A stretch of DNA of 64,000 nt from positions 1 to 64,000 of the forward strand of contig JACQIB010000004.1 in assembly GCA_016198755.1 (NCBI GenBank), in the 5' to 3' direction. The stretch is from Candidatus Aenigmatarchaeota archaeon. Lineage in GTDB: Archaea; Aenigmatarchaeota; Aenigmatarchaeia; Aenigmatarchaeales; JACQIB01. Shown here one piece after another: positions 1-64,000 of this stretch. The notes below the pieces were generated by a model. It had not been told where the DNA came from, did not search any database, and saw nothing but the letters and a program-made list of their open reading frames with translations. The position numbers and the translations under genes are program-made. How positions within the stretch are numbered: the stretch's first letter is position 1; each line of letters starts with the position of its first letter.

Positions 1-429
1 CGCTGCCGGTTTAGCTGGAGTAGCTGCTGTTGGAGTTGGTTATGCTGCTCTTAGAAACTCCAACAATAGAAAATATGGAAACTCCTCTGCCGGCCCCGGA
101 GAAAGATTAAAAACTTTCTGGAACAATGTTGCAAAAGAGGAAAAGTATTATAATGAAGTTAGGGTTCCTGAAATAAATAAAAGGCAGGCTGAGATTGAAT
201 CTATTATAAAGGGGTTTCAGGAACAGGCTAGGAAGAAGAAAGAGAAGGAAGAACTGGAGAAGGTTGCTGAGCAGGTTGCCTGGGTGAATAAGCTGGCTGG
301 TTCAGGGAAATTATCTACTATGGAGGCTGCTAAGGAGTTGAGAGTTTTATCTGGGAGCGCTGGGATTGGGTATGAGAACTCCCAGAAACTGAGAAGCATG
401 AGCAATAAATTTTTAGAGATAGCAGAGGA
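1..429 (+). repeat. Junction repeat, copy 1 (TM + charged helix of the P-family)
   Basis: Reverse complement of 18443-18871, identical over 1-126 and 311-390. Bases 71-370 also match 7680-7979. Confidence 0.95.
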
Positions 430-3226
430 GAATGATAACAGGCAGAAACCTGTTAAAGAATTGCAGAATATTATGGAACTATATAAATCCGGAAAGCTCT
501 CTGCTGAGGATCTGGCAGCAAAGCTCTATAAACTTTCTAAAAATCCTTACCTGAGCTCTGAGTTAAAGGGTGAGATACTTGGAATAAGAGAGGAGATTTT
601 GAAGGCGCTGAGAGAACAGGGGAGAGGAAAAGAGCTCTCTATGGAACCCGATATAGAAAGTGTAAATCAACCCAGTATTCTGGGGGGTATAACAGGTGCG
701 GTTACTGGCTTTGGAAGCTGGGTGGGAAACGGGATAAACTGGCTTGCAAACAATGTTGGCGAACCAATAAATAAGGGAATAGACTGGGCAAAGGGAAAAC
801 TCTGGGGATATGCAGGGAAAGCAATAGGTGCAGGAGCTGGGTTTGTAAACAGTTCTTTGAACCTTGTTTCTACAGTCCCGTTTGTTGGTTCATCTATAAG
901 CAATTCTATTAGAAACACTATTCTAACTTCCCTCTCTGCTATAAATTCCTCTTTAACAAGCATACAAGATTCAATCCTTTCCAAATCAGACTGGATTGAA
1001 AAGACTTCTGATAGTTTGTCTGTTGCTGGAATGGGAATGATAGGGGCTGGCACAGCATCTATGATGACTGGCTTTGGAACTCCATTTGCTTTTCCAACAA
1101 TGATTGCAGGAGCTGGCATGCTGGCTGCAGGCTCTGTAATGGATGTTTCTGTCTGGGGAGCTAAAGAGAGCGCTGGTAAAGCAAATGGATGGGACAGATT
1201 AAGGGGATTGTTTGGAGCTTTAATGTTTGTGCCCGAGATTGGGGCTGCCGGGAAGGTTGGAAGTGTAGGTAAATTGGTAAAAGGTGGAAGAATGTTGGAT
1301 GAATTATCCAATCTAAAATATATTACTAAGGTTATACAAGATGGGAAAGCATTCTACAGACCACATTACTTAAACTTTATAGATTCAGTTAGTGAAACAG
1401 CAGGCAATGCTGTTAGAGTAACAGACAATTTGATACGGAAACTATTCAATGATCAATTACTGAAAAATCCATTTCTGCGCAAGGATATAGAAATATTAAT
1501 TGAGGAATCTGGGGGGAAGAAGGTTCTTGCAGAGACATTTGTTAAAACCGGCGGCTGGTATCTTGGAAACAAAATAGAAAAAATAATATTTTACAGGAAA
1601 GCGATGGAAAAATTCATAAAAGAGATGAAGGTCGATTCTATAGAATCAATAAGAACAATAATAGACCACGAACTGGGGCATGCAGCCAGTGTGGAAAGCA
1701 GTAAGTTCTGGGAGTTTTTCGGCTTTCCTGTTTCGGTAAGAGATTGGATATTAAATAACATTGTGGCAGATCATCCTGGAGTTTTGGAAGAAATATTGAT
1801 GGGCATAAGAGCGGCTGATAATGATATGTCCAGAATAGATATTGTACATAAGATTGAGGATAGTCTAGGAGGCAAATATATGGAAAATTTTGATTTTGTT
1901 AAGCAGGCAATAAGAGAATTAGAAGGTAAAGCAGCTTCTTCTGGCGGACAGTTTAAGGAAGATTTGTTATATTCTGCCAGAAAACTTGAGGGGCTGATGG
2001 AAAAGTATAAGTTGGAAGGCAAAATATTACCTATATTGGGAGCATTGGGTTTGGGTTCTTTGTTTGGCGGGAAGAAAGATGGCAAAAGTGAAAATAATGT
2101 TGGGGGTTTTGAGGACTCTTCCCTAAAGCTCAGAAAAGATTCTCCAGAGGCTGCTAGGAGGGATGACGAATATAACTGGAAAAATATTCTGGCTGCCATT
2201 GGAGGTGTATTGGGAGCAATATTGTTGGGTGCAACAACAATAACATGTAATGGAGCATCGTTGTTATGTCCTGTATTAGAGCCCCCCATAACTGTGACAG
2301 GAACTGTTTTTGACAGTCTCCACAACCCGCTTTATTCCACAAGTGTGTTATTGCATGGTAGTGGGGATATTAATAAAACTCTTACACAACAGAGCGGTAA
2401 TTTTGATGTAATAGGTTATCATAATGGAACTATAACAGCAAAAGCGGAGCTAAAATACTTCCCCAATGGATTGAATTCCGCTGGCCCAGCAATAGAAATG
2501 CTAAAAATAAACAGCCATAATGCAGACTGGTCGGAAACACAAACTGAAACAGTTTCTAACGAGCAGCACGTAATGAATCAAACCTATACTATAGATTTCA
2601 CGTTCTCTCACGATCAGGGAGGAAATGCATATTATGGGTTGCAAAATTCTTATGATTACTGGAGAAACCACGAGACAGCAAATAGGATTTCAGCTTTCGT
2701 GAACGATCCTAGACCTGCTACAGCATATTATTGCCTCGATAAAGACAAGACATTACCTTATAAATGTACAGCAAGTAACGAAATTCACTTTTCAACTGCA
2801 TACCAGACATATGTTCTTGGACTCCACGAGTACGGTCACTCAATATCGCACAATTGGGGCCTGCCTGGTGGGCATGAAGAGCAACCAAATCCAATAGAAG
2901 AATCCTGGGCAGATTTCGTAATTGCATTGGTTCAAAATAATTCATATATAGGTGAGCCATACAATCTGGATATAAAAAATGCCAGAAATGCATCTGCATG
3001 GGGAAGGGAGTGGGCACTTGCAGGTGTAATGTGGGATTTGGAGCAGGAGAAACAGGGGGTTGTGTACGATACTTTAAAACCCAAGGATGATAAAGAAAAA
3101 ACAACTACACTGGAAATTTTGTATAATAAATTTAATAGCAAAGGCGGAATACCATCTAATGATATCTGCCGTATATTTAAAAAACATGGTTTTAATGCAA
3201 CTGCATGGGATCAAAGTTGTGTGTGA
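2..3226 (+). CDS. P1: modular membrane-anchored polymorphic effector/toxin-like protein, 5'-truncated by the window edge (TM, charged helix, Gly-rich hydrophobic region, HExxH zincin, TM, M4/M36-like gluzincin)
   Basis: Frame is open from base 2 (AAGLAGVAAVGVGYAALRNSNNRKYGNSSAGPGERLKTFW), so 284 is not the true start. HELGH at ~1667. HEYGH...IEESWADF...AGVMWDL from ~2825. 5' part near-identical to P3. Confidence 0.85.
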   Translation, partial: AAGLAGVAAVGVGYAALRNSNNRKYGNSSAGPGERLKTFWNNVAKEEKYYNEVRVPEINKRQAEIESIIKGFQEQARKKKEKEELEKVAEQVAWVNKLAGSGKLSTMEAAKELRVLSGSAGIGYENSQKLRSMSNKFLEIAEENDNRQKPVKELQNIMELYKSGKLSAEDLAAKLYKLSKNPYLSSELKGEILGIREEILKALREQGRGKELSMEPDIESVNQPSILGGITGAVTGFGSWVGNGINWLANNVGEPINKGIDWAKGKLWGYAGKAIGAGAGFVNSSLNLVSTVPFVGSSISNSIRNTILTSLSAINSSLTSIQDSILSKSDWIEKTSDSLSVAGMGMIGAGTASMMTGFGTPFAFPTMIAGAGMLAAGSVMDVSVWGAKESAGKANGWDRLRGLFGALMFVPEIGAAGKVGSVGKLVKGGRMLDELSNLKYITKVIQDGKAFYRPHYLNFIDSVSETAGNAVRVTDNLIRKLFNDQLLKNPFLRKDIEILIEESGGKKVLAETFVKTGGWYLGNKIEKIIFYRKAMEKFIKEMKVDSIESIRTIIDHELGHAASVESSKFWEFFGFPVSVRDWILNNIVADHPGVLEEILMGIRAADNDMSRIDIVHKIEDSLGGKYMENFDFVKQAIRELEGKAASSGGQFKEDLLYSARKLEGLMEKYKLEGKILPILGALGLGSLFGGKKDGKSENNVGGFEDSSLKLRKDSPEAARRDDEYNWKNILAAIGGVLGAILLGATTITCNGASLLCPVLEPPITVTGTVFDSLHNPLYSTSVLLHGSGDINKTLTQQSGNFDVIGYHNGTITAKAELKYFPNGLNSAGPAIEMLKINSHNADWSETQTETVSNEQHVMNQTYTIDFTFSHDQGGNAYYGLQNSYDYWRNHETANRISAFVNDPRPATAYYCLDKDKTLPYKCTASNEIHFSTAYQTYVLGLHEYGHSISHNWGLPGGHEEQPNPIEESWADFVIALVQNNSYIGEPYNLDIKNARNASAWGREWALAGVMWDLEQEKQGVVYDTLKPKDDKEKTTTLEILYNKFNSKGGIPSNDICRIFKKHGFNATAWDQSCV

Positions 3227-3232
3227 TTATTA

Positions 3233-3964
3233 ATGATTAAAAAATTGCTTGGAAGCACTGTTCTCGTCTCTATTATAATACTAATATTTTACATCTATCT
3301 TAATTTACAGACCGAGAGCTCTGGCTACTGGAAGCCAGATAAAGCCGAACAGGCTAAACAGCTGGAAACACTAAAACAGATTTATACAGAACGTAACAAC
3401 TGGAGTGCTAGTATAGGTCTAACAGATCATGAAATTCCGAGACGAGTAATATCTGCGGATTATAAACGTATTTATGATAGAGAACTACTCAAAATAATTG
3501 ACGAAAAAACTGCCATTAAGATGGCTACAGATATTATGCAAAACAACCACTCCTATTTTGGCGTGCCTAAAGATCTTAAGATGAAAAACGAAGTTAGAAA
3601 TATCGGTTTTGGAACTTGGGTAATAACATATGAACCACAAACTTATAAGGATTTACAGATTTGTAATGCACAGGATAGTGGTGGGATGTCAATTGATGCA
3701 GACGGTGTTATAACAGATATAGGATTTGTTTGGTATCCCAACCTGACAGCCCCCACTAGACCTAAACTGACAGATGAACAGATAGGCAAAATAGTGGGAG
3801 CACCCCTCGGATGGCTACATGATGGGAAGCTCTGTATTTTTCCCAAGTGGCACCCTGAAGGGGAATATTGGACTTACCATTTGGCAAAGGATTATGGGGG
3901 CCCTATAATAGACACATGGACAGGGGAGACTTTGAAGGAACCGAGACCTCCAATAATAGATTAA
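3233..3964 (+). CDS. Membrane-anchored stand-alone M4/M36 propeptide-like (FTP/PepSY-like) protein; candidate inhibitor/immunity protein or chaperone for P1
   Basis: N-terminal TM. ATDIMQNNHSYFGV...TWVITYEPQTYKDLQI...PTRPKLTDEQI...IIDTWTGETL resembles thermolysin-family propeptides. Starts 6 bp after the P1 stop. Confidence 0.6.
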   Translation: MIKKLLGSTVLVSIIILIFYIYLNLQTESSGYWKPDKAEQAKQLETLKQIYTERNNWSASIGLTDHEIPRRVISADYKRIYDRELLKIIDEKTAIKMATDIMQNNHSYFGVPKDLKMKNEVRNIGFGTWVITYEPQTYKDLQICNAQDSGGMSIDADGVITDIGFVWYPNLTAPTRPKLTDEQIGKIVGAPLGWLHDGKLCIFPKWHPEGEYWTYHLAKDYGGPIIDTWTGETLKEPRPPIID

Positions 3965-4513
3965 GTGATATGCATGCTGTATGTATCGAAAATGCGGAAA
4001 GATCCTATGTTTGGTTTATTGAAAAAGCTGGATATGTCACTTACCCTAAACAGTGGAAATAAAACTGAAATAAATCTGGAGTATGAAAGGGAGTGGGACT
4101 ACAATTATTGGGACTACAATATAATGTATAATGCGAGCGCTATACTGAAAGATTTTAACACTATAAAACACCCGGAGCATATACATTCTTATATTTCTAT
4201 GGAAGAAATTAAATATAAAAATGTTAAGGATAAGATAATTAAGAATCTTACATGGCCAAGGCTTATTGGGATTGGCTTCGTGCCGAATAGGCGTGAGGCG
4301 TTGGCCGCAGCAGCAATTATAGTTAAAAGCAAAGCAATGAAAGACCAACCTAATCTAAAGCCGAATTTAAGTGGTTCTGATATATGTAAAATTTTAAAAG
4401 TAAATGAGAGAAAAATTAGAAAGCTAGTTTCTTCAATGGGTGGGAAGATGCTTTTAAAATCATCCCCACGTTCATGTAAAGTATCTTCATGTAAGGTACC
4501 TACGAAGTTTTAA
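3965..4513 (+). CDS. Hypothetical protein with a TFB/TFIIB cyclin-repeat-like C-terminal HTH; start uncertain
   Basis: REALAAAAIIV...LSGSDICKILKVNERKIRK resembles the LAAAAIY...EIA...V.E.TIR pattern of TFB repeats. Confidence 0.4.
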   Translation: MICMLYVSKMRKDPMFGLLKKLDMSLTLNSGNKTEINLEYEREWDYNYWDYNIMYNASAILKDFNTIKHPEHIHSYISMEEIKYKNVKDKIIKNLTWPRLIGIGFVPNRREALAAAAIIVKSKAMKDQPNLKPNLSGSDICKILKVNERKIRKLVSSMGGKMLLKSSPRSCKVSSCKVPTKF

Positions 4514-4531
4514 CTCCCCACATCAGCCTAC

Positions 4532-4620
4532 TTTATTAGAAATAGCAAATTTACATGTATATAGCCGTTGGTAGCTCTAACCTTCCACATGTTCGTCAAT
4601 TGTACGCGAATAGATGATTA
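4532..4620 (+). repeat. Dispersed non-coding repeat R1, copy 1
   Basis: TATATAGCCGTTGGTAGCTCTAAC (4558-4581) matches the reverse complement of 15512-15535 at 23/24; shared downstream CAATTGTA. Confidence 0.8.
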
Positions 4621-4694
4621 TCCATAAGTAAGTGTCCACTCACCGCAATAGCCACTTGCTCACCTTTAAATATCTAAATACCCTAAAATCTAGA

Positions 4695-5672
4695 ATGAAA
4701 TCTATACTAAAGCTGGCTATTCCTGTTCTTGTAATAGCTGTTTTTATATCATCCATAGCTGTTGCCCAAACAACACTGGAAAAGCAAATACCAATTAAAG
4801 GAAAGTTAACAACCACAACAGGCACCCCTCTCGAGGGTAAATATAACTTTGTATTTGAAATTTTTGATGCTGCAACAGAAGGGAACTCTCTCTGGTCTGA
4901 AACAAAGCAGATATCTGTTACAAAGGGGATTTGGAGCACAAACCTTGGTTCCACAACACCTCTCCCATTCACTATAGCCACTGAAAAACAGCTCTATATT
5001 GAAATAACAGCCAACAGCAAAAAATACAGCCCTCGTTCCCCTATTTACACAGGCCTAACCTCCCGCGACCTTACTCTCCCAAACAGCATTGGAACAGCAG
5101 AGATAAAAACAGACTATGGCATTTTGAGCAAAATAACAGGCAGCCTTTTCACCCTTGTGAATAATGTTTTCAATTTTGCTGGCTCCCTTACCAGCTCAGG
5201 CACAGTAACAGCCTCTAAGCTTGTAGGCAACGCTTCTTCTGGAAACGCAATAGAAGCCTATGGCACAGTTTCAATCAAGTCCAGCCCCACTGCCCAGACC
5301 GGAACCCTGAATATTGGTTCAGGCTCCATTGCCTATACTGCAAACGCATGGACAATAACACCTGGCTTATCCACTGCAAATATACAAGACAATTCCATAA
5401 CCCGCAGCAAAGTCAGTTCTAGTTTTATTCAGGCAGGGAGTGCGACTGTGCTATCAGCTGGTAGCTTGGATATACCATTTCCAACGGCATTTGGTGGCAC
5501 ACCTAACATAGTATGCACAACACAAACAACAAACAGCTATTGCGTTGTAAAAAATCCAAGTTCTGGCACACTTTCTACTGGATTTAAAGCCAACGTTTAC
5601 ATAGACTCAGGTAGCGGTGCAACCTACCCCTCTGGTGGCATAGTGATAAACTGGATCGCAGTCGGAGCCTAA
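4695..5672 (+). CDS. Secreted fibre-like adhesin with a phage tail-fibre (gp53-like) C-terminal domain
   Basis: Signal peptide from MKSILKL (ATG 4695). N-domain GKLT..G.PL.G...F.IFDAAT.GN.LW.E...V..G.W...LG. C-terminus IQAGS...FPTAF...WIAVG. Paralog of 43266-44279. Confidence 0.7.
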   Translation: MKSILKLAIPVLVIAVFISSIAVAQTTLEKQIPIKGKLTTTTGTPLEGKYNFVFEIFDAATEGNSLWSETKQISVTKGIWSTNLGSTTPLPFTIATEKQLYIEITANSKKYSPRSPIYTGLTSRDLTLPNSIGTAEIKTDYGILSKITGSLFTLVNNVFNFAGSLTSSGTVTASKLVGNASSGNAIEAYGTVSIKSSPTAQTGTLNIGSGSIAYTANAWTITPGLSTANIQDNSITRSKVSSSFIQAGSATVLSAGSLDIPFPTAFGGTPNIVCTTQTTNSYCVVKNPSSGTLSTGFKANVYIDSGSGATYPSGGIVINWIAVGA

Positions 5673-5685
5673 ATTCTGACATTTA

Positions 5686-5706
5686 TTTACTCTCCCCGCG
5701 AGTAAA
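5686..5706. promoter_or_regulatory. Palindromic site A: TTTACTC-N7-GAGTAAA (operator or recombination site)
   Basis: Perfect 7-bp arms; related sites at 20335-20356 and 21814-21835. Confidence 0.6.
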
Positions 5707-5834
5707 ATATCCCAAACCCAGCTTTTTAACCTTTTCCGTTCCATATTATCTATGCTCAGTAGTAATACGACAGACAACGTGCAGAGGATGCCTTTTTATT
5801 CCAGAAAAACCATTTCTCTTTTGGGGTTCAGAGT
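5699..5834 (+). promoter_or_regulatory. Upstream region conserved between P2 and P3, with TATA-like TTTTTAA and TTTTTATT
   Basis: Aligns with the reverse complement of 20218-20342: GAGTAAAATA.CCCAAA.CCAG...TATCTATGC...GCCTTTTTATTCC...ATTTCTCTTTTGGGG. Confidence 0.7.
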
Positions 5835-8800
5835 ATGAACAAATTATTTTGTATAGTGGCAGCTACCCTCTTCCTTTTAACTATACCAACTGTTTCCTTT
5901 GCCCTAGATCCTTCTATACCAGACAATAATTGGAGAGTTTTTGTTTCCCATGCGTACGGGGCAATAAACCCTGGTCCAGACTGGAATAAACTAAATTATA
6001 ATGACAGTTCTTATGTTTCGGTAATTAACGGAGAAGGGTGGACAACAAAAACGAGCGGAACAGAGCCGATGGGAACCACAGGCAGCGATTCAATTTACTT
6101 TAGAAAGTGGATAGACTGGAGCGGGCAGGATTTGTGGTTGAAATCTTGGGATGGGTATGGTGGGGAGTGTTTTGTTAACGAGCAAAGGGTAGCGGAGAAG
6201 CACTTCTATCTATCCAAATACCTGAAGCCAGGGAAAAACCTGATAGCCTGCTATATTATTGGACCAGGCATGGACGGTATTATGTCTACTTTTTATGGGA
6301 ACCTTATTACAGTTTCTGATAACCAGATAGCCTGGTCCAATGACTGGACAGACTGGTATCTTACTGACAGGCCTGTTACTACAGGAACAGAGGGCAAGTA
6401 TTATTATTGCTATAATGGGAATTGCAAGGAAACGGGTTTCTGGGCCTCTGCCTGGCCCTGGTCCACCGGCGGAGGAACGGCTTTCAAGAAATCAATCTAT
6501 CTTTCTAGCACAAACAACTCTTATCTTCTGGTTGGGTCGAACGTTGGCACTGGTGGGTTCTGGTGCTCTGTAAACGGAGATTGGACAAAACCGGATTCCC
6601 TTGTAGGCTTTTCCCAAAACACACATGAAAAGTACAATTTAATTGCTGATGTTTCCACAAAAGTAAAGCCTGGCTTGAATATAGTAACCTGCTTTATCTC
6701 CACTTATTCTGAACCAAATCCCTATCCAAAGGGTTTTAAAAAGTTTGATATGAATTTTGTGCAGTTGCCCGTTAAATCTGATATAACTGGACTGGCAGAA
6801 TATTCTGTTCCGATAGATGATGCAACAATAACTGCTTTGGTTTCCGGTTCTGGCAATACTACAGTATATGCTGAGCTGTTAAAGGGAACACGGTCTATAG
6901 ATAAGATAGAAACAGATACTGTTCTGGCTGGTACAGGAACAGTTAAACTAACATTGGATGTTTCAAAGGATAAAGCTGTCCAGTCCAGCAGGAATACATG
7001 GAAATACTATGTTGTAAACCATCTCAATCCTGTTCCCAGCTCAGACTGGTATAAAATTGGTTTCGATGCAGAATCCTGGGGAGATACTGATATGCCTACA
7101 TCTGCTGGAGGAGGGCCACTATTTATAAGGAAAATATTATATTTAGAAAAGCCCATTGATATTAAACTGAAAGCATGGGAGGGATATGCTGGATATTGTT
7201 TCGTAAATGAAAACAGAGTGGAGGGGCAGAATATACAGATAGGGCAATACCTAAGGGCAGGGGAGAATGTTATTGCATGTTCAATCTGGGGTCCGGGGAG
7301 GGACGGGATAACAACAACTTTCTATGGAGAACCTGTTCTACCACCTACCTATACTGTTTTATCCAATAGTTTTGGAGATTGGTTTATTGTTAACAGCACC
7401 GAAAGTCCAATTCTTTCCCTTACTGAACCAAAAAAGTATTCTGTTAAAATAACAGCTGTTTATAATGAGTATGGGATTTCCAAATCTGCAAACTACCCAA
7501 TCGAGTTTACAGAAACCCCAATTGTTCTGCCAATAACTGGAAACCCGTTTGTTCAGGATACTGGATCGGGCGGTAACACAGGAACAAGTTCTAGTTCCAG
7601 TTCTTCTGCAATACCGCTTGCTTTAGGTTTAACAGCAGTGGGTGCTGTTGGCGCTGGGTATGTTGCTCTGAATGGAAGGAAATATGGAAACTCCTCTGCC
7701 GGCCCCGGAGAAAGATTAAAAACTTTCTGGAACAATATTGGAAAAGAGGAAAAGTATTATAATGAGATTAGGCTACCTGAAATAAATAAAAGGCAGGCAG
7801 AGATTGAGTCTATTATAAAAGGGTTTCAGGAACAGGCTAAAAGAAAGAAAGAAGCGGAGGAACTGGAGAAGGTTGCTCAGCAGGTTGCTTGGGTGAATAA
7901 ACTGGCCGGCTCTGGAAAGTTATCCACTATTGAGGCTGCTAAGGAGTTTAGGTTATTGGCTGGGACTGCTGGGATTGGGGCTGGAGCTTCCAGCGCTCTC
8001 TGGCAGGCTAGCTCAAATTTATTGGAGGAACAAACCGTCAAACCCCCAAAAAATAACCAGAGCTACCTATACTCCACATCATCTACTACAGCAGTCTATG
8101 ATCCATATTTGGAACAAGGCCCCACAAGTGCAGAATACCTGTCGAGCGGAATCAATTGGTTTGTTAATGCCATGTGGGATAAGTTTGACTGGGTTACTGG
8201 GAAAGCAACAGGATTTGCAAAGGATGTTTACAATACTCTAAAGCCACTTCCGCTAATAGGTCCACTTGTAAGCTGGGCTGGTCCTCCAGTAGCCGGCACT
8301 GTTTATTGGGCATATGATACGGCGGACAATTACATATATGCTAACAGGAATACTATAGCCGGGGTTAGTGTTGGGCTTAGCGTGACTGGGATAGGGTTTA
8401 TGGTCATTAGCATGGCTGCTGCCCCTGAGGCTGGAGCAGCGGCTGGGCCTTATGGGCTTGCATTTGACACTAGTTTGTTTGCTATCGGAGCTATAGCAAC
8501 TGCAGCTGGGGGTGTTATAGATGTGGCTCTTGGAAATTCCTATCTCAGAAGAAAGGAGAGAGTAGAGGGTACTGTACTTTTGATTAGCGGTTTCATGAGC
8601 TTTATACCTAGTGGGGCAGTAGAGAGAAAAGGACTGGAAATTATTGCAGAAAATACACTGAAACAGATTGGAAAAGAGGGTTCTGTAAGGCTTGTCAGTA
8701 GATGGGGGAAATATGCAGAATGGGCTGCACTATACCTGAAACATAACGGGAGGGCTGTTACAGAGGAGGAGATAGAAATGCTTGTCAAGAGCCGCATAGG

Positions 8801-9617
8801 GTATTTGAAAACCCTGAACAATCCGGAGCTGAATGCAAAAATAGCTCAGTTGGATACAATGGATCCGTTTATGACTCCGGCTAGGAGAAAATTGTTGCTG
8901 GAGGATGTGTTTGAGAGTGATATGACCATAAACATAATTGGAAATATAGACGAGTCTATTTTGAAGGGTATATCTAATAAATACGGACACGACGTTGCAG
9001 AGTTGATAAGGCTTGACGCTAAAACAATGGGAAGGAAGCTTACAGAGGCTGAGGTGAATATTCATGCGAGATCACTCAACTATTTATTAAAAAATGGGTT
9101 TCAGATAAATGAAGTTGAAAGATTCTTGTCAAATCAGATGAGTAGTGCCGAAAGAAAAGTATTTTTAGAAAAGGTAAAACCATTAGAGAACACCATAGAA
9201 GAAATAAGAAATCCAGCCTTTACAAAAACTCCAGATAAGATTTTCGGTAATGTTATAATAGAAGAAAAAGCTATTACAAAAGAAGGACTTATTATTAGAG
9301 ACGTAGAAGATTTGATGAATGAATTAAAAGGTGCGAGGGAACAACTAAAACCAAATGAAGCAGCTATAGGTAAAGCTTATAATAAGCCTATATATGTTAC
9401 AGATGGTTATCATAAGATTATAAGCTATGATGCTAGGAAAGGTATATGGAAAGCCAATACAAACAATTTTATAGCTGATATGAGAGGGTTTTTAGAAGAT
9501 ACACGTGCTCAGCATATAGATGAAATATATATAACTATAAAAGAAAACAATATAGAAAAGACATTTCGTGTATTTAGAGGTATTAGAAGAGAAGTGTTGT
9601 CTGAGGTGATTGTATAA
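5835..9617 (+). CDS. P2: polymorphic toxin-like protein (signal peptide, galactose-binding-like jelly rolls, NPFVQD-TM junction, hydrophobic region, C-terminal PD-(D/E)xK-like nuclease)
   Basis: Signal peptide. YFRK...CFVNE...YLKPGKNLIAC repeats. NPFVQDTG...AIPLALG TM at ~7542-7670. TPDKIFGNVIIEEK at 9228-9269. Stop overlaps the next start (TAATG). Confidence 0.8.
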   Translation: MNKLFCIVAATLFLLTIPTVSFALDPSIPDNNWRVFVSHAYGAINPGPDWNKLNYNDSSYVSVINGEGWTTKTSGTEPMGTTGSDSIYFRKWIDWSGQDLWLKSWDGYGGECFVNEQRVAEKHFYLSKYLKPGKNLIACYIIGPGMDGIMSTFYGNLITVSDNQIAWSNDWTDWYLTDRPVTTGTEGKYYYCYNGNCKETGFWASAWPWSTGGGTAFKKSIYLSSTNNSYLLVGSNVGTGGFWCSVNGDWTKPDSLVGFSQNTHEKYNLIADVSTKVKPGLNIVTCFISTYSEPNPYPKGFKKFDMNFVQLPVKSDITGLAEYSVPIDDATITALVSGSGNTTVYAELLKGTRSIDKIETDTVLAGTGTVKLTLDVSKDKAVQSSRNTWKYYVVNHLNPVPSSDWYKIGFDAESWGDTDMPTSAGGGPLFIRKILYLEKPIDIKLKAWEGYAGYCFVNENRVEGQNIQIGQYLRAGENVIACSIWGPGRDGITTTFYGEPVLPPTYTVLSNSFGDWFIVNSTESPILSLTEPKKYSVKITAVYNEYGISKSANYPIEFTETPIVLPITGNPFVQDTGSGGNTGTSSSSSSSAIPLALGLTAVGAVGAGYVALNGRKYGNSSAGPGERLKTFWNNIGKEEKYYNEIRLPEINKRQAEIESIIKGFQEQAKRKKEAEELEKVAQQVAWVNKLAGSGKLSTIEAAKEFRLLAGTAGIGAGASSALWQASSNLLEEQTVKPPKNNQSYLYSTSSTTAVYDPYLEQGPTSAEYLSSGINWFVNAMWDKFDWVTGKATGFAKDVYNTLKPLPLIGPLVSWAGPPVAGTVYWAYDTADNYIYANRNTIAGVSVGLSVTGIGFMVISMAAAPEAGAAAGPYGLAFDTSLFAIGAIATAAGGVIDVALGNSYLRRKERVEGTVLLISGFMSFIPSGAVERKGLEIIAENTLKQIGKEGSVRLVSRWGKYAEWAALYLKHNGRAVTEEEIEMLVKSRIGYLKTLNNPELNAKIAQLDTMDPFMTPARRKLLLEDVFESDMTINIIGNIDESILKGISNKYGHDVAELIRLDAKTMGRKLTEAEVNIHARSLNYLLKNGFQINEVERFLSNQMSSAERKVFLEKVKPLENTIEEIRNPAFTKTPDKIFGNVIIEEKAITKEGLIIRDVEDLMNELKGAREQLKPNEAAIGKAYNKPIYVTDGYHKIISYDARKGIWKANTNNFIADMRGFLEDTRAQHIDEIYITIKENNIEKTFRVFRGIRREVLSEVIV
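7680..7979 (+). repeat. Junction repeat, copy 2
   Basis: Matches 71-370 directly and ~18502-18801 in inverted orientation. Confidence 0.9.
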
Positions 9618-10114
9618 TGTCTTACGATTTGATTTTTAAATTTAAATTTTATAGAAACGCGGTAGTAGATGTAGAGCAAATCATAAAAATTATTCTATCT
9701 GTTTTCCCCATAAAATTTACAAAATCCCCAGAATATATCGTTGTGTATTACGATGAAAAGTTTTGTAAGGACTTTCACATAAATTCTGAAAAGTATCTAT
9801 TTGAGCGGATAAATGAAGTTAAAAACCTCGGTTTAATTAGGGAGGTTGGTTTTGGATGTAGACTGTTAGGTAGACATTTTGATATAGATATTACAAAATA
9901 CAAACTTGGAGACAACATTAACAGCAATGTTTTCTTGTCGTCTGTCTCTAAGGCGTGGATTAAAGCTCCAATAGAAGAAAAGAAACAGTTTAATAACATG
10001 CTGAGAGTGTTAGAGAAAAGGCTTAAACCCGAAATTAAATCTCTAGACAATGATATAGCAAAGTATATGTTGGATAAAGTAGATAAGAACGGATTTATAA
10101 TAAAGCAAAGATAG
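9617..10114 (+). CDS. Probable immunity protein for P2
   Basis: 165 aa, AT-rich, 1-bp overlap with the P2 stop, no signal peptide. Confidence 0.65.
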   Translation: MSYDLIFKFKFYRNAVVDVEQIIKIILSVFPIKFTKSPEYIVVYYDEKFCKDFHINSEKYLFERINEVKNLGLIREVGFGCRLLGRHFDIDITKYKLGDNINSNVFLSSVSKAWIKAPIEEKKQFNNMLRVLEKRLKPEIKSLDNDIAKYMLDKVDKNGFIIKQR

Positions 10115-10131
10115 TGCGGGAAGGTTAGAAA

Positions 10132-11001
10132 ATGAAATCAAACCGAGGCAGAAGACCAAGATATAAGGCTCCATCAGGTGGTCACGGATCACATTTTAAG
10201 ATTTCTATGGGTAACACAGACTTTATTGCAGATATTGTACTTGACACGTTTAAAACACCGTCCGCCTTTGGTATTATAAATATAAAAATACACTCCAAAG
10301 AGTATTATTGTTATATTGTAAAGAAGTTCATAACAAAATTGCTAAGCATTACCTCTATAGCTGTTGATCATAATATAACTACAGCGTATCCTGTCAATAT
10401 GAAAATTGCAAATTATAAGGCAAAAATAAAACATATAACAGAATGGAAGAATAGTATTGAGGCGTGGATTACTGTACAAATATCAGAAGTTGGGCTTACT
10501 TTCTTCGCCTTAGACTACTATAAGAACCTATATAGAACTGGTAAATATTGTAATATTGCAATTTCAGCCTTTGCCTATCTATTAAGACCAGCTACAAACA
10601 ATGTAATAGCTGCTAGGGGAGGGAAGAGATATAGTACTAACGTAATGTGCGCTCTTCTACCTTATAGTATTTTGAATAAAAACGCATTTCCAGATGAGTA
10701 TTGGTTCCGAGGGCAGATAATAGATATTATAGAAGATGATAAAATTAAATTATTTAAACCAAAAAATAAATTATTTAAAATAAAAGTAGCCATTGTTAGT
10801 GGGAACCCTCTAGAAATCTGGGTATACGCTCTTAAGGATGCCATAGACGGTGAATTTAACATAGGGGATTATATATCAGGAATTATATGGATACAGGGAT
10901 TCTTGAACGAAATAAACTCTACTGGTGTAGATGCTTATATTACAGATGCAGAAAAGTTTAGTGTATTTCTTAATGAAATGTATACGAACAGAAATAAATG
11001 A
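10132..11001 (+). CDS. Hypothetical protein, possibly orphan immunity-type (weakly DUF3881-like C-terminus)
   Basis: 289-aa AT-rich ORF with DEYWFRGQI...IGDYISGIIWIQG. Confidence 0.6.
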   Translation: MKSNRGRRPRYKAPSGGHGSHFKISMGNTDFIADIVLDTFKTPSAFGIINIKIHSKEYYCYIVKKFITKLLSITSIAVDHNITTAYPVNMKIANYKAKIKHITEWKNSIEAWITVQISEVGLTFFALDYYKNLYRTGKYCNIAISAFAYLLRPATNNVIAARGGKRYSTNVMCALLPYSILNKNAFPDEYWFRGQIIDIIEDDKIKLFKPKNKLFKIKVAIVSGNPLEIWVYALKDAIDGEFNIGDYISGIIWIQGFLNEINSTGVDAYITDAEKFSVFLNEMYTNRNK

Positions 11002-11002
11002 T

Positions 11003-11103
11003 ATGTTTGGTAAAATAGATGAGAAAGGCTTCATCTTATAATGATTATTTGAAACGCGGAGGTACTCCAGAAGGTATATGAAGGTGTAGAAATGAAATCA
11101 TAA
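11003..11103 (+). pseudogene. Remnant duplicating the 3' end of the 9617-10114 gene and the start of the 10132 gene
   Basis: MFGKIDEKGFIL* vs MLDKVDKNGFIIKQR*; GAAGGTGTAGAAATGAAATCA vs GAAGGTTAGAAAATGAAATCA. Confidence 0.6.
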
Positions 11104-11135
11104 CAACATTTCCTTCTTTTGATTAGGTGATCACC

Positions 11136-11348
11136 ATGGAAAATCTTAAAGTTTTTGACAAAATTTTTGGAAGTAGATACACGCCACGTGAACGAAAGCT
11201 TATTTTAGAAGAACTAAGACAAGGTGCACATTACGAATGTATGCAAACTACGTGTGGATATAAATGGACATCAAAAGAAATAGAGATGTCTTGCCCTAAG
11301 TGCAAATCTATGGATATATATAAAATTAAGGGAAAAAATACCTCTTAG
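11136..11348 (+). CDS. Small zinc-ribbon protein
   Basis: CMQTTCG...CPKCKS; GGTGA Shine-Dalgarno-like sequence before ATG 11136. Confidence 0.65.
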   Translation: MENLKVFDKIFGSRYTPRERKLILEELRQGAHYECMQTTCGYKWTSKEIEMSCPKCKSMDIYKIKGKNTS

Positions 11349-11422
11349 GGAAGGGGCACTAACATACATACCTATACATGGTAAAATACACTGAATAATA
11401 TAACAAAAGACATAGATTTAAA

Positions 11423-11998
11423 GTGAAGATTATGACTATGACTGCTAAAAACAAATTGATAAAAAATATTGAAGCTGCTATTAAAGAAGTTGCAAATAGC
11501 AAAGATAAAGACTTTGTGAAAAAAATAAAGACAGAAGGAATAGATTATCTTGTTTTCCCTGCTAAGAGAGAAAATAAAGAAAAATCATTTTGGGGTAGGT
11601 CTCTTCTTGTTGACCACTACGTTTTTACCCTTAGAGATGCTGCAGAAGAGGTTGGTGAAAAATCCCCACTGTCGAAAAATTGCAGTAGACTGTTACAAGA
11701 AGGAAAAGTTGGGGTTTTTGTAGAGATAGACTTGAAAATATTCTATGATAAATTCAAGACAATATCAGAAGATAGTGGATGGATTGTGAAAAGTCAGTTG
11801 TGGGAAATAGAACCGAAGGGATGGCGTGCAACTATAAATAATCCTAAAGTCGGCGACACTAGTATTGCATTTTTAAAATGGGCAATAATTTCAGCAGCAA
11901 CATTTAGAAGTTTTGATGATGTTCTGAGAGAAAAAGATATGACTCCTGTTGAAGTTAAAACTCTGTTAAACCTTGACAAAAAATACAATAAATTATGA
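11423..11998 (+). CDS. Hypothetical protein
   Basis: 191-aa ORF co-oriented with the AT-rich array; start uncertain. Confidence 0.6.
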   Translation: MKIMTMTAKNKLIKNIEAAIKEVANSKDKDFVKKIKTEGIDYLVFPAKRENKEKSFWGRSLLVDHYVFTLRDAAEEVGEKSPLSKNCSRLLQEGKVGVFVEIDLKIFYDKFKTISEDSGWIVKSQLWEIEPKGWRATINNPKVGDTSIAFLKWAIISAATFRSFDDVLREKDMTPVEVKTLLNLDKKYNKL

Positions 11999-12152
11999 TG
12001 CTTCAAAAGCTATTTTACAATTAGAATTATTTTAACTACTAAACATAATCCGCCAGTTGAGATTAGAAAGTTTTTGACAAAGGATAATATAGCTCTTCGT
12101 ATAATAGATTAATACAACTAGAATTGCAAGTAGTGTAAGTGCCAGAGAATAT

Positions 12153-12219
12153 GTGTGGTGTTGAGCAGTATTAATCGTCGGTATCTCTATCCCCAATATT
12201 CGGCAATTGTAGTGCAAAA
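12153..12219 (+). repeat. Dispersed non-coding repeat R1, copy 3 (degenerate)
   Basis: GTGTGGTG...CGTCGGTATCTCTA...GGCAATTGTA aligns with the reverse complement of 15481-15551. Confidence 0.6.
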
Positions 12220-12256
12220 CATGGGTTTATATAAGTTTCGGTTTATAATTATTGTC

Positions 12257-15200
12257 ATGGCAAAGGGCGTTCAGCTGCATAGGAGAAGAATTGTACATAT
12301 TCCTGCTCCAGTGCAAAATGGGTATGGTTCTGGTAGTTATGTTCCTCCAGCTCAAGCTGTTGCAGATATTAGAGAAAATCCCTTGATTGCTGTTGCTTGT
12401 GCAATGTATGGTCCAAGGCCAAATGCAAGATATGGCTCTTCTTCTAATTTTAGGCCATTAAAAGGGACTGAGAGAGCGCTCAGGGATGCTGCAACCCAAT
12501 ACAAACAGGGAGAACATCCTGTTTTAAGCGCTGTTGCAAGGGCTGGGTATTCTGTTATTAAAGCTGTGGATGATGTTGCTGGGCCTGCTGTTGGTATTGT
12601 TGCTGTTGGAACATTGGCTACTATAGGTGGGGTTGTTCCACTTGAAAAGGATTCAACTGGGAAAACACCTGAAAAGATTTCTGAGCATCCTGATAAAGAA
12701 CAAGCAAAAGTTCCAATTGTTAAGGAGGCAAAAGAGCCTGTTAAGGTATCAGAGAAAATGAAAGGGCAGGAGTATAAAGCTCCTGAGAAACAGGAACCTG
12801 TAAAAACAGTTGCAAAGGGAAGGGGGAGAGCTGCTACAGAATTCTTTGCTGGAGCTGGGCAGGTTGTTAGTTATGTTTCTGCTGTTGATGGGGGAAATGC
12901 TGATGGGAGTTTTGATCCTTCTGACAGGGCTCAGGTACAGCAGGTTGGGCCAATAGCTCAGTATTTGGCTGGAGTAGCTTCTGCTTTTAAGGATACTGAC
13001 CCAGCGAATGGTATTTTTGTGCAGCACTGGTGGAACATGCAGCAACAGATGAAGAGTAATGTTACGCAGGATTTGAGCGGGGCGCCTGGGGGTAATTGCG
13101 GGCAAAGTGTAGACGAAGGTGGGGCACGGTATAACGGTGCCCATAAAGCTTTGGAGTATATTGCTGCAATGAAAGCGCTGGCTGGAAAGGCTGGGCTGGA
13201 TATTAATGGCTCTCCAGCTCAGAAGCCTGGAAATTATCTGGGAGTGTTTGGATGGGAGGTTTCAAAATCGATAAGAGCAAATGAGGCTGCAACAAACAAA
13301 GCTCTACAGCAGGGGTGTACAGTAGATAAAAGTGAAGCTTACATTCCAGCAGAGGATATTGGACCTGGAGTTGATACTTTAGCAAAGCTTGCACAGGCTG
13401 TTGATGGGTTAAAGCAGTGGGTTGATAAAGAGCCAACTGGATTAGGGCCTGTTAGCCCATGGGTTGCTGGGGTAGATAATTTAGGGAAGGTTTATACAGG
13501 GGCTTTAGCAAGAGCTTCTGCGCAGGCTTTGGTTGATGGTATAGGGCTTGCAAAGAAATACAATGATGCTGGGTTGGGAATAGATCAGGTTTCAGATGCG
13601 TTCGCAGGATTGGTTCCGTTTAATTTACCACCAACAATAGAGGGGTTGGCTCTGGATTCTGCGGTTCCAGCATATCTCGGCTTTGAGCCTATATTGAAAG
13701 GAAATATGAGAGATCCTGATGGAAAGGGGATAAGATCTGGCCAAGTACAGGTTGGGGATGATATAGCAGATTTGCCTGTTTCCGGGAAAGTAACTGAAAA
13801 AATAGAATATGCTCTAAAGAACTTGCGTTTAGGAAATAATAAAGTTCTTGTAAGGGCAGGTGATAGCGCATGGGTTGTGGATACAAGCATGGATGTAAAT
13901 GTAACTGATCCTGCTCCAACAATGGATACATGGAACTCTTCAGTTGAGAAAGTAAGCGATGGATTGTATAAAGTTTATGTTTCTGCTTTCCTTGCTGATG
14001 ATAATGACAATATAGATGGTGTAAGGGCTGTGGATGTGAATGGTTCTGGGTTTAATATTGGGTTAGAGAAAACAACTGTAACAAAACTGGAGAATGGGAA
14101 GACTTTTGTAAGGTATGAAGGGGTGCAGAATGTTAGATTAAAGAATCCTGGGGATTCAAAGGATTTGACTTTGCAGTTAAGGTATAAGGATCCTACAAAC
14201 CCTGAAGTACAGGCACCGAATACTGAGAGGATTAACGTTGTTTATCCAAAGCCAGCACCGCCAAATCCAATAAATAATGGAACACCTAACGGAACTCCAC
14301 TAAATAATTCTACGGTTATTCCACCGATAGTAGATAATGGAGATGGGCACACAGAGCCACCGAGGGATTATAGGGGATTGCTTGCTGGTTTAGTTGCTTT
14401 GGGAGGAGGCGGTGGAGCAGGAATTTGGCAGCGCAGAAGGATTGCAGCTGCTTTGGGTATGGGAAGTAGAATCAATGGTGGAAATGTAAGATATACTCCG
14501 CTGGCTGGGAATGGATATTCCCAAAATGTTGATCTGACATCAATATTGGATGCAATTGTCTATGTTGGGCCAGGAGGAAGGGTAATGTTTGTTGAACAGT
14601 CTAAGAGAGGAAATCAGTTCTTATCAAAGGGTTCAAGGATAGATACTGATTTGGCAGGTGGGATGATAGATGCTGTATTAAGTGGTCTGGGCCAAGTATT
14701 GGGAAATAATATTAGTAGTGCTGTTACAACATTGGCTGATGGAAGCAAAGCAAGATATGTTAGGGGCAGGAGTGGGGATGTGCTTTGCATAATAACCAAC
14801 CCTAAACATGCTAATGCGCCTCCAGAACAACTTTCTTTGGTATTGCCTCAACTTGACCAAAAATTGGAACAGGAGATGGAGCAAACAATGAGAGATATAG
14901 AAAACCTTGTTCCTGAGCTGAAAGATTGGCAGGGGGAAACATCTTCTACAGATAGTGCAGGACAAAAAGTAAATGCACCAATTGTAGATAGAATTGCAGA
15001 AGTTGTCAGGACTAGGGTTATTGAAGGAAAGGATCCAGTATTAGTTTTACAGCCTCTACCACAAGCTTCTGTACCACCTGTTGATTCTAGGGGAGGTTTA
15101 TTGGATGCGCAGGGGGAGGCTGAGAGACCCACAGGGGATATACCTCACCCAGAGATAACAGCCCATGTTCAGCCTGCAGATGGGTTTGGGCCTCCAGTTA

Positions 15201-15472
15201 GGCCTAAGCCAAGGGTTGTTTCTGACCAGTCAATGTCTCCACCGCCTATGCCAACTGGAGTTTCAGACCTTTTGGCTTCAACACCAGCCCCTCCAACAGA
15301 TAGTGTTGCTTTGAGAGCTAGTGTAATGAGAGGGATGGAGCCTCCGGAAGATTTATCAGGAGTTGGGATGCATCCCGGTGTTCCAGCAAACGGGAATGGG
15401 GAACATGTGGATGTGGAAGGGATTTTGGGTGGATTGGGATTAGGGAAAGGAAAGGGCGGGGCAGGGAGATAA
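12257..15472 (+). CDS. Large membrane protein: ectodomain with Ig-like modules, TM, cytoplasmic longin/roadblock-like domain and Pro-rich tail
   Basis: Likely start MAKGVQL (12257) after a TATA-like TTTATATA. TM GLLAGLVALGGGGGAGIWQRRR. IDTDLAGGMIDAV...ELKDWQG motif. Confidence 0.7.
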   Translation: MAKGVQLHRRRIVHIPAPVQNGYGSGSYVPPAQAVADIRENPLIAVACAMYGPRPNARYGSSSNFRPLKGTERALRDAATQYKQGEHPVLSAVARAGYSVIKAVDDVAGPAVGIVAVGTLATIGGVVPLEKDSTGKTPEKISEHPDKEQAKVPIVKEAKEPVKVSEKMKGQEYKAPEKQEPVKTVAKGRGRAATEFFAGAGQVVSYVSAVDGGNADGSFDPSDRAQVQQVGPIAQYLAGVASAFKDTDPANGIFVQHWWNMQQQMKSNVTQDLSGAPGGNCGQSVDEGGARYNGAHKALEYIAAMKALAGKAGLDINGSPAQKPGNYLGVFGWEVSKSIRANEAATNKALQQGCTVDKSEAYIPAEDIGPGVDTLAKLAQAVDGLKQWVDKEPTGLGPVSPWVAGVDNLGKVYTGALARASAQALVDGIGLAKKYNDAGLGIDQVSDAFAGLVPFNLPPTIEGLALDSAVPAYLGFEPILKGNMRDPDGKGIRSGQVQVGDDIADLPVSGKVTEKIEYALKNLRLGNNKVLVRAGDSAWVVDTSMDVNVTDPAPTMDTWNSSVEKVSDGLYKVYVSAFLADDNDNIDGVRAVDVNGSGFNIGLEKTTVTKLENGKTFVRYEGVQNVRLKNPGDSKDLTLQLRYKDPTNPEVQAPNTERINVVYPKPAPPNPINNGTPNGTPLNNSTVIPPIVDNGDGHTEPPRDYRGLLAGLVALGGGGGAGIWQRRRIAAALGMGSRINGGNVRYTPLAGNGYSQNVDLTSILDAIVYVGPGGRVMFVEQSKRGNQFLSKGSRIDTDLAGGMIDAVLSGLGQVLGNNISSAVTTLADGSKARYVRGRSGDVLCIITNPKHANAPPEQLSLVLPQLDQKLEQEMEQTMRDIENLVPELKDWQGETSSTDSAGQKVNAPIVDRIAEVVRTRVIEGKDPVLVLQPLPQASVPPVDSRGGLLDAQGEAERPTGDIPHPEITAHVQPADGFGPPVRPKPRVVSDQSMSPPPMPTGVSDLLASTPAPPTDSVALRASVMRGMEPPEDLSGVGMHPGVPANGNGEHVDVEGILGGLGLGKGKGGAGR

Positions 15473-15474
15473 AA

Positions 15475-15562
15475 TCCAGATATTTACATACAATTGCCAA
15501 ACATTTGAGGAGTTAGAGCTACCGACGGCTATATATGTTAATTCACCACACTGCTAATAAAC
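15475..15562 (-). repeat. Dispersed non-coding repeat R1, copy 2 (inverted)
   Basis: Reverse complement aligns with 4532-4620 and 12153-12219. Confidence 0.8.
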
Positions 15563-15585
15563 TGGACAACTACGAGAGCTAACGG

Positions 15586-16026
15586 GTGTTAGATATAGAG
15601 CTTAGAAAAATAATATATGGTCTTATTTTGATAGCCTTTGTTGTGACAACTGTTATTTTCTGGCAAATAATGAAATTAAATGAGCTGAATAATGGTAGCG
15701 AGCTTAAGAACAATGTTGCAGAATTTATACAAAAATTTCATACATTAAAGTCTGCTGGAAAGGATAGTTTTGACAACATCACACTTCATGTCCCAAATGG
15801 ACAACACCTCACCATAGACATAGAAGACACATCTAGCTATATCAGCTATTACAATGGTTTAAACTTCACTTTTATCTTACCAGCTAAAATAATAAAATTT
15901 AAAGACAAAGATACGATATACACAAAGGGTAAGATAAATTTTACGAATGACACGTATAAGATAAAGTTATATTATGGTGTACTAAAGGACGAAAATATTG
16001 AACCGTGGACTCTCACTTTTGAGTAA
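15586..16026 (+). CDS. Small protein with N-terminal TM, possibly archaeal pilin-like
   Basis: GTG start; hydrophobic helix followed by an amphipathic helix and beta strands; no clean class III cleavage site. Confidence 0.5.
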   Translation: MLDIELRKIIYGLILIAFVVTTVIFWQIMKLNELNNGSELKNNVAEFIQKFHTLKSAGKDSFDNITLHVPNGQHLTIDIEDTSSYISYYNGLNFTFILPAKIIKFKDKDTIYTKGKINFTNDTYKIKLYYGVLKDENIEPWTLTFE

Positions 16027-16082
16027 TTGTGTTCTATAAAGTGCCAATGCATAAAATCCATCAGCACTTCGCTCTAACGACA

Positions 16083-16457
16083 TTATTTGAAGCGTTTTTT
16101 TATAATATTCAATGTATTTTCTGTTATTTTGCCTTTTGTTTTCAAGTCCTTTTTAGCAGCCCTATAAAATAATTTGAATAACAAATAGGATTTTTTATCC
16201 TTAGGTGGATTTATAATACTATCCAGTGTTTTTTGGGATTCACCACGACGCTTTAATTGATCAACATATTCCTCAAATCTTTCGTAACCTTCTATTATTG
16301 CTTTTTGTCTTTCTATATCAAATGATATGGCTTTTAAATGATCCCTCAAGACACCCAATGCAGCTTCTTCTTTGCTCAGTCTCTTATTTATAGCATCCGT
16401 TAAAATAAAACTTCCATACCATGGCTTAAAGGTTTTAGGTGTATTATACTTAGACAT
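16083..16457 (-). CDS. Probable immunity/partner protein of P3
   Basis: 124 aa; overlaps the P3 3' end by 8 bp. Confidence 0.6.
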   Translation of the reverse strand: MSKYNTPKTFKPWYGSFILTDAINKRLSKEEAALGVLRDHLKAISFDIERQKAIIEGYERFEEYVDQLKRRGESQKTLDSIINPPKDKKSYLLFKLFYRAAKKDLKTKGKITENTLNIIKKRFK

Positions 16458-19400
16458 TTTCTATCACACTCCTCATAGTTTTTATAGTTTTATCAAGATA
16501 TGTTTTCGTGGCCGGGGAAAGTCTGCTTATTATATCATTCAGTTGATGATTTACAATATCATCACTTAGATTTAAGGTCTTTAAGTATGCAATATCAGAA
16601 ATATTTTCTTCTCCAATGGATAATATTTTATCGGATTTATTATAAAAATATTTTATATTAGATAACAATGACTGTACAGTCTCACTCCACCCCTTTACCA
16701 TTCTCGGATCTTCTTTAAGTACAAGATAATCGGCAATCAAGCGTTCTTCTATGGTTTCTGTAAGCTCCTTTTTGGCTGCTTCGGATATATCCAACTTATC
16801 CACCATTTTAGCAATATCATTTTCTGTCGGTATCTTTCCAGCAGCTCTTAGCTCTTCTTTCAATATTTCCTTTGTCTCGTGGCGCATTCCAAATTCGAAT
16901 CCGTCTTCAGATAGTTTGGCAGCTTTTATAGGGTTTACACCCAATATTTTTGTTCCCTTTACAACTCCAAAAGAAGCATCTAGTCCCTCGCTGTCTACAA
17001 TATAATTTGTAAAGCTTTTGTCCGATAATATGCGCTCTATTCTATTGTTGGATATTCCGGATTTCGAGAGCTTTGAAGCAAATCTAGCTAATCGCCCAGC
17101 TTCTGTTGTTGTCAATTTCCTTCCAGTTTTTAGAACAATACGTCCCACAAGTTCGACAGCTTCCTCTCCGTTTGCTTTTATTAGCGTTTGAAGACCTTTG
17201 CGCCCAATCATTTCAACAAGTAACTTTACACCCGATTTTGTTGGCATTTCTATAACGCCACCTATTGGCATAAGATCTGCCATATCCCAAGCATCTAGAA
17301 CCAATCCAGCACCCATAAACTCTACAATCGCCTGTTCAGCATGAATTTCACTTATGCCTAACTGCTGGGAAATTACAAGAGGTGCATCTTCCCCATATCG
17401 CATAACAGCATCATCTACTATCATCTGATCAGTTGGATTTCTTTTATAGGGTTCAATAAATGTGTAATAGAAATTATTTGAAATTGTTGACACCCTATCT
17501 GATACGGTCTTTCCTACATTTTTTACTATGTTAAACATTCCAAAAAATCCATAATTTTGATAAGAATCATTAAATACATTGTCTAGATTAGACAAAAGCT
17601 CTATATATTTTTCCCTACTTCCAACTGTTCCTTTATCTATAGTATTTTTCAGCCAGCTGTCTAATAAAGTCTTTATTTTGCCGTATTTTTCTTTGCTAAC
17701 TAAGCCATTATTAATAAAGAAACTAGAAAGATTGCCGGCGTTCTTTATTGAGAGCTTATCCCCAGACCTCTCTGCCAATAACTCAGCAGCTACAATTTGT
17801 TCGAGCTCGCGCTTTGTAAGTTTAACATCTGGATGTTCTGTGTATCTTTCTATTAAATAAAGTTGCTGCATAACAAAATAATTAACTTTAGAATTAAATT
17901 GTTCTACACCTGCTTTAACTCTTATTAAATCGTCCGCCTCAAGTTCATCAAGCCATGTATTGGTGTAGTATCTTGCGCTATCCAACTGAAGATCCCATCG
18001 GTTCTGATAACGGTTCTGATGTATGTACAGGTGTGCCATCTCATGTGCTATAGTTGATTTAGTTACAAAACTATAAACATCTACAGTTTCTTGTATCTTA
18101 TCATCTACCTCTCGGTATATCTTATCTGTTGGAGTTTTCAATACAATGAAATTCAGACTTGCCTCAGCATTTCTATCATCTCCAATATTTCCTAAGGCCA
18201 CAAAATCAGGCTTTATACCAAAATTAGCTTCTTGTTTCTCTATTTCACGTTCCAATATGCTACGCTCTTCTTGTGGTAGTGTACTTAGTGGTTTCCAGCC
18301 TTCTATCAAAGCATGAAGTCCATCGCTAGCATGAAATATGGCGCCTTTTGTCCAATCTAGAATATTGCTTACCCCATTCATAATGTTTTGCGGTATACTA
18401 GAGATTCCATTAATATTAATCGTATTTCTGTTGTTTTCATTATCCTCTGCTATCTCTAAAAATTTATTGCTCATGCTACTAAGTTTCTGGGAGTTCTCAT
18501 ACCCAATCCCAGCGCTCCCAGATAAAACTCTCAACTCCTTAGCAGCCTCCATAGTAGATAATTTACCTGAGCCAGCCAGTTTATTCACCCAGGCAACCTG
18601 CTCAGCAACCTTCTCCAGTTCTTCCTTCTCTTTCTTTTTCTTAGCCTGTTCCTGAAACCCCTTTATAATAGATTCAATCTCAGCCTGCCGTTTCTTTATT
18701 TCCGGAACCCTAATCTCATTATAATACTTTTCCTCTTTTCCAATATTGTTCCAGAAAGTTTTTAATCTTTCTCCGGGGCCGGCAGAGGAGTTTCCATATT
18801 TTCTATTGTTGGAGTTTCTAAGAGCAGCATAACCAACTCCAACAGCAGCTACTCCAGCTAAACCGGCAGCGAGCGGGATTGCAGAAGAACTAGAATCTGT
18901 TCCTGCGCTGTTAGAGCCGCCACCGGAATCCTGAACAAACGGGTTTCCTGTTATTGGCAGAACAATTGGGGTTTCTGTTATTTCCAGGTTGTAATCCTTG
19001 CTCTTGCTAATCCCATACTCATTGTAAACAGCTGTTATTTTAACAGAGTATTTTCCTGTCTGGTTAATATTCAAAGTTAACGGAACTTCTGTTTGCCCGT
19101 CCAAATCCAGAGTATCTTCTATGGGCAGAGCAACACTCTTCCCGTTTTCAAACAGTTCGGCATAAACTGTTGCATTCCCTGCACCGTTAACCAAAACTGT
19201 TATTGTTGGATCTTCAACTGTAACAGAATAGCTGGAAAGCCCTAAAATATCCAGAGACTTTTGCACAAAACTCATGTCAAATTTCTTGAAACCACCCGGT
19301 CTGGGGTTTGGTTCTGCATAAGTGGAGACCCAGCAATTTATATTATTTATGCCTGGCTTTACCTTACTGGAAATGTCAGCCATAAGGTTGTACTTTTCGT

Positions 19401-20217
19401 GGGTGTTTTGTGAAAATCCCACTGTTTCTCCAGTCCAGTCACCGTTTACAGAACACCAAAATTTATCTTTACTCCCAATATCGGCGATATTTGTTCCAAG
19501 CAACAGGTAAGAGTTCTCTGTGCTGGAAATATAGAAGGATTTCTTGAAAGCAGTCCCGCCCCAATTAGCCCATGGCCATGCAGAATTTTCAAAACAGCCA
19601 TAAGATTCCTCTGGATAATCATAACAGAAATAGAATTTGGCTTCTGTTCCTGTATCAATAGGCCTGTTATTAACAAACCAGTGATTCCAGTCATTGCTCC
19701 ATGCCAATTGAGAATCGGAGACTGGAGTAAACTGGCCGTAAAAATAGGCTTGTTTATTGTTCCAGTAATCTGCACCCTTGCCCCAGATTGAACAGGCAAC
19801 TAAATTGATTCCTGTCTTTAGATAGTCTGATAAATGTATATCTTGGGAGTCGACTTTCTGGTCATTGATATAGCAGGTTCCTGCATATCCCTCCCAGGCT
19901 CTGAACCATAAATCCTCCCCATTCCAGTTTATTGTTTTCCTGAAGTAAACTGGATCGCTGCCCGTAATTCCTATATTTTTTATTCCGTCTCCAACCCTGT
20001 CTACCCATACTGTATAGCTATCTCCTGGACAATTGCCAGAGCTATAGGAAGAATCATCATAATTTATTTTATACCAATCGGGTCCGGGAGTCATGTATCC
20101 ACAGCTTCCATGGGAAACAAACATTCTCCAGCTGTTATCAGTGGAAAAAGCAAAGGAAACAGTTGGTATAGTTAAGAGAAAAAGGGTAGCTGCCACTATA
20201 CAAAATAATTTGTTCAT
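16450..20217 (-). CDS. P3: polymorphic toxin-like protein (signal peptide, jelly rolls, NPFVQDSG-TM junction, M48-like HExxH zincin, degenerate C-terminal zincin)
   Basis: First 23 aa identical to P2 (MNKLFCIVAATLFLLTIPTVSFA), supporting ATG 20217. HEMAH...ELEAD at ~18045-17935. HETKE...EERLIAD near the C-terminus. Confidence 0.85.
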   Translation of the reverse strand: MNKLFCIVAATLFLLTIPTVSFAFSTDNSWRMFVSHGSCGYMTPGPDWYKINYDDSSYSSGNCPGDSYTVWVDRVGDGIKNIGITGSDPVYFRKTINWNGEDLWFRAWEGYAGTCYINDQKVDSQDIHLSDYLKTGINLVACSIWGKGADYWNNKQAYFYGQFTPVSDSQLAWSNDWNHWFVNNRPIDTGTEAKFYFCYDYPEESYGCFENSAWPWANWGGTAFKKSFYISSTENSYLLLGTNIADIGSKDKFWCSVNGDWTGETVGFSQNTHEKYNLMADISSKVKPGINNINCWVSTYAEPNPRPGGFKKFDMSFVQKSLDILGLSSYSVTVEDPTITVLVNGAGNATVYAELFENGKSVALPIEDTLDLDGQTEVPLTLNINQTGKYSVKITAVYNEYGISKSKDYNLEITETPIVLPITGNPFVQDSGGGSNSAGTDSSSSAIPLAAGLAGVAAVGVGYAALRNSNNRKYGNSSAGPGERLKTFWNNIGKEEKYYNEIRVPEIKKRQAEIESIIKGFQEQAKKKKEKEELEKVAEQVAWVNKLAGSGKLSTMEAAKELRVLSGSAGIGYENSQKLSSMSNKFLEIAEDNENNRNTININGISSIPQNIMNGVSNILDWTKGAIFHASDGLHALIEGWKPLSTLPQEERSILEREIEKQEANFGIKPDFVALGNIGDDRNAEASLNFIVLKTPTDKIYREVDDKIQETVDVYSFVTKSTIAHEMAHLYIHQNRYQNRWDLQLDSARYYTNTWLDELEADDLIRVKAGVEQFNSKVNYFVMQQLYLIERYTEHPDVKLTKRELEQIVAAELLAERSGDKLSIKNAGNLSSFFINNGLVSKEKYGKIKTLLDSWLKNTIDKGTVGSREKYIELLSNLDNVFNDSYQNYGFFGMFNIVKNVGKTVSDRVSTISNNFYYTFIEPYKRNPTDQMIVDDAVMRYGEDAPLVISQQLGISEIHAEQAIVEFMGAGLVLDAWDMADLMPIGGVIEMPTKSGVKLLVEMIGRKGLQTLIKANGEEAVELVGRIVLKTGRKLTTTEAGRLARFASKLSKSGISNNRIERILSDKSFTNYIVDSEGLDASFGVVKGTKILGVNPIKAAKLSEDGFEFGMRHETKEILKEELRAAGKIPTENDIAKMVDKLDISEAAKKELTETIEERLIADYLVLKEDPRMVKGWSETVQSLLSNIKYFYNKSDKILSIGEENISDIAYLKTLNLSDDIVNHQLNDIISRLSPATKTYLDKTIKTMRSVIENV
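18443..18871 (-). repeat. Junction repeat, copy 3 (inverted relative to copies 1 and 2)
   Basis: Near-identical reverse complement of 1-429. Confidence 0.95.
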
Positions 20218-20334
20218 ACTGCTGGCCCCAAAAGAGAAATAGTTTTTTGGGAATAAAAAGGCGTTCTTTGTATTCGTCAATTGCTGCATAGATAAAGTGG
20301 GGGAGAAATCTATTTAAAACTGGTTTTGGGCTAT

Positions 20335-20356
20335 TTTACTCGGACAGGTGGGTAAA
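20335..20356. promoter_or_regulatory. Palindromic site B: TTTACTC-N8-GGGTAAA
   Basis: ATTTTACTC ggacaggt GGGTAAAAT. Confidence 0.55.
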
Positions 20357-20393
20357 ATTATAGGATATTTCAATTGAGCACACAATTTCCCTT

Positions 20394-21758
20394 TCATTTG
20401 TAATAAGTCCCTTTTCCAGGTGACCAACAGAGTGTGTACGCATGTTTCACATCCGGGAAATACGGGTTCCACGAAACATAATATGTAGTGCAAGACTCTT
20501 GTCTTCCAGTATTAGTGTTATATGTTTTGGCAGTTCCCCAATCTTTGTTAGAGCCTAAATCAGTGACGTTCGATGTAACGGTTTTATACTGCTCTCTGAA
20601 TGCGGCTCTATACATTTCTGCGCTGTCATAACTGTTTTTATCATAAGCTGTACCTTTCAATATATCATCGGAACATGTGAGAGGATATGATGTTACGCCA
20701 TCTGCAGTCTTATAGCCTGGTATAAAAACCCTCCCTATACAGTCTATATATGAAGAGTCGGAAATCACGAATAATCCGTTAGTGTTTTGAACATAGAACT
20801 CCTTAAGCCAAATATTCTGGGAGCCTTTTACTTCGAATGCATTCTGAGAGTTAATGATTTTAATATTGTTTAACAGTAACATTTCAGAGTTTTCAATTAA
20901 AATCCCATTTTCAAATTCTCCACCTATATTACAATCTATTATAGTAGCTCTTAAAGATGGACCTTTGCTGTCTAGATCAGGACCGTTTGCACTTCTTATT
21001 CTTATGCCATATTTCCCAGACCCTTTTATTAGAGAGTTCCCACAATCCAGCCTGGGATAACTCCCCGCAATATCTATCTCACCCTCGTATACTCCTTCGT
21101 CTGTAACCGTTACCCATGCGTTAGGAATAGCCTTGAATGCGTCACTTATCTCTGTGAAATCACACCTATCGCTCTTGCAAACCGTAAAGCTTTTGTCCCT
21201 TCTTTGCGGTTCTATATAAAATTCTACAGGGAACTCATTTTCCTGCCCATTTCCGACAAACTTTACAGTTGCATTATATCTTCCAGCCACAACGCCTATA
21301 GTAGTATTAAATATTGCAGTAATCTCGGCTGGCAATGATGTTTCACCAGGAATGGATAGTACTTTTATACCCCATACCCCGTTATCCGGAGTAAAATTAT
21401 GATTGATATAGCTTTTGATATTTCCTTCATAAACCTCATCTGGCTCTACCAGAAACTTTACATAGCCGGCTTCTCCCGGGTTTATAGAAAGTTTGGAATC
21501 TATAACGCTGATTTTGAACCCTGATTTCAGAGCCTTCTGTGTGGTAGTAGTTGTTTCGATTGTATTTTCTGCGGCTGGTGTTGAAATGTCCGGTTCATTT
21601 TTAATCACATCACCCGTTGGACTACCTGTTGAACTATCCTGTATAGACTCTATACCTATGCTATAAGCTGCGGCTACAAAAACCAGAATACATATAGCTG
21701 TTACAATCAAGAGTTTTGAAGTCTTGCCTTTGTAGTGTTTCACAGCCATAAACAACAT
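20394..21758 (-). CDS. Membrane-anchored/secreted protein with Ig-like and right-handed beta-helix (pectin-lyase-like) domains
   Basis: N-terminal TM; TVCKSDRCDFTEISDAF...GVYEGEI; repeated GI.I.NS beta-helix coils. Confidence 0.7.
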   Translation of the reverse strand: MLFMAVKHYKGKTSKLLIVTAICILVFVAAAYSIGIESIQDSSTGSPTGDVIKNEPDISTPAAENTIETTTTTQKALKSGFKISVIDSKLSINPGEAGYVKFLVEPDEVYEGNIKSYINHNFTPDNGVWGIKVLSIPGETSLPAEITAIFNTTIGVVAGRYNATVKFVGNGQENEFPVEFYIEPQRRDKSFTVCKSDRCDFTEISDAFKAIPNAWVTVTDEGVYEGEIDIAGSYPRLDCGNSLIKGSGKYGIRIRSANGPDLDSKGPSLRATIIDCNIGGEFENGILIENSEMLLLNNIKIINSQNAFEVKGSQNIWLKEFYVQNTNGLFVISDSSYIDCIGRVFIPGYKTADGVTSYPLTCSDDILKGTAYDKNSYDSAEMYRAAFREQYKTVTSNVTDLGSNKDWGTAKTYNTNTGRQESCTTYYVSWNPYFPDVKHAYTLCWSPGKGTYYK

Positions 21759-21813
21759 TAATTATTACTTCTTAGTAGTATATAAATGTATGCACGAGCG
21801 GTTTCGTAAACTT

Positions 21814-21835
21814 TTTACCCGCGGAGGAGAGTAAA
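21814..21835. promoter_or_regulatory. Palindromic site C: TTTACCC-N8-GAGTAAA
   Basis: Reverse complement TTTACTCTCCTCCGCGGGTAAA closely matches site A, TTTACTCTCCCCGCGAGTAAA. Confidence 0.55.
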
Positions 21836-21902
21836 TTAATTTATAACTTATAGGTAGTAAAATAACATAGCTTTAAATACGTCTCTATTATAGTTAATTC
21901 TT

Positions 21903-24900
21903 ATGGAAACCCATGGTTTTGGTGGGAGAAAAATTATCTTGGTTACAATTGCTCTTTTTCTAACATTTTCCCTTATATCTTTTGGAGTTTTTGCTGTTCC
22001 AACTAATCCTTCAGCCTCCTGCTGGAAAACAAAAACCTGTCCTATAGATCCTGATCAGCCGGCAGACAAAACTTCTGTACAAAAACCTGTCCCACAGTTG
22101 CACTCAGCGGGCTCTCCAACACTTCCAATAGATGGCTCAAAAGGCATACAAAAAGTTCTTGTTATTCCTGTTACTTTTTCTGATATATCGCCTACAAAAA
22201 CAATAGCAGAGGCAAATGCAAGCCTGCAAAAGCTTGTGGATTATTATAAAGAGGTTTCATATGGGAAGCTGGAGCTGGAGGTTGTTTTTGCAAGCACAGA
22301 CTGGGTAGAGCTTTCAGAAACAATGGCATGGTATGGGGAGGATACAGAAGATGAGATAGATCCTTATACAGGACTGCTTTTTGTGGATGCCATAGCTGCT
22401 GTGGATGCTGATGTGGATTTCAATGGCTTTGATCATATTCTGGTTTTGCATGCTGATAGGGATCAGGCTGCTGACTCCGATTGCACAGATTGTATATGGT
22501 CTTCCCGCATAAAGTTTGGAACGCCTATAGTTACAGATGATGGGGCAACTATAAACGGGGCTTTAACTGTTGCAGAAATAAAGAGTTATGATGAGCCAGA
22601 GTTTTCTCTTGGAACTGCAGCACACGAGCTTGCGCATGATATAATTTCCCCAGTAACAGGGCGCGGAGCTTATGATTTGTATAATATTTTAACTGGGGCT
22701 TCTGTGGTAGGAAAATGGAGTTTGATGGATTCTGGAGCTTGGCTTAATCCACCTGCCCATTTAGACCCTCTGCACAAGAGCTTATATGAGTGGACAGCAG
22801 ATGCGGAAATGCAAGTGCCTGTCGGGGAGTCAAGAATTGTTACTTTAAAACCTTCTGCAGATAATCCTAACTTTTTAACTGTAATAGGTTCTAAAACAGA
22901 GTTGTTCTTTGTGGAAAACAGGATTGCAAAGGGCTTTGATACAAAGGTACCAGAGGAGGGTGTTGTTATATGGCATTTTGATTTAGTAAACCTGTTTTTG
23001 GGAAACCTTTTCAATGCTTTGGATCCGCCTGGGCTTGCAGTAGAGAGCCTTTCCACGATTAATAATGCTGCTTTCGTAGACGGGGAAGCTTTTAAAACCC
23101 CGCTGAGTGATTTGAACGATGGAACAACTACTGGCATTGTTATAGACCAGATAAAACGCACAGGTGAGGAGTTTAGCTTTAGAATAAACAATAATGATAC
23201 AACTCCACCGGATTTGAAGGTTGTTTTGCCCTCTCCAGTTGAGGCCACAAAGGATGTTTCAATTGTTTTGGACTCACCGGATGCTGTTTCTTGCACTTAT
23301 TCCCGCGAAGGTTTGGTAAATCCTCTAGAACTCGAGTGGGATGGAAAAAACTGGAAAGGAATGGATACTCCTGGGGATGGCAAGTTTGTATACTCTTTCG
23401 AGTGCAAAGATGCAGCAGATAATACTGCTTCAAAGGAGCTGGATGTTCTTGTTGATTCAACCCCACCAACAATAAATGTGCTTTTACCCGAGCCTGTCAC
23501 AACCAGCAAAGATATTATAATAAATATTAAAACAGACTTGGATGTTGTTTCATGTACATATTCGCGCCCAGGGGTTGATGCTGTTAATTTAGAAGAATTG
23601 GGGGGTATATGGAAGGGTACAGATTCGCTGGAAGAGGGGAAGACAGAGCTTTCGTTCAAATGCACTGACAACGCAGGGAACAGCGCTTCCACAACCTTTA
23701 CAGTTACAATAGATAAAACACCTCCTTCTATTACAGTCTTATCACCTGCAGCTACTGTAGATAAGGACACTATTTTAAAAACAGCTGATGTTTCAGTTGA
23801 GATAAAAGCAGATGATGATGCTACATATTGTTCCTATTCACGCACTGGACTGGAGAAGGCTGTTGAATTAATTAAAGAAGGGGAGGTTTGGAAGGCTTCA
23901 GATACTCTGTCAGAGGGGTTGACTTCGTTTGTTTTTGCCTGCAATGATAATGCAGGGAATATTGCAATAACCCCACAGTTCCACATGGTTCTTGTAGATT
24001 TGTCCCCTCCAACACTTAAGACAAAATATATTGAGGATGGAACTGTTTTTGCAGGATTTGATCCGCAGCTTTTGAAGCCGTTTGAAATAACAGTGGATGA
24101 TGCTTGCTTGGATCCGAAGTCCACAGGTTTGAAGGTGGATGGAATTGATTTAACATCACTGGAAACGGGTGTAGGAATAGCCTTTCCTGGACCGCCCATC
24201 GAGGGTTTGCAATGCACTTCGGGTATTTCCTTTCTATACCGGTTAAATCTAAGCGAATATTCAGAAGGTTCCCATACTCTTGAGTTCAGGGCAGCTGATA
24301 TTTTGGGTAGGGAAACAGTAAAAACTTTCAATGTGGAATTTGCTCAGCGTTCTCCAGTAGCAACAATAGAGCTTGCTGAGGGACAGAAGGATAGGATAGA
24401 ATTTGGGGAGCTGTTCAGCATAGCTGCAGACTTCAAGATAGATGATATGTTAGTTTATCCAACAGCCAAAACTGTTGGCTCGCTTTTTAAGAGTCTGAAT
24501 GTTAGGTTAATTCCGCGGGTTGGGTTGTTTGGCTCGGAGCCTGTGCTATGCACAGAGTACAACGAGCCAGATACAGCAGATATATCAGAGACAATAGACT
24601 GCTTTGCAACAGGTATTGGGGGTCCGCAGCTAATTGTTGTAGAGGGATATGATACATACTCAAACTTTATTTCTCAGGGATTCATAGGCCCTACAGTTTA
24701 CAACGCAGAGCCCTCAGTTTTCGGCTCAGCCAAAATAGAAAATAAAAATTACGCGCTCAAAGAAGGCGATTTTGTTTTTGATGCAATAAGCGGGGATTAC
24801 AGTACAGGCATATTTCATGCTTCAGACGGGTTAAGTGGAACAGGGGCAAAGATATGGACTCTGAACTTTACTGTAAGCGCTATAGATTATAATGCTCCGG

Positions 24901-26507
24901 CTCCTCCTGAGGGGGGAGGCGGTGGAAGCGGGGGTAGTGGACCGGGGCCACAGATGATTACTGTTTATATAACAAACCCAGGAGCAGTCCCAGTTTTGGA
25001 TGGAAATGCAGACGGGTTTACAGGCAGGTTCAAGCTTCTATGGGATGGGAAAGAGATAAGCTCAGATGAAAAGGGAGTTGTAAATGTTACATGGACAGGA
25101 ACAGGCTGCAAAAACAACACTCTTTGCAGCATAGATGAGATGAACGAGAACTTAAGGGAGGAGATGGAATCGGGAAATAAGGCTCTGCCTCCTTGGACTA
25201 TTATTATAGAAACCGAACTGACAGAGGGTAGTGTTATACCAGTTACAGTTATGTACGAAACTCCAACAATCCATATTGAAAGGACTGTGATAAAGAATAA
25301 TGCAAAAGTTTCTTATCTTCTGAACGCAACAGCCCCGAACCAGTTTTATTCAGAGGATAACCAGTATATTGTCTTTCCAATTATCCAGAATATTACATAT
25401 AATCTCCCTAACGGCAGTGAAAGAGTGGAGGAGCTTTCAGGGAACTATAGTTTGCTCGACTCGGTGGGGGAGGAGGTTTCAGGCAGCCCTTTCAGCTTCT
25501 GCAAGACTCTAACAAGAGATAGGGAATATAAAGTTTGCTATGGTGGAATAAAACATTTGCTTTCTGGAGATTCTATAGGTTTGAACTTTACTGCAGACTT
25601 GTTTTTCCCGAAGCTACTCGCAGAGCTTGAAACAAAAGCTTCCGGAGGCGCGGGTGCAAATGTCTATAAGAAAACGGTTTTCATATCTGTTGCAAGCGAC
25701 TATACTATTGAAAATGAAATGCTTCCGGGCTTTTCAGGAGCTTCAGACAAGAAAGTTTTTGTGGACGGGAAAGAGCTCTCTGCTGAGGAGTGGAAGGAGG
25801 GTTCTGTTATAATTCTGGGGATTGAACCTGGTCCGCATGAGGTTGAAGTTAAATATACGGTTCCATCTCCTCAAGTATCTAATCCGGCTCCCAGCAGCGG
25901 CGGTGGGGGAGGAGGCGGAGGCAGTTCTATACCTTCGTATTCTTTAACAGCCAAAGCCAGCGAAAACAATCTTGTTTTGAATGGGCAGGAAACAAAAACA
26001 ATAGAGATAGAGTTTGAGAACAAAGGATATGAAAAGCTTACAGGGTTTTCATTTGTTGTTGAAGGATTGCCTGCTGAATGGTTTAGGGCTGAGAGCCTTC
26101 CAAAAGAGATTGGAGCAGGGGAGAAGGTAAAGGTTTCAATTGTGTTTGCTCCGCGCGGCCCAAGCTCTGAGTTAGCTGGAAAAATTGTTGTTAAATCAGT
26201 TGAAGGTGCTGTTGCTGAGACAGAAGTTAAAGTAAGTTATACAGGCTCTGCTAAAAGCCCTGCACCACAGGAAACAACTACAACAACTCCAACAGAAGAG
26301 CTTCCAATACCTGTTCCCCCACAATCTCCAGGTCCTACAGGTTTGTTTGTATTAGACACTGGAACAGCTTTGGGTGTGGGAATTGGGATTGTTGTTTTGG
26401 CTGTTGCAGCCTATTCTTTGCGCGGGAGCAAGAGCTGGGCAAAAATAGCTTTCCGCCACAAGTATGGCCCACGCAGGTTCGGGGCTAGTCTGAAAAGGAA
26501 ATTCTAG
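21903..26507 (+). CDS. M6 family (immune inhibitor A-like) surface metalloprotease with Ig-like repeats and C-terminal TM
   Basis: KVLVIPVTFSD, YYKEVSYGKL, AAHELAH...DLY...VGKWSLMDSGAW...PAHL, FFVENR..GFD; D.TPP Ig-like repeats; C-terminal TM with basic tail. Confidence 0.85.
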   Translation: METHGFGGRKIILVTIALFLTFSLISFGVFAVPTNPSASCWKTKTCPIDPDQPADKTSVQKPVPQLHSAGSPTLPIDGSKGIQKVLVIPVTFSDISPTKTIAEANASLQKLVDYYKEVSYGKLELEVVFASTDWVELSETMAWYGEDTEDEIDPYTGLLFVDAIAAVDADVDFNGFDHILVLHADRDQAADSDCTDCIWSSRIKFGTPIVTDDGATINGALTVAEIKSYDEPEFSLGTAAHELAHDIISPVTGRGAYDLYNILTGASVVGKWSLMDSGAWLNPPAHLDPLHKSLYEWTADAEMQVPVGESRIVTLKPSADNPNFLTVIGSKTELFFVENRIAKGFDTKVPEEGVVIWHFDLVNLFLGNLFNALDPPGLAVESLSTINNAAFVDGEAFKTPLSDLNDGTTTGIVIDQIKRTGEEFSFRINNNDTTPPDLKVVLPSPVEATKDVSIVLDSPDAVSCTYSREGLVNPLELEWDGKNWKGMDTPGDGKFVYSFECKDAADNTASKELDVLVDSTPPTINVLLPEPVTTSKDIIINIKTDLDVVSCTYSRPGVDAVNLEELGGIWKGTDSLEEGKTELSFKCTDNAGNSASTTFTVTIDKTPPSITVLSPAATVDKDTILKTADVSVEIKADDDATYCSYSRTGLEKAVELIKEGEVWKASDTLSEGLTSFVFACNDNAGNIAITPQFHMVLVDLSPPTLKTKYIEDGTVFAGFDPQLLKPFEITVDDACLDPKSTGLKVDGIDLTSLETGVGIAFPGPPIEGLQCTSGISFLYRLNLSEYSEGSHTLEFRAADILGRETVKTFNVEFAQRSPVATIELAEGQKDRIEFGELFSIAADFKIDDMLVYPTAKTVGSLFKSLNVRLIPRVGLFGSEPVLCTEYNEPDTADISETIDCFATGIGGPQLIVVEGYDTYSNFISQGFIGPTVYNAEPSVFGSAKIENKNYALKEGDFVFDAISGDYSTGIFHASDGLSGTGAKIWTLNFTVSAIDYNAPAPPEGGGGGSGGSGPGPQMITVYITNPGAVPVLDGNADGFTGRFKLLWDGKEISSDEKGVVNVTWTGTGCKNNTLCSIDEMNENLREEMESGNKALPPWTIIIETELTEGSVIPVTVMYETPTIHIERTVIKNNAKVSYLLNATAPNQFYSEDNQYIVFPIIQNITYNLPNGSERVEELSGNYSLLDSVGEEVSGSPFSFCKTLTRDREYKVCYGGIKHLLSGDSIGLNFTADLFFPKLLAELETKASGGAGANVYKKTVFISVASDYTIENEMLPGFSGASDKKVFVDGKELSAEEWKEGSVIILGIEPGPHEVEVKYTVPSPQVSNPAPSSGGGGGGGGSSIPSYSLTAKASENNLVLNGQETKTIEIEFENKGYEKLTGFSFVVEGLPAEWFRAESLPKEIGAGEKVKVSIVFAPRGPSSELAGKIVVKSVEGAVAETEVKVSYTGSAKSPAPQETTTTTPTEELPIPVPPQSPGPTGLFVLDTGTALGVGIGIVVLAVAAYSLRGSKSWAKIAFRHKYGPRRFGASLKRKF

Positions 26508-29500
26508 ACTGCTCTCTCGTGCTCATAGTACCATTTCATTTGTTCTGGTGTTGAGAGCTCGTCGAAATTATCATCTGACAAAATTTTGCTGCCTTGTCTA
26601 ATTTGAGTTATTTCCTTTATTTTCCATTTGCTTTCTTTTGCATCCCATAAAAATGTCCAGAACTCTTCAAATGGGTAAACATCATCATCTCCCCTGATAA
26701 CCTTTGGCTCTGTAAAAGTATTTTCATTCCCGTCTCCAACCTCCTCAACAACCGTGGTTTTGTTTATAGTAATGCTTAATTTACCCTTCACTTTTTGTCC
26801 TTCATAATTTTCTGACTTTGTTTGTTTTGTAACAATTTTCTCCTGCTTTATACCATGTGCTTTTGCATACCAGTCTGGTACAGAAGAATCGCGCAGAATA
26901 ACATCCTGAGCGTGCGCAGAAATCCATGCTACAAACTCGTTCTTTTTCTTGTCAGCATGGTTCCTTATTATTATAATTTTCACATCCTCTATACCCAAAT
27001 TTCTCAGCTCATTTCTTTCATTCTGCTTTATCATCTGCTCCAGTTCTTCTGTGTGTTCTTTGTAAATATCAGGCATCATTAGCCCTTCCACTTCTGTATA
27101 ATCCCTGTCCTGCCAGGCTGTCTGGAGCTGGGTAAAATAGGAACGAGTTAATTGAACTAATTTTCTCTCATCCCACTCTTTCCAGAGCATATGCAAATAG
27201 TTTAAAAGCCTGTGGGCGCGCTCAGCTTTCTCATCTATTTTTCCCCGCGGTGCAGGCTGATCCATTGTTGCCCAGCCTCCTCCGGAGCTTCTGCCCTTAA
27301 CAATCGCATAAATAAAAACGCCTATAAACACTAGGAAAAACAAACCAAAGAAAAGTGAAACTATTATATTAAAGATAACTTCTGCAGGGCCGGGAGGGGG
27401 GAGAAAAGGAGAGTTTGCTGGGACAGTTCCTGCGTAAATTGAAACTGGAACTGAGGAATTGCGCTCAAAATCCCCGTTCAGTACTGGAAAAAGGGTTACA
27501 TTGTTCTGTGTTATTGTTATATTGTCTATAAGTGTGTACCAGCCTCCTGTGCTTGAAGAAGGATGCTGGGAGAAACGTATCCTTACTGTGTTCCCTGTAA
27601 AATTGGATAGGTCTGCTCTCGCCTTATACCAGCCTCCTGTGAGCCCAGAGTATGTGGTTGTATAAAGCTTTTCCTCTCCCCTGAGGTCTAACAAATCAAA
27701 TGTGAAATTTATCCCTCCGTTTTCGTCTAACTGGATCCATTCTATTCCATTCCCACGAAGGATAAATGGATCATTTGTGGCTATTCCAACGGAGGAAGAG
27801 GATCCAGAGGAACCTGAACGCAGGATTAGTGCTTTGTCAGTGGATGGAAACACAATGTTTTTTGTATTTGTAGCCCCAGATATTTGTGTTTTCTCTAAAA
27901 CAATACCAGAAATACCATTGCTTATATTGGAAAAGTTCCAGCCTTGGGCTGAGAGAATTATGGGAAAGTAAAAAGAAACTGGAGGAGGTGGGCTTGAGCT
28001 GCCGCCTCCACCGCCCCCGCCTTTATTGTGCACAGCAAAAGAATTTGCAAAGAAGGTATGTTCCCCATCAACTTCAAGATTATAAGCTACAGTTGGTTCT
28101 GGTATAAAATTATTGAAAATTATTTTCTCTCCCACAAGCCTTCCATTTTTTAGAATATAGATTGTTTCCCCCGTTTTCAGCTCCTGCACTTCCTTATATC
28201 CGGTATTTGTTAGGAATGGATGTTCAGCAGTTGCATTTACCTCGCTTGTTTTTGTTTTAAGGGAAAAGTAACCATCTCTGTGGACTTTATAAATTGTTTT
28301 TACAGCAGATTCCTTTACATTTCTATTTTCATCGAAAGAGTATATTTTATCCCCTTTCTTTAGGGTTTCTATGTTTACAGGGCCGGAAACAGTGGAAATT
28401 TCTGTTCCTGGAAGGAAACAGCCGCCCTTGTTATGTACAGCAAAAGAATTTGCAAAAAAAGTGTGCTCATTATCAACTTCTAAGTTATAGGCTGTGGTAG
28501 GTATGGGAATATAGGTTATAGAGAGTATTTTTTGTGGTACAAGACTGTTGCTTTCAAGGATAAAAACAGTTTCTCCAACAGACAAATATTGGGTTTCTAC
28601 ATAACCATTATCAGTTAGGAAAGGGTGTTCTGCTGTTGCATTAACTTCCGTGGATTCTGTTTTTAGGTTATAATAGCCTTCTCTATGCACAGAAAAAACC
28701 TTGTTAACTCTGGATTCCACTATATTTCCATTGCTGTCAAAGGAAAATACAGAATCTCCTGCTTTAAGGTTCTCTATATCCACTGGTCCTGAAGAGCCGG
28801 AAACTTGGGTTCCGGGCAGAAAGCATCCCCCGCCGCCGCCCTTGTTATGAACTGCAAATTTGTCTGCAAAGTAAGTATGTTCTCCGGAAACTTCCAGATT
28901 ATAGGCATAGGTTGGCTCTGGAACATATTGTACTGAAAGTATTTTCTCAGGGGAAAGCTTTTCATTATTTAGGATAAAAATAGTTGACCCTGCAGAAAGG
29001 TACTGGGTTTCAATATAGCCTTTGTCAGTTAGGAAAGGGTGTTCTGCTGTTGCTTTCACTTCAGAGGAAGATATTTTAACTATATAATAGCCCTCGCGGT
29101 GGACTTTGTAAATCTTGTTTACTGTTGAGGAAGCTATCTTTCCGGAAGGATCAAAAGAATAGACAGATTCCCCAACAGAGAGTGTTTCAATGTTTTTTGG
29201 ACCGGAAAGGGTTTCAACTGCAGTTCCGGGTAAAAAACAGCCTCCTTTGTTGTGCACAGCGAAAGAGTTTGAGAAAAAAGTATGCTCGCCGGAAACTTCC
29301 AGATTATAGGCAACTGTTGGGTTAGGAATATACTCTGAAGATGATATAGCTTCTTTGACAAGCTTACCTTCAGAAAGAATAAAAACTTCATTACCGATAT
29401 TAAGGTTCTGTGCTTCAATATAGCCTTTATCAGTCAAAAAGGGATGTTCAGCAGTAACGTTTACAATAGAACTTTTTGTTCGCAGAATATAGTAGCCTTC

Positions 29501-29719
29501 TCTGTGCACTTCATAAACTTTTTTCACAGAGGATTCAAGAACGTTTCCGTTCTCATCAAAAGAGTAAACAGAATCCCCAGGGAGAATATTCTCTATATTT
29601 ACAACTCCTGTGGGAGTGGAAACTTCTGTCCCAGGAAGGAAACAGCCGCCGCCAGCGCGTGCAAAAGCTGGTGCAGCTATAAAAAGCAATAAAAGTAAAG
29701 GGAGCAGGAGTTTTTTCAT
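26504..29719 (-). CDS. Secreted/membrane protein with four tandem Hint (intein/BIL-like) domains and a C-terminal Tim44-like domain
   Basis: Four units of CFLPGT...ATAEHPF...AYNLEV...FAVHN. TM. YFTQLQTAWQDRD...FEEFWTF...WKI is Tim44-like. Confidence 0.9.
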   Translation of the reverse strand: MKKLLLPLLLLLFIAAPAFARAGGGCFLPGTEVSTPTGVVNIENILPGDSVYSFDENGNVLESSVKKVYEVHREGYYILRTKSSIVNVTAEHPFLTDKGYIEAQNLNIGNEVFILSEGKLVKEAISSSEYIPNPTVAYNLEVSGEHTFFSNSFAVHNKGGCFLPGTAVETLSGPKNIETLSVGESVYSFDPSGKIASSTVNKIYKVHREGYYIVKISSSEVKATAEHPFLTDKGYIETQYLSAGSTIFILNNEKLSPEKILSVQYVPEPTYAYNLEVSGEHTYFADKFAVHNKGGGGGCFLPGTQVSGSSGPVDIENLKAGDSVFSFDSNGNIVESRVNKVFSVHREGYYNLKTESTEVNATAEHPFLTDNGYVETQYLSVGETVFILESNSLVPQKILSITYIPIPTTAYNLEVDNEHTFFANSFAVHNKGGCFLPGTEISTVSGPVNIETLKKGDKIYSFDENRNVKESAVKTIYKVHRDGYFSLKTKTSEVNATAEHPFLTNTGYKEVQELKTGETIYILKNGRLVGEKIIFNNFIPEPTVAYNLEVDGEHTFFANSFAVHNKGGGGGGGSSSPPPPVSFYFPIILSAQGWNFSNISNGISGIVLEKTQISGATNTKNIVFPSTDKALILRSGSSGSSSSVGIATNDPFILRGNGIEWIQLDENGGINFTFDLLDLRGEEKLYTTTYSGLTGGWYKARADLSNFTGNTVRIRFSQHPSSSTGGWYTLIDNITITQNNVTLFPVLNGDFERNSSVPVSIYAGTVPANSPFLPPPGPAEVIFNIIVSLFFGLFFLVFIGVFIYAIVKGRSSGGGWATMDQPAPRGKIDEKAERAHRLLNYLHMLWKEWDERKLVQLTRSYFTQLQTAWQDRDYTEVEGLMMPDIYKEHTEELEQMIKQNERNELRNLGIEDVKIIIIRNHADKKKNEFVAWISAHAQDVILRDSSVPDWYAKAHGIKQEKIVTKQTKSENYEGQKVKGKLSITINKTTVVEEVGDGNENTFTEPKVIRGDDDVYPFEEFWTFLWDAKESKWKIKEITQIRQGSKILSDDNFDELSTPEQMKWYYEHERAV
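28025..29644 (-). repeat. Four tandem 396-bp Hint-coding units (29644-29249, 29239-28844, 28825-28430, 28420-28025)
   Basis: Each is 132 codons from Cys to Asn; linkers KGG, KGGGGG, KGG; two-unit period of 819 bp. Confidence 0.9.
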
Positions 29720-29731
29720 TTTTTCACCTGC

Positions 29732-30001
29732 TTACCCGTGTATTCCAGCTATTATTGCAGAGCCAATTATTATTGCCATACCCAAAATTGCTGCGCTAAC
29801 TATTCTCCCAAAATACTGGGCAACAGCATTGTTTCCCCTTTTAATTTCTTTTCCTTCGTCCAAGTCAGGGGTTAGCCTGTTTATTAACTTGGGTAATAGC
29901 ACGGTTGCAACCAACATTGCTGCAAATCCTATAACTATTCCCACTACAGTAAAGCCCACAGCCAGAGCAGTGGTTTCTACTAGAGCCATTATATCACCCA
30001 A
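29732..30001 (-). CDS. DUF350-like small membrane protein
   Basis: LTPDLDEGKEIKRGNNAVA between two TMs; 12 bp upstream of the Hint-Tim44 gene. Confidence 0.75.
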   Translation of the reverse strand: MGDIMALVETTALAVGFTVVGIVIGFAAMLVATVLLPKLINRLTPDLDEGKEIKRGNNAVAQYFGRIVSAAILGMAIIIGSAIIAGIHG

Positions 30002-30172
30002 ATAAACAAGGCTGAACTGATTTATATAGTTAGCTAAGGAAAAATAATAGGATTTTTAGTATGCATAATAACCTTTCAGTCTGTTCATAGATCATTCAGC
30101 TTCAAATTTCTTTCAACTAGCATTAAAGCATAAGAATATTTCTTAATCTGAAGCAAGCTGCTAAGGAAAAAC

Positions 30173-33100
30173 CTAGGAAGTTTTTATTGTGGGTTCAGGT
30201 TTGCGCCCGCGCACAAAGCCCATGTAAACACCTGCTATTATAGCGATAGCAGCCACAACACCTATTGCAATCCATGTTTCTATACCAACAGTTATAGGTG
30301 GCTTTATGTCTTTTGTTTCGAGTGCATTCTGTGCTTGTATTGCAGAGTTCTCTGCATCAGCATATTTCTCTGCGCTGAAAGCAGCTTCAGCTTCTTTAAA
30401 CAGCCTTTCAGCTTCAACAACATTTATTCCCTTTGCTTTTGCTGCTTCTATTGCAGTGCGTGCAGAATCTATAGCGCTTTTTGCTGAATCCTTGGGTTCC
30501 AATAAAGGTTTATCCTTATCATCAGCTTTACAGCTCTGATCCTCCTTCACAAGCTGGCACTCATAGTTTGTGGTATCATCGCAAACATATGTATCCCTTG
30601 ATTGTTTTCCACTTGCACAAACTCCAAACTCTGTGGGTTGTGGGCAGATTGGGCAACTCTTTGCACCAACTTCAACACTAAAGCTGTTTTCTGGGGTAAC
30701 AGCTATATTGTCACCCGCATCAATTGCATAAATTCTCCACTTTACTGTTGTCCCTCCCTTAATTTTCAGATCCTGCCATACAAACCTTGCAACAGCTTCT
30801 GATCCTGATAGGTCTGTGGTTGTCAGGTTTTTATAACCTGAACCTGTGTCAAGGCTTAATATAGCTCTCTTCAGTTCACCATTGTCCCTCCAGCGGGCTG
30901 TAAGCTCAACAGTGCCTCCAACAGAAACGCTTTCTTTGCTCTGTTTTGACTCAATAAGAGTTGGAACTGATGTATCAGGCTCTATAACAAAGCTAGGGTC
31001 TGTATCATTTGTATTTCCGTCAACGTCTGTAGCTATAGTCTTCCAGGATATTGAAGTTCCCGGAGCAGCTGATGGTATCCATGTGAAGGAAACAATCTTA
31101 TCTGTTCCCAATACATCCTTTCTATCCTTCTCAACCCAACTCCCAGTTTCATTTACAAGGAATGCAACTTCCTTCAGGTTATTATCATCTTTCCAGTGTG
31201 CGTTTATAGTTACAGCTTGCCCCTGTACAGGTCTTGCCGGATCCTGTGTTTTCTCAACGAAATATGGGGAATTGGATGTTGTAACAAAACTGTGTTCAGG
31301 TCCTTCAATTGTATTTCCGGCAGAATCAACTCCAACAGACTTCCACTTTACTTCAGTTCCAATTGGCAGGTTTGCATTTGAGTATTCATAATTGGCGCAT
31401 CCTTTCAGGTCTGCAAATGCTCTTGTTGGAATAACCTGCGGAGCTTTTTCAGTTCCCCCTTCAGTGACTATAAATCTAATCTCTTTCAAAACTCCAGAGT
31501 CGCGGAAGCATGCTGAAATCACATTCTTCTGATTTCCAACAATCTTTGCATTCTGTTGCTTGTCTTCTACAAAGCTCGGGGAATCTGTATCCTTAATCCT
31601 GAATCCTCCACCATTTATTATATCTCCATTGTTGCTTTCATCAATTACAAAAACCCTCCAGCTCATGTTTGTTCCAGGGAGTCCAATAGGCATTGTCGGA
31701 GGTAATGGATCTGAAGATAATCCAGTTACTTCACCTCCGCTTATGATGCGCAATCTGCCTGCAGCAAGCCTGCCGCCGAAGGCTGATAATGCACTACTCA
31801 TCCCTCCCCTAAGTGTAGCATAAGTTCCAACGCCTTTTATATTGTCATCAAAGGCTCTTCCACCCATTCCCAGTGGTATTGAGCGTGGTAACTGTTTCAA
31901 TGTTGAAGGATCTGGTATCAGCCATGATCCAGCGAGCTTTCCTTCTGAAGTTTTTGGAGTTTTGTCTATCCAGTTGTTTGCCCCAGGTCCAACAGTTTTA
32001 ATATTTGTAAAGTTTGCTATAGTAGCTGTGTAAATCGTGCTCCATGTGCCATCCTCTCCTATAACCTGTACATAAGCATACTTTAACCCTCCGCAGCCCG
32101 CAGAAACCGTATTTTCAACAGAATCTTTCAACAGTGCTCCAAATCTTACCTCTTGTGTTGGCAATAGCTCTGTAGGTCCTGTTTCAAAACCAGATGCTGT
32201 GGGTTTGATCCTTTCTATGCACTTCTTTGGAGACAGTGTGAATTTCGAGTCTTGCTGATTCTTATTTCCAGCCTTGTCAAACACAACAACAGTAAATGGA
32301 ACTTCCGCATTTGATCCGGTCTTGTAGTATTTGTTCCAAATCTCTTCTGTTGCATTCACAGTGAAGTGTGCATAACCCAACAGCCTGTTATCATTCCCTG
32401 AATATAGCTGCACTTTGCTCTCTTCCTTTCCGTTTACAGAGACTGTTGCATAATCCAGACCAATATTGTCTGTTGTTTCCGCAAAGAAACTCACAGGCTC
32501 TCCAATGCTGCCCTCAAGCTTTGCTCCTTCCCCAGAGATACGATTAATTTTCGGGATTGTAACATCCTTTACTTTAACTACATCATTTGATTTAGCCCAT
32601 GCTGAGCTCATACCTGCCATGTCAATTACCTGAGTGCTGAGCTTTACTATGCTTCCATCCTTTCCAGCAGGTATTGTTATTGAGGTATCAGCATTCCCAT
32701 TTCTGAATGGTATGTTTTGAGTTATTGTTTCTGCTTGGTATCCATCAGGTCCATAAAAGTCAAATACAAAAACTGCTTCTTTCAGATTCACATTATCATT
32801 TGCACTTAATGTAGCTGTTATCTTCTCCTCCGGATTGAGTTCTTTCAGAGATGTGATAGTGGGGCCAGATGTTATAGTTGGAGCTATAGTGTCCCTGACA
32901 AGGAAGCAGAATGGCTTTGTTTCTGATGTTAAGTCAGCATCATTTCCCCAGTCAGAAGCCCTGTCTGTTACACTGATCTTCCAGCAAAGTCTCTTTCCCT
33001 GCTGGTCAGTTGTTGGTCTGTACTCAAACTCAGTTGTATCTTCAGTTGCATACACTTTCTTGGGTTCACCTACTTGATTTAAGGTTCCCCCCTCAGGCCC

Positions 33101-36100
33101 AACAAAAAACTTTGTATTCCTCAATTCCTTATTATCCTCAACAATCGCTCTGGCCATAAGCCATGTAAATCCATCGCTGCTCTCTGGCGGGAACACATCC
33201 TCCCCATATATTTTTGGCGGCTTATCGTCTCTGACTGCAACCTGAACAACCTGTAGGCTCTTTGTTTCAGTCTCTCCTTGGTTTCCATTATAATCAAGGG
33301 CAACCATTTTCCACTTTACTGTGCCTGTTGAAGCTACAGGCAGGGCAAATGTATGGCCAGCTCTGAATTCCTTTCCATCTTTGTTCACAGAATTCTCCTT
33401 TATTTCACTTGCTCCCCAGGCCTTTGCAATAATGAATGGCTCTGGTCCATCCCCGTCATAATCAACAAGAAGCCTTACTGTTTTGACTGCAAACTGGTCT
33501 GACCAGGTAGCACCAAAGCTTACTGGAGTCTGATCTTTTATCCCAAATTGATCTGCAGACTGGGAAACATCATCAGCCACAGGAGGCCTTGTGTCTGTTG
33601 TATAAACATAAATATTATCTGTCCCTGGGAAGAATACCATCCTGTTTGAAAGTGCTGGTGAAGCAGGCATATAGATATTGTTGTTTGCAAGCACGTTCTT
33701 GAACACAATCTCTGGTGTAAACTCCCCCGATTTTGATCCTTTGAGTACATATGCTGTCCTCTCCTTCCCGACACCTATAAAGTAAACATAATAGTTTCTG
33801 TCAGGTTCATTTGAGATTGTAACCACAGGCTGCCCAAGTATATACTCATTGGGCTGCAGTTCAAACTTCCATACAACTTTCCCGTCCTCATTCAGCATTT
33901 TCAGCTCATTAACAACCGCAGATGTTGTAGTTGTTTTTATTGTGGTTGTTGTAACAGCAGTGGTACTTGAGTTGTTTCCTTCTGTATCCACTGTTACAGC
34001 CCCGCCGGAAACAGCAGCCACGGTTGGTATTGTTGTAGTTGTGGGGGAATTAACAGGTGTATTATAAGTGATGCTTTTAACATAGTCCTGCACAAAGTAA
34101 ACATACTTTCCAGTGGATGTTTTAACAGCAACAGGATTCATTACTGTTGGTATGGAAAGAGGCACATTCCCTATCTGATAGTTCAGTTTAAACCTCTCTA
34201 AAAGCTTTCCGGAGCCAACCTTTTTCCCTTTCATTGAAGAGTCAAGCTGCGAAACAGTTAACTCAGCATTAGCCTTGTCTTTCGGAGCAGTTATCATAAC
34301 AATGTTTGTATCATTTGTTCCCCCAGGAAGGGATGGGATAACTGGAGTTGTGCGCCAGCTATATACTGAAATAGAACTCTTGTCTTTTCCTGTTTCTCCA
34401 GGAATCCTGAATCTTGATACTGTTGTGAATGTGTTTGCATCTATAGTGTTTACTACACCGGTCTCTTCAACAATATAAATGAAGTTGTGTTCTGGTTCAT
34501 ATACAGGACCTGCAACTATTGTTTTCAATCCTCTGGCTTTCCTTCCGAATATCTGCTCCAATTTTCCATCTCCGTTTATCAAAAAGAACTGCCCGTTTGA
34601 AACAACTCCTATAGAATCAAAACCATCAGGGTGATCTTTGTTTTTGTAAGCTTTTATTTTCAAAGGTGCTGATGTTACATTTGGTATGATTGCTCCGGGA
34701 TTGTATCCAGAAAACTTCCTCTTCCAGACAATTTCTCCTGTTATCTGATTCAGGGCTGTTACAATTCCGTTTGCAGAGCTTACAACAACAGAATCAACAA
34801 GTTCTCCACCCGTTGTTATAGCTTTTTCTCCTTCATCTGTCTGTATCTTTGTTACATTTATAGGAACGCGTGCAGCAAAATCTGTAACAGGTTCATGCAG
34901 CAATATCGCCTCATCCAATTTTGTTTTCCATAAAATACTCCCGTCTGTTGTAAGGGAAAATATCCAGCCATTATGGGTTACTATATAGGCCTTCCCGTTG
35001 GATATGACTGGTGAAGCACTTACTATAACTGGTTCTCCTGCTGCAGCAGAAGCATCAAAAGTCCAGAGTGGGATAGGTGAAAGTTTTTTCCCTTCCTTTA
35101 CCAACAATTCATCAGTATAACCGCTGTGCTTTCCACTCCCCCCAAAGTTACTCCAGTCTACATATGGCCTCACATCTGCTTCTGGCAAATCAACATCAAG
35201 CTTATAGGCTAAACTATACAAAGGCTGCTCTTCAGCTCCATGATAAACGCTCCCTTTCCTCTCCTTTCCTCTTGCCCAATATAGTTTTTTGCCAACTCCC
35301 CCCTTTATGTATATCAAATAGGTCTTTCCCACATTCAGCTCCCCGCTCTTAACTCTGGTGTCAAAAGAAACTGATTTCCAGCCAGCAGAAACACTTACAG
35401 GTTTGCTTACCCAGACAGGCCTGCTTTCTGTCCCCCCTTCAAGTGTATAAACATATGCTGTTAGTTCTTGATCTTCTTCAGAATTGACATATACCTGGAT
35501 TTTTCCAATTGGTGCAGCATGCTGTGCAATAAATGACTGTGTGGTTTTGAAAGCTGCTCCCAATGTAGCTTCTGTTGTTACAGATACATCAGTTGCAAAA
35601 TCTATATCTTCTCCGGTTTTTACCCAGTTTTTTTCACCAACCTTTTCCCATCCTTCTCCCCTATCATAAGACTGCCCCATCATCCATTCCACAGCACCCT
35701 TTCCTTTATCCTGAGTGCTCAAAACAATATAATATTTTTGCCCTGCTTCTATGTTTACAGAGCTTGTACCAGCTACTCCAACCATGCCCGGAGTGAAATC
35801 TATCCAGTCCCAATCCCTATTTGTTATAGGTTTTTGCATATTTCCAATAGAGTCACCTGTTGCACTGCTTACGACATCTACAAATACAGTCTGGTCTACA
35901 TCGCTTTTCAGGTATAATTTAAGTCCTGTTAAAGTACCTCCGTATGTGGATACAAAACTCTGTCTCAGACTCCTGTCAACAGAAGGGTCTATTTCCACTT
36001 CAGTAGCAAGGCTGTTTGATACCCCTTCTGCTATATCAATTTTATTCCCTTCTATATACAGCTCAGAATCCTCTGTAAGCCCCCTTATTGGGCCTAAGTT

Positions 36101-36760
36101 GTCTCCAGAACCAAGATCCCAATAAGCTTTGCTCCCCTGAACAACCTTTGTTGCTATAACATACTGTGATCCCCTATCCACCTCTACTCCACTCAATGCT
36201 CCAGCCGCTGTCCAGTCATAAGAACCTGTCAGTTCATTTCCTATGTAAGTTTCAAGTATTGGGTTGCCGTTTAAGAATCCATCAAGCGTGTATATTCCAA
36301 GTTGTATCCTTACTGTTTCACTCGGAGAACCCTTCATATAAAGCCTGATAGATTTGATTATTCCGGATTCCGGCGCACTAAATGTAACGCCAACAAGCTT
36401 GTCTTTTACAAGAACATTATTTTCAACAGCTGTATCAGAGAGAGTGCTTCTAACTGTTATTTTATGTAAAATAGATCCTGCGCTCGATGCAGAAGGGGGC
36501 ATTTCAGGTACTTTTATTGGAAAAGCTTTCAATTCTGATGTTATATCTTCGCGTCCGCTATCAGGAGTTGATATAGCATCTGTTCCGGTTTCAGTAAAAA
36601 GCACAAATCCACTCGAGCTTGCTGCAAAGTTTAGATTTGTAGATTTCTCTCCAAAATTGGCTGCAAAAATCCCCACCAATAACAGCGGTACTAAAAGCAG
36701 GATATAAAAAATAGCTGAGTGATGACCCCGCCCTCTATGTAAATGAGATTTGTGCTTCAT
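30173..36760 (-). CDS. Giant cell-surface protein: PQQ-type beta-propeller, Ig-like repeats, Cys motif, helical bundle, C-terminal TM
   Basis: DWSNFGG...HSGY, ASPVI...G.ILWK propeller motifs; repeated D..PP...W.D...W...A.D.AGN modules. Confidence 0.8.
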   Translation of the reverse strand: MKHKSHLHRGRGHHSAIFYILLLVPLLLVGIFAANFGEKSTNLNFAASSSGFVLFTETGTDAISTPDSGREDITSELKAFPIKVPEMPPSASSAGSILHKITVRSTLSDTAVENNVLVKDKLVGVTFSAPESGIIKSIRLYMKGSPSETVRIQLGIYTLDGFLNGNPILETYIGNELTGSYDWTAAGALSGVEVDRGSQYVIATKVVQGSKAYWDLGSGDNLGPIRGLTEDSELYIEGNKIDIAEGVSNSLATEVEIDPSVDRSLRQSFVSTYGGTLTGLKLYLKSDVDQTVFVDVVSSATGDSIGNMQKPITNRDWDWIDFTPGMVGVAGTSSVNIEAGQKYYIVLSTQDKGKGAVEWMMGQSYDRGEGWEKVGEKNWVKTGEDIDFATDVSVTTEATLGAAFKTTQSFIAQHAAPIGKIQVYVNSEEDQELTAYVYTLEGGTESRPVWVSKPVSVSAGWKSVSFDTRVKSGELNVGKTYLIYIKGGVGKKLYWARGKERKGSVYHGAEEQPLYSLAYKLDVDLPEADVRPYVDWSNFGGSGKHSGYTDELLVKEGKKLSPIPLWTFDASAAAGEPVIVSASPVISNGKAYIVTHNGWIFSLTTDGSILWKTKLDEAILLHEPVTDFAARVPINVTKIQTDEGEKAITTGGELVDSVVVSSANGIVTALNQITGEIVWKRKFSGYNPGAIIPNVTSAPLKIKAYKNKDHPDGFDSIGVVSNGQFFLINGDGKLEQIFGRKARGLKTIVAGPVYEPEHNFIYIVEETGVVNTIDANTFTTVSRFRIPGETGKDKSSISVYSWRTTPVIPSLPGGTNDTNIVMITAPKDKANAELTVSQLDSSMKGKKVGSGKLLERFKLNYQIGNVPLSIPTVMNPVAVKTSTGKYVYFVQDYVKSITYNTPVNSPTTTTIPTVAAVSGGAVTVDTEGNNSSTTAVTTTTIKTTTTSAVVNELKMLNEDGKVVWKFELQPNEYILGQPVVTISNEPDRNYYVYFIGVGKERTAYVLKGSKSGEFTPEIVFKNVLANNNIYMPASPALSNRMVFFPGTDNIYVYTTDTRPPVADDVSQSADQFGIKDQTPVSFGATWSDQFAVKTVRLLVDYDGDGPEPFIIAKAWGASEIKENSVNKDGKEFRAGHTFALPVASTGTVKWKMVALDYNGNQGETETKSLQVVQVAVRDDKPPKIYGEDVFPPESSDGFTWLMARAIVEDNKELRNTKFFVGPEGGTLNQVGEPKKVYATEDTTEFEYRPTTDQQGKRLCWKISVTDRASDWGNDADLTSETKPFCFLVRDTIAPTITSGPTITSLKELNPEEKITATLSANDNVNLKEAVFVFDFYGPDGYQAETITQNIPFRNGNADTSITIPAGKDGSIVKLSTQVIDMAGMSSAWAKSNDVVKVKDVTIPKINRISGEGAKLEGSIGEPVSFFAETTDNIGLDYATVSVNGKEESKVQLYSGNDNRLLGYAHFTVNATEEIWNKYYKTGSNAEVPFTVVVFDKAGNKNQQDSKFTLSPKKCIERIKPTASGFETGPTELLPTQEVRFGALLKDSVENTVSAGCGGLKYAYVQVIGEDGTWSTIYTATIANFTNIKTVGPGANNWIDKTPKTSEGKLAGSWLIPDPSTLKQLPRSIPLGMGGRAFDDNIKGVGTYATLRGGMSSALSAFGGRLAAGRLRIISGGEVTGLSSDPLPPTMPIGLPGTNMSWRVFVIDESNNGDIINGGGFRIKDTDSPSFVEDKQQNAKIVGNQKNVISACFRDSGVLKEIRFIVTEGGTEKAPQVIPTRAFADLKGCANYEYSNANLPIGTEVKWKSVGVDSAGNTIEGPEHSFVTTSNSPYFVEKTQDPARPVQGQAVTINAHWKDDNNLKEVAFLVNETGSWVEKDRKDVLGTDKIVSFTWIPSAAPGTSISWKTIATDVDGNTNDTDPSFVIEPDTSVPTLIESKQSKESVSVGGTVELTARWRDNGELKRAILSLDTGSGYKNLTTTDLSGSEAVARFVWQDLKIKGGTTVKWRIYAIDAGDNIAVTPENSFSVEVGAKSCPICPQPTEFGVCASGKQSRDTYVCDDTTNYECQLVKEDQSCKADDKDKPLLEPKDSAKSAIDSARTAIEAAKAKGINVVEAERLFKEAEAAFSAEKYADAENSAIQAQNALETKDIKPPITVGIETWIAIGVVAAIAIIAGVYMGFVRGRKPEPTIKTS

Positions 36761-36821
36761 AATCTCAGGATTTAATACGCAGAGCAGGTATTTAAGCCTT
36801 TATTTCTGTTTTTTTAATAAA

Positions 36822-39620
36822 TTACGCCTGTTCCCCCCCATAAACTATTGGGGCAGTTTTTTTCTGGCTGCGTTTCACAATAATCAAAACAATAGCAACC
36901 ATAACCAGAACAAGAGCCCCCCCAACCACATAATATATAGGTATCGGTATAACAGTTTCCCTACCGCCGCAGCTTCTCTCCTCCACAGATCTGTCATATT
37001 GATTGCTCTCTGCATTGCATTTGTAAACAACTCGTGTCTGTTTTTCATTTATACATTCAGACCATCCAGAGGGTTCAGGAACCTGTCCTGCGCACTCGGA
37101 TATAGTTGTAGTTGTTTCTGGAATAATATTGGCTTTTGCAATGAAGGTTTTTGAATCAGTAACAAAGCTGTTTCCCGCAGAATCAAAAAGATATACTTTC
37201 CAGACGTAGTTTCCATCCTCTTCCGGAGTGAACTTGAACTCAAGTGTATCAGATGTTCCAGAGAGCTGTTTTTCTGTGATATTTTTTTCGTTTATCTCCA
37301 AAATAGCTACCCCTAGTCCAATGTTATCTATTGCTTTTACAGTTAAAACAACCTCAGTGCCAACTCTTACTGTTTTCGCTGTCTGAATTTGCTCCAAAAC
37401 AGTGGGCGCTTCAGTATCCACAGAAATTTTAAAGCTCAGCTCAGAAGAGTATTTTGAGTTTCCAGCCTTATCAGTTGCCTTTACTCTCCATTTTACAGCA
37501 GTTCCTCCATTCGCACGGCTTATATAAGTAAAGTTGCTCCAATAGCTGCTCCCGGTCAGGTTAACAACGGATTTTTCCATATATCCTCCCCCCTCATTTA
37601 CCTCCAAAAATGCCTGATCCAGTTCTGAGTTGTCAGTCCAGAGAACCCCGAGATTCACAGGAACACCCTTTGCGACTTCCTGGGAAGACTGCAGTGATTT
37701 TACTGGAACTGGCGGAGAATCATCCAAAAGAACCCTGATACTCTTCTGATCTGAAACAATCCAGTTCCCAGCGGTATCGTTTATATACACCCTCCATTTT
37801 ACGGTTGTTCCGTCTTTTATGCTCCCATTCCTCCAGTTGAATGCTATATTTGCAAAATTATCTCCTCTTAGGTTTACAGGACTCCCATAAACAGTTTTAT
37901 TTCCGAATATTCCTGATTCATCTGTCTCCAATGTAGCCCAGCCAAGGGCAGCATTGTCTGTAACATTGATATTGATGAGAACAACAGCTCCTATACCTGC
38001 GATATCAGTGCTCTGTTTAATTGCAGTTATTACGGGAGATTCTGTATCTTCTATAACGAACTGTTTTTCAGTTGTTGAATTTATGTTTCCTCCAACATCA
38101 TATCCTGCAAACTTCCATTTTACTGTAGAGCCATGTTGCAGGGTCTTGTTTGGATCTGACCAGGTAAAATTAGACTGTGCGCTTGTCCCAGACAAACTTA
38201 TTTTTGCAAAATCAACCCACTGTTTTCCGCTTGAGTTATACATCTGCAGCACTGTGTATGAAAGTCCTGTATTATCTGTCCATGCAGCTGAAACAGTCAC
38301 ATTTTCCCCGAGCTTTGGGGAAGCTGTAGATTGCTGGACAGAAGAATATGCCGGAGGGAAAATATCAGGCCCTATTGCATACAGTTTCCCGTTGTCAGAT
38401 CCGAAATAAATTCCGTTTTTGCTTACTGCCGGGCTGGAAAATGCAGTAGAACCATAATTGTACTTCCAGAGCAAATCCTTCTGGTTGCCTCCATTATCCT
38501 TTTCAAGCCCCTCATCCACTCCATCAGAGGGATCAAAATCATATGAATAAACAAAACCATCATTTGAAACAACATACAATATATTGTTAGAAATAACAGG
38601 AGACGAGATGATTTGCCCTCCAACAATTGCGCTCCATAATATCTGCCCCGCGCTTGTAACAACTTTAACTTCTCCGCCATTATTTGTGAAAACAATTTTG
38701 TTCCCCGATATTGCTGGAGAAGCATATGGCCATGCTCCGGCTGAGGCTATAAACAGGACCGCGCTCCCGTCAGAAATCTTTCTTACATAATACCCCTGCC
38801 CAGCCCCAGAACCCCCGCCTATTGCAACTATTTCCCCCCCAGCAGAGGAGGCCGCAGGAGTTGAATAAAATGTTCCTCCGCCCCCGAAATTAGAAGACCA
38901 GATTTTTGTGCCATCAGAGTCCTTATAGGCTGCCATATAGCTCTGGAAAGCTGCTATAACCTTATCCCCATAGACAGTTGGAGCTGCGTCTACAAATTGC
39001 AGATTAACATCATTTACAGACCATATTCTACTCAAGCTTAAATCATATTTGTAAATATTTTGGTTCGAGCCAATATACAAATAACTACCTGCAGAAGCAA
39101 TGGCTGGCCTGCTTGTAAATGCCAGCTGGGCTGAGGTTTGTACACCCCCATCCCTCATCTTTATCTTATAAATTAAATTTGGGTTCCCACCAGTGGTTGC
39201 AACATAGATAAAATCATTCACAATAACCGGCGATACAGTTATGGGAAGTCCGAGATTTGTTTTCCATATTAGAGTCCCGCTTATTTGATCCAAAGCATAC
39301 AAATATCCATCATCCCCCCCGAAAACAACCTTCCCCCCAGCAATAACAGGATTTGTCTGTATTTTTTTACCTGAACCAGTGTCAAAAATCCATCTTGTCA
39401 TATTTTCATTTGCCCCAGGGCCAGGCCATGGGCTTTCTCCCGTATGGTTTGCCCAGCCCCTATGCTGAGTCCAGTTCTGGAAAACACTAACAGAGGCTCC
39501 ACCAACAACTCCGCCCCCACCTCCGCCGGGAAACCCTATCTGTGCTGTCCCTTCCTGTGATAAGTAAACAAAAACGAGCGTTATTGTAATAAACAAAATC
39601 ACTGCAAACTTTTTGAGCAT
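36822..39620 (-). CDS. PQQ/BamB-like beta-propeller surface protein with Ig-like repeats and C-terminal TM
   Basis: WTQHRG..NHTG, GGDDGYLYALD..SG.LIWK, SSPAV...GSDNGKLYAIG. Confidence 0.85.
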   Translation of the reverse strand: MLKKFAVILFITITLVFVYLSQEGTAQIGFPGGGGGGVVGGASVSVFQNWTQHRGWANHTGESPWPGPGANENMTRWIFDTGSGKKIQTNPVIAGGKVVFGGDDGYLYALDQISGTLIWKTNLGLPITVSPVIVNDFIYVATTGGNPNLIYKIKMRDGGVQTSAQLAFTSRPAIASAGSYLYIGSNQNIYKYDLSLSRIWSVNDVNLQFVDAAPTVYGDKVIAAFQSYMAAYKDSDGTKIWSSNFGGGGTFYSTPAASSAGGEIVAIGGGSGAGQGYYVRKISDGSAVLFIASAGAWPYASPAISGNKIVFTNNGGEVKVVTSAGQILWSAIVGGQIISSPVISNNILYVVSNDGFVYSYDFDPSDGVDEGLEKDNGGNQKDLLWKYNYGSTAFSSPAVSKNGIYFGSDNGKLYAIGPDIFPPAYSSVQQSTASPKLGENVTVSAAWTDNTGLSYTVLQMYNSSGKQWVDFAKISLSGTSAQSNFTWSDPNKTLQHGSTVKWKFAGYDVGGNINSTTEKQFVIEDTESPVITAIKQSTDIAGIGAVVLININVTDNAALGWATLETDESGIFGNKTVYGSPVNLRGDNFANIAFNWRNGSIKDGTTVKWRVYINDTAGNWIVSDQKSIRVLLDDSPPVPVKSLQSSQEVAKGVPVNLGVLWTDNSELDQAFLEVNEGGGYMEKSVVNLTGSSYWSNFTYISRANGGTAVKWRVKATDKAGNSKYSSELSFKISVDTEAPTVLEQIQTAKTVRVGTEVVLTVKAIDNIGLGVAILEINEKNITEKQLSGTSDTLEFKFTPEEDGNYVWKVYLFDSAGNSFVTDSKTFIAKANIIPETTTTISECAGQVPEPSGWSECINEKQTRVVYKCNAESNQYDRSVEERSCGGRETVIPIPIYYVVGGALVLVMVAIVLIIVKRSQKKTAPIVYGGEQA

Positions 39621-39686
39621 GTTCTCCCCCCGCGCTAAAAGAAAGTTAGCAAAGCCCGTATATAAACATTCCTTACTATGTCCCGT

Positions 39687-40388
39687 CTAATATTCTTTCT
39701 CCAAAACTTCCCTTATTTTCTGTGCCAGCTTTTCCCCTATTCCTTCCGCTTCTTTTAGTTCCTGCTCAGAAGCAGCAAAAATCCCTGCAGGGCTTCCAAA
39801 CTTTTTCAGCAAAGCCCTGGCTTTAACATTGCTAACCCCCGGCAACCCAGCTACAATAAACTCCTGCACATCTTTCACGGTTTCTGCTTTTTTCTCCCCT
39901 CTAACTGCAAGTTCCCTTCTCTCTGTCAATTGCTCCCTCCTTGCAATCCAGTTTATTAGTGCTGCCGATTCCTGCGGGTTTGCACTCCACATTATTGGTA
40001 TTCCATAATCGATAGCAATGCTCGCCAGCGCTCCTCTTACACTGTTTGGGTTTAGTCTACCGTATAAGTCATTCCCTTCTATCAGTAAAATTGGTTTCTC
40101 AAAACTTTCTTTTAATGCTTCCGCCTGCTGGAAAAGCCTCTGGTCTGTTATAGAGTTTAAAAAATCCTGCGCAGCCTTCCTCTCTATCCCCACTCTCTCA
40201 GAACATAGATAATCTGCAACCTCGAGTCTCTTGCTCTTGACAATACAATCAAACTTTCCCAGAGCTTCCACAACAGGTGAGTAAAATTCCCTTGAATCCA
40301 CAAAAATCATTGGTTTTGGTGATTCAGGCTTTTTCAAAACCTGTTCCCCCAGAAAATCCAGATGCCCAGCTTTCTTTTTTTCAGCCAT
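39687..40388 (-). CDS. xpf: ERCC4/XPF nuclease with HhH2 (C-terminal half of Hef)
   Basis: VDSRE...VADY...GIERKAAQDF...RLFQQ; LPGV...GIGEK HhH motifs. Confidence 0.9.
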   Translation of the reverse strand: MAEKKKAGHLDFLGEQVLKKPESPKPMIFVDSREFYSPVVEALGKFDCIVKSKRLEVADYLCSERVGIERKAAQDFLNSITDQRLFQQAEALKESFEKPILLIEGNDLYGRLNPNSVRGALASIAIDYGIPIMWSANPQESAALINWIARREQLTERRELAVRGEKKAETVKDVQEFIVAGLPGVSNVKARALLKKFGSPAGIFAASEQELKEAEGIGEKLAQKIREVLEKEY

Positions 40389-40409
40389 ACAACAGAAATG
40401 TACATAACC

Positions 40410-41906
40410 TTATTTATCCTTTTGTTCCATACCTTTTCCAATCCCTTCCAGCTCTTCCCTCATTCTTCTCTCTTTCCTTTTTGCTGTATACAGGTTTGCT
40501 TCATCTCTCGTCCCTTTGTTAACAAGCACAAAAACCCTCCCAGCCTTAATTCTTCCCACGCGACCGCGGCGCTGTATCGTTCTTATCTCAGAGGAAACAG
40601 GTTCATAAAAAACAGCAATATCAGCACTCGGTATATGCAATCCTTCCTCCCCCACAGGGCTTGTAACAAGAATATTGTAAACTCCGGCTGTAAAGTCTTT
40701 TATAGTATCTATCTGTTCTTTCTGGCTCTGTCCTGTCTCCCCCCCCTGCCCTACTAAAACAGCAGGTTTACACCCTTCTATATTCTTCAGTGCAGAAAAA
40801 ACAGTGGAAATATTGTCCCTGAAATGGGAAAAGACTATAATGCTTGCCTTAGGATTTTCCTTTACTAACTTTTCTAGTAATATAAATTTAGGGCTTTCAA
40901 ACCCCTCTACTTTCAGTTCTTGAGCAGTTCTCAATGCGTTCTGCACTTTTAAGTCTTGTAAGGCTCTTTCAGCAGCTTTATTCCCCTGTGTTCTTAACTT
41001 TTCCAAATACAAACAAAGAGCTGAAATACTCTGTGTTTCCAAAAGCTCAAGAGCATGCCATATTTTCAGTGTCTCTGCACAGAGAGACAATATACGGAAG
41101 TTTGCAGGATTCCCAGCCCTCAGTCCGGAAGCAGCCCTTTTCTGTGCCAGCAATAAATCAGTTTTGCTGTAAACATTAACTTTACACTGTTTCAGTTTTT
41201 CTACTCTTTCTTTCAGTGCAGCCTTAAGCGAGGATTGTATTTTCAGCATTTTCTCTGGTAATTCAGCTCTCAGAACCTCAAATTTTGATTCCTGTATATA
41301 GGGTTTTATATCCTCATCCTCTTCTGTTCTCATCTCAACAGCTTCCGTCCCCAAATTCTTGCAAACCTCCTCAATCTTTTCTTTTGTGCTCCCCGGGCTT
41401 GCTGTTAATCCCAGAACCCTAGGGTTTTTTGCCTGCTTCATGTAAACAGAAACTATTATAGGATAAGCATATTTTTTCACAGATCTGTGACACTCATCCA
41501 CAACCAGCAAGCTGAACTCTGCGAGCGAAAGCCTGCCCCCGTGCAAATCATTAGCTATTGTCTGCGGTGTAGCTGCAATAATTTTTGCTTCTTTGTAAAT
41601 TTCTTTTCTCTCCAGCGGGTTTACAACTCCTGTAAGCACAACAATTTTCTCTTTTTCTATAGTCAGCATATTCTGGAACGCAGAACAGTGCTGCTCAGCC
41701 AATGGTCTTGTGGGAGCCATAATTAGAACCTTTCCTCCGAACTTTTCCATTCTCTGTGCAGAAAGCAAAACAGCAAGCGCGGTTTTACCAGTCCCAGTAG
41801 GCAGAACACATAAAGTATTTTTACCCACAGCAGTATTCAGTATTGAAGACTGATACAGCCTCTCTTCTATGCTGTTTGGCTTTATCAGAGGATGTGTTAT
41901 AAACAT
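40410..41906 (-). CDS. hef: Hef/FANCM-type SF2 helicase (N-terminal half of Hef)
   Basis: ERLYQ, LPTGTGKT, DECH, GLTASPGS, TSPVGEEGL, IQRRGRVGR. Confidence 0.9.
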   Translation of the reverse strand: MFITHPLIKPNSIEERLYQSSILNTAVGKNTLCVLPTGTGKTALAVLLSAQRMEKFGGKVLIMAPTRPLAEQHCSAFQNMLTIEKEKIVVLTGVVNPLERKEIYKEAKIIAATPQTIANDLHGGRLSLAEFSLLVVDECHRSVKKYAYPIIVSVYMKQAKNPRVLGLTASPGSTKEKIEEVCKNLGTEAVEMRTEEDEDIKPYIQESKFEVLRAELPEKMLKIQSSLKAALKERVEKLKQCKVNVYSKTDLLLAQKRAASGLRAGNPANFRILSLCAETLKIWHALELLETQSISALCLYLEKLRTQGNKAAERALQDLKVQNALRTAQELKVEGFESPKFILLEKLVKENPKASIIVFSHFRDNISTVFSALKNIEGCKPAVLVGQGGETGQSQKEQIDTIKDFTAGVYNILVTSPVGEEGLHIPSADIAVFYEPVSSEIRTIQRRGRVGRIKAGRVFVLVNKGTRDEANLYTAKRKERRMREELEGIGKGMEQKDK

Positions 41907-41932
41907 TATTCTCACGTTTTCTTAGAGTAATT

Positions 41933-43195
41933 TTACCCTTTCTGTTTCAGCGCAGAAGGAGTTGAGCCTGCATGCCAGCTCTGCCTCATTCTAATCTGTA
42001 CATTGAAAAGTCGCTCAGAATTATCATCTAAAACAACAGCAGAGCCTTTTGTTTTGGGCAGGTCTGTAATATTTTTTCTCAAATCCTCAAGCAAATAGGT
42101 TTGCATTATTCCGGATAAAGCTTCCATATCAGGTTTCGCTGTTAAACGATGGGCTATAACCAAATCAGCCTGTGCTATAGCATCCTCATGCAGCTTATTC
42201 GGCCTTTGGGTGGCAAGAACAAGGGAAATTCCAGGCTGCCTTCCTTGGCGAAGCAAGGTCAGGAAAGGACCTGTAGATGCTGTTTCGCGCTCAGACCCTA
42301 TAAAGTTGTGCGCTTCATCCACCATTATCCATGTTAACGGAACCTTTCTCTTTTCTTCCCCTGCAATAAGTGCAGACTCTTCTTCGCGTCTGGCAGAAAT
42401 GCGTACAGAATAGATTTCCCTTGCCAAAAATCCTAAAAATAACGAGCGCACAGCCCAGTCCATTAAACTCACATCTAATATCGTAACAGAGCCGGGCTTC
42501 ATTATATCCTCTATTCTAAGATCTTTATCTGAAAAAATCCCCCAGTTTTCAGCCCCATAGAATCTGTTTTCCAGCGATAGCCTCTCTTTCTCTCCTGATT
42601 TTTTATCCCCTTCTATTTCTTTTAGTATATTCTCCAGACCATATTTTTTTCCTTCCAATTTTTTCAAAGCCCTTTGCAGTAAAATTCCCTCAGGTTCTGT
42701 AAGCTGGATACCAAAGGTCAGTGCCCAGTCTCCAGCAGATAAAGCTGAAGGCTGTAAAGAAAATGCCCCGTCAAATCCCAAATGTTTTTCTTTGTATACC
42801 TGTTCAAACCCTTTTGGAACAAGATTCTGAACTGGAAATCCCTTTGGTTGCACCCCCCATTCCCTTAACTGCAGCAAAGCAGAATCATTTGCAATTTTCA
42901 TGCTCCAGAAAATTCCCATTGTATCCACAATCAAAACAGAAAGACTATCCCTTACATCAGCAGGCAGGTTCATAACTTCCTCAGCCATCAAAGCCATTGT
43001 AAAGCTCTTTCCACTTCCCCTTTTTCCAACAATCAAAGCCACATGCGGCTGTGCCATATCCAGAAAAACAGGATTAGTTAAATTATAGTCAAATCCAGCT
43101 TTCACCAAATGTTTTCCAATATAGGCCGTTCCTCGCTTCCCGAACTTCTTCAGGTCACTCTGTTCCCTTCCCAATATAATCTCTTCCATAGGCAT
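41933..43195 (-). CDS. HerA/FtsK-superfamily (DUF87-type) ATPase
   Basis: Walker A GKRGSGKS, Walker B IMVDEAH, GRQPG.SLVLATQRP. Confidence 0.85.
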   Translation of the reverse strand: MPMEEIILGREQSDLKKFGKRGTAYIGKHLVKAGFDYNLTNPVFLDMAQPHVALIVGKRGSGKSFTMALMAEEVMNLPADVRDSLSVLIVDTMGIFWSMKIANDSALLQLREWGVQPKGFPVQNLVPKGFEQVYKEKHLGFDGAFSLQPSALSAGDWALTFGIQLTEPEGILLQRALKKLEGKKYGLENILKEIEGDKKSGEKERLSLENRFYGAENWGIFSDKDLRIEDIMKPGSVTILDVSLMDWAVRSLFLGFLAREIYSVRISARREEESALIAGEEKRKVPLTWIMVDEAHNFIGSERETASTGPFLTLLRQGRQPGISLVLATQRPNKLHEDAIAQADLVIAHRLTAKPDMEALSGIMQTYLLEDLRKNITDLPKTKGSAVVLDDNSERLFNVQIRMRQSWHAGSTPSALKQKG

Positions 43196-43265
43196 AAAAG
43201 AAATTGCTGCTACAGGTTATTAAATAAAGTTGTTATGGGCTTTAATGTGATTATTGGACTATGTA

Positions 43266-44279
43266 TCAGGCCTTGCAGCAAAGGAACCATACACCAGGAT
43301 CATTTTTCCAGTCCACTGAGCCACCACATGCTTCATCATACCCTCTCCAGGATATACTGGCGATCTGCAACCCTCCAGCATTTGAAGGGAAATTCCCACC
43401 ACAGCTCTTGCAGAATGCACATGAGTTCAAAACACCGCCTGCAACCTTTTCCTTTGTAACAGCTCCGTTTGCCAGCTTTGATGTAGCCACAGCTCCGTCT
43501 CCTATTTTTGATGAAGTAACAGCATTATCAGCCAGTTCAGTTGTGCTAACACCATTATTTTCTATCTGCAGTGCTCCAACAGAATCAGCAGCCAGCTTAT
43601 CTTTTGTTACAGTGCTGCCAAATAATTTTGCGCCAGTTATAGTTCCATCAGCAATTTGTGTTGCTGTTATAGTTCCGTCCTGTATTTTAGAACCCTTTAC
43701 CTTCATGGCAGAATTTGTTCCGCAAGCATCTGCATTTATATTACTTACAGCTGCACCACAAATAAGCCTATCTCCCTGTATGCTCCCGCCCTTTATTTTG
43801 CCATTTGTTACAGATTCATCTGCCAGCTTTCCTGTTGTTATAGACCCGTCAGCCACAGCAAAGTTTTTCCTTGCTATAAAAGCCCCCGGAGCAATAATAA
43901 TCCTTGGGGAAAGTTTGTTCCCGCCAATCTCCAGCTCTGCATAATATTCCTTATCAAATGTTATAGAATTTGGGAAAGCCTTTGTTTTTCCAAGGCTTGC
44001 AAACCAAGTCCCTTTTTTCACAGAAATAGTCTGGGTTTCTGTAAACAATGCTGTCCCAGCAGTTGCAACATCATACAAATTAAATGTGATGCTCAAATCC
44101 TGTGTTACAGGTTTCCCAGTAGAATCTTTAAGGAACCCCTGAAGCGGGAGCTGCTCTTTTACAACAGCTTGCCCTGGTTGTGTTGTGGTTGTCTGTGCAA
44201 CAGCTAAAGCAGCCATTATTGCAAATACAGCCAGAACAGAAAACAAAACAACTTTTGCACTCCCTTTCATACAAATCAC
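43266..44279 (-). CDS. Secreted fibre-like protein with DG(S/A)(I/V)T..K(L/I)A decapeptide repeats and a Cys-rich tip
   Basis: N-domain QGFLKDSTGKP...FNLYD...LF.ETQ...LG paralogous to 4695-5672; decapeptide repeats; C-terminal CAFCKSCGG...LCCKA. Confidence 0.75.
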   Translation of the reverse strand: MICMKGSAKVVLFSVLAVFAIMAALAVAQTTTTQPGQAVVKEQLPLQGFLKDSTGKPVTQDLSITFNLYDVATAGTALFTETQTISVKKGTWFASLGKTKAFPNSITFDKEYYAELEIGGNKLSPRIIIAPGAFIARKNFAVADGSITTGKLADESVTNGKIKGGSIQGDRLICGAAVSNINADACGTNSAMKVKGSKIQDGTITATQIADGTITGAKLFGSTVTKDKLAADSVGALQIENNGVSTTELADNAVTSSKIGDGAVATSKLANGAVTKEKVAGGVLNSCAFCKSCGGNFPSNAGGLQIASISWRGYDEACGGSVDWKNDPGVWFLCCKA

Positions 44280-44302
44280 TCTGCTTTTTACATATAAATA
44301 CT

Positions 44303-45475
44303 TTATCTTTTTGATTGTATAGGAAGTTTTTCAACCGTAGCAGTATGTTTCCTGCTGTATATATAGTATCCAAGACCTCCAGCAACTGCAACAGCAGCTA
44401 TTATTATAATCAATGGAAGCAGCACTTCAGTTGAAAGCCCGCCCTTTGGAAGTGTGGATGTAGTATCTGGTACAGATCCAGTTGTTGTTGATTCTTCTGT
44501 AGACAGTGTTGTTGTAGTCCCTATTGGAGCCGCTTTCACAGTCAGGCTAAAGCTACCAGATTCTGTTTTTAATCCTGCCCCGTCCTCCACAGTTATTTTC
44601 CAGTTAATTTTAGCTCCGGCCTTCAGTTTTGAAGTATCATACTTGAACTTAACAACAGTTTTTGTCTTCCCTCCTATATCTGCTGTCTGCACAACATTCC
44701 CACCCACAACCAGCTGCGCCTTTTTCAATCCAACATTATCCTCCACTGTTGCAAACAAAAGTATAGAATCCCCAATAACAGGTTCCTCCGGAGTTGCTGT
44801 AGCATCTTTTATGGTTGGAGCAACAGTGTCCTTACCCCCTATAGTGAAGCTTCCTACATCACTCTCAGCAGAGTTATCAGAAGTATCATATCCAATCATT
44901 TTCCATTTTACAACCGTGTCTTTAGGAACACTTCCTGACCATGTATAGGTTGCTGTAGCTCTTGTTCCAGTAAGAGTTATTATTTTTGCCTGCTGGAAAC
45001 CAGCTCCTTCATCTATAAAAACAACAGCCCTGTCCAATCCTGAATCATCTTCCCACTCAACAGAAAATGTAACGGCCTCACCAACATTAGGGAGGGTTTT
45101 ATCTTGTGTTGTGTTCTGTGGGACTGGAGGTGTAGAATCTCCGGAAGAGAGCGGCCCGAAAACAGCTGTATAATCAGAAGAGGAAGCCTCTCCAACAGGT
45201 TCGTCTGTATATGTTGCTATTCCAGAATAATCAGAACTGGAACTATCAGAAGGAGACCCACCAGCAGAACCGCTATCAATCACATATTCCTCCCCGCCGG
45301 AAACAACATAAGCTGTTGGCTGGAAAAAAGAAGAAGCAACAGAGAATGCAACAAAAAGGGAAACCACAATACCCAGCATTGCAACAGGTATTGAAGGATC
45401 CTGATGTGCATGCCCAATCCTGTATTTTGCATGTCTTACAGAATGTCTGCCTGACTTTGAATATCTTTTTGCCAT
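44303..45475 (-). CDS. Surface protein with two Ig-like repeats and N- and C-terminal TMs
   Basis: DSTPP...WEDDSGL...VKWKMIGYD modules shared with neighbouring genes. Confidence 0.75.
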   Translation of the reverse strand: MAKRYSKSGRHSVRHAKYRIGHAHQDPSIPVAMLGIVVSLFVAFSVASSFFQPTAYVVSGGEEYVIDSGSAGGSPSDSSSSDYSGIATYTDEPVGEASSSDYTAVFGPLSSGDSTPPVPQNTTQDKTLPNVGEAVTFSVEWEDDSGLDRAVVFIDEGAGFQQAKIITLTGTRATATYTWSGSVPKDTVVKWKMIGYDTSDNSAESDVGSFTIGGKDTVAPTIKDATATPEEPVIGDSILLFATVEDNVGLKKAQLVVGGNVVQTADIGGKTKTVVKFKYDTSKLKAGAKINWKITVEDGAGLKTESGSFSLTVKAAPIGTTTTLSTEESTTTGSVPDTTSTLPKGGLSTEVLLPLIIIIAAVAVAGGLGYYIYSRKHTATVEKLPIQSKR

Positions 45476-45506
45476 TTATCTCAATCCACTTTATATTTTT
45501 ACATAT

Positions 45507-47348
45507 TTAAGCTTTCTTTGGCGGAGTCTCGTCTACTTTTGGTCCTCCTTTAAATCCTGCTTCTGTCATTGTAACAGTTTTCTGGGACTTTTTCTTCTTT
45601 AAATAAAGGAAAATGCCGGCTCCTGCAGCAACAGCAGCTGCAATTCCAACACCTACAAATACTATAACATTTCCCCCACCCTCTCCCTTTAGCTTTTCCA
45701 CCTGTGACTTTGCTAAATTAAGTTTTGAGGTTGCTTTGGTTTCATCTCCAGCAGTCAATGCAGTCTCTGCTTCGTTTATAATATCCTGTATAATTTCCAC
45801 GTCTTTTCCCTGTGCTTTTAAGGTAGCTATATCAGTTTTAACAGTTTCTATATCATTGCTCAAAGAGCTTACAGCAGTTGTACGTGTTGCCCCTGTGGTT
45901 GTTGTCTGCTTTGTAGTGCTTGTTGCAGTAGTTGTTATGTTCATTGATGAAAAATCCACTTCCCCGCCTCCGGAGAATGAACCATCACTGTCTATATCTA
46001 CACATGCATAGAAGGCTTTTAATCCCTTAACAAACGGGGCTTTGAATGTAACATCTCCATTTCCCTCCCTTAATCCCAGCTCTTCATCTGAGCAGGAGTT
46101 TGCCCGTATATAAACGCTCTTTGATTCACACCCATTCAATCCGGATATTTCTGCTGTAACAGTTGAGCCTGTTTTTGCACTTTCAGGTAAGGTTAATTTA
46201 ACAAATCCTGTGCACGTTCCACCAGTTGTTCCACCAGTCGTACCAGTAACAGCAAAAAAACTAAGTCCTGGGGAAACCGCAGAATATTCAACAGAATCCG
46301 TGCCTTCTGTACCCTTTTTAGCAGCCGTTTTATTCCATGCTGTTCCTGTCCAGCGCTGTAAAAATATCTTTCCAGAATCCACGCTATTCTCGCTTATCCA
46401 GCTGCTGTTTATCTGCAGTTCTATTGTAGCATTTTTAATATTCGCATCAGAAATGCCATCAAGCACAAACTCATAGAACTGGTATATTATACCATCCGGA
46501 TTTACTGAAACTTCTGTTGGTTTTCCTATAAGCTTTCTTATAGTCAGCTTCCCGCTCGGTATATCAACAGCAGGGAAAATGCTTACTTTCTTTATTCCGT
46601 GTTTTGAAAAATTTGTAAATGTAAGAGGAAGCAGCCTCCCTTCTATTGCCGTTGAAATTGTTTTATCTTCCTTTTCTGTGAATGTGGGCCTTTTAATTAG
46701 TGTAAAATTCTGCTCTGCGCATGTTGTTCCAGCTCCGTTTATGTCCTTTGCTATAACCCTCCATTTTATTTTTGTACCAGCTGTTGCACTGCTGTCAGAC
46801 CATGTATAACTCGAAAACTTCAGCGTTGGAGATCCGGTAATAGTTATTTTCTGCAAATCTTTCCAGGGGGCAGCTGTTGTACCGCCAAAATCAGTCTGAA
46901 ACAAAGCTTCAGCCAACCCACTGTTATCACTCATGTTTACCAGAAACTCAACATCATCCCCTTCAAATGGAGCAGATGGAGTTGCTTTAAAGTTTAAACA
47001 TACGGGAGGTGTATTTGATCCAGATTGAGTTGTACTGGTTGCAGCAGCAGAACATGTGCTTGAACCACTGTTCCAGATGCAGCTCGCTCCTGTACAGGCA
47101 GCGCTTGCAGAACAGGCTGCGCAGTTGCTTGCTGAACAGGTTGCGCTGGTTGTACTTGATGCGCCAGATAAAGTTGACTGTGAAATTCCTCCACCACCAA
47201 ATCCGCTACCTGGGTCATAATAACCTCCTCCAATAGGCATTCCGGTTATCGAGCTGGAAGCAACCATGCCTATATAATATAAAATAGATACTGCAAATAT
47301 AACAAAAACTAACGGTGGAAGTTCCCGTTTATCAGCCCTCCTTTTCAT
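45507..47348 (-). CDS. PGF-pre-PGF domain surface protein
   Basis: IYQFYEF...NIKNATIEL.I..SWI...LQRW...W...YSAVSPGLSFFAVTG; start probably MKRRA (47348). Confidence 0.8.
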   Translation of the reverse strand: MKRRADKRELPPLVFVIFAVSILYYIGMVASSSITGMPIGGGYYDPGSGFGGGGISQSTLSGASSTTSATCSASNCAACSASAACTGASCIWNSGSSTCSAAATSTTQSGSNTPPVCLNFKATPSAPFEGDDVEFLVNMSDNSGLAEALFQTDFGGTTAAPWKDLQKITITGSPTLKFSSYTWSDSSATAGTKIKWRVIAKDINGAGTTCAEQNFTLIKRPTFTEKEDKTISTAIEGRLLPLTFTNFSKHGIKKVSIFPAVDIPSGKLTIRKLIGKPTEVSVNPDGIIYQFYEFVLDGISDANIKNATIELQINSSWISENSVDSGKIFLQRWTGTAWNKTAAKKGTEGTDSVEYSAVSPGLSFFAVTGTTGGTTGGTCTGFVKLTLPESAKTGSTVTAEISGLNGCESKSVYIRANSCSDEELGLREGNGDVTFKAPFVKGLKAFYACVDIDSDGSFSGGGEVDFSSMNITTTATSTTKQTTTTGATRTTAVSSLSNDIETVKTDIATLKAQGKDVEIIQDIINEAETALTAGDETKATSKLNLAKSQVEKLKGEGGGNVIVFVGVGIAAAVAAGAGIFLYLKKKKSQKTVTMTEAGFKGGPKVDETPPKKA

Positions 47349-47438
47349 AGGGTAAAATAGCAAATCCAGCTATTTATAATCCTTCCTTGCGAGCAGCTCC
47401 CTTTAAATCTGGGCGCGCGAATACATTCCTCGGTAAAA

Positions 47439-47696
47439 ATGAAGCATGAGAACACAGCTTTCCTGTTTTACATTGTTCTGGGTATTATAGTTGGTTCTGT
47501 AAGCCTCTACCTTCCCAGTCCTTTAATTTCCCTTGCTTTGGCAGTTATAATGTTTTTTGCTGGAGGTTTCTTATTATCAAAAATAACAAAAGAAAAGAAG
47601 GAACTTCGCTGGCTTATAACAAATGGCGGCTGGCTCTATTTCTTTGTCTGGCTTTTGATATGGATACTTTTGTTCAACCTTTTCCCACATCCTTAA
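47439..47696 (+). CDS. Small 3-TM membrane protein, archaeal EMC6-like (DUF5379-like)
   Basis: Three hydrophobic segments; C-terminal W...GG..YFFVW..IW.LLFNL. Confidence 0.6.
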   Translation: MKHENTAFLFYIVLGIIVGSVSLYLPSPLISLALAVIMFFAGGFLLSKITKEKKELRWLITNGGWLYFFVWLLIWILLFNLFPHP

Positions 47697-47722
47697 TAAA
47701 CCAGTAGGGAGGAAGAATAATT

Positions 47723-49060
47723 ATGGAAGAACTTGGTGAATGGAGCAGAACACATTATTCAGCAGAGCTTTCCCCTTCTTTAGAGGGGAAAGAAGTAATT
47801 TTAGCTGGCTGGGTTAGGGAACTCAGGGATATGGGAAAGCTGAAGTTTGTGCTTTTAGCTGACAGGGAAGGCTCAATACAGATAACAGTAAAGCAGGGTG
47901 AAACAAAGCCTGCTGTTCTGAAGAAGTTTGAAAAGCTTGGGAAGGAGTTTGTTGTTGCAGTTAAAGGAACAGTTAAGGCAAACAAAGCAGCTCCCAGTGG
48001 GCTGGAAATAATTCCAATAGAGCTCAAAATACTGAATGAGTCAGAATCTCCTCTCCCATTAGAGCCGCGCTCAAAAGTTGTAGCTGACCTTCCAACTAGG
48101 TTGGATGCTCGTTTTTTGGATTTAAGAAAGCCTGAAATTGGGGCAATTTTTAAGGTAAAAGATATGGTTACAACAGCTGTGCGCAATTATTTAGAATCCA
48201 ACAGCTTTATTGAGATCCATACACCGAAAATTATTGGTGAAGCATCAGAAGGAGGTTCTGAAGTGTTTTCAGTTACCTACTTTAACCGCGAGGCTTTTCT
48301 CGCTCAAAGTCCGCAGTTTTACAAGCAGATAATGATGGCTTCAGGCTTTGACAAGGTTTATGAAATAGCGCCTGCTTTTCGTGCAGAAAAATCCCATTCC
48401 ACCCGCCACGTAACAGAGATAATAATGTTGGATATGGAAATGGCTTTTATACACGGTATAGAGGATGTTCTTTCAGTTCTGGAGAATTTAATGAGAGCTG
48501 TTGTTTCCCACGTTTCAGAACAGGGGAAGGAAGAGATAAAAGCTCTCGGAAAATCCCTCTCCCTCCCCAGCATACCCTTTCCCAGAATAACAATGGAAGA
48601 AGCGAAAGCTTTGCTTAAGAAAGAGCGCGGAATGAAGTTTTCCCCTGAAGATGAACTGGACAGTGCAGGTGAAAAAGCTCTGGGGGAGCTGATAAAACAA
48701 AAACAGGGGCATGATTTTGTTTTCCTTACAGAATTTCCATGGTCCCAGGCAAAGTTCTACCACATGAGGAATGAAAAAAATCCAAAGGTTACTGTGCGCG
48801 CAGACTTGCTGTTTAAGGGGCTTGAAATAGCAACAATAGCCCAGCGCGAGCACCGCTACCCAATTCTAATGAAGCAGGCAAAAGAAATGAAAGTAACCCC
48901 TGAAAAAATACAATTCTATATTGATGCTTTCAGGTTTGGAATGCCCCCGCACGGTGGCTGCGGAGTTGGAGTAGACCGCATTGTTCAACAACTGTTAGAC
49001 CTGCCAAATGTGCAGGAGGCTATACTGTTCCCCCGCACTCCCGAAAGGCTCAAACCTTGA
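47723..49060 (+). CDS. aspS: Archaeal-type aspartyl-tRNA synthetase
   Basis: RTHYS, LAGWV, RFLDLR, AFLAQSPQFYKQ, FRAEKS, GMPPHGG.G.G.DR, LFPR. Confidence 0.97.
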   Translation: MEELGEWSRTHYSAELSPSLEGKEVILAGWVRELRDMGKLKFVLLADREGSIQITVKQGETKPAVLKKFEKLGKEFVVAVKGTVKANKAAPSGLEIIPIELKILNESESPLPLEPRSKVVADLPTRLDARFLDLRKPEIGAIFKVKDMVTTAVRNYLESNSFIEIHTPKIIGEASEGGSEVFSVTYFNREAFLAQSPQFYKQIMMASGFDKVYEIAPAFRAEKSHSTRHVTEIIMLDMEMAFIHGIEDVLSVLENLMRAVVSHVSEQGKEEIKALGKSLSLPSIPFPRITMEEAKALLKKERGMKFSPEDELDSAGEKALGELIKQKQGHDFVFLTEFPWSQAKFYHMRNEKNPKVTVRADLLFKGLEIATIAQREHRYPILMKQAKEMKVTPEKIQFYIDAFRFGMPPHGGCGVGVDRIVQQLLDLPNVQEAILFPRTPERLKP

Positions 49061-49061
49061 T

Positions 49062-49095
49062 ATAGTAGATTTATATACTATCGTATACTATAGTA
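49062..49095. promoter_or_regulatory. Putative TA promoter/operator: ATAGTA-N8-TACTAT around a TATA box, plus a TACTATAGTA palindrome
   Basis: Inverted repeats overlap TTTATATA just upstream of the antitoxin ATG. Confidence 0.5.
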
Positions 49096-49099
49096 AACT

Positions 49100-49348
49100 A
49101 TGGTAAACATAAAAGAAACAACAATTAAATTGCGCCACGATACAAAGTTACAGTTAGATAAATTTAGGGAATATAGAAGCGAGAGCTATGATGAAGTGGT
49201 TAAAAAAATATTATATATAGCAAAAACCAGCAGGACAGAACCAGAACTTAGCAAAGAAACCATGGAAGCCATAGAAAGAGCAAGAAAGAGAATCAAAGAT
49301 GGCAAGTTTATAACAGAGGCTGAGGCAAAAAAGAGATTAGGATTGTAA
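49100..49348 (+). CDS. Antitoxin (RHH-like N-terminus, RelB-like role)
   Basis: TTIKL...K..L...ESYDEVV...IKDGKFITEAEAKKRLGL; 1-bp overlap with relE. Confidence 0.8.
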   Translation: MVNIKETTIKLRHDTKLQLDKFREYRSESYDEVVKKILYIAKTSRTEPELSKETMEAIERARKRIKDGKFITEAEAKKRLGL

Positions 49349-49623
49349 TGTACGAAATTGCCATAGACAAAGAAGCAATGAAATTTTTAGAACGCCTCCC
49401 CAGACCTGTAAGAGAGCGCATTTTTAAGAAAATAACTGCTGCAAAATTGAATCCCATGCATTTCTTCGAGAATCTGGAAGGAACTAAAGAGCGCAAGTTA
49501 AGAATAGGTGACTATAGGGTAATTGCAAATGTAAATGATGCCACAAAAAGGATAGAAATACTTTACATTGGTCATAGGAAAAATGTGTATAAAAGAGCAT
49601 CTCAGTTACTACACGCTTCCTGA
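49348..49623 (+). CDS. relE: RelE/ParE family toxin
   Basis: A.KFL..L....RERI...KLRIGDYRVI...IGHRKNVY. Confidence 0.9.
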   Translation: MYEIAIDKEAMKFLERLPRPVRERIFKKITAAKLNPMHFFENLEGTKERKLRIGDYRVIANVNDATKRIEILYIGHRKNVYKRASQLLHAS

Positions 49624-49669
49624 AAGGCTCAAGCCCTGATTTATATTCTACCCCACAGCTATTTTTCTA

Positions 49670-50794
49670 ATGCCCCGCAGAAAAACCCGCAGGAAAGCCT
49701 CAGCCAAGAAAACAGTTCCAAAAATAAACTCTTTTGTTTCCAACCTATCATTCCTTTACAGGAACGCAAAAAAGGAAATCTGGCTTATGTCAGTCTTGTT
49801 TATTATTGGTATGGTTCTGCCCCTCTTTCTTCCAGTAGAGCAGAAAGCAGAGGCCCTCTCAAGTTTTTCAGATAAAAAAGAAATATTTTCCTTTTTTCCA
49901 GATAAACTCTTATTATTCTTTCTCCCAGCCATCTTGTTCCTGAACAACAGTTACGTTTCTGTACTATCCTTTATTTTCGGCTTCCTCTCCCCCTATCTAA
50001 TATTTAACAATGGTTTTATTGTTGGTTCATTGTTCGATGCCTTGAGCAAAACAGCTCCTGCCTTTCCCAACATCTACCTCCTTCCAATTGTTTCAGTCCT
50101 TCCCCACGCATGGTTAGAGATACCAGCGTTTATTTTGGCAGCAGCTTATGGGCTGCGCACATGGGAAAAAATAGCCTTTTCCAGCAGAATAGAGCCAAAA
50201 TTAAGTAGGTTAAAATTCTTTTTCAAGTACATAGAACCTTTATTCAAAGCTGTTGTGCCAATGCTAATAGCTGCAGCCTTAATTGAAACCTATGTTTCCG
50301 GAGTGCTCGGTGCAGTTATTCCAATAATTCCTGAACATAATCCAGGTAATCTAACAAACCTCCTGCTCACGCAGCAGGACCTTGCAAGCGCAGGTTTTAA
50401 TCTAAACAAAACCCAGCTCCCCTCAATTTTCAGTGATGTTACATCAATGTACAGTAAAAGCTTTCCAGAAGCCCTGAAAATAGAATCGCGCAGCCAGCGC
50501 GACTCAAATTATTTTTCCAATAAAAACACAACTCTTCTTATAACTGTTGTTAAAACAGACGAAGCTGAAAAGCTGGTGCAGCTGCGCAGGGAAATAGCAT
50601 TATTCAAGCTCAGCTTCTACAAGAACCATACTCTCGAGGACTTCGAAACCTATAGTTTGGCAAAAACAGACAAAAAGTTATATTATTTTTCCTTTACAAC
50701 CAAGAACGATTATGCAGTTTTAATAACACTCTGGTCCACAGCTCCGCAGGACTTTCAGAAAATAATCGAGTTGCAGAGGGGAAAGCTTACCTAG
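49670..50794 (+). CDS. SpoIIM/DUF95 family membrane protein with C-terminal extension
   Basis: FLNN...FNNGFIVG...LPHAWLEIPA...AALIETYVS. Confidence 0.8.
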   Translation: MPRRKTRRKASAKKTVPKINSFVSNLSFLYRNAKKEIWLMSVLFIIGMVLPLFLPVEQKAEALSSFSDKKEIFSFFPDKLLLFFLPAILFLNNSYVSVLSFIFGFLSPYLIFNNGFIVGSLFDALSKTAPAFPNIYLLPIVSVLPHAWLEIPAFILAAAYGLRTWEKIAFSSRIEPKLSRLKFFFKYIEPLFKAVVPMLIAAALIETYVSGVLGAVIPIIPEHNPGNLTNLLLTQQDLASAGFNLNKTQLPSIFSDVTSMYSKSFPEALKIESRSQRDSNYFSNKNTTLLITVVKTDEAEKLVQLRREIALFKLSFYKNHTLEDFETYSLAKTDKKLYYFSFTTKNDYAVLITLWSTAPQDFQKIIELQRGKLT

Positions 50795-50812
50795 GCAATA
50801 TTAAGGCGGAAA

Positions 50813-53800
50813 TTACTTTGAATTCCCCTCATTGTACAAATCATTTCTAACCAGCTCTTCTACAGCTATAGCAGCAGGGAACAATACACCTTTTTTCATA
50901 AATTCTTCATATTTCTTCTCCACAGACAGTGCAGCGTCCAGAAAATCCTTATCTCCTGTAACTACCGCCTGCTCCCTCAGTTGTTTAACCAAAAACCTGT
51001 AAAAATCATAAGAATCCTTCCCAATATTATTTGCATACCTGTTATGTACAAAGTCTATGGCACCCAGGTTATTTTTAGCTGCAAAAATATCTGCAGTTAC
51101 CTCATCCAGTGCCCCAACATCATCTACAATTTTATTCATTATCCAGTTCCTTACTTTTTCGGATTTTATATTGAAATAATATATCCAGAAATTTTCGCTT
51201 TCAAGAGCAGCCTTATGCCCAATTTCATGCTTGGCAACAAACCTCGGTACACTTTCTCCAAGCCAATCCTTTACATCACTTTTTAACTCGCTTATAGGCT
51301 TAGTATAAAAGCTGATTTTTTCTGCACTGTTCCCAAACCACCATGTAGTTTGTATTCCACCGACATTCTTTTTATAATCGGACGCCATAGTCCTCCCATA
51401 AATTGTCGTATCCAAAAAGTGTCCCGAACTCTCAGAAAACTCATATTTTGTGCCTTTCTTTAAGTCAGGCAACTCTGCTTCAATTTCTCCAACATTCTTT
51501 ATCATTGCCAATTTTATCCCAGATCCAACAGTTTTTGCACTACTACCCGACAACTCTATAATACCTCCCCCAGTTTTCACAATAACTATCTTGTCTATAC
51601 CTTCCCATTCTGGCATATCCAACTTGTTTGCCAAATCAGATGCCATATTTTCTATGTCTTCCGAACTTATATGAGAGTCCTCTCCAACTTCTATTAAAAC
51701 TGTCTTTGTTTTTCCCTCATAGCGTTTTAGCTGCTGCGCCTTTACGCTTATTCTTTTATAGATGGCATCTGCAACATTTTCTTTGCCAGAATCCCTACCA
51801 ATTCTCGAGTGCTCCACAATCTCATCACCCACTTCAAAATCAGGCCCAGATTTATTTTTCTCGCTTAATATTATCTTTTCCGGGTCTGTTATTGGTTGCT
51901 TTTTATTCGCTATATATCTAGCAAACGCTTCCCTACCCTCTCCATTCTGATTTTTCTCTACAGTCAATATTTTTTTCATTACCTTTGCTGCACCTTCTGC
52001 CTCTTTCTCTGTTAATTTTCTTCCCACATTAACTTCAATTTCCTTTACCAGTCTTCCAACATCATCCCCATATTTTTCTATTATAGTGGCAATAGTTTTC
52101 TCGTTCTTTAGAGTATTAAAAAAAAGTTTTATGGCTTCCGGTAGGTTTTTTATACCTCCCAATGATTTCAAAATCTCCCCCCCAAAGAACAACTGTACAA
52201 TATCCCCGACAAATCTGCCCTTGTTTTCTGCAGATGAGCTGTAATACTCTGCCATACCCTTGCTTAATTCTTTCAATCCTTCCAAAACTTCAATTGGATG
52301 TCCTAATACCCATAGGCCAGCCTTTCCAACAGACACCAAAACACTTGCAATATCTCCTATAGGATCCTGCGAGTTTTTCAGCCAATTTGAAAGATATGCT
52401 GGAAAGTCTGAAATAACGAATTTTCCAGCCAAAACAAGGCTCTTAAAAGAATCGAAAAAGGATTTGAGGAATCCTCCGAGAAATTCAAGCCCATCTTTTA
52501 TGAGCTGTGTGGCTCTATCATAGTAAACCATATAAGTAGAATATTCCACAGGCTTTAACCTCTCCTCCTCTGATTGATTCAGAAAATCGTTCCATTCCAA
52601 AGCTATTGTTTCCATGCTTACGCCTTCCTCAATCATCCTTAGCACTTCATCTTTCGTTTCCCCATAAAGATCTTCCTTTGCCTTTTTAGAAAAATAGTTC
52701 CTGTTCCACTCATCCTGCAGCCTAAGCTCCTCCTTCCACTTCTTAGCTATATAGTCCTTTTTGCTCTCCCTTAGATTTTTATAATATGCTTTTGTTTCTG
52801 TGAAAAGTTTGCTGTCTTTCCCAATCCTGCTGCTTATGCCAGACTTTTTTGGCTGGGAATCCCACTCCACCATCTCCCCGTCTGGAGGCAATACAGCTTC
52901 CTCCTCTTGTTCAGGCGTCCATATTTTGGGAAGTTCTGGCGGGTTTCCAAAATCGATATGTCTGTTTTCTGCCCTCTTTGTTTGAACCGGCAGAATAAAA
53001 TCCACTAGTTTTCCTACCGGAGTTATTGTAACATTCTTTTCCGGACTTTTTACTTCAGGCAAGACTGTGCTTAAAACTTCTGTTACGCGTTCAATAGGGG
53101 ACTTGACAAGCTCAACAGCAGGTTTTATTGCGCGGAAAATAGGCGTTGCCATATCTTTAACAGTTTCAATAACTCCAGAAACCGCTTTTTTAACTGGTTT
53201 CAAAAGATCTGAAAAAAAGCCCTTAAAATCATCTATAACAGGCTTTACAGTTTCAATTGCTTTAGACACAAAATCATTAGCAGTATGCAAAATGCCAGTG
53301 AAAACATCCTTAACGCTGTTAACTATATTTGGGATAATGGGAATTGTTTTTTGTATATCGTTTACAACAGCTTCAAAATTGCTGACGATATTTGAAACAG
53401 GGATGCGCACAGGATCTTCTGTAATCACTGCACGTTTTCTTATATAGTTGTCCCAGGCAGCGCTTGCTTTCAACCTTTCAGCCGTTTCAGTATCAAATCT
53501 CCTTGACCAATACCCATCTTTCTCCTGCTCTATGAAAGACAGAACTGTTTTTGCCTTGTTTTTTAGATATGCTCCGTAGGCTGTGAATCCTGATTTTATG
53601 TTTTTTATCCTCCCTTTCCCTGCAAAAATTCCTATAGCATAAGCTCCGGCTGCCACAGCAGCTGCCCCCGCAGCCAGTGGAAATACAGCTATATCATTGT
53701 TTCCATTTGTCCCTTCATTATTAGACCCGCTGTCCTGTACAAATGGGGACACAACAGCAGCAGCCTCAGGCTCCTCTATATCAAACTCCATCTTCCATAC

Positions 53801-55633
53801 AGTTTTCTTCGGCAGCTCAGAAACCTTTACTGTTTTAAAATCCCTCTTTTCCAGCCAGCAGTAATCATTATGGTTTAAATTTCTCGATCCAGGGCTTGGA
53901 TATGTTTCCTCATTGTCAGAATACCCATAGTTGCAGAATGAGCTCGCATAATCCATGTTAACGCTGCCACAATTATCAGAGCCTGTTATAGTATTCCCAT
54001 TCCTATCGAAAATAATCTGTTTTGTCGTTATATTCCCTACAGGTTCCTGATTTGCACACAAAGTTTCTATATGTTCCCTATAATATCCAGGTCCCTGATT
54101 AAACAGATATCTCAACTGTTTAACAAAATCTGTTTTCCAATAATCAAGAGTATCATCCAAACCATACTTTTCCTTTGGATTTTTATAGGACATTATAGCC
54201 GGTATTTCTATCTGCTTCAGTTCCAGTTTGTAGTGGCCGCCAGAGGAAGTGTCAACTGAAAAATACTGCTGCGGGATGTTTATGATAGAATAATAATGGT
54301 ATCTGGTGTTTGGAGTATAATAGGGATCATAAACGTTCTCATATCTGGTAACTGTTCCAGAATTCCAGTTAAAGGTTTTCAATGTCTCTTCTGTTCCATT
54401 AGGATATGTTATTGTATAGTAGAAAAGGTGCTGGTTTTTGCTATAATAATTCTTGCCTGCAATCTGGTTTTCCGTTATCTCAGAAAACGAATAGGGATAG
54501 GAATTGAAACTGCTGTATTGGTACTTTCCTGGGCTGTACCAGTCTCTCAGGAGTGCTGAAAATGAAGGTGTTGTTATAGGCTCCTCTTCCCCCCCAACAG
54601 AAACAGCCGGTTCAATAACAGAGTACTTCCTTAACCTTATCGTATCTATAAACCCTCCAATACCCTTATCAGCAAGGCAGTCTGAATCCCCCCAAGTTTC
54701 TATTCTCTGTGTTGGATGATCATCATCCACCCGTTTATTTCCCACTTTCCTGATTCCATCTATAGAAATATCAGCATAAGTCCCATCTGTCTTATAGCTG
54801 ATCTGATACCATTTGTTTGGCTCATAATAGCCGCCATCATACCAGTTATCTTTCCAATATCCCTCGTACAAATGACTGGAATAACCCCAATGGCTCACTG
54901 GAATTTCATTTGCTCCACACCTTCCAAACTGCAAAATCGCAGGGCGCGAGCCAGTTCCAATGTTAAGAGCGCCTGCTGTTTGATTTGGGTACAATTCCAG
55001 ATCCAAAACAAACTTTTTCAGCTGTTCTGGCAGAATAGTGTATGAAGGTTCTGCATTATCCGCGGTTCCCTGTACAAGCATACTGTTCTCTCCGCGGAAA
55101 GCTTCCAAATCTGAAACGCTCACATCTGCAAATGCCGAATCCACCCACCCCTGTGGTTGCCTATCTTTGAAATCTGCAGATTCCTTATCAAAATCCTGGT
55201 AAAAATCAAAAGTTTCCTTCCCACTGCTCCCATATTCAGGAATCTCAGCTCCATAGTAGGCATATATATTTTTTTCTCCCCCCGCGGGGATATTATCAAC
55301 TTTAACCCAGAAAACAGTCTCTTTTGTCCCGCAGGTTAAATAGTCTACCCAGAAAGGATAGGGTTTTGTCCAGCTGGAGTTGTCAAAGCTTTTAGAATCC
55401 GTAAACCTTACATCAGCACATGAAGGTGAAATTTTGTCCTCAGCCAAAAGCCTTTCCGTATCCAGTGTAATTTTTACCTGAAAATCCGCAAGCTCCTGTC
55501 CGCTATTCTTTATTGTTATTGGAACTCTATAATCAAACCCTGCAGCAAAAGCTGGAAGGGAAATAAAAATAGAGAAAATAATAAAACAGACCAAAAACTG
55601 CAATTGACGTATTTTTGTTACCAATGTCCCCAC
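50813..55633 (-). CDS. P4: polymorphic toxin-like protein (DUF2341 + ConA-like, shared Cys domain, SPFVQDSG-TM, CdiA-CT-like restriction-endonuclease fold, HExxH zincin)
   Basis: YRVPITI...ADVRFTD...WVKV..IP...IYAYYG (DUF2341). SPFVQDSG...VFPLAAG. GPDFEVGDEIVEH...KAQQ...IDKIVIVK. HEIGH domain homologous to P1. Confidence 0.8.
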   Translation of the reverse strand: MGTLVTKIRQLQFLVCFIIFSIFISLPAFAAGFDYRVPITIKNSGQELADFQVKITLDTERLLAEDKISPSCADVRFTDSKSFDNSSWTKPYPFWVDYLTCGTKETVFWVKVDNIPAGGEKNIYAYYGAEIPEYGSSGKETFDFYQDFDKESADFKDRQPQGWVDSAFADVSVSDLEAFRGENSMLVQGTADNAEPSYTILPEQLKKFVLDLELYPNQTAGALNIGTGSRPAILQFGRCGANEIPVSHWGYSSHLYEGYWKDNWYDGGYYEPNKWYQISYKTDGTYADISIDGIRKVGNKRVDDDHPTQRIETWGDSDCLADKGIGGFIDTIRLRKYSVIEPAVSVGGEEEPITTPSFSALLRDWYSPGKYQYSSFNSYPYSFSEITENQIAGKNYYSKNQHLFYYTITYPNGTEETLKTFNWNSGTVTRYENVYDPYYTPNTRYHYYSIINIPQQYFSVDTSSGGHYKLELKQIEIPAIMSYKNPKEKYGLDDTLDYWKTDFVKQLRYLFNQGPGYYREHIETLCANQEPVGNITTKQIIFDRNGNTITGSDNCGSVNMDYASSFCNYGYSDNEETYPSPGSRNLNHNDYCWLEKRDFKTVKVSELPKKTVWKMEFDIEEPEAAAVVSPFVQDSGSNNEGTNGNNDIAVFPLAAGAAAVAAGAYAIGIFAGKGRIKNIKSGFTAYGAYLKNKAKTVLSFIEQEKDGYWSRRFDTETAERLKASAAWDNYIRKRAVITEDPVRIPVSNIVSNFEAVVNDIQKTIPIIPNIVNSVKDVFTGILHTANDFVSKAIETVKPVIDDFKGFFSDLLKPVKKAVSGVIETVKDMATPIFRAIKPAVELVKSPIERVTEVLSTVLPEVKSPEKNVTITPVGKLVDFILPVQTKRAENRHIDFGNPPELPKIWTPEQEEEAVLPPDGEMVEWDSQPKKSGISSRIGKDSKLFTETKAYYKNLRESKKDYIAKKWKEELRLQDEWNRNYFSKKAKEDLYGETKDEVLRMIEEGVSMETIALEWNDFLNQSEEERLKPVEYSTYMVYYDRATQLIKDGLEFLGGFLKSFFDSFKSLVLAGKFVISDFPAYLSNWLKNSQDPIGDIASVLVSVGKAGLWVLGHPIEVLEGLKELSKGMAEYYSSSAENKGRFVGDIVQLFFGGEILKSLGGIKNLPEAIKLFFNTLKNEKTIATIIEKYGDDVGRLVKEIEVNVGRKLTEKEAEGAAKVMKKILTVEKNQNGEGREAFARYIANKKQPITDPEKIILSEKNKSGPDFEVGDEIVEHSRIGRDSGKENVADAIYKRISVKAQQLKRYEGKTKTVLIEVGEDSHISSEDIENMASDLANKLDMPEWEGIDKIVIVKTGGGIIELSGSSAKTVGSGIKLAMIKNVGEIEAELPDLKKGTKYEFSESSGHFLDTTIYGRTMASDYKKNVGGIQTTWWFGNSAEKISFYTKPISELKSDVKDWLGESVPRFVAKHEIGHKAALESENFWIYYFNIKSEKVRNWIMNKIVDDVGALDEVTADIFAAKNNLGAIDFVHNRYANNIGKDSYDFYRFLVKQLREQAVVTGDKDFLDAALSVEKKYEEFMKKGVLFPAAIAVEELVRNDLYNEGNSK

Positions 55634-55686
55634 GCACTATTAGTTATCTAAGCATAAAAATAGCTGCTTTTTATCATACGACACTC

Positions 55687-58600
55687 TTAGCGCGGCAATA
55701 TATCCATTAACTGATCCTGCACTTCCCCAGCTTCAGCTTCACTCCCAACTTTCCCTTTGTCTATTGTATTGGTTAGCCAATTGTCCATAATATCCTTTGC
55801 TTCATTGTAGTCGGCTTCGCTGACTTTACCTTTATTTATTAAAGCTTTTATCGGTATGTGCGCTTGGTTAGCAAGCCTGCTATCCCCAGTTCTTTTAGCC
55901 AAAAGCTCCGCAGAAATAATACTTTCAATCTGAGTGGCAGAAAACTGCCTGTCAATATTTTCATTCAAAGCATCCGTTATATCAGCTACCCTGTAATTTA
56001 CCATATCCTTGAATACCTTATCCCCAGCCTTTACTCTAACTAACGCATCAGCTTCCAGTTCATTGAACCAGGTTTTGCTTCCGTGTTCGAATTTCTCCAT
56101 ATAGAAACCTAGATTTCCTTCAAATCTATTCTTTGCAATAAACACATGTCCCATTTCGTGTGCGAAAACAAAGTCTATTACCCTAGGCACTATTGGCGTT
56201 GAGCTTCCAATCCTTATTGTATCAAAGTTTGCCTGTGCAAATGTTCCCTTCTCAACATCCCCCACAACAATTTTATTTGGACTAAACCCAAAGTTTTTCT
56301 CCTGCTTTCTAACAGCTTCCTGCAGCACTTCAAAATCCTCTTTATTGAGTGAGGATAGAGGTTTGTCCCTGCGTATAACACCTACCGCAGCTTCTCCAAA
56401 TGCAAAAACAGACCTGTCTAAAATAGCATTCACTGCGTTGTCCATATCCTCTATAATACCCCCATACCTCCTCTTTCCCTCCTCATTCGCCAGAACCATT
56501 TTCGCAAGTTCGTGATGTGTGGTAAACAACCCCCCAAGGTTCAATGTCATTTTTGCAAAATCAGTTTCCAGTTTTGTGAAAGTTGAAAGGGTATTGGAAG
56601 TCTTTAAGTCAACACCAAGCTCCATGAGATTGTTTCCTTTGACAACAACAATTTTGTCTATGTTTTCCCAACCAAAAGAATCTGCAGTTTTTAAGTCTTC
56701 TAACATATCTTTAGCATCATCCAAATCAAATTTAGATTTTTCTTCTATTTCTATAAGAACAGTCCTTGTTTTGTCCTTTACATATTTTAACTGTTCTGAC
56801 TTGTTTCTTAATCTCCAAGTAATATCTCTGTATTCTGCAGGTGTTCCTATTTTTGTATGTTCTATAACTTCCCCAGGAATTCCATAATCCAATAGTTTTG
56901 GACCGGCTTTAGGTTCTATAACTAAGTCCATGGTGTTGGTTATTGGGACGTCTTTAGTTGCCAGATATTTTGAAACAGCTTCCCTACCTTCCATGAGTTT
57001 TCCTGTAGAATCTCTTGATTCTAACAGTTTTTTACTAACCTTTGTAATGTCTTCAATTTCCTCTTTTCCAAATTTCCTCCCAGATATTTTAACAGTCTGT
57101 TCAACAACTCTTGCAACTTCTACTCCATAGCTCTTGGTTATTTGTTTTAAAATACTTTTAGTCAATCCTGACCCTTTCAGCAACTCTTTGGCCCCCTTAC
57201 TCCCAACACCGCCACCAATAAGACCTAATGGTGCGAACATAGCTCTAGTGGTATCGTCCTCATCAGCTCTTCCAACACTCTCCTTTGCTCCATAAACAGC
57301 CAAATCAGCAGCAGAACTCACAGCTCCCAGCCCAATACCAGCAGCTAGTATTGGAATTCCTATACCACCAACAGGAGTCAACACAACCCCTGCTGCTATC
57401 AACCCAATACCAATCAATCCCATCGCATCTGCAGATTTCTTTATTTCCTCGCTCTTATCTACAACAAAGTCTCTAGCACTGTTCACAGCATTTATAATAG
57501 GCTGCCCAATCAAAGGAATCTTTCCTACAGTATCCAGCACTCCACCAACAAGCTTCTTTGCATTCCCCAGAACATTCCCAAAGAAGCCCATAACATTATC
57601 CAAAATTCCCTTTGGCTCAGCCTTTGCTGGAGCCGAAACTAAAGGTGCAGCAGGTTTTCCTAGCTCAGGAGTATAAACAACAGCAGGCCTTGCTTCAAGT
57701 TGACTCTGTATTTGCATTCCTAAGCCAGCTAACTGCGCAGACAGCTCTTTGTTATCAGAATTCTCAGACAAATACTGCATTCTTTCCACAAACCAGCCAG
57801 GATCCCCCTTTCCAGACTTTAACATGTCTATTGCTTCCTGCGCTTGGTTAGCAGCCCAGATAGTTTGTTTATTTTCCTCAAGCCACTGGGCTTTCTGTTT
57901 CTCAGCCTGTGCTGCATTGAATTGTGCCCACATTGCAGCTTCAGCTCTCATCCTAGCCTCCCAAAGCTTTACCCAGTATCCATTTTTCTCTTCCTGTATA
58001 AAGTCTAAAATTTCCTTTGATCTTTTCAAAAGATTATTCCCATAATCTGTAAACCCTTCCTTTATTCCAGTTATAACTTTTCCAGTACGTGGGCTCCTGC
58101 TTAGCAAAACAATTCCGCCTGCTCCCGCAGCAAGCACAGCTCCGGCAGCTAATGGGATTGCTGCGCCTCCTGCTGCCCCAGCATTTTCATTCCCTGTCCC
58201 GCCCCCTCCAGAATCCTGAATGAACGGGTTTGAAATAAAGTTTTCAGCTACTCCAGTATCCCCGTTATCATAGCTTACAAATATTGGCTGTGAGAATGTA
58301 TCATTCCTCTCATCTGCCCGTGCAACAAATTCTAAAGTATAATCTCCCTCTTCTTGTGGTGAGAACAGGAAAGGATAAGTTGTACTACTCAATTTGGGAA
58401 TATTTAAACTCTCTATATCAGTTTCTGCTTTGTATATTCTAACTTCGTCTATAGCACCCTTGAAGTATTCGTTGTTATTCCAAAAGCCAGCTCCAATAGC
58501 CTGCTGCCTGTTTGTTTTAACCTTCCCTGTCATTGGCCTTTCAAAGTCCAGCTTCCCATCAACATACCCGCGTGCATATACACCATCATAAACATACTCC

Positions 58601-61600
58601 ATCTTGTGCCATTCCCCATTGGAAACAATATTTTGCCCTCCCCCATTATAGAACTGGCCATTTTCTGTTGTTAGGTGGTAGCGCAGAGTGTTTCCGCCAG
58701 CTGTAGCAGCAACCCCAACATCAGTCCAATCCGGCCCGCTTCCATATATCCATCTCCATGTACCGAAATCATCCACCTTGAACCATGCTTCTATTTTGAA
58801 CCCACTCAAGCCATTCAGAATGTTTGGCACTTCAATTCTCTGTTTGCCATCAAAACTGGCAGCCTGCCCTGAAAATCCTCCTGTAAACACAGCCGTATTA
58901 TTAACAATTATTCTAAAATCAGAGATTGTTCCTATGTAGTATTCGTTCTTGTTCCATGTACCAGCCCCGATAGCCTGCTGGCGGGAAGTCTTTACCTTCC
59001 CGGTTATCTGCCTTGAAAAGTCTAATTTCCCGTCTATATACCCTGCTACAACATTTCCATCATACACATATCTCAGATGGTATACTTTTCCTGGAACAAG
59101 TTGGGTTATCCCATTCCCATCATAGAATGCGCTGTTTTCTGTTGTCATGTGGTAGCGCAAAATGTCCCCGCCAGCCGTAATAGCAACCCCAACATCAGTC
59201 AAATCCGGCCCATTCCCATATATCCACTGCCAGTTTGCCTGTTTATTGTATGTAAAATATGTATTTATCTCGAAATTCCCAAGTCCGTTTATGACATTTG
59301 GAACATCCATTTTCTCAGAGCCACCAAAAGCAATATTACCCATGGCAGAATACAAAACTGTCCCAATAAGATTGCCATTTCTCTCCCCAATGCTGTCTAT
59401 AAAGTTCCCATCAAAGCTCCAGTTTGCTAATAGTGTGTATTTCGGGGGCGTGCGGTTTTTGGAGAGCATATTTGAAATATACGCATTCATGTCCATCGGG
59501 CCCTGCGGTCGCATCCCAACAAGGTAAGTATTGTCTCCATAAGCAGGCTGCAAAAGCTCGGGGTTAGAAAAATCGCTTTTCAGAACCAAATCCCCTTTAT
59601 CTACAGTCAACTCAGAAAGCAGGAAAGAAACCCTCAACTCCCCAAGAGCACGCACTTCAGCACTCCCAGGCTCCGGAGGCTGGCTCAATGCCTGCTCCAT
59701 TACTTTATTTCCATCCAGAAGCCAGACAACCTTGTCTTTGTAAACATCCAGTTCAAATGTGTGTTCTGTTCCTGACAAGTCCCCTAAAAATACTGATGGA
59801 GGCCACTGCTGCCCAACAGGTATTACATCAGAGACAGCATAGAGTCTCCTGTACCATCCATCCCAGAAAAATCCCAGAAAGTTGTTCATAGGGAAATTTT
59901 CTTTGGTTCTGTACATCATTTGTATATTGTTATAGTTCAGCTCACTATACCCAGCTTCTATAGTTCCTTTCCATTTGATTTTTACAGGATAACCAAATTT
60001 ATCCTGTGTTTTGAAAGTTGCAGAGCTACTATACCAGCCGCATCCATTAGGATCACCACCACACCCATGTCTATCATATCGTGATTCTGGTGAAGGTTGT
60101 GCCGGGAAATTTGTGCCTCCGGAAAGCTTTAGTTTTCCATTCTGCAAAATATAGGGTTTCCCCCACTCGGGCTCTGAAATTATAGAGAATGTATAGCTTG
60201 AATATTTATCCACTGCAGCTTGGTTGCTTGCAGTAAAGTTCAGGAATTTATCTCCCCCATTAATATTTCCTGTAATCTGTCCGTCTCCCAAATCTATTTG
60301 GAACTCTTTTAGCTGGAATTCCACTGAACCCCCATAAGCTATTATTCCAATTCTCGAAGCTGGCAGCGGGTTTGATAGCGCTACTTCGTTAATCTTGTTC
60401 CCATCCAAAAACCAGACAAGCTTATCCTTCAAAACCTGCAGTTCATATGTGTGTTCTTTGTTGACTTCTGGCTGGCCCAAATTAACATTACCCACGTAGT
60501 TTGTATTCATAGCACCGCTATCAAAGGTACCAAGATAAAAACCAATAAAATTCCCATTATTATGTCCCATTGAAAAATCTTCTTGATCCCCATAGACCAT
60601 ATTCACCATACCAGCCTGGTAAAAAGCATATTTTCCCTTCCACTTTATTTTTAGCGGATATGAAAATTTATCAGTTGTAATTATTTTCCTGTATCCTATA
60701 CCATCGTTTGTTATTTTCATAAATGATGTATCCCCCTTTACTTCAGCTCCGAGCTTCAAATAAGAATATTTTTCTTTTGTTTCTTCCGCGGTCTGCGTTT
60801 TCCAAACATTCATTATCAGGCCCGCGGGCTCAGAAGTGTTAATAAAAAAGAAAGCATCCTCAGCAGGCCTGAAAGCAGGATTTGTTTTGCACTCTATATC
60901 CCCGCAAGCTTTAACAGCAGTTATTGTTAAGGGCTGTTTAACATCAAACTCGTGAGTCCAAATAACCCCAACCTGCAAATCCTTTACTTTAATCTTTTCA
61001 AAATTATTTCTTTCAATCCAGCATTTGTCTGTTCTGGCGTGGTTTACATAGCTTCCATACCTGTCATTTTCCGTATATTCATAATAATTATATTTACATA
61101 CATAGCCTGAAGCAGGATTCATGTTATAGTTCCCGCAGCTTGTTGTAGGGTAATTTATTGGGCCATATCTGTTTACTGTCACAGCTGTTTTCAGAGTAAT
61201 GTTACCAACAGGTCCCTCTGCTGCACAATTTTCATCCCTATACTCTCTCCACCAATCCCCATTGTTCCATGAAGAGGAATAGTACATCGTGTTTATGGTT
61301 TCTGCCCGCCATTTATCCAGCTTATCCTCAAGATTATAATTTTCCATTGGGTTCTTAGACAACATTATTTTCGGTATTTCAACCCTTCTCAATTCCACTT
61401 TATAATGTCCATAATCCGATATATCGGCAGTAAGATTCATAGCTGTGATATCTATTTTTGAAGTATAGTGGTACCTGTATTCCGGTATCCACTCAGGAGT
61501 CATTTTCACATAATCAGAACTCGTTGCATCTGCAGTGTTTATTCTCTGCTCATAGAGAACCTTTTCAGTACCGTTAGGATAAACCAGAACATAATAGAAA

Positions 61601-61881
61601 ATATTATAACCATTTCCATAGTTGTTGCTTCCTGCAAGCTCTCCCCTAACTTCCCTATGGGAAAACGATGAGCCATCTGGAGCAGAATAATGATAAACGT
61701 AGTCCCCTTCAGAGTACCAGTCCCTGAGCACAGCTGAATAGGACGGGGCTTGAACTGAATAGGTATCTACTCCAGTTCCCTTCTCTATAACTTCAGCTGC
61801 AGCAAACTGGGCAAAAAACCCTAAGAAAACAAGGGCAAATACAGCTGAAATAATCACTTTTCTATACATTTGTCCCCCCAT
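55687..61881 (-). CDS. P5: polymorphic toxin-like protein (shared Cys domain, ConA/LamG domains, NPFIQDSG-TM, hydrophobic region, REase-like domain, M48-like zincin)
   Basis: LamG W.H....YDG....YVDG...IG...YFKGAIDEVRIY in two copies. NPFIQDSG...AIPLAAG. LDYGIPGEVIEHT...IDKIVVVK. HEMGH...ELEAD homologous to P3. Start may be 61869. Confidence 0.8.
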   Translation of the reverse strand: MGGQMYRKVIISAVFALVFLGFFAQFAAAEVIEKGTGVDTYSVQAPSYSAVLRDWYSEGDYVYHYSAPDGSSFSHREVRGELAGSNNYGNGYNIFYYVLVYPNGTEKVLYEQRINTADATSSDYVKMTPEWIPEYRYHYTSKIDITAMNLTADISDYGHYKVELRRVEIPKIMLSKNPMENYNLEDKLDKWRAETINTMYYSSSWNNGDWWREYRDENCAAEGPVGNITLKTAVTVNRYGPINYPTTSCGNYNMNPASGYVCKYNYYEYTENDRYGSYVNHARTDKCWIERNNFEKIKVKDLQVGVIWTHEFDVKQPLTITAVKACGDIECKTNPAFRPAEDAFFFINTSEPAGLIMNVWKTQTAEETKEKYSYLKLGAEVKGDTSFMKITNDGIGYRKIITTDKFSYPLKIKWKGKYAFYQAGMVNMVYGDQEDFSMGHNNGNFIGFYLGTFDSGAMNTNYVGNVNLGQPEVNKEHTYELQVLKDKLVWFLDGNKINEVALSNPLPASRIGIIAYGGSVEFQLKEFQIDLGDGQITGNINGGDKFLNFTASNQAAVDKYSSYTFSIISEPEWGKPYILQNGKLKLSGGTNFPAQPSPESRYDRHGCGGDPNGCGWYSSSATFKTQDKFGYPVKIKWKGTIEAGYSELNYNNIQMMYRTKENFPMNNFLGFFWDGWYRRLYAVSDVIPVGQQWPPSVFLGDLSGTEHTFELDVYKDKVVWLLDGNKVMEQALSQPPEPGSAEVRALGELRVSFLLSELTVDKGDLVLKSDFSNPELLQPAYGDNTYLVGMRPQGPMDMNAYISNMLSKNRTPPKYTLLANWSFDGNFIDSIGERNGNLIGTVLYSAMGNIAFGGSEKMDVPNVINGLGNFEINTYFTYNKQANWQWIYGNGPDLTDVGVAITAGGDILRYHMTTENSAFYDGNGITQLVPGKVYHLRYVYDGNVVAGYIDGKLDFSRQITGKVKTSRQQAIGAGTWNKNEYYIGTISDFRIIVNNTAVFTGGFSGQAASFDGKQRIEVPNILNGLSGFKIEAWFKVDDFGTWRWIYGSGPDWTDVGVAATAGGNTLRYHLTTENGQFYNGGGQNIVSNGEWHKMEYVYDGVYARGYVDGKLDFERPMTGKVKTNRQQAIGAGFWNNNEYFKGAIDEVRIYKAETDIESLNIPKLSSTTYPFLFSPQEEGDYTLEFVARADERNDTFSQPIFVSYDNGDTGVAENFISNPFIQDSGGGGTGNENAGAAGGAAIPLAAGAVLAAGAGGIVLLSRSPRTGKVITGIKEGFTDYGNNLLKRSKEILDFIQEEKNGYWVKLWEARMRAEAAMWAQFNAAQAEKQKAQWLEENKQTIWAANQAQEAIDMLKSGKGDPGWFVERMQYLSENSDNKELSAQLAGLGMQIQSQLEARPAVVYTPELGKPAAPLVSAPAKAEPKGILDNVMGFFGNVLGNAKKLVGGVLDTVGKIPLIGQPIINAVNSARDFVVDKSEEIKKSADAMGLIGIGLIAAGVVLTPVGGIGIPILAAGIGLGAVSSAADLAVYGAKESVGRADEDDTTRAMFAPLGLIGGGVGSKGAKELLKGSGLTKSILKQITKSYGVEVARVVEQTVKISGRKFGKEEIEDITKVSKKLLESRDSTGKLMEGREAVSKYLATKDVPITNTMDLVIEPKAGPKLLDYGIPGEVIEHTKIGTPAEYRDITWRLRNKSEQLKYVKDKTRTVLIEIEEKSKFDLDDAKDMLEDLKTADSFGWENIDKIVVVKGNNLMELGVDLKTSNTLSTFTKLETDFAKMTLNLGGLFTTHHELAKMVLANEEGKRRYGGIIEDMDNAVNAILDRSVFAFGEAAVGVIRRDKPLSSLNKEDFEVLQEAVRKQEKNFGFSPNKIVVGDVEKGTFAQANFDTIRIGSSTPIVPRVIDFVFAHEMGHVFIAKNRFEGNLGFYMEKFEHGSKTWFNELEADALVRVKAGDKVFKDMVNYRVADITDALNENIDRQFSATQIESIISAELLAKRTGDSRLANQAHIPIKALINKGKVSEADYNEAKDIMDNWLTNTIDKGKVGSEAEAGEVQDQLMDILPR

Positions 61882-61914
61882 CTATTTGTATAGACAGTTT
61901 TAAAAACCTATCTT

Positions 61915-62316
61915 TTGTGGCAACACTGCTCTGGAAACCGCATATTTATACATTTCTTTCCAATTCTGTACATGATTTTTCCGGATTCTGGGAGGCGCCC
62001 AACAAGCTGGGACCAAGTTAGGATTTTTGATGACTTGGTTTCGTCTGAGGATGCAGAAAAGACAAGAGCCATACTATCCGGAGCTGAAAGGCGGTGCCCA
62101 TACCTTAAAATGCAGGGAAAATGGCCTTATTGTGGAAAGGGGCAGGTAATTGAGCCAGATGCACCTCAGCTGAAACCAACCCCAGACAATCCAATCTACA
62201 ATACCCATCTGGGTCATGAGTTTATGGAAATTTTCTGTGCAAGGGATTTTGAGGAATGTCTGGTATACAAGGGCGAAAAATCCCATAGGGCAGATTGGCT
62301 TGAAAACCTGCGCTGA
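61915..62316 (+). CDS. Small Cys-containing hypothetical protein (start probably ATG 61972)
   Basis: CPYL...PYC...FC...ECLVY; TATA-like TTTATA upstream of 61972. Confidence 0.55.
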   Translation: MWQHCSGNRIFIHFFPILYMIFPDSGRRPTSWDQVRIFDDLVSSEDAEKTRAILSGAERRCPYLKMQGKWPYCGKGQVIEPDAPQLKPTPDNPIYNTHLGHEFMEIFCARDFEECLVYKGEKSHRADWLENLR

Positions 62317-62353
62317 CTGTACAATGGAGGCTTTCCAATAAAATTCCAATATA

Positions 62354-64000
62354 CTAAATATTCCTGTTCCTTGGTCCCCCTAATGTTCCTTTAGAATAAT
62401 AAGACCTTGCTGCTGTTGAGCTTACAGTAGACGTGCTGGGATAGGTGGACTTGCTAACAGGGCTTTGACGATCAGAGGGGGATATGGGCATATCTCTTGG
62501 ATAGGTGGACTTTGTAGGCGTATCATACATCACATACCCATCTGCTCTGGTATAGTCCTTAGTAGCGTCCCTTGCAGAAGGGCCAGTCCATTTCTCTGCT
62601 GTCGTATAAAAATCAGATACAGAAAACCTTTCCAAAACTGACAACACTTCAATTCTGCTCGCTGTTTTCCACAACCCTGCGTTTGCCACATTAAGCCATA
62701 ATCCAGTTTCATTCTCGGGGGCATATGTAACGTTAGTGTTTATGTATTTTTGATTATTAATTGACCATAAAACCGAGAGATCTAAAGTGTTGTTAGTGGC
62801 TCCAGTCGTATAGGTTCCCAGATCAACTTTCTGCGGCATTACATTGCCAAAATAGCGTTCTCCTGGTCTTTGTTCTGGATTTGAATAATTGAGTATGGTA
62901 TTAAGTACACCAATGTAGGAAGAGAACAGTGTAGAGGCGACAGCAATTATTATATTTCTTGTATCTCTGAGTGCATAGTCCCATTTCTGTTGTTTTATAC
63001 TTATATCTAAATCGCGGCTGTTAGATATGATTCCAAATAGCGTACCAATAAATGGTATATTACCTAGTTTATCTATATCATCAGGTCTTTTCTCAATACC
63101 TGTGGCGTATACAAGTTCATCCTTTAGATTTGAAATCCTATTTTTTATACCGCTCCATTCTTTGGACTTTTCAAGGGCAAGGGAAGGATTAGGGTGGGTT
63201 TGCCACCCAATATAAGGTTCATATGCTTTTCTTACGTTTTCTTCTTCATAATTTAGTCTAGCAGCGAGCTTCTGAGCCTCGCTAATGGTCATCCTAGTTC
63301 CTAAAATTCTTTCTCTTGTTTGATAATAAGAAATCAAATTTTCTACCATATCGATTGCACTTGTATTGTAGGACTCGCCATATATTCTTACAAGTCCCAT
63401 TTCTGGATCTACAAGGGATATGCTGACAGGTTTTATCTCATTTTGTTCTCCAAAAGGAGACGATTTAAAATCTATAATGCTCCCCTTCTCTTGTCTCACA
63501 TTCTCAGAACCAACAAAGCCACCGCCAGTTCCAATACTATTCATCATTGTAGCGCCCGTTTTCAAAAGAAATCTACCATATCCAGTTCGCACAGCAATAT
63601 AGACACCTGCAACGGCGACAGTTCCGATAACACCTGCCACAGCTAACGGCAAAGCACTGCTGGCAGAGCTGCTGTTAGAATTGGTTTTTGTTTCCGAGCC
63701 AGAAGGGAAAACAAAGGGAGATGTTACCAAACCTGTTGCATCGGATCCATCAGCAGGAAAATAAGCGTCTGTTCCAGTTCCGTTAATAAAGTTCCAGCCC
63801 TCTTTAACAGGCTGATAGCCAAACCCAGAATTTTCCACTCTGTACAGATCCCATTTATCCACAGTAGTGTTTTCCCAGTGCGGATCGGATTTCCACCTAT
63901 AGTAAGATACATCTTGCCTGATCCAGCCCGAAGTTTTAATTATTGCCAAAATCTTGGCATTTGCAAGCTGCAGCCGGTGGCAACTGCTTTGCGTATCAGA
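62354..64000 (-). CDS. P6: divergent member of the P-family, 5'-truncated by the window edge
   Basis: Frame is open to base 64000. SPFVFPSG...SSALPLAVAGV TM plus basic residues. IPFIG hydrophobic region. C-terminus unrecognised. Confidence 0.7.
   Translation of the reverse strand, partial: SDTQSSCHRLQLANAKILAIIKTSGWIRQDVSYYRWKSDPHWENTTVDKWDLYRVENSGFGYQPVKEGWNFINGTGTDAYFPADGSDATGLVTSPFVFPSGSETKTNSNSSSASSALPLAVAGVIGTVAVAGVYIAVRTGYGRFLLKTGATMMNSIGTGGGFVGSENVRQEKGSIIDFKSSPFGEQNEIKPVSISLVDPEMGLVRIYGESYNTSAIDMVENLISYYQTRERILGTRMTISEAQKLAARLNYEEENVRKAYEPYIGWQTHPNPSLALEKSKEWSGIKNRISNLKDELVYATGIEKRPDDIDKLGNIPFIGTLFGIISNSRDLDISIKQQKWDYALRDTRNIIIAVASTLFSSYIGVLNTILNYSNPEQRPGERYFGNVMPQKVDLGTYTTGATNNTLDLSVLWSINNQKYINTNVTYAPENETGLWLNVANAGLWKTASRIEVLSVLERFSVSDFYTTAEKWTGPSARDATKDYTRADGYVMYDTPTKSTYPRDMPISPSDRQSPVSKSTYPSTSTVSSTAARSYYSKGTLGGPRNRNI

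Follow-up and report, generated by a model that had tools for sequence, protein, structure and literature searches.

The window, by which we mean the whole 64,000-nt stretch of DNA analysed here, starts at the first base of contig C2 of a 0.89-Mb archaeal genome and contains three genes, P1, P2, and P3, whose membrane-anchored surface proteins are paralogous members of a family that has not been described before (Table 1). They share a common layout, in which a signal peptide, a variable ectodomain of 400-570 aa, a Ser/Gly linker, and a single membrane helix are followed by a conserved helical junction (about 110 aa) and a modular tail (550-950 aa). The ectodomain probably serves to bind another cell. 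All three proteins carry a cleavable-type hydrophobic N-terminus, as judged from hydropathy only, and each gene is complete and has a 5' region and signal peptide of its own; the open frame of P3 extends beyond its assigned start, to 20289. Hydropathy and the positive-inside rule predict that the tails of P2 and P3 lie in the cytoplasm of the producing cell itself.

Table 1. Features of the P1-P3 locus, in window positions; entries on the neighbouring contig C5 are marked.
Feature	Position	Strand	Remarks
P1, 3' part	2..3226	+	1074 codons, cut at contig start
P1, N-terminal 470 codons	C5:191767-193177		contig overlap
P1 partner candidate, 243-aa ORF	3233..3964	+	starts 6 nt past P1; N-terminal membrane anchor
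P2	5835..9617	+	1260 aa; membrane helix 592-610; ectodomain with extra module
P2 partner candidate, 165-aa ORF	9617..10114	+	start overlaps P2 stop (TAATG)
P3	16450..20217	-	1255 aa from ATG 20217, start matching P1 and P2
P3 partner, 124-aa gene	16083..16457	-	8-nt overlap with P3
Module A of P3 tail	17560..18369	-	HEMAH, invariant Glu about 30 residues on
Module B, last 239 aa of P3	16453..17169	-	invariant H97 and E98 (HExx[E/Q])
Junction repeat, P1 copy	1..440	+	membrane helix and conserved K/E-rich helical segment
Junction repeat, P1 copy, upstream extension	on contig C5		229 nt further
Junction repeat, P2 copy	7677..7979	+	88% identity to P1, 90% to P3
Junction repeat, P3 copy	18432..18871	-	near-identity to P1 runs to about 19100
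5' block, P2 copy	5782..5902	+	about 50 nt upstream and signal peptide
5' block, P3 copy	20150..20270	-	about 50 nt upstream and signal peptide
Paralogous scaffold, 1606 aa	50813..55633	-	signal peptide, ectodomain, membrane helix, long tail
Paralogous scaffold, 2064 aa	55687..61881	-	tail matches P1 hydrophobic region and P3 module A

The tails themselves are built from different parts. That of P1 contains two HExxH motifs (HELGH and HEYGH) together with additional hydrophobic helices, that of P2 is an orphan with a hydrophobic hairpin, and that of P3 includes modules A and B. The end of the 1606-aa scaffold matches P1 residues 490-677, an HExxH module, and such modules are common to at least eight proteins of this architecture in the genome. 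Every tail is followed by a tightly, translationally coupled small gene that belongs to no known family. For P1 and P2, these are coupled downstream ORFs only, and hence candidate partners; homologs of the 243-aa ORF after P1 were not found within this genome, and the 165-aa ORF after P2 lacks a membrane helix. The partners of P2 and P3 have no signal peptides, and on a hydropathy reading the predicted compartments of the partners agree with those of the terminal domains.

Searches of Pfam, NCBIfam, and PADLOC returned nothing above threshold for P1-P3, the neighbouring ORFs, or the external relatives described below, and Pfam toxin, immunity, or pre-toxin families were not detected. P1, P2, the P2 ortholog P0005, and the profiles of modules A and B had no sequence match to solved structures. 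Among 5.8 billion proteins, the tail of P2 is a singleton, and no homologs of similar or shorter length were found; its single-sequence model (pLDDT 47.6) is unusable, and its Atlas likeness to Tox-REase clusters (0.79-0.88, below 0.9) is a weak lead. For the terminal domain of P1, Atlas points to unnamed bacterial clusters (0.94-0.95), one of them with 14% Mycolysin_M, which we regard as a lead only. The idea that the Gly/Ala-rich hydrophobic hairpin is a pre-toxin TG domain was dropped, as Pfam gave no support even at E <= 10. An archaeosortase (PF09721) that might act on the "IPL plus helix plus basic" signal was not found in a search whose control was positive in just 1 of 14 genomes.

A search of the window for repeats shows that the P1 and P3 copies of the junction are inverted relative to each other and match at 96% identity over 440 nt (1-440 and 18432-18871). 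The P2 copy forms a direct repeat with P1 (68-367 and 7677-7976; 300 nt, 88%) and an inverted repeat with P3 (7677-7979 and 18502-18804; 303 nt, 90%). A second common block lies at the 5' gene ends (5782-5902 and 20150-20270; 121 nt, 88%). In all repeat pairs, identity stops where the C-terminal parts begin to diverge, which bears out the initial annotation in its description of near-identical inverted repeats ending at a variable C-terminus. No junction copies beyond those of P1, P2, and P3 exist in the genome, nor any orphan tail cassette with junction homology.

The first base of the window falls inside the P1 junction repeat. Because window positions 1-71 equal the final 71 nt of C5, a neighbouring contig of the same genome, the N-terminal half of P1 can be placed on C5. 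With this sequence added, the P1/P3 tract comprises 670 aligned nt with 26 differences (96.1% identity), and its longest exact run, 189 nt, extends from -61 to +127 relative to the window start (negative positions lie on C5) and thus spans the contig break. P1 and P3 are convergent and the tract is in frame, so a crossover within the repeat would turn about 18 kb around and exchange the tails, each along with its downstream gene, in frame. The facing-repeat geometry that had been proposed for such a swap is therefore right.

Several features of the three copies point to exchange of sequence between them. Synonymous divergence between P1 and P3 is 0.03-0.15 across about 200 junction codons, versus 0.39 to saturation in the ectodomain. 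In the N-terminal 590 codons, P3 equals P1 at 324 sites and P2 at 157 sites, arranged in blocks, with P3 the odd one out at 99 sites of the three-copy comparison; in a recombination test on the three copies, already suggested in the initial annotation, none of 10,000 shuffles reached the observed clustering. The mosaic nature of P3 thus holds for this N-terminal region as a whole, but not for the small P2-like patch alone, one of the mosaic features listed in the initial annotation. Here, P3 is identical to P1 from -61 to +127, P2-like at positions 128, 132, 157, and 158, and P1-like again to about 440; an equally tight cluster of four sites arises in 3304 of 10,000 shuffles and is not significant, and the patch could equally reflect four changes in P1. 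In a similar manner, the upstream region and signal peptide of P3 had been described as P2-like, which is correct for the signal peptide and the roughly 50 nt that precede the ATG, but not farther upstream, where P1 and P2 are the similar pair (85-100%).

The external ortholog of P2, P0005, provides a further comparison. P2 and P0005 share 70.9% of their ectodomain and 60.8% of their junction, whereas the P2 junction is 78-80% identical to those of P1 and P3; the junction of P2 is hence closer to its genomic neighbors than to its ortholog, which argues for concerted evolution. Given the drop in dS and the block mosaic of P3, gene conversion among the three copies, ongoing or recent, is well supported at the sequence level, in line with what had been suggested from the patchwork, and the near-identity of the junction in DNA is shown by these comparisons to be maintained by this conversion.

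The source is a short-read metagenome-assembled genome, the exact run of 189 nt is longer than typical reads, and the contig break lies inside the repeat; the P3 mosaic, or the identity of P1 and P3, might accordingly be an assembler's chimera of paralogs or strains. We consider this very improbable. A chimera would match its donors exactly, whereas the blocks of P3 reach just 60-90% identity and contain changes specific to P3 (the 99 sites above). In addition, the discriminating sites near the small patch fall within about 140 nt, and Logan contigs assembled independently from four groundwater runs of one study, possibly the source samples, reproduce positions 18991-20000 and 7743-18472 with 0 differences when compared with window positions 1-20000 (k=31-type contigs). 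The pairing of ectodomain and tail in P1 and P3 does, however, depend on how the assembler resolved the 189-nt exact repeat.

Across genomes, the junction separates a conserved from a variable part of the protein. The family has two external full-length relatives, P0005 and P0006, and among these five members, four unrelated tails are found. No tail similarity is detected in 6 of the 10 pairs. The only long match is between P1 and P0006 (40.8% over 218 aa), which are the only members with a tail part in common; short or weak matches comprise the first 28 residues past the cut in P1 and P3, a 52-aa linker in P2 and P3, and 22.5% over 164 aa between P2 and P0006. In each of the five proteins, one and the same GIG motif marks the boundary between conserved and variable parts. 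At the protein level, the junction is 55-67% conserved between genomes. The five sequences show the junction as the joint at which different tails attach to related ectodomains across genomes, and the proposal that an ectodomain can be joined to different C-termini at this point is thereby supported over evolutionary time. The comparative base is thin, as beyond these two external relatives, the search of 370 other genomes of the phylum gave a single weak match. No family members were found in the 40 relatives searched, among which there was no genome of the same genus, and a search of genome contigs and JGI metagenomes with the family alignment gave no match.

Module B of P3 and the 124-aa partner provide the most detailed view of a tail and its downstream gene. 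At E <= 0.001, module B is found in 17 of 1.84 billion proteins, both as the terminal part of large proteins that differ in build and as stand-alone genes in other genomes (P0015 and P0018). At all four loci for which context is available (the window, G265, L022, and L023), a homolog of the partner directly follows module B with an identical 8-nt overlap, and the cassette has a patchy spread over DPANN lineages, occurring in more than one. This shows that module B of P3 and its cognate small protein travel as a two-gene cassette.

The two proteins are also predicted to bind each other, with an ipSAE of 0.87 versus 0.02 for the best control; the ipSAE mark applied is attained by 58 of 80 solved complexes and by 2 of 110 mismatched pairs. 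The prediction runs share at least 95% of contacts, with a partner pLDDT of at least 89. The predicted interface takes in H97 and residue 101 of module B, and the modelled partner residues 2-24 run along the cleft that holds both. Such a placement resembles serralysin inhibitors and TIMPs, where the cleft of a metallopeptidase is plugged by the N-terminus of the inhibitor. The likeness concerns the modelled binding mode; module B has the motif HExx[E/Q] and thus lacks the second His of HExxH. The module B model itself is confident, with a pLDDT of 89.9; fold comparison gives a weak likeness to zincins, with a best Z of 5.3 overall and zincins at Z 4.0-5.0 amid unrelated folds of equal Z, and Foldseek returned nothing at E <= 0.001. 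The best-conserved part of the 124-aa partner is its C-terminus, not the modelled interface.

Module A presents a different picture. Its residues H109, E110, H113, and E142/E144 are invariant in five sequences, and its only Pfam matches are below threshold, to SprT-like (E 0.016) and MPTase-PolyVal (E 0.3). Since three other giant proteins encoded here also carry module A at their ends, bringing its occurrences in this one genome to at least four proteins, it fits a housekeeping or processing role better than that of a diversified toxin. The exchangeable units had been described as toxin and immunity modules; what stands is a unit of module and cognate small gene for P3, from the four loci and the predicted binding, whereas the toxin and immunity roles are ones we infer.

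The suggestion that the locus works in the manner of a shufflon is not supported. Shufflons are characterized by a dedicated site-specific recombinase (an Rci-type tyrosine or Hin-type serine enzyme), short flanking crossover sites, and a layout in which one expressed constant 5' part faces several promoterless alternative 3' segments, as in R64 with its Rci recombinase, sfx sites, and pilV. As in R64, an inversion between inverted repeats here would swap the C-terminal part of a surface protein. However, tyrosine (PF00589) and serine (PF00239) recombinases gave 0 matches each in this genome, which is about 89% complete, in searches whose controls were positive in 14 of 14 genomes for the former and 12 of 14 for the latter. 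Rather than short crossover sites, the repeats consist of homologous coding sequence 300-670 nt long that is 88-96% identical. Because all three genes are complete, start separately, and possess individual 5' regions and signal peptides, there is no arrangement of one expressed locus with silent segments.

A slower analogue of a shufflon, in which RadA-mediated crossovers in the 670-nt repeat flip the 18 kb so frequently that both arrangements coexist in the population, and two ectodomains are re-paired with two cassettes of tail and partner, is unlikely. The convergent genes, in-frame tract, 96% identity, and 189-nt exact run speak for such a polymorphism, and the only assembly break of the region falls within that run; the end of C5 is equally identical to P3 and P1 over the exact run, which made it impossible for the assembler to link P1. 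The break is nevertheless sufficiently explained by an exact repeat in two copies that exceeds the read length, and the contigs of all four groundwater runs end at the repeats, none of them bridging and none showing an alternative junction. An apparent joint between opposite strands, from 5902 to 20000, corresponds to the shared signal-peptide block, and a loose end at 5902 to P1's own 5' region on C5. Other loose ends, at 4852, 11167, 13801, 14900, 14430, and 16121, are absent from the genome and indicate heterogeneity of the island among strains of the same samples. P0006 pairs a more P3-like N-terminus with a P1-like tail, but this signal is patchy, being closer to P3 in the first 100 columns and to P1 in columns 250-300, and the tree is unresolved. 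In addition to the lack of a detected site-specific recombinase, both genes possess their own 5' regions, so that a swap would offer selection little.

We favor, with a probability of roughly 60%, a reading in which P1-P3 belong to an undescribed polymorphic-toxin-like family of a DPANN archaeon, whose tails are exchanged by homologous recombination at the junction. The exchanges would proceed through general homologous recombination by RadA, which is encoded in the genome (E 2.3e-98), much as bacterial polymorphic toxins undergo C-terminal displacement. A reciprocal crossover between the convergent genes P1 and P3 would show up as an inversion of 18 kb, and would probably be an occasional rather than a programmed event. 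We infer that the tails are effector enzymes, namely zincin-like peptidases and possibly nucleases, and that the small partners would act as immunity-like inhibitors; the N-terminus of the P3 partner is modelled in the cleft with the invariant His-Glu of module B.

Polymorphic toxin systems with C-terminal displacement (Rhs, CdiA; Zhang et al. 2012, PMC3482391; Koskiniemi et al. 2014, PMC3967940) match this locus in a conserved N-terminal part for delivery or anchoring, a conserved region with a sharp boundary to the enzyme-like, hypervariable C-terminal domain behind it, a small cognate or candidate partner gene immediately after this, and tails that are reassorted when the conserved region recombines; HExxH peptidase modules also occur as built-in parts of such toxins. 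At our locus, an N-terminal secretion or anchoring part with a presentation domain and unrelated C-terminal domains beyond a sharp boundary are present. In contrast to those systems, here a membrane helix lies between the ectodomain and the tail, which is predicted to be cytoplasmic, there is no linked secretion apparatus of a known kind, the organism is a DPANN archaeon, there are no orphan cassettes with junction homology, and no Pfam toxin, immunity, or pre-toxin family is detected. The predicted cytoplasmic position of the P2 and P3 tails, with no evident export route, sets them apart from the secreted toxins of classical systems and counts against the toxin-like reading.

Two archaeal systems can be compared as well. 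The SPEARE proteins of Nanohaloarchaeota, for which Hamm et al. (2019) proposed a role at host contact (PMC6642349), combine a large adhesion-type ectodomain, one membrane helix toward the C-terminus, and an enzymatic cytoplasmic region, and P1-P3 have this DPANN arrangement in common with them. They are set apart by that description in that SPEARE tails contain conserved type III restriction-enzyme-like domains, whereas the tails here are variable, zincin-like, and accompanied by partner genes, on much smaller proteins (1.1-2 kaa); a ResIII or helicase domain was found in none of P1, P2, and P3 in Pfam at E <= 0.1. SPEARE-like sequences in Aenigmarchaeota are listed in the supplements of the same paper and could bear on kinship. 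VARTIG of Thermococcales, discussed by Makarova et al. (2021; PMC8416519) as an analogue of polymorphic toxin systems, is a large surface protein with a recombination-reshuffled C-terminal region and variable downstream genes, as in P1-P3. In the published account, its variable part is an extracellular Ig domain before the sorting signal and its exchanges occur between species with no recombination within a locus, whereas in P1-P3 it is the region past the membrane helix that varies, and recombination can be demonstrated inside the genome.

The same architecture could be read without conflict, as receptors or adhesins with regulated cytoplasmic peptidase tails, whose partner would be a substrate or regulator and whose junction would be conserved mainly for function and homogenized as a side effect of paralogy. 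BlaR1/BlaI-type signalling would be a comparable case. This reading, which we consider doubtful, is consistent with the predicted cytoplasmic tails and the P2 and P3 partners without signal peptides, the conservation of the junction at the protein level between genomes, the recurrence of HExxH modules in the genome, and the partner C-terminus being better conserved than the modelled interface; SPEARE sets a DPANN precedent for the combination of ectodomain, membrane helix, and cytoplasmic enzyme (PMC6642349). Against this, close orthologs differ in their tails altogether and the tail of P2 is a singleton, which is unusual for signalling hardware; all tails are followed by a tightly coupled gene without a family, and the module B cassette is patchily distributed over DPANN lineages.

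The polymorphic-toxin-like reading could also be extended to a route of action at the host, although we regard the combination as quite unlikely and speculative. The ectodomain would dock the tiny archaeon on its host and, where membranes fuse or bridge, the single-helix anchor would let the tail diffuse into the host membrane. There, the tail, as a peptidase or nuclease that its partner restrains inside the producing cell, would act on the host cytoplasm. The homogenized junction would then be a genetic joint for re-pairing host-binding heads with effector-plus-immunity cassettes, with a reversible P1/P3 inversion, both arrangements coexisting in the population, as one route. The contig break conceals the one linkage that would expose such an inversion polymorphism.

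Little is known about how DPANN archaea attach to their hosts and manipulate them, and the large surface proteins of these archaea mostly lack annotation. The locus described here offers a concrete testable unit of head, membrane helix, junction, and exchangeable enzyme-like tail with a predicted inhibitor, and module B with its 124-aa partner is a small cassette, present in more than one DPANN lineage, that is suited to expression and assay. It also provides clear evidence that a genome of less than 1 Mb uses within-genome recombination to keep and reshuffle its surface genes.

Three long paralogous surface-protein genes, P1, P2, and P3, all lie within the first 20 kb of the window, which covers the initial 64 kb of contig C2 in a 0.89-Mb genome of six contigs. 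Their products share one scheme: a hydrophobic signal peptide, an ectodomain of modules of about 150 aa with an Ig-like end, a Ser/Gly linker, a single membrane helix followed by basic residues, and a helical segment rich in K and E (about 110 aa), the junction, with a GIG motif at its end. Beyond this motif the three sequences are unrelated, and no family library names any part of them. A repeat codes for linker, helix, and helical segment, and the inverted and direct copies reported in the initial annotation were all recovered, together with a further block common to two 5′ ends.

Surface-protein genes and shared repeat blocks in the window
Feature	Coordinates	Strand or orientation	Identity	Remark
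P1	2-3226	+		truncated by contig start
P2	5835-9617	+
P3	16450-20217	-
Junction repeat P1/P3	1-440 vs 18432-18871	inverted	96%
Junction repeat P1/P2	68-367 vs 7677-7976	direct	88%
Junction repeat P2/P3	7677-7979 vs 18502-18804	inverted	90%
Additional common block at 5′ ends	5782-5902 vs 20150-20270		88%

Contig C5 ends in 71 nt (C5:193107-193177) identical to window positions 1-71, which is the exact length of the overlap, and it supplies the 470 N-terminal codons that P1 lacks in the window. Read across the overlap, the P1/P3 tract extends over 670 nt with 26 differences; its longest exact run is 189 nt (-61 to +127) and contains the contig break, the expected outcome where a repeat present in two copies exceeds the read length. 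Because the contig ends overlap inside this run, the head-tail linkage of P1, and of P3 by elimination, rests on the assembler's repeat resolution, and the assembly alone does not prove which head joins which tail.

Synonymous divergence between P1 and P3 runs from 0.39 to saturation along the ectodomain, reaches saturation once more in the tails, and in some 200 junction codons between them is only 0.03-0.15, a drop that recent copying can cause and purifying selection on the protein cannot. The first 590 codons of P3 form a block mosaic, with 324 sites shared with P1 and 157 with P2, clustered to a degree reached in 0 of 10,000 shuffles. Evidence against an assembly chimera comes from the blocks, which are not exact copies of their donor sequences, and from 99 sites at which P3 alone differs. 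A small P2-like patch singled out earlier (four sites, 128-158) is real, but on its own not significant (3304 of 10,000). P2 and its external ortholog P0005 are 70.9% identical in the ectodomain and 60.8% in the junction, where P2 matches P1 and P3 at 78-80%; this greater closeness to its neighbors than to its ortholog indicates concerted evolution within the genome. Taken together, the synonymous drop, the mosaic, and this contrast give the suggested gene conversion good support.

Members of the family are rare: two external relatives (P0005 and P0006) among 5.8 billion clustered proteins, no member in the 40 relatives searched, and a single weak match when 370 further genomes of the phylum were searched. 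Tail similarity is absent in 6 of the 10 pairs of the five full members. The tails of P2 and P0005 are unrelated, and P0006 combines a partly P3-like head with a P1-like tail. In all cases similarity ends at the same motif, just as identity had been said to stop where the variable C-terminus begins. Junction-centred tail exchange is thus well supported. In P2 and P0005 the ~150-aa N-terminal module is also repeated once internally (window 6984-7394), a copy that P1, P3, and P0006 lack.

Shufflon-like inversion was previously proposed as a possible route for such exchange. P1 and P3 converge, with their shared tract in frame, and this geometry permits inversion, in which a crossover would swap each tail together with its partner gene. 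Programmed, shufflon-like inversion is nevertheless not supported, as the features that define a shufflon are absent: no tyrosine or serine recombinase was found in the 89%-complete genome, the homology is long instead of confined to short sites, and P1, P2, and P3 each have their own 5′ end. A search with PF00589 (tyrosine recombinases, Xer-type included) gave zero matches here, and the control was positive in 14 of 14 genomes. The genome encodes archaeal-type RadA, and homologous recombination through it is the only evident route. RadA and the neighboring genes, a split Hef-like nuclease and helicase and a class II aminoacyl-tRNA synthetase, are consistent with a chromosomal archaeal context. 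At 39687-43195 (-) an ERCC4/HhH nuclease and a DEAD/ResIII helicase, a Hef-like pair split over two genes, stand in a row with a HerA/DUF87-type ATPase; three ORFs of no known family follow, one paralogous to the 346-aa ORF at 4632-5672.

In the four public runs containing this DNA, contigs end at the repeat. Public-run contigs also leave the window at 4852, 11167, 13801, 14430, 14900, and 16121 into DNA missing from this genome, so the island is different in other strains present in these samples. A low-depth joint (about 4x) connects 16138 to 14412 through 35 nt of other sequence.

No fewer than eight proteins encoded in the genome follow a scheme in which a long tail bearing an HExxH motif comes after the signal peptide, ectodomain, and membrane helix, and tail modules are exchanged among them. 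Besides P1, P2, and P3, at least five giant proteins of this scheme (window 50813-55633 and 55687-61881; C2:80003-84994; C3:4113-9797 and 11305-17544) have tails ending in an HExxH module, with modules combinatorially common to P1, P3, and P0005. The P3 tail comprises two modules, A and B; module A, with HEMAH and an invariant Glu, also ends three other giant proteins of the genome. P2 (8952-9100) and P3 (17020-17169) have in common a ~50-aa helical linker (42% identity) immediately ahead of their unrelated last domains; this linker may serve as a second, inner site of domain exchange.

Module B, formed by the final 239 aa of P3, is found both terminating large proteins of different build and on its own as small proteins; with paralogs from this genome counted, there are 17 such proteins among 1.84 billion at E <= 0.001. 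Its confident model (pLDDT 89.9) places an invariant His-Glu on a helix after a three-stranded sheet, and its likeness to zincins is weak (Z 4.0-5.0; best row 5.3). The 124-aa partner gene begins inside P3, with 8 nt of overlap at the P3 stop. Partner homologs (36-37% identity, E 1e-10 to 3e-15) follow module B with the same overlap in four of four loci with context: the window, G265, the metagenome contig L022, and the Nanoarchaeia-labelled genome L023. Small ORFs follow the L023 cassette (L023:7558-8885), one by eye resembling an MNT/HEPN-kind nucleotidyltransferase. The module B-partner complex prediction scores 0.87, versus 0.02 for the best control (the mark for such predictions is reached by 58 of 80 solved pairs, compared with 2 of 110 mismatched ones); runs share at least 95% of contacts, with partner pLDDT of at least 89, and the partner N-terminus is placed against H97 and residue 101 of module B. 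The prediction supports a putative interaction, and the proposed pairing of tail and cognate downstream gene, here module B with its partner as a cassette, is supported for P3; P1 and P2 offer no more than a tightly coupled downstream ORF each, without relatives. The P2 tail is an orphan with no more than sub-threshold likeness to restriction-endonuclease-fold toxin clusters. By hydropathy, the tails of P2 and P3 and their partners are predicted to lie in the producer's cytoplasm, which speaks against a classical toxin reading.

Literature searches on polymorphic toxins in DPANN and other archaea listed nothing that describes such an architecture. The closest known logic is that of polymorphic toxin systems with C-terminal displacement (PMC3482391, PMC3967940) and, among archaea, VARTIG (PMC8416519); in contrast to both, the family described here has a membrane helix before the variable part. 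The cytoplasmic-tail topology has one published precedent in DPANN, the SPEARE proteins (PMC6642349).
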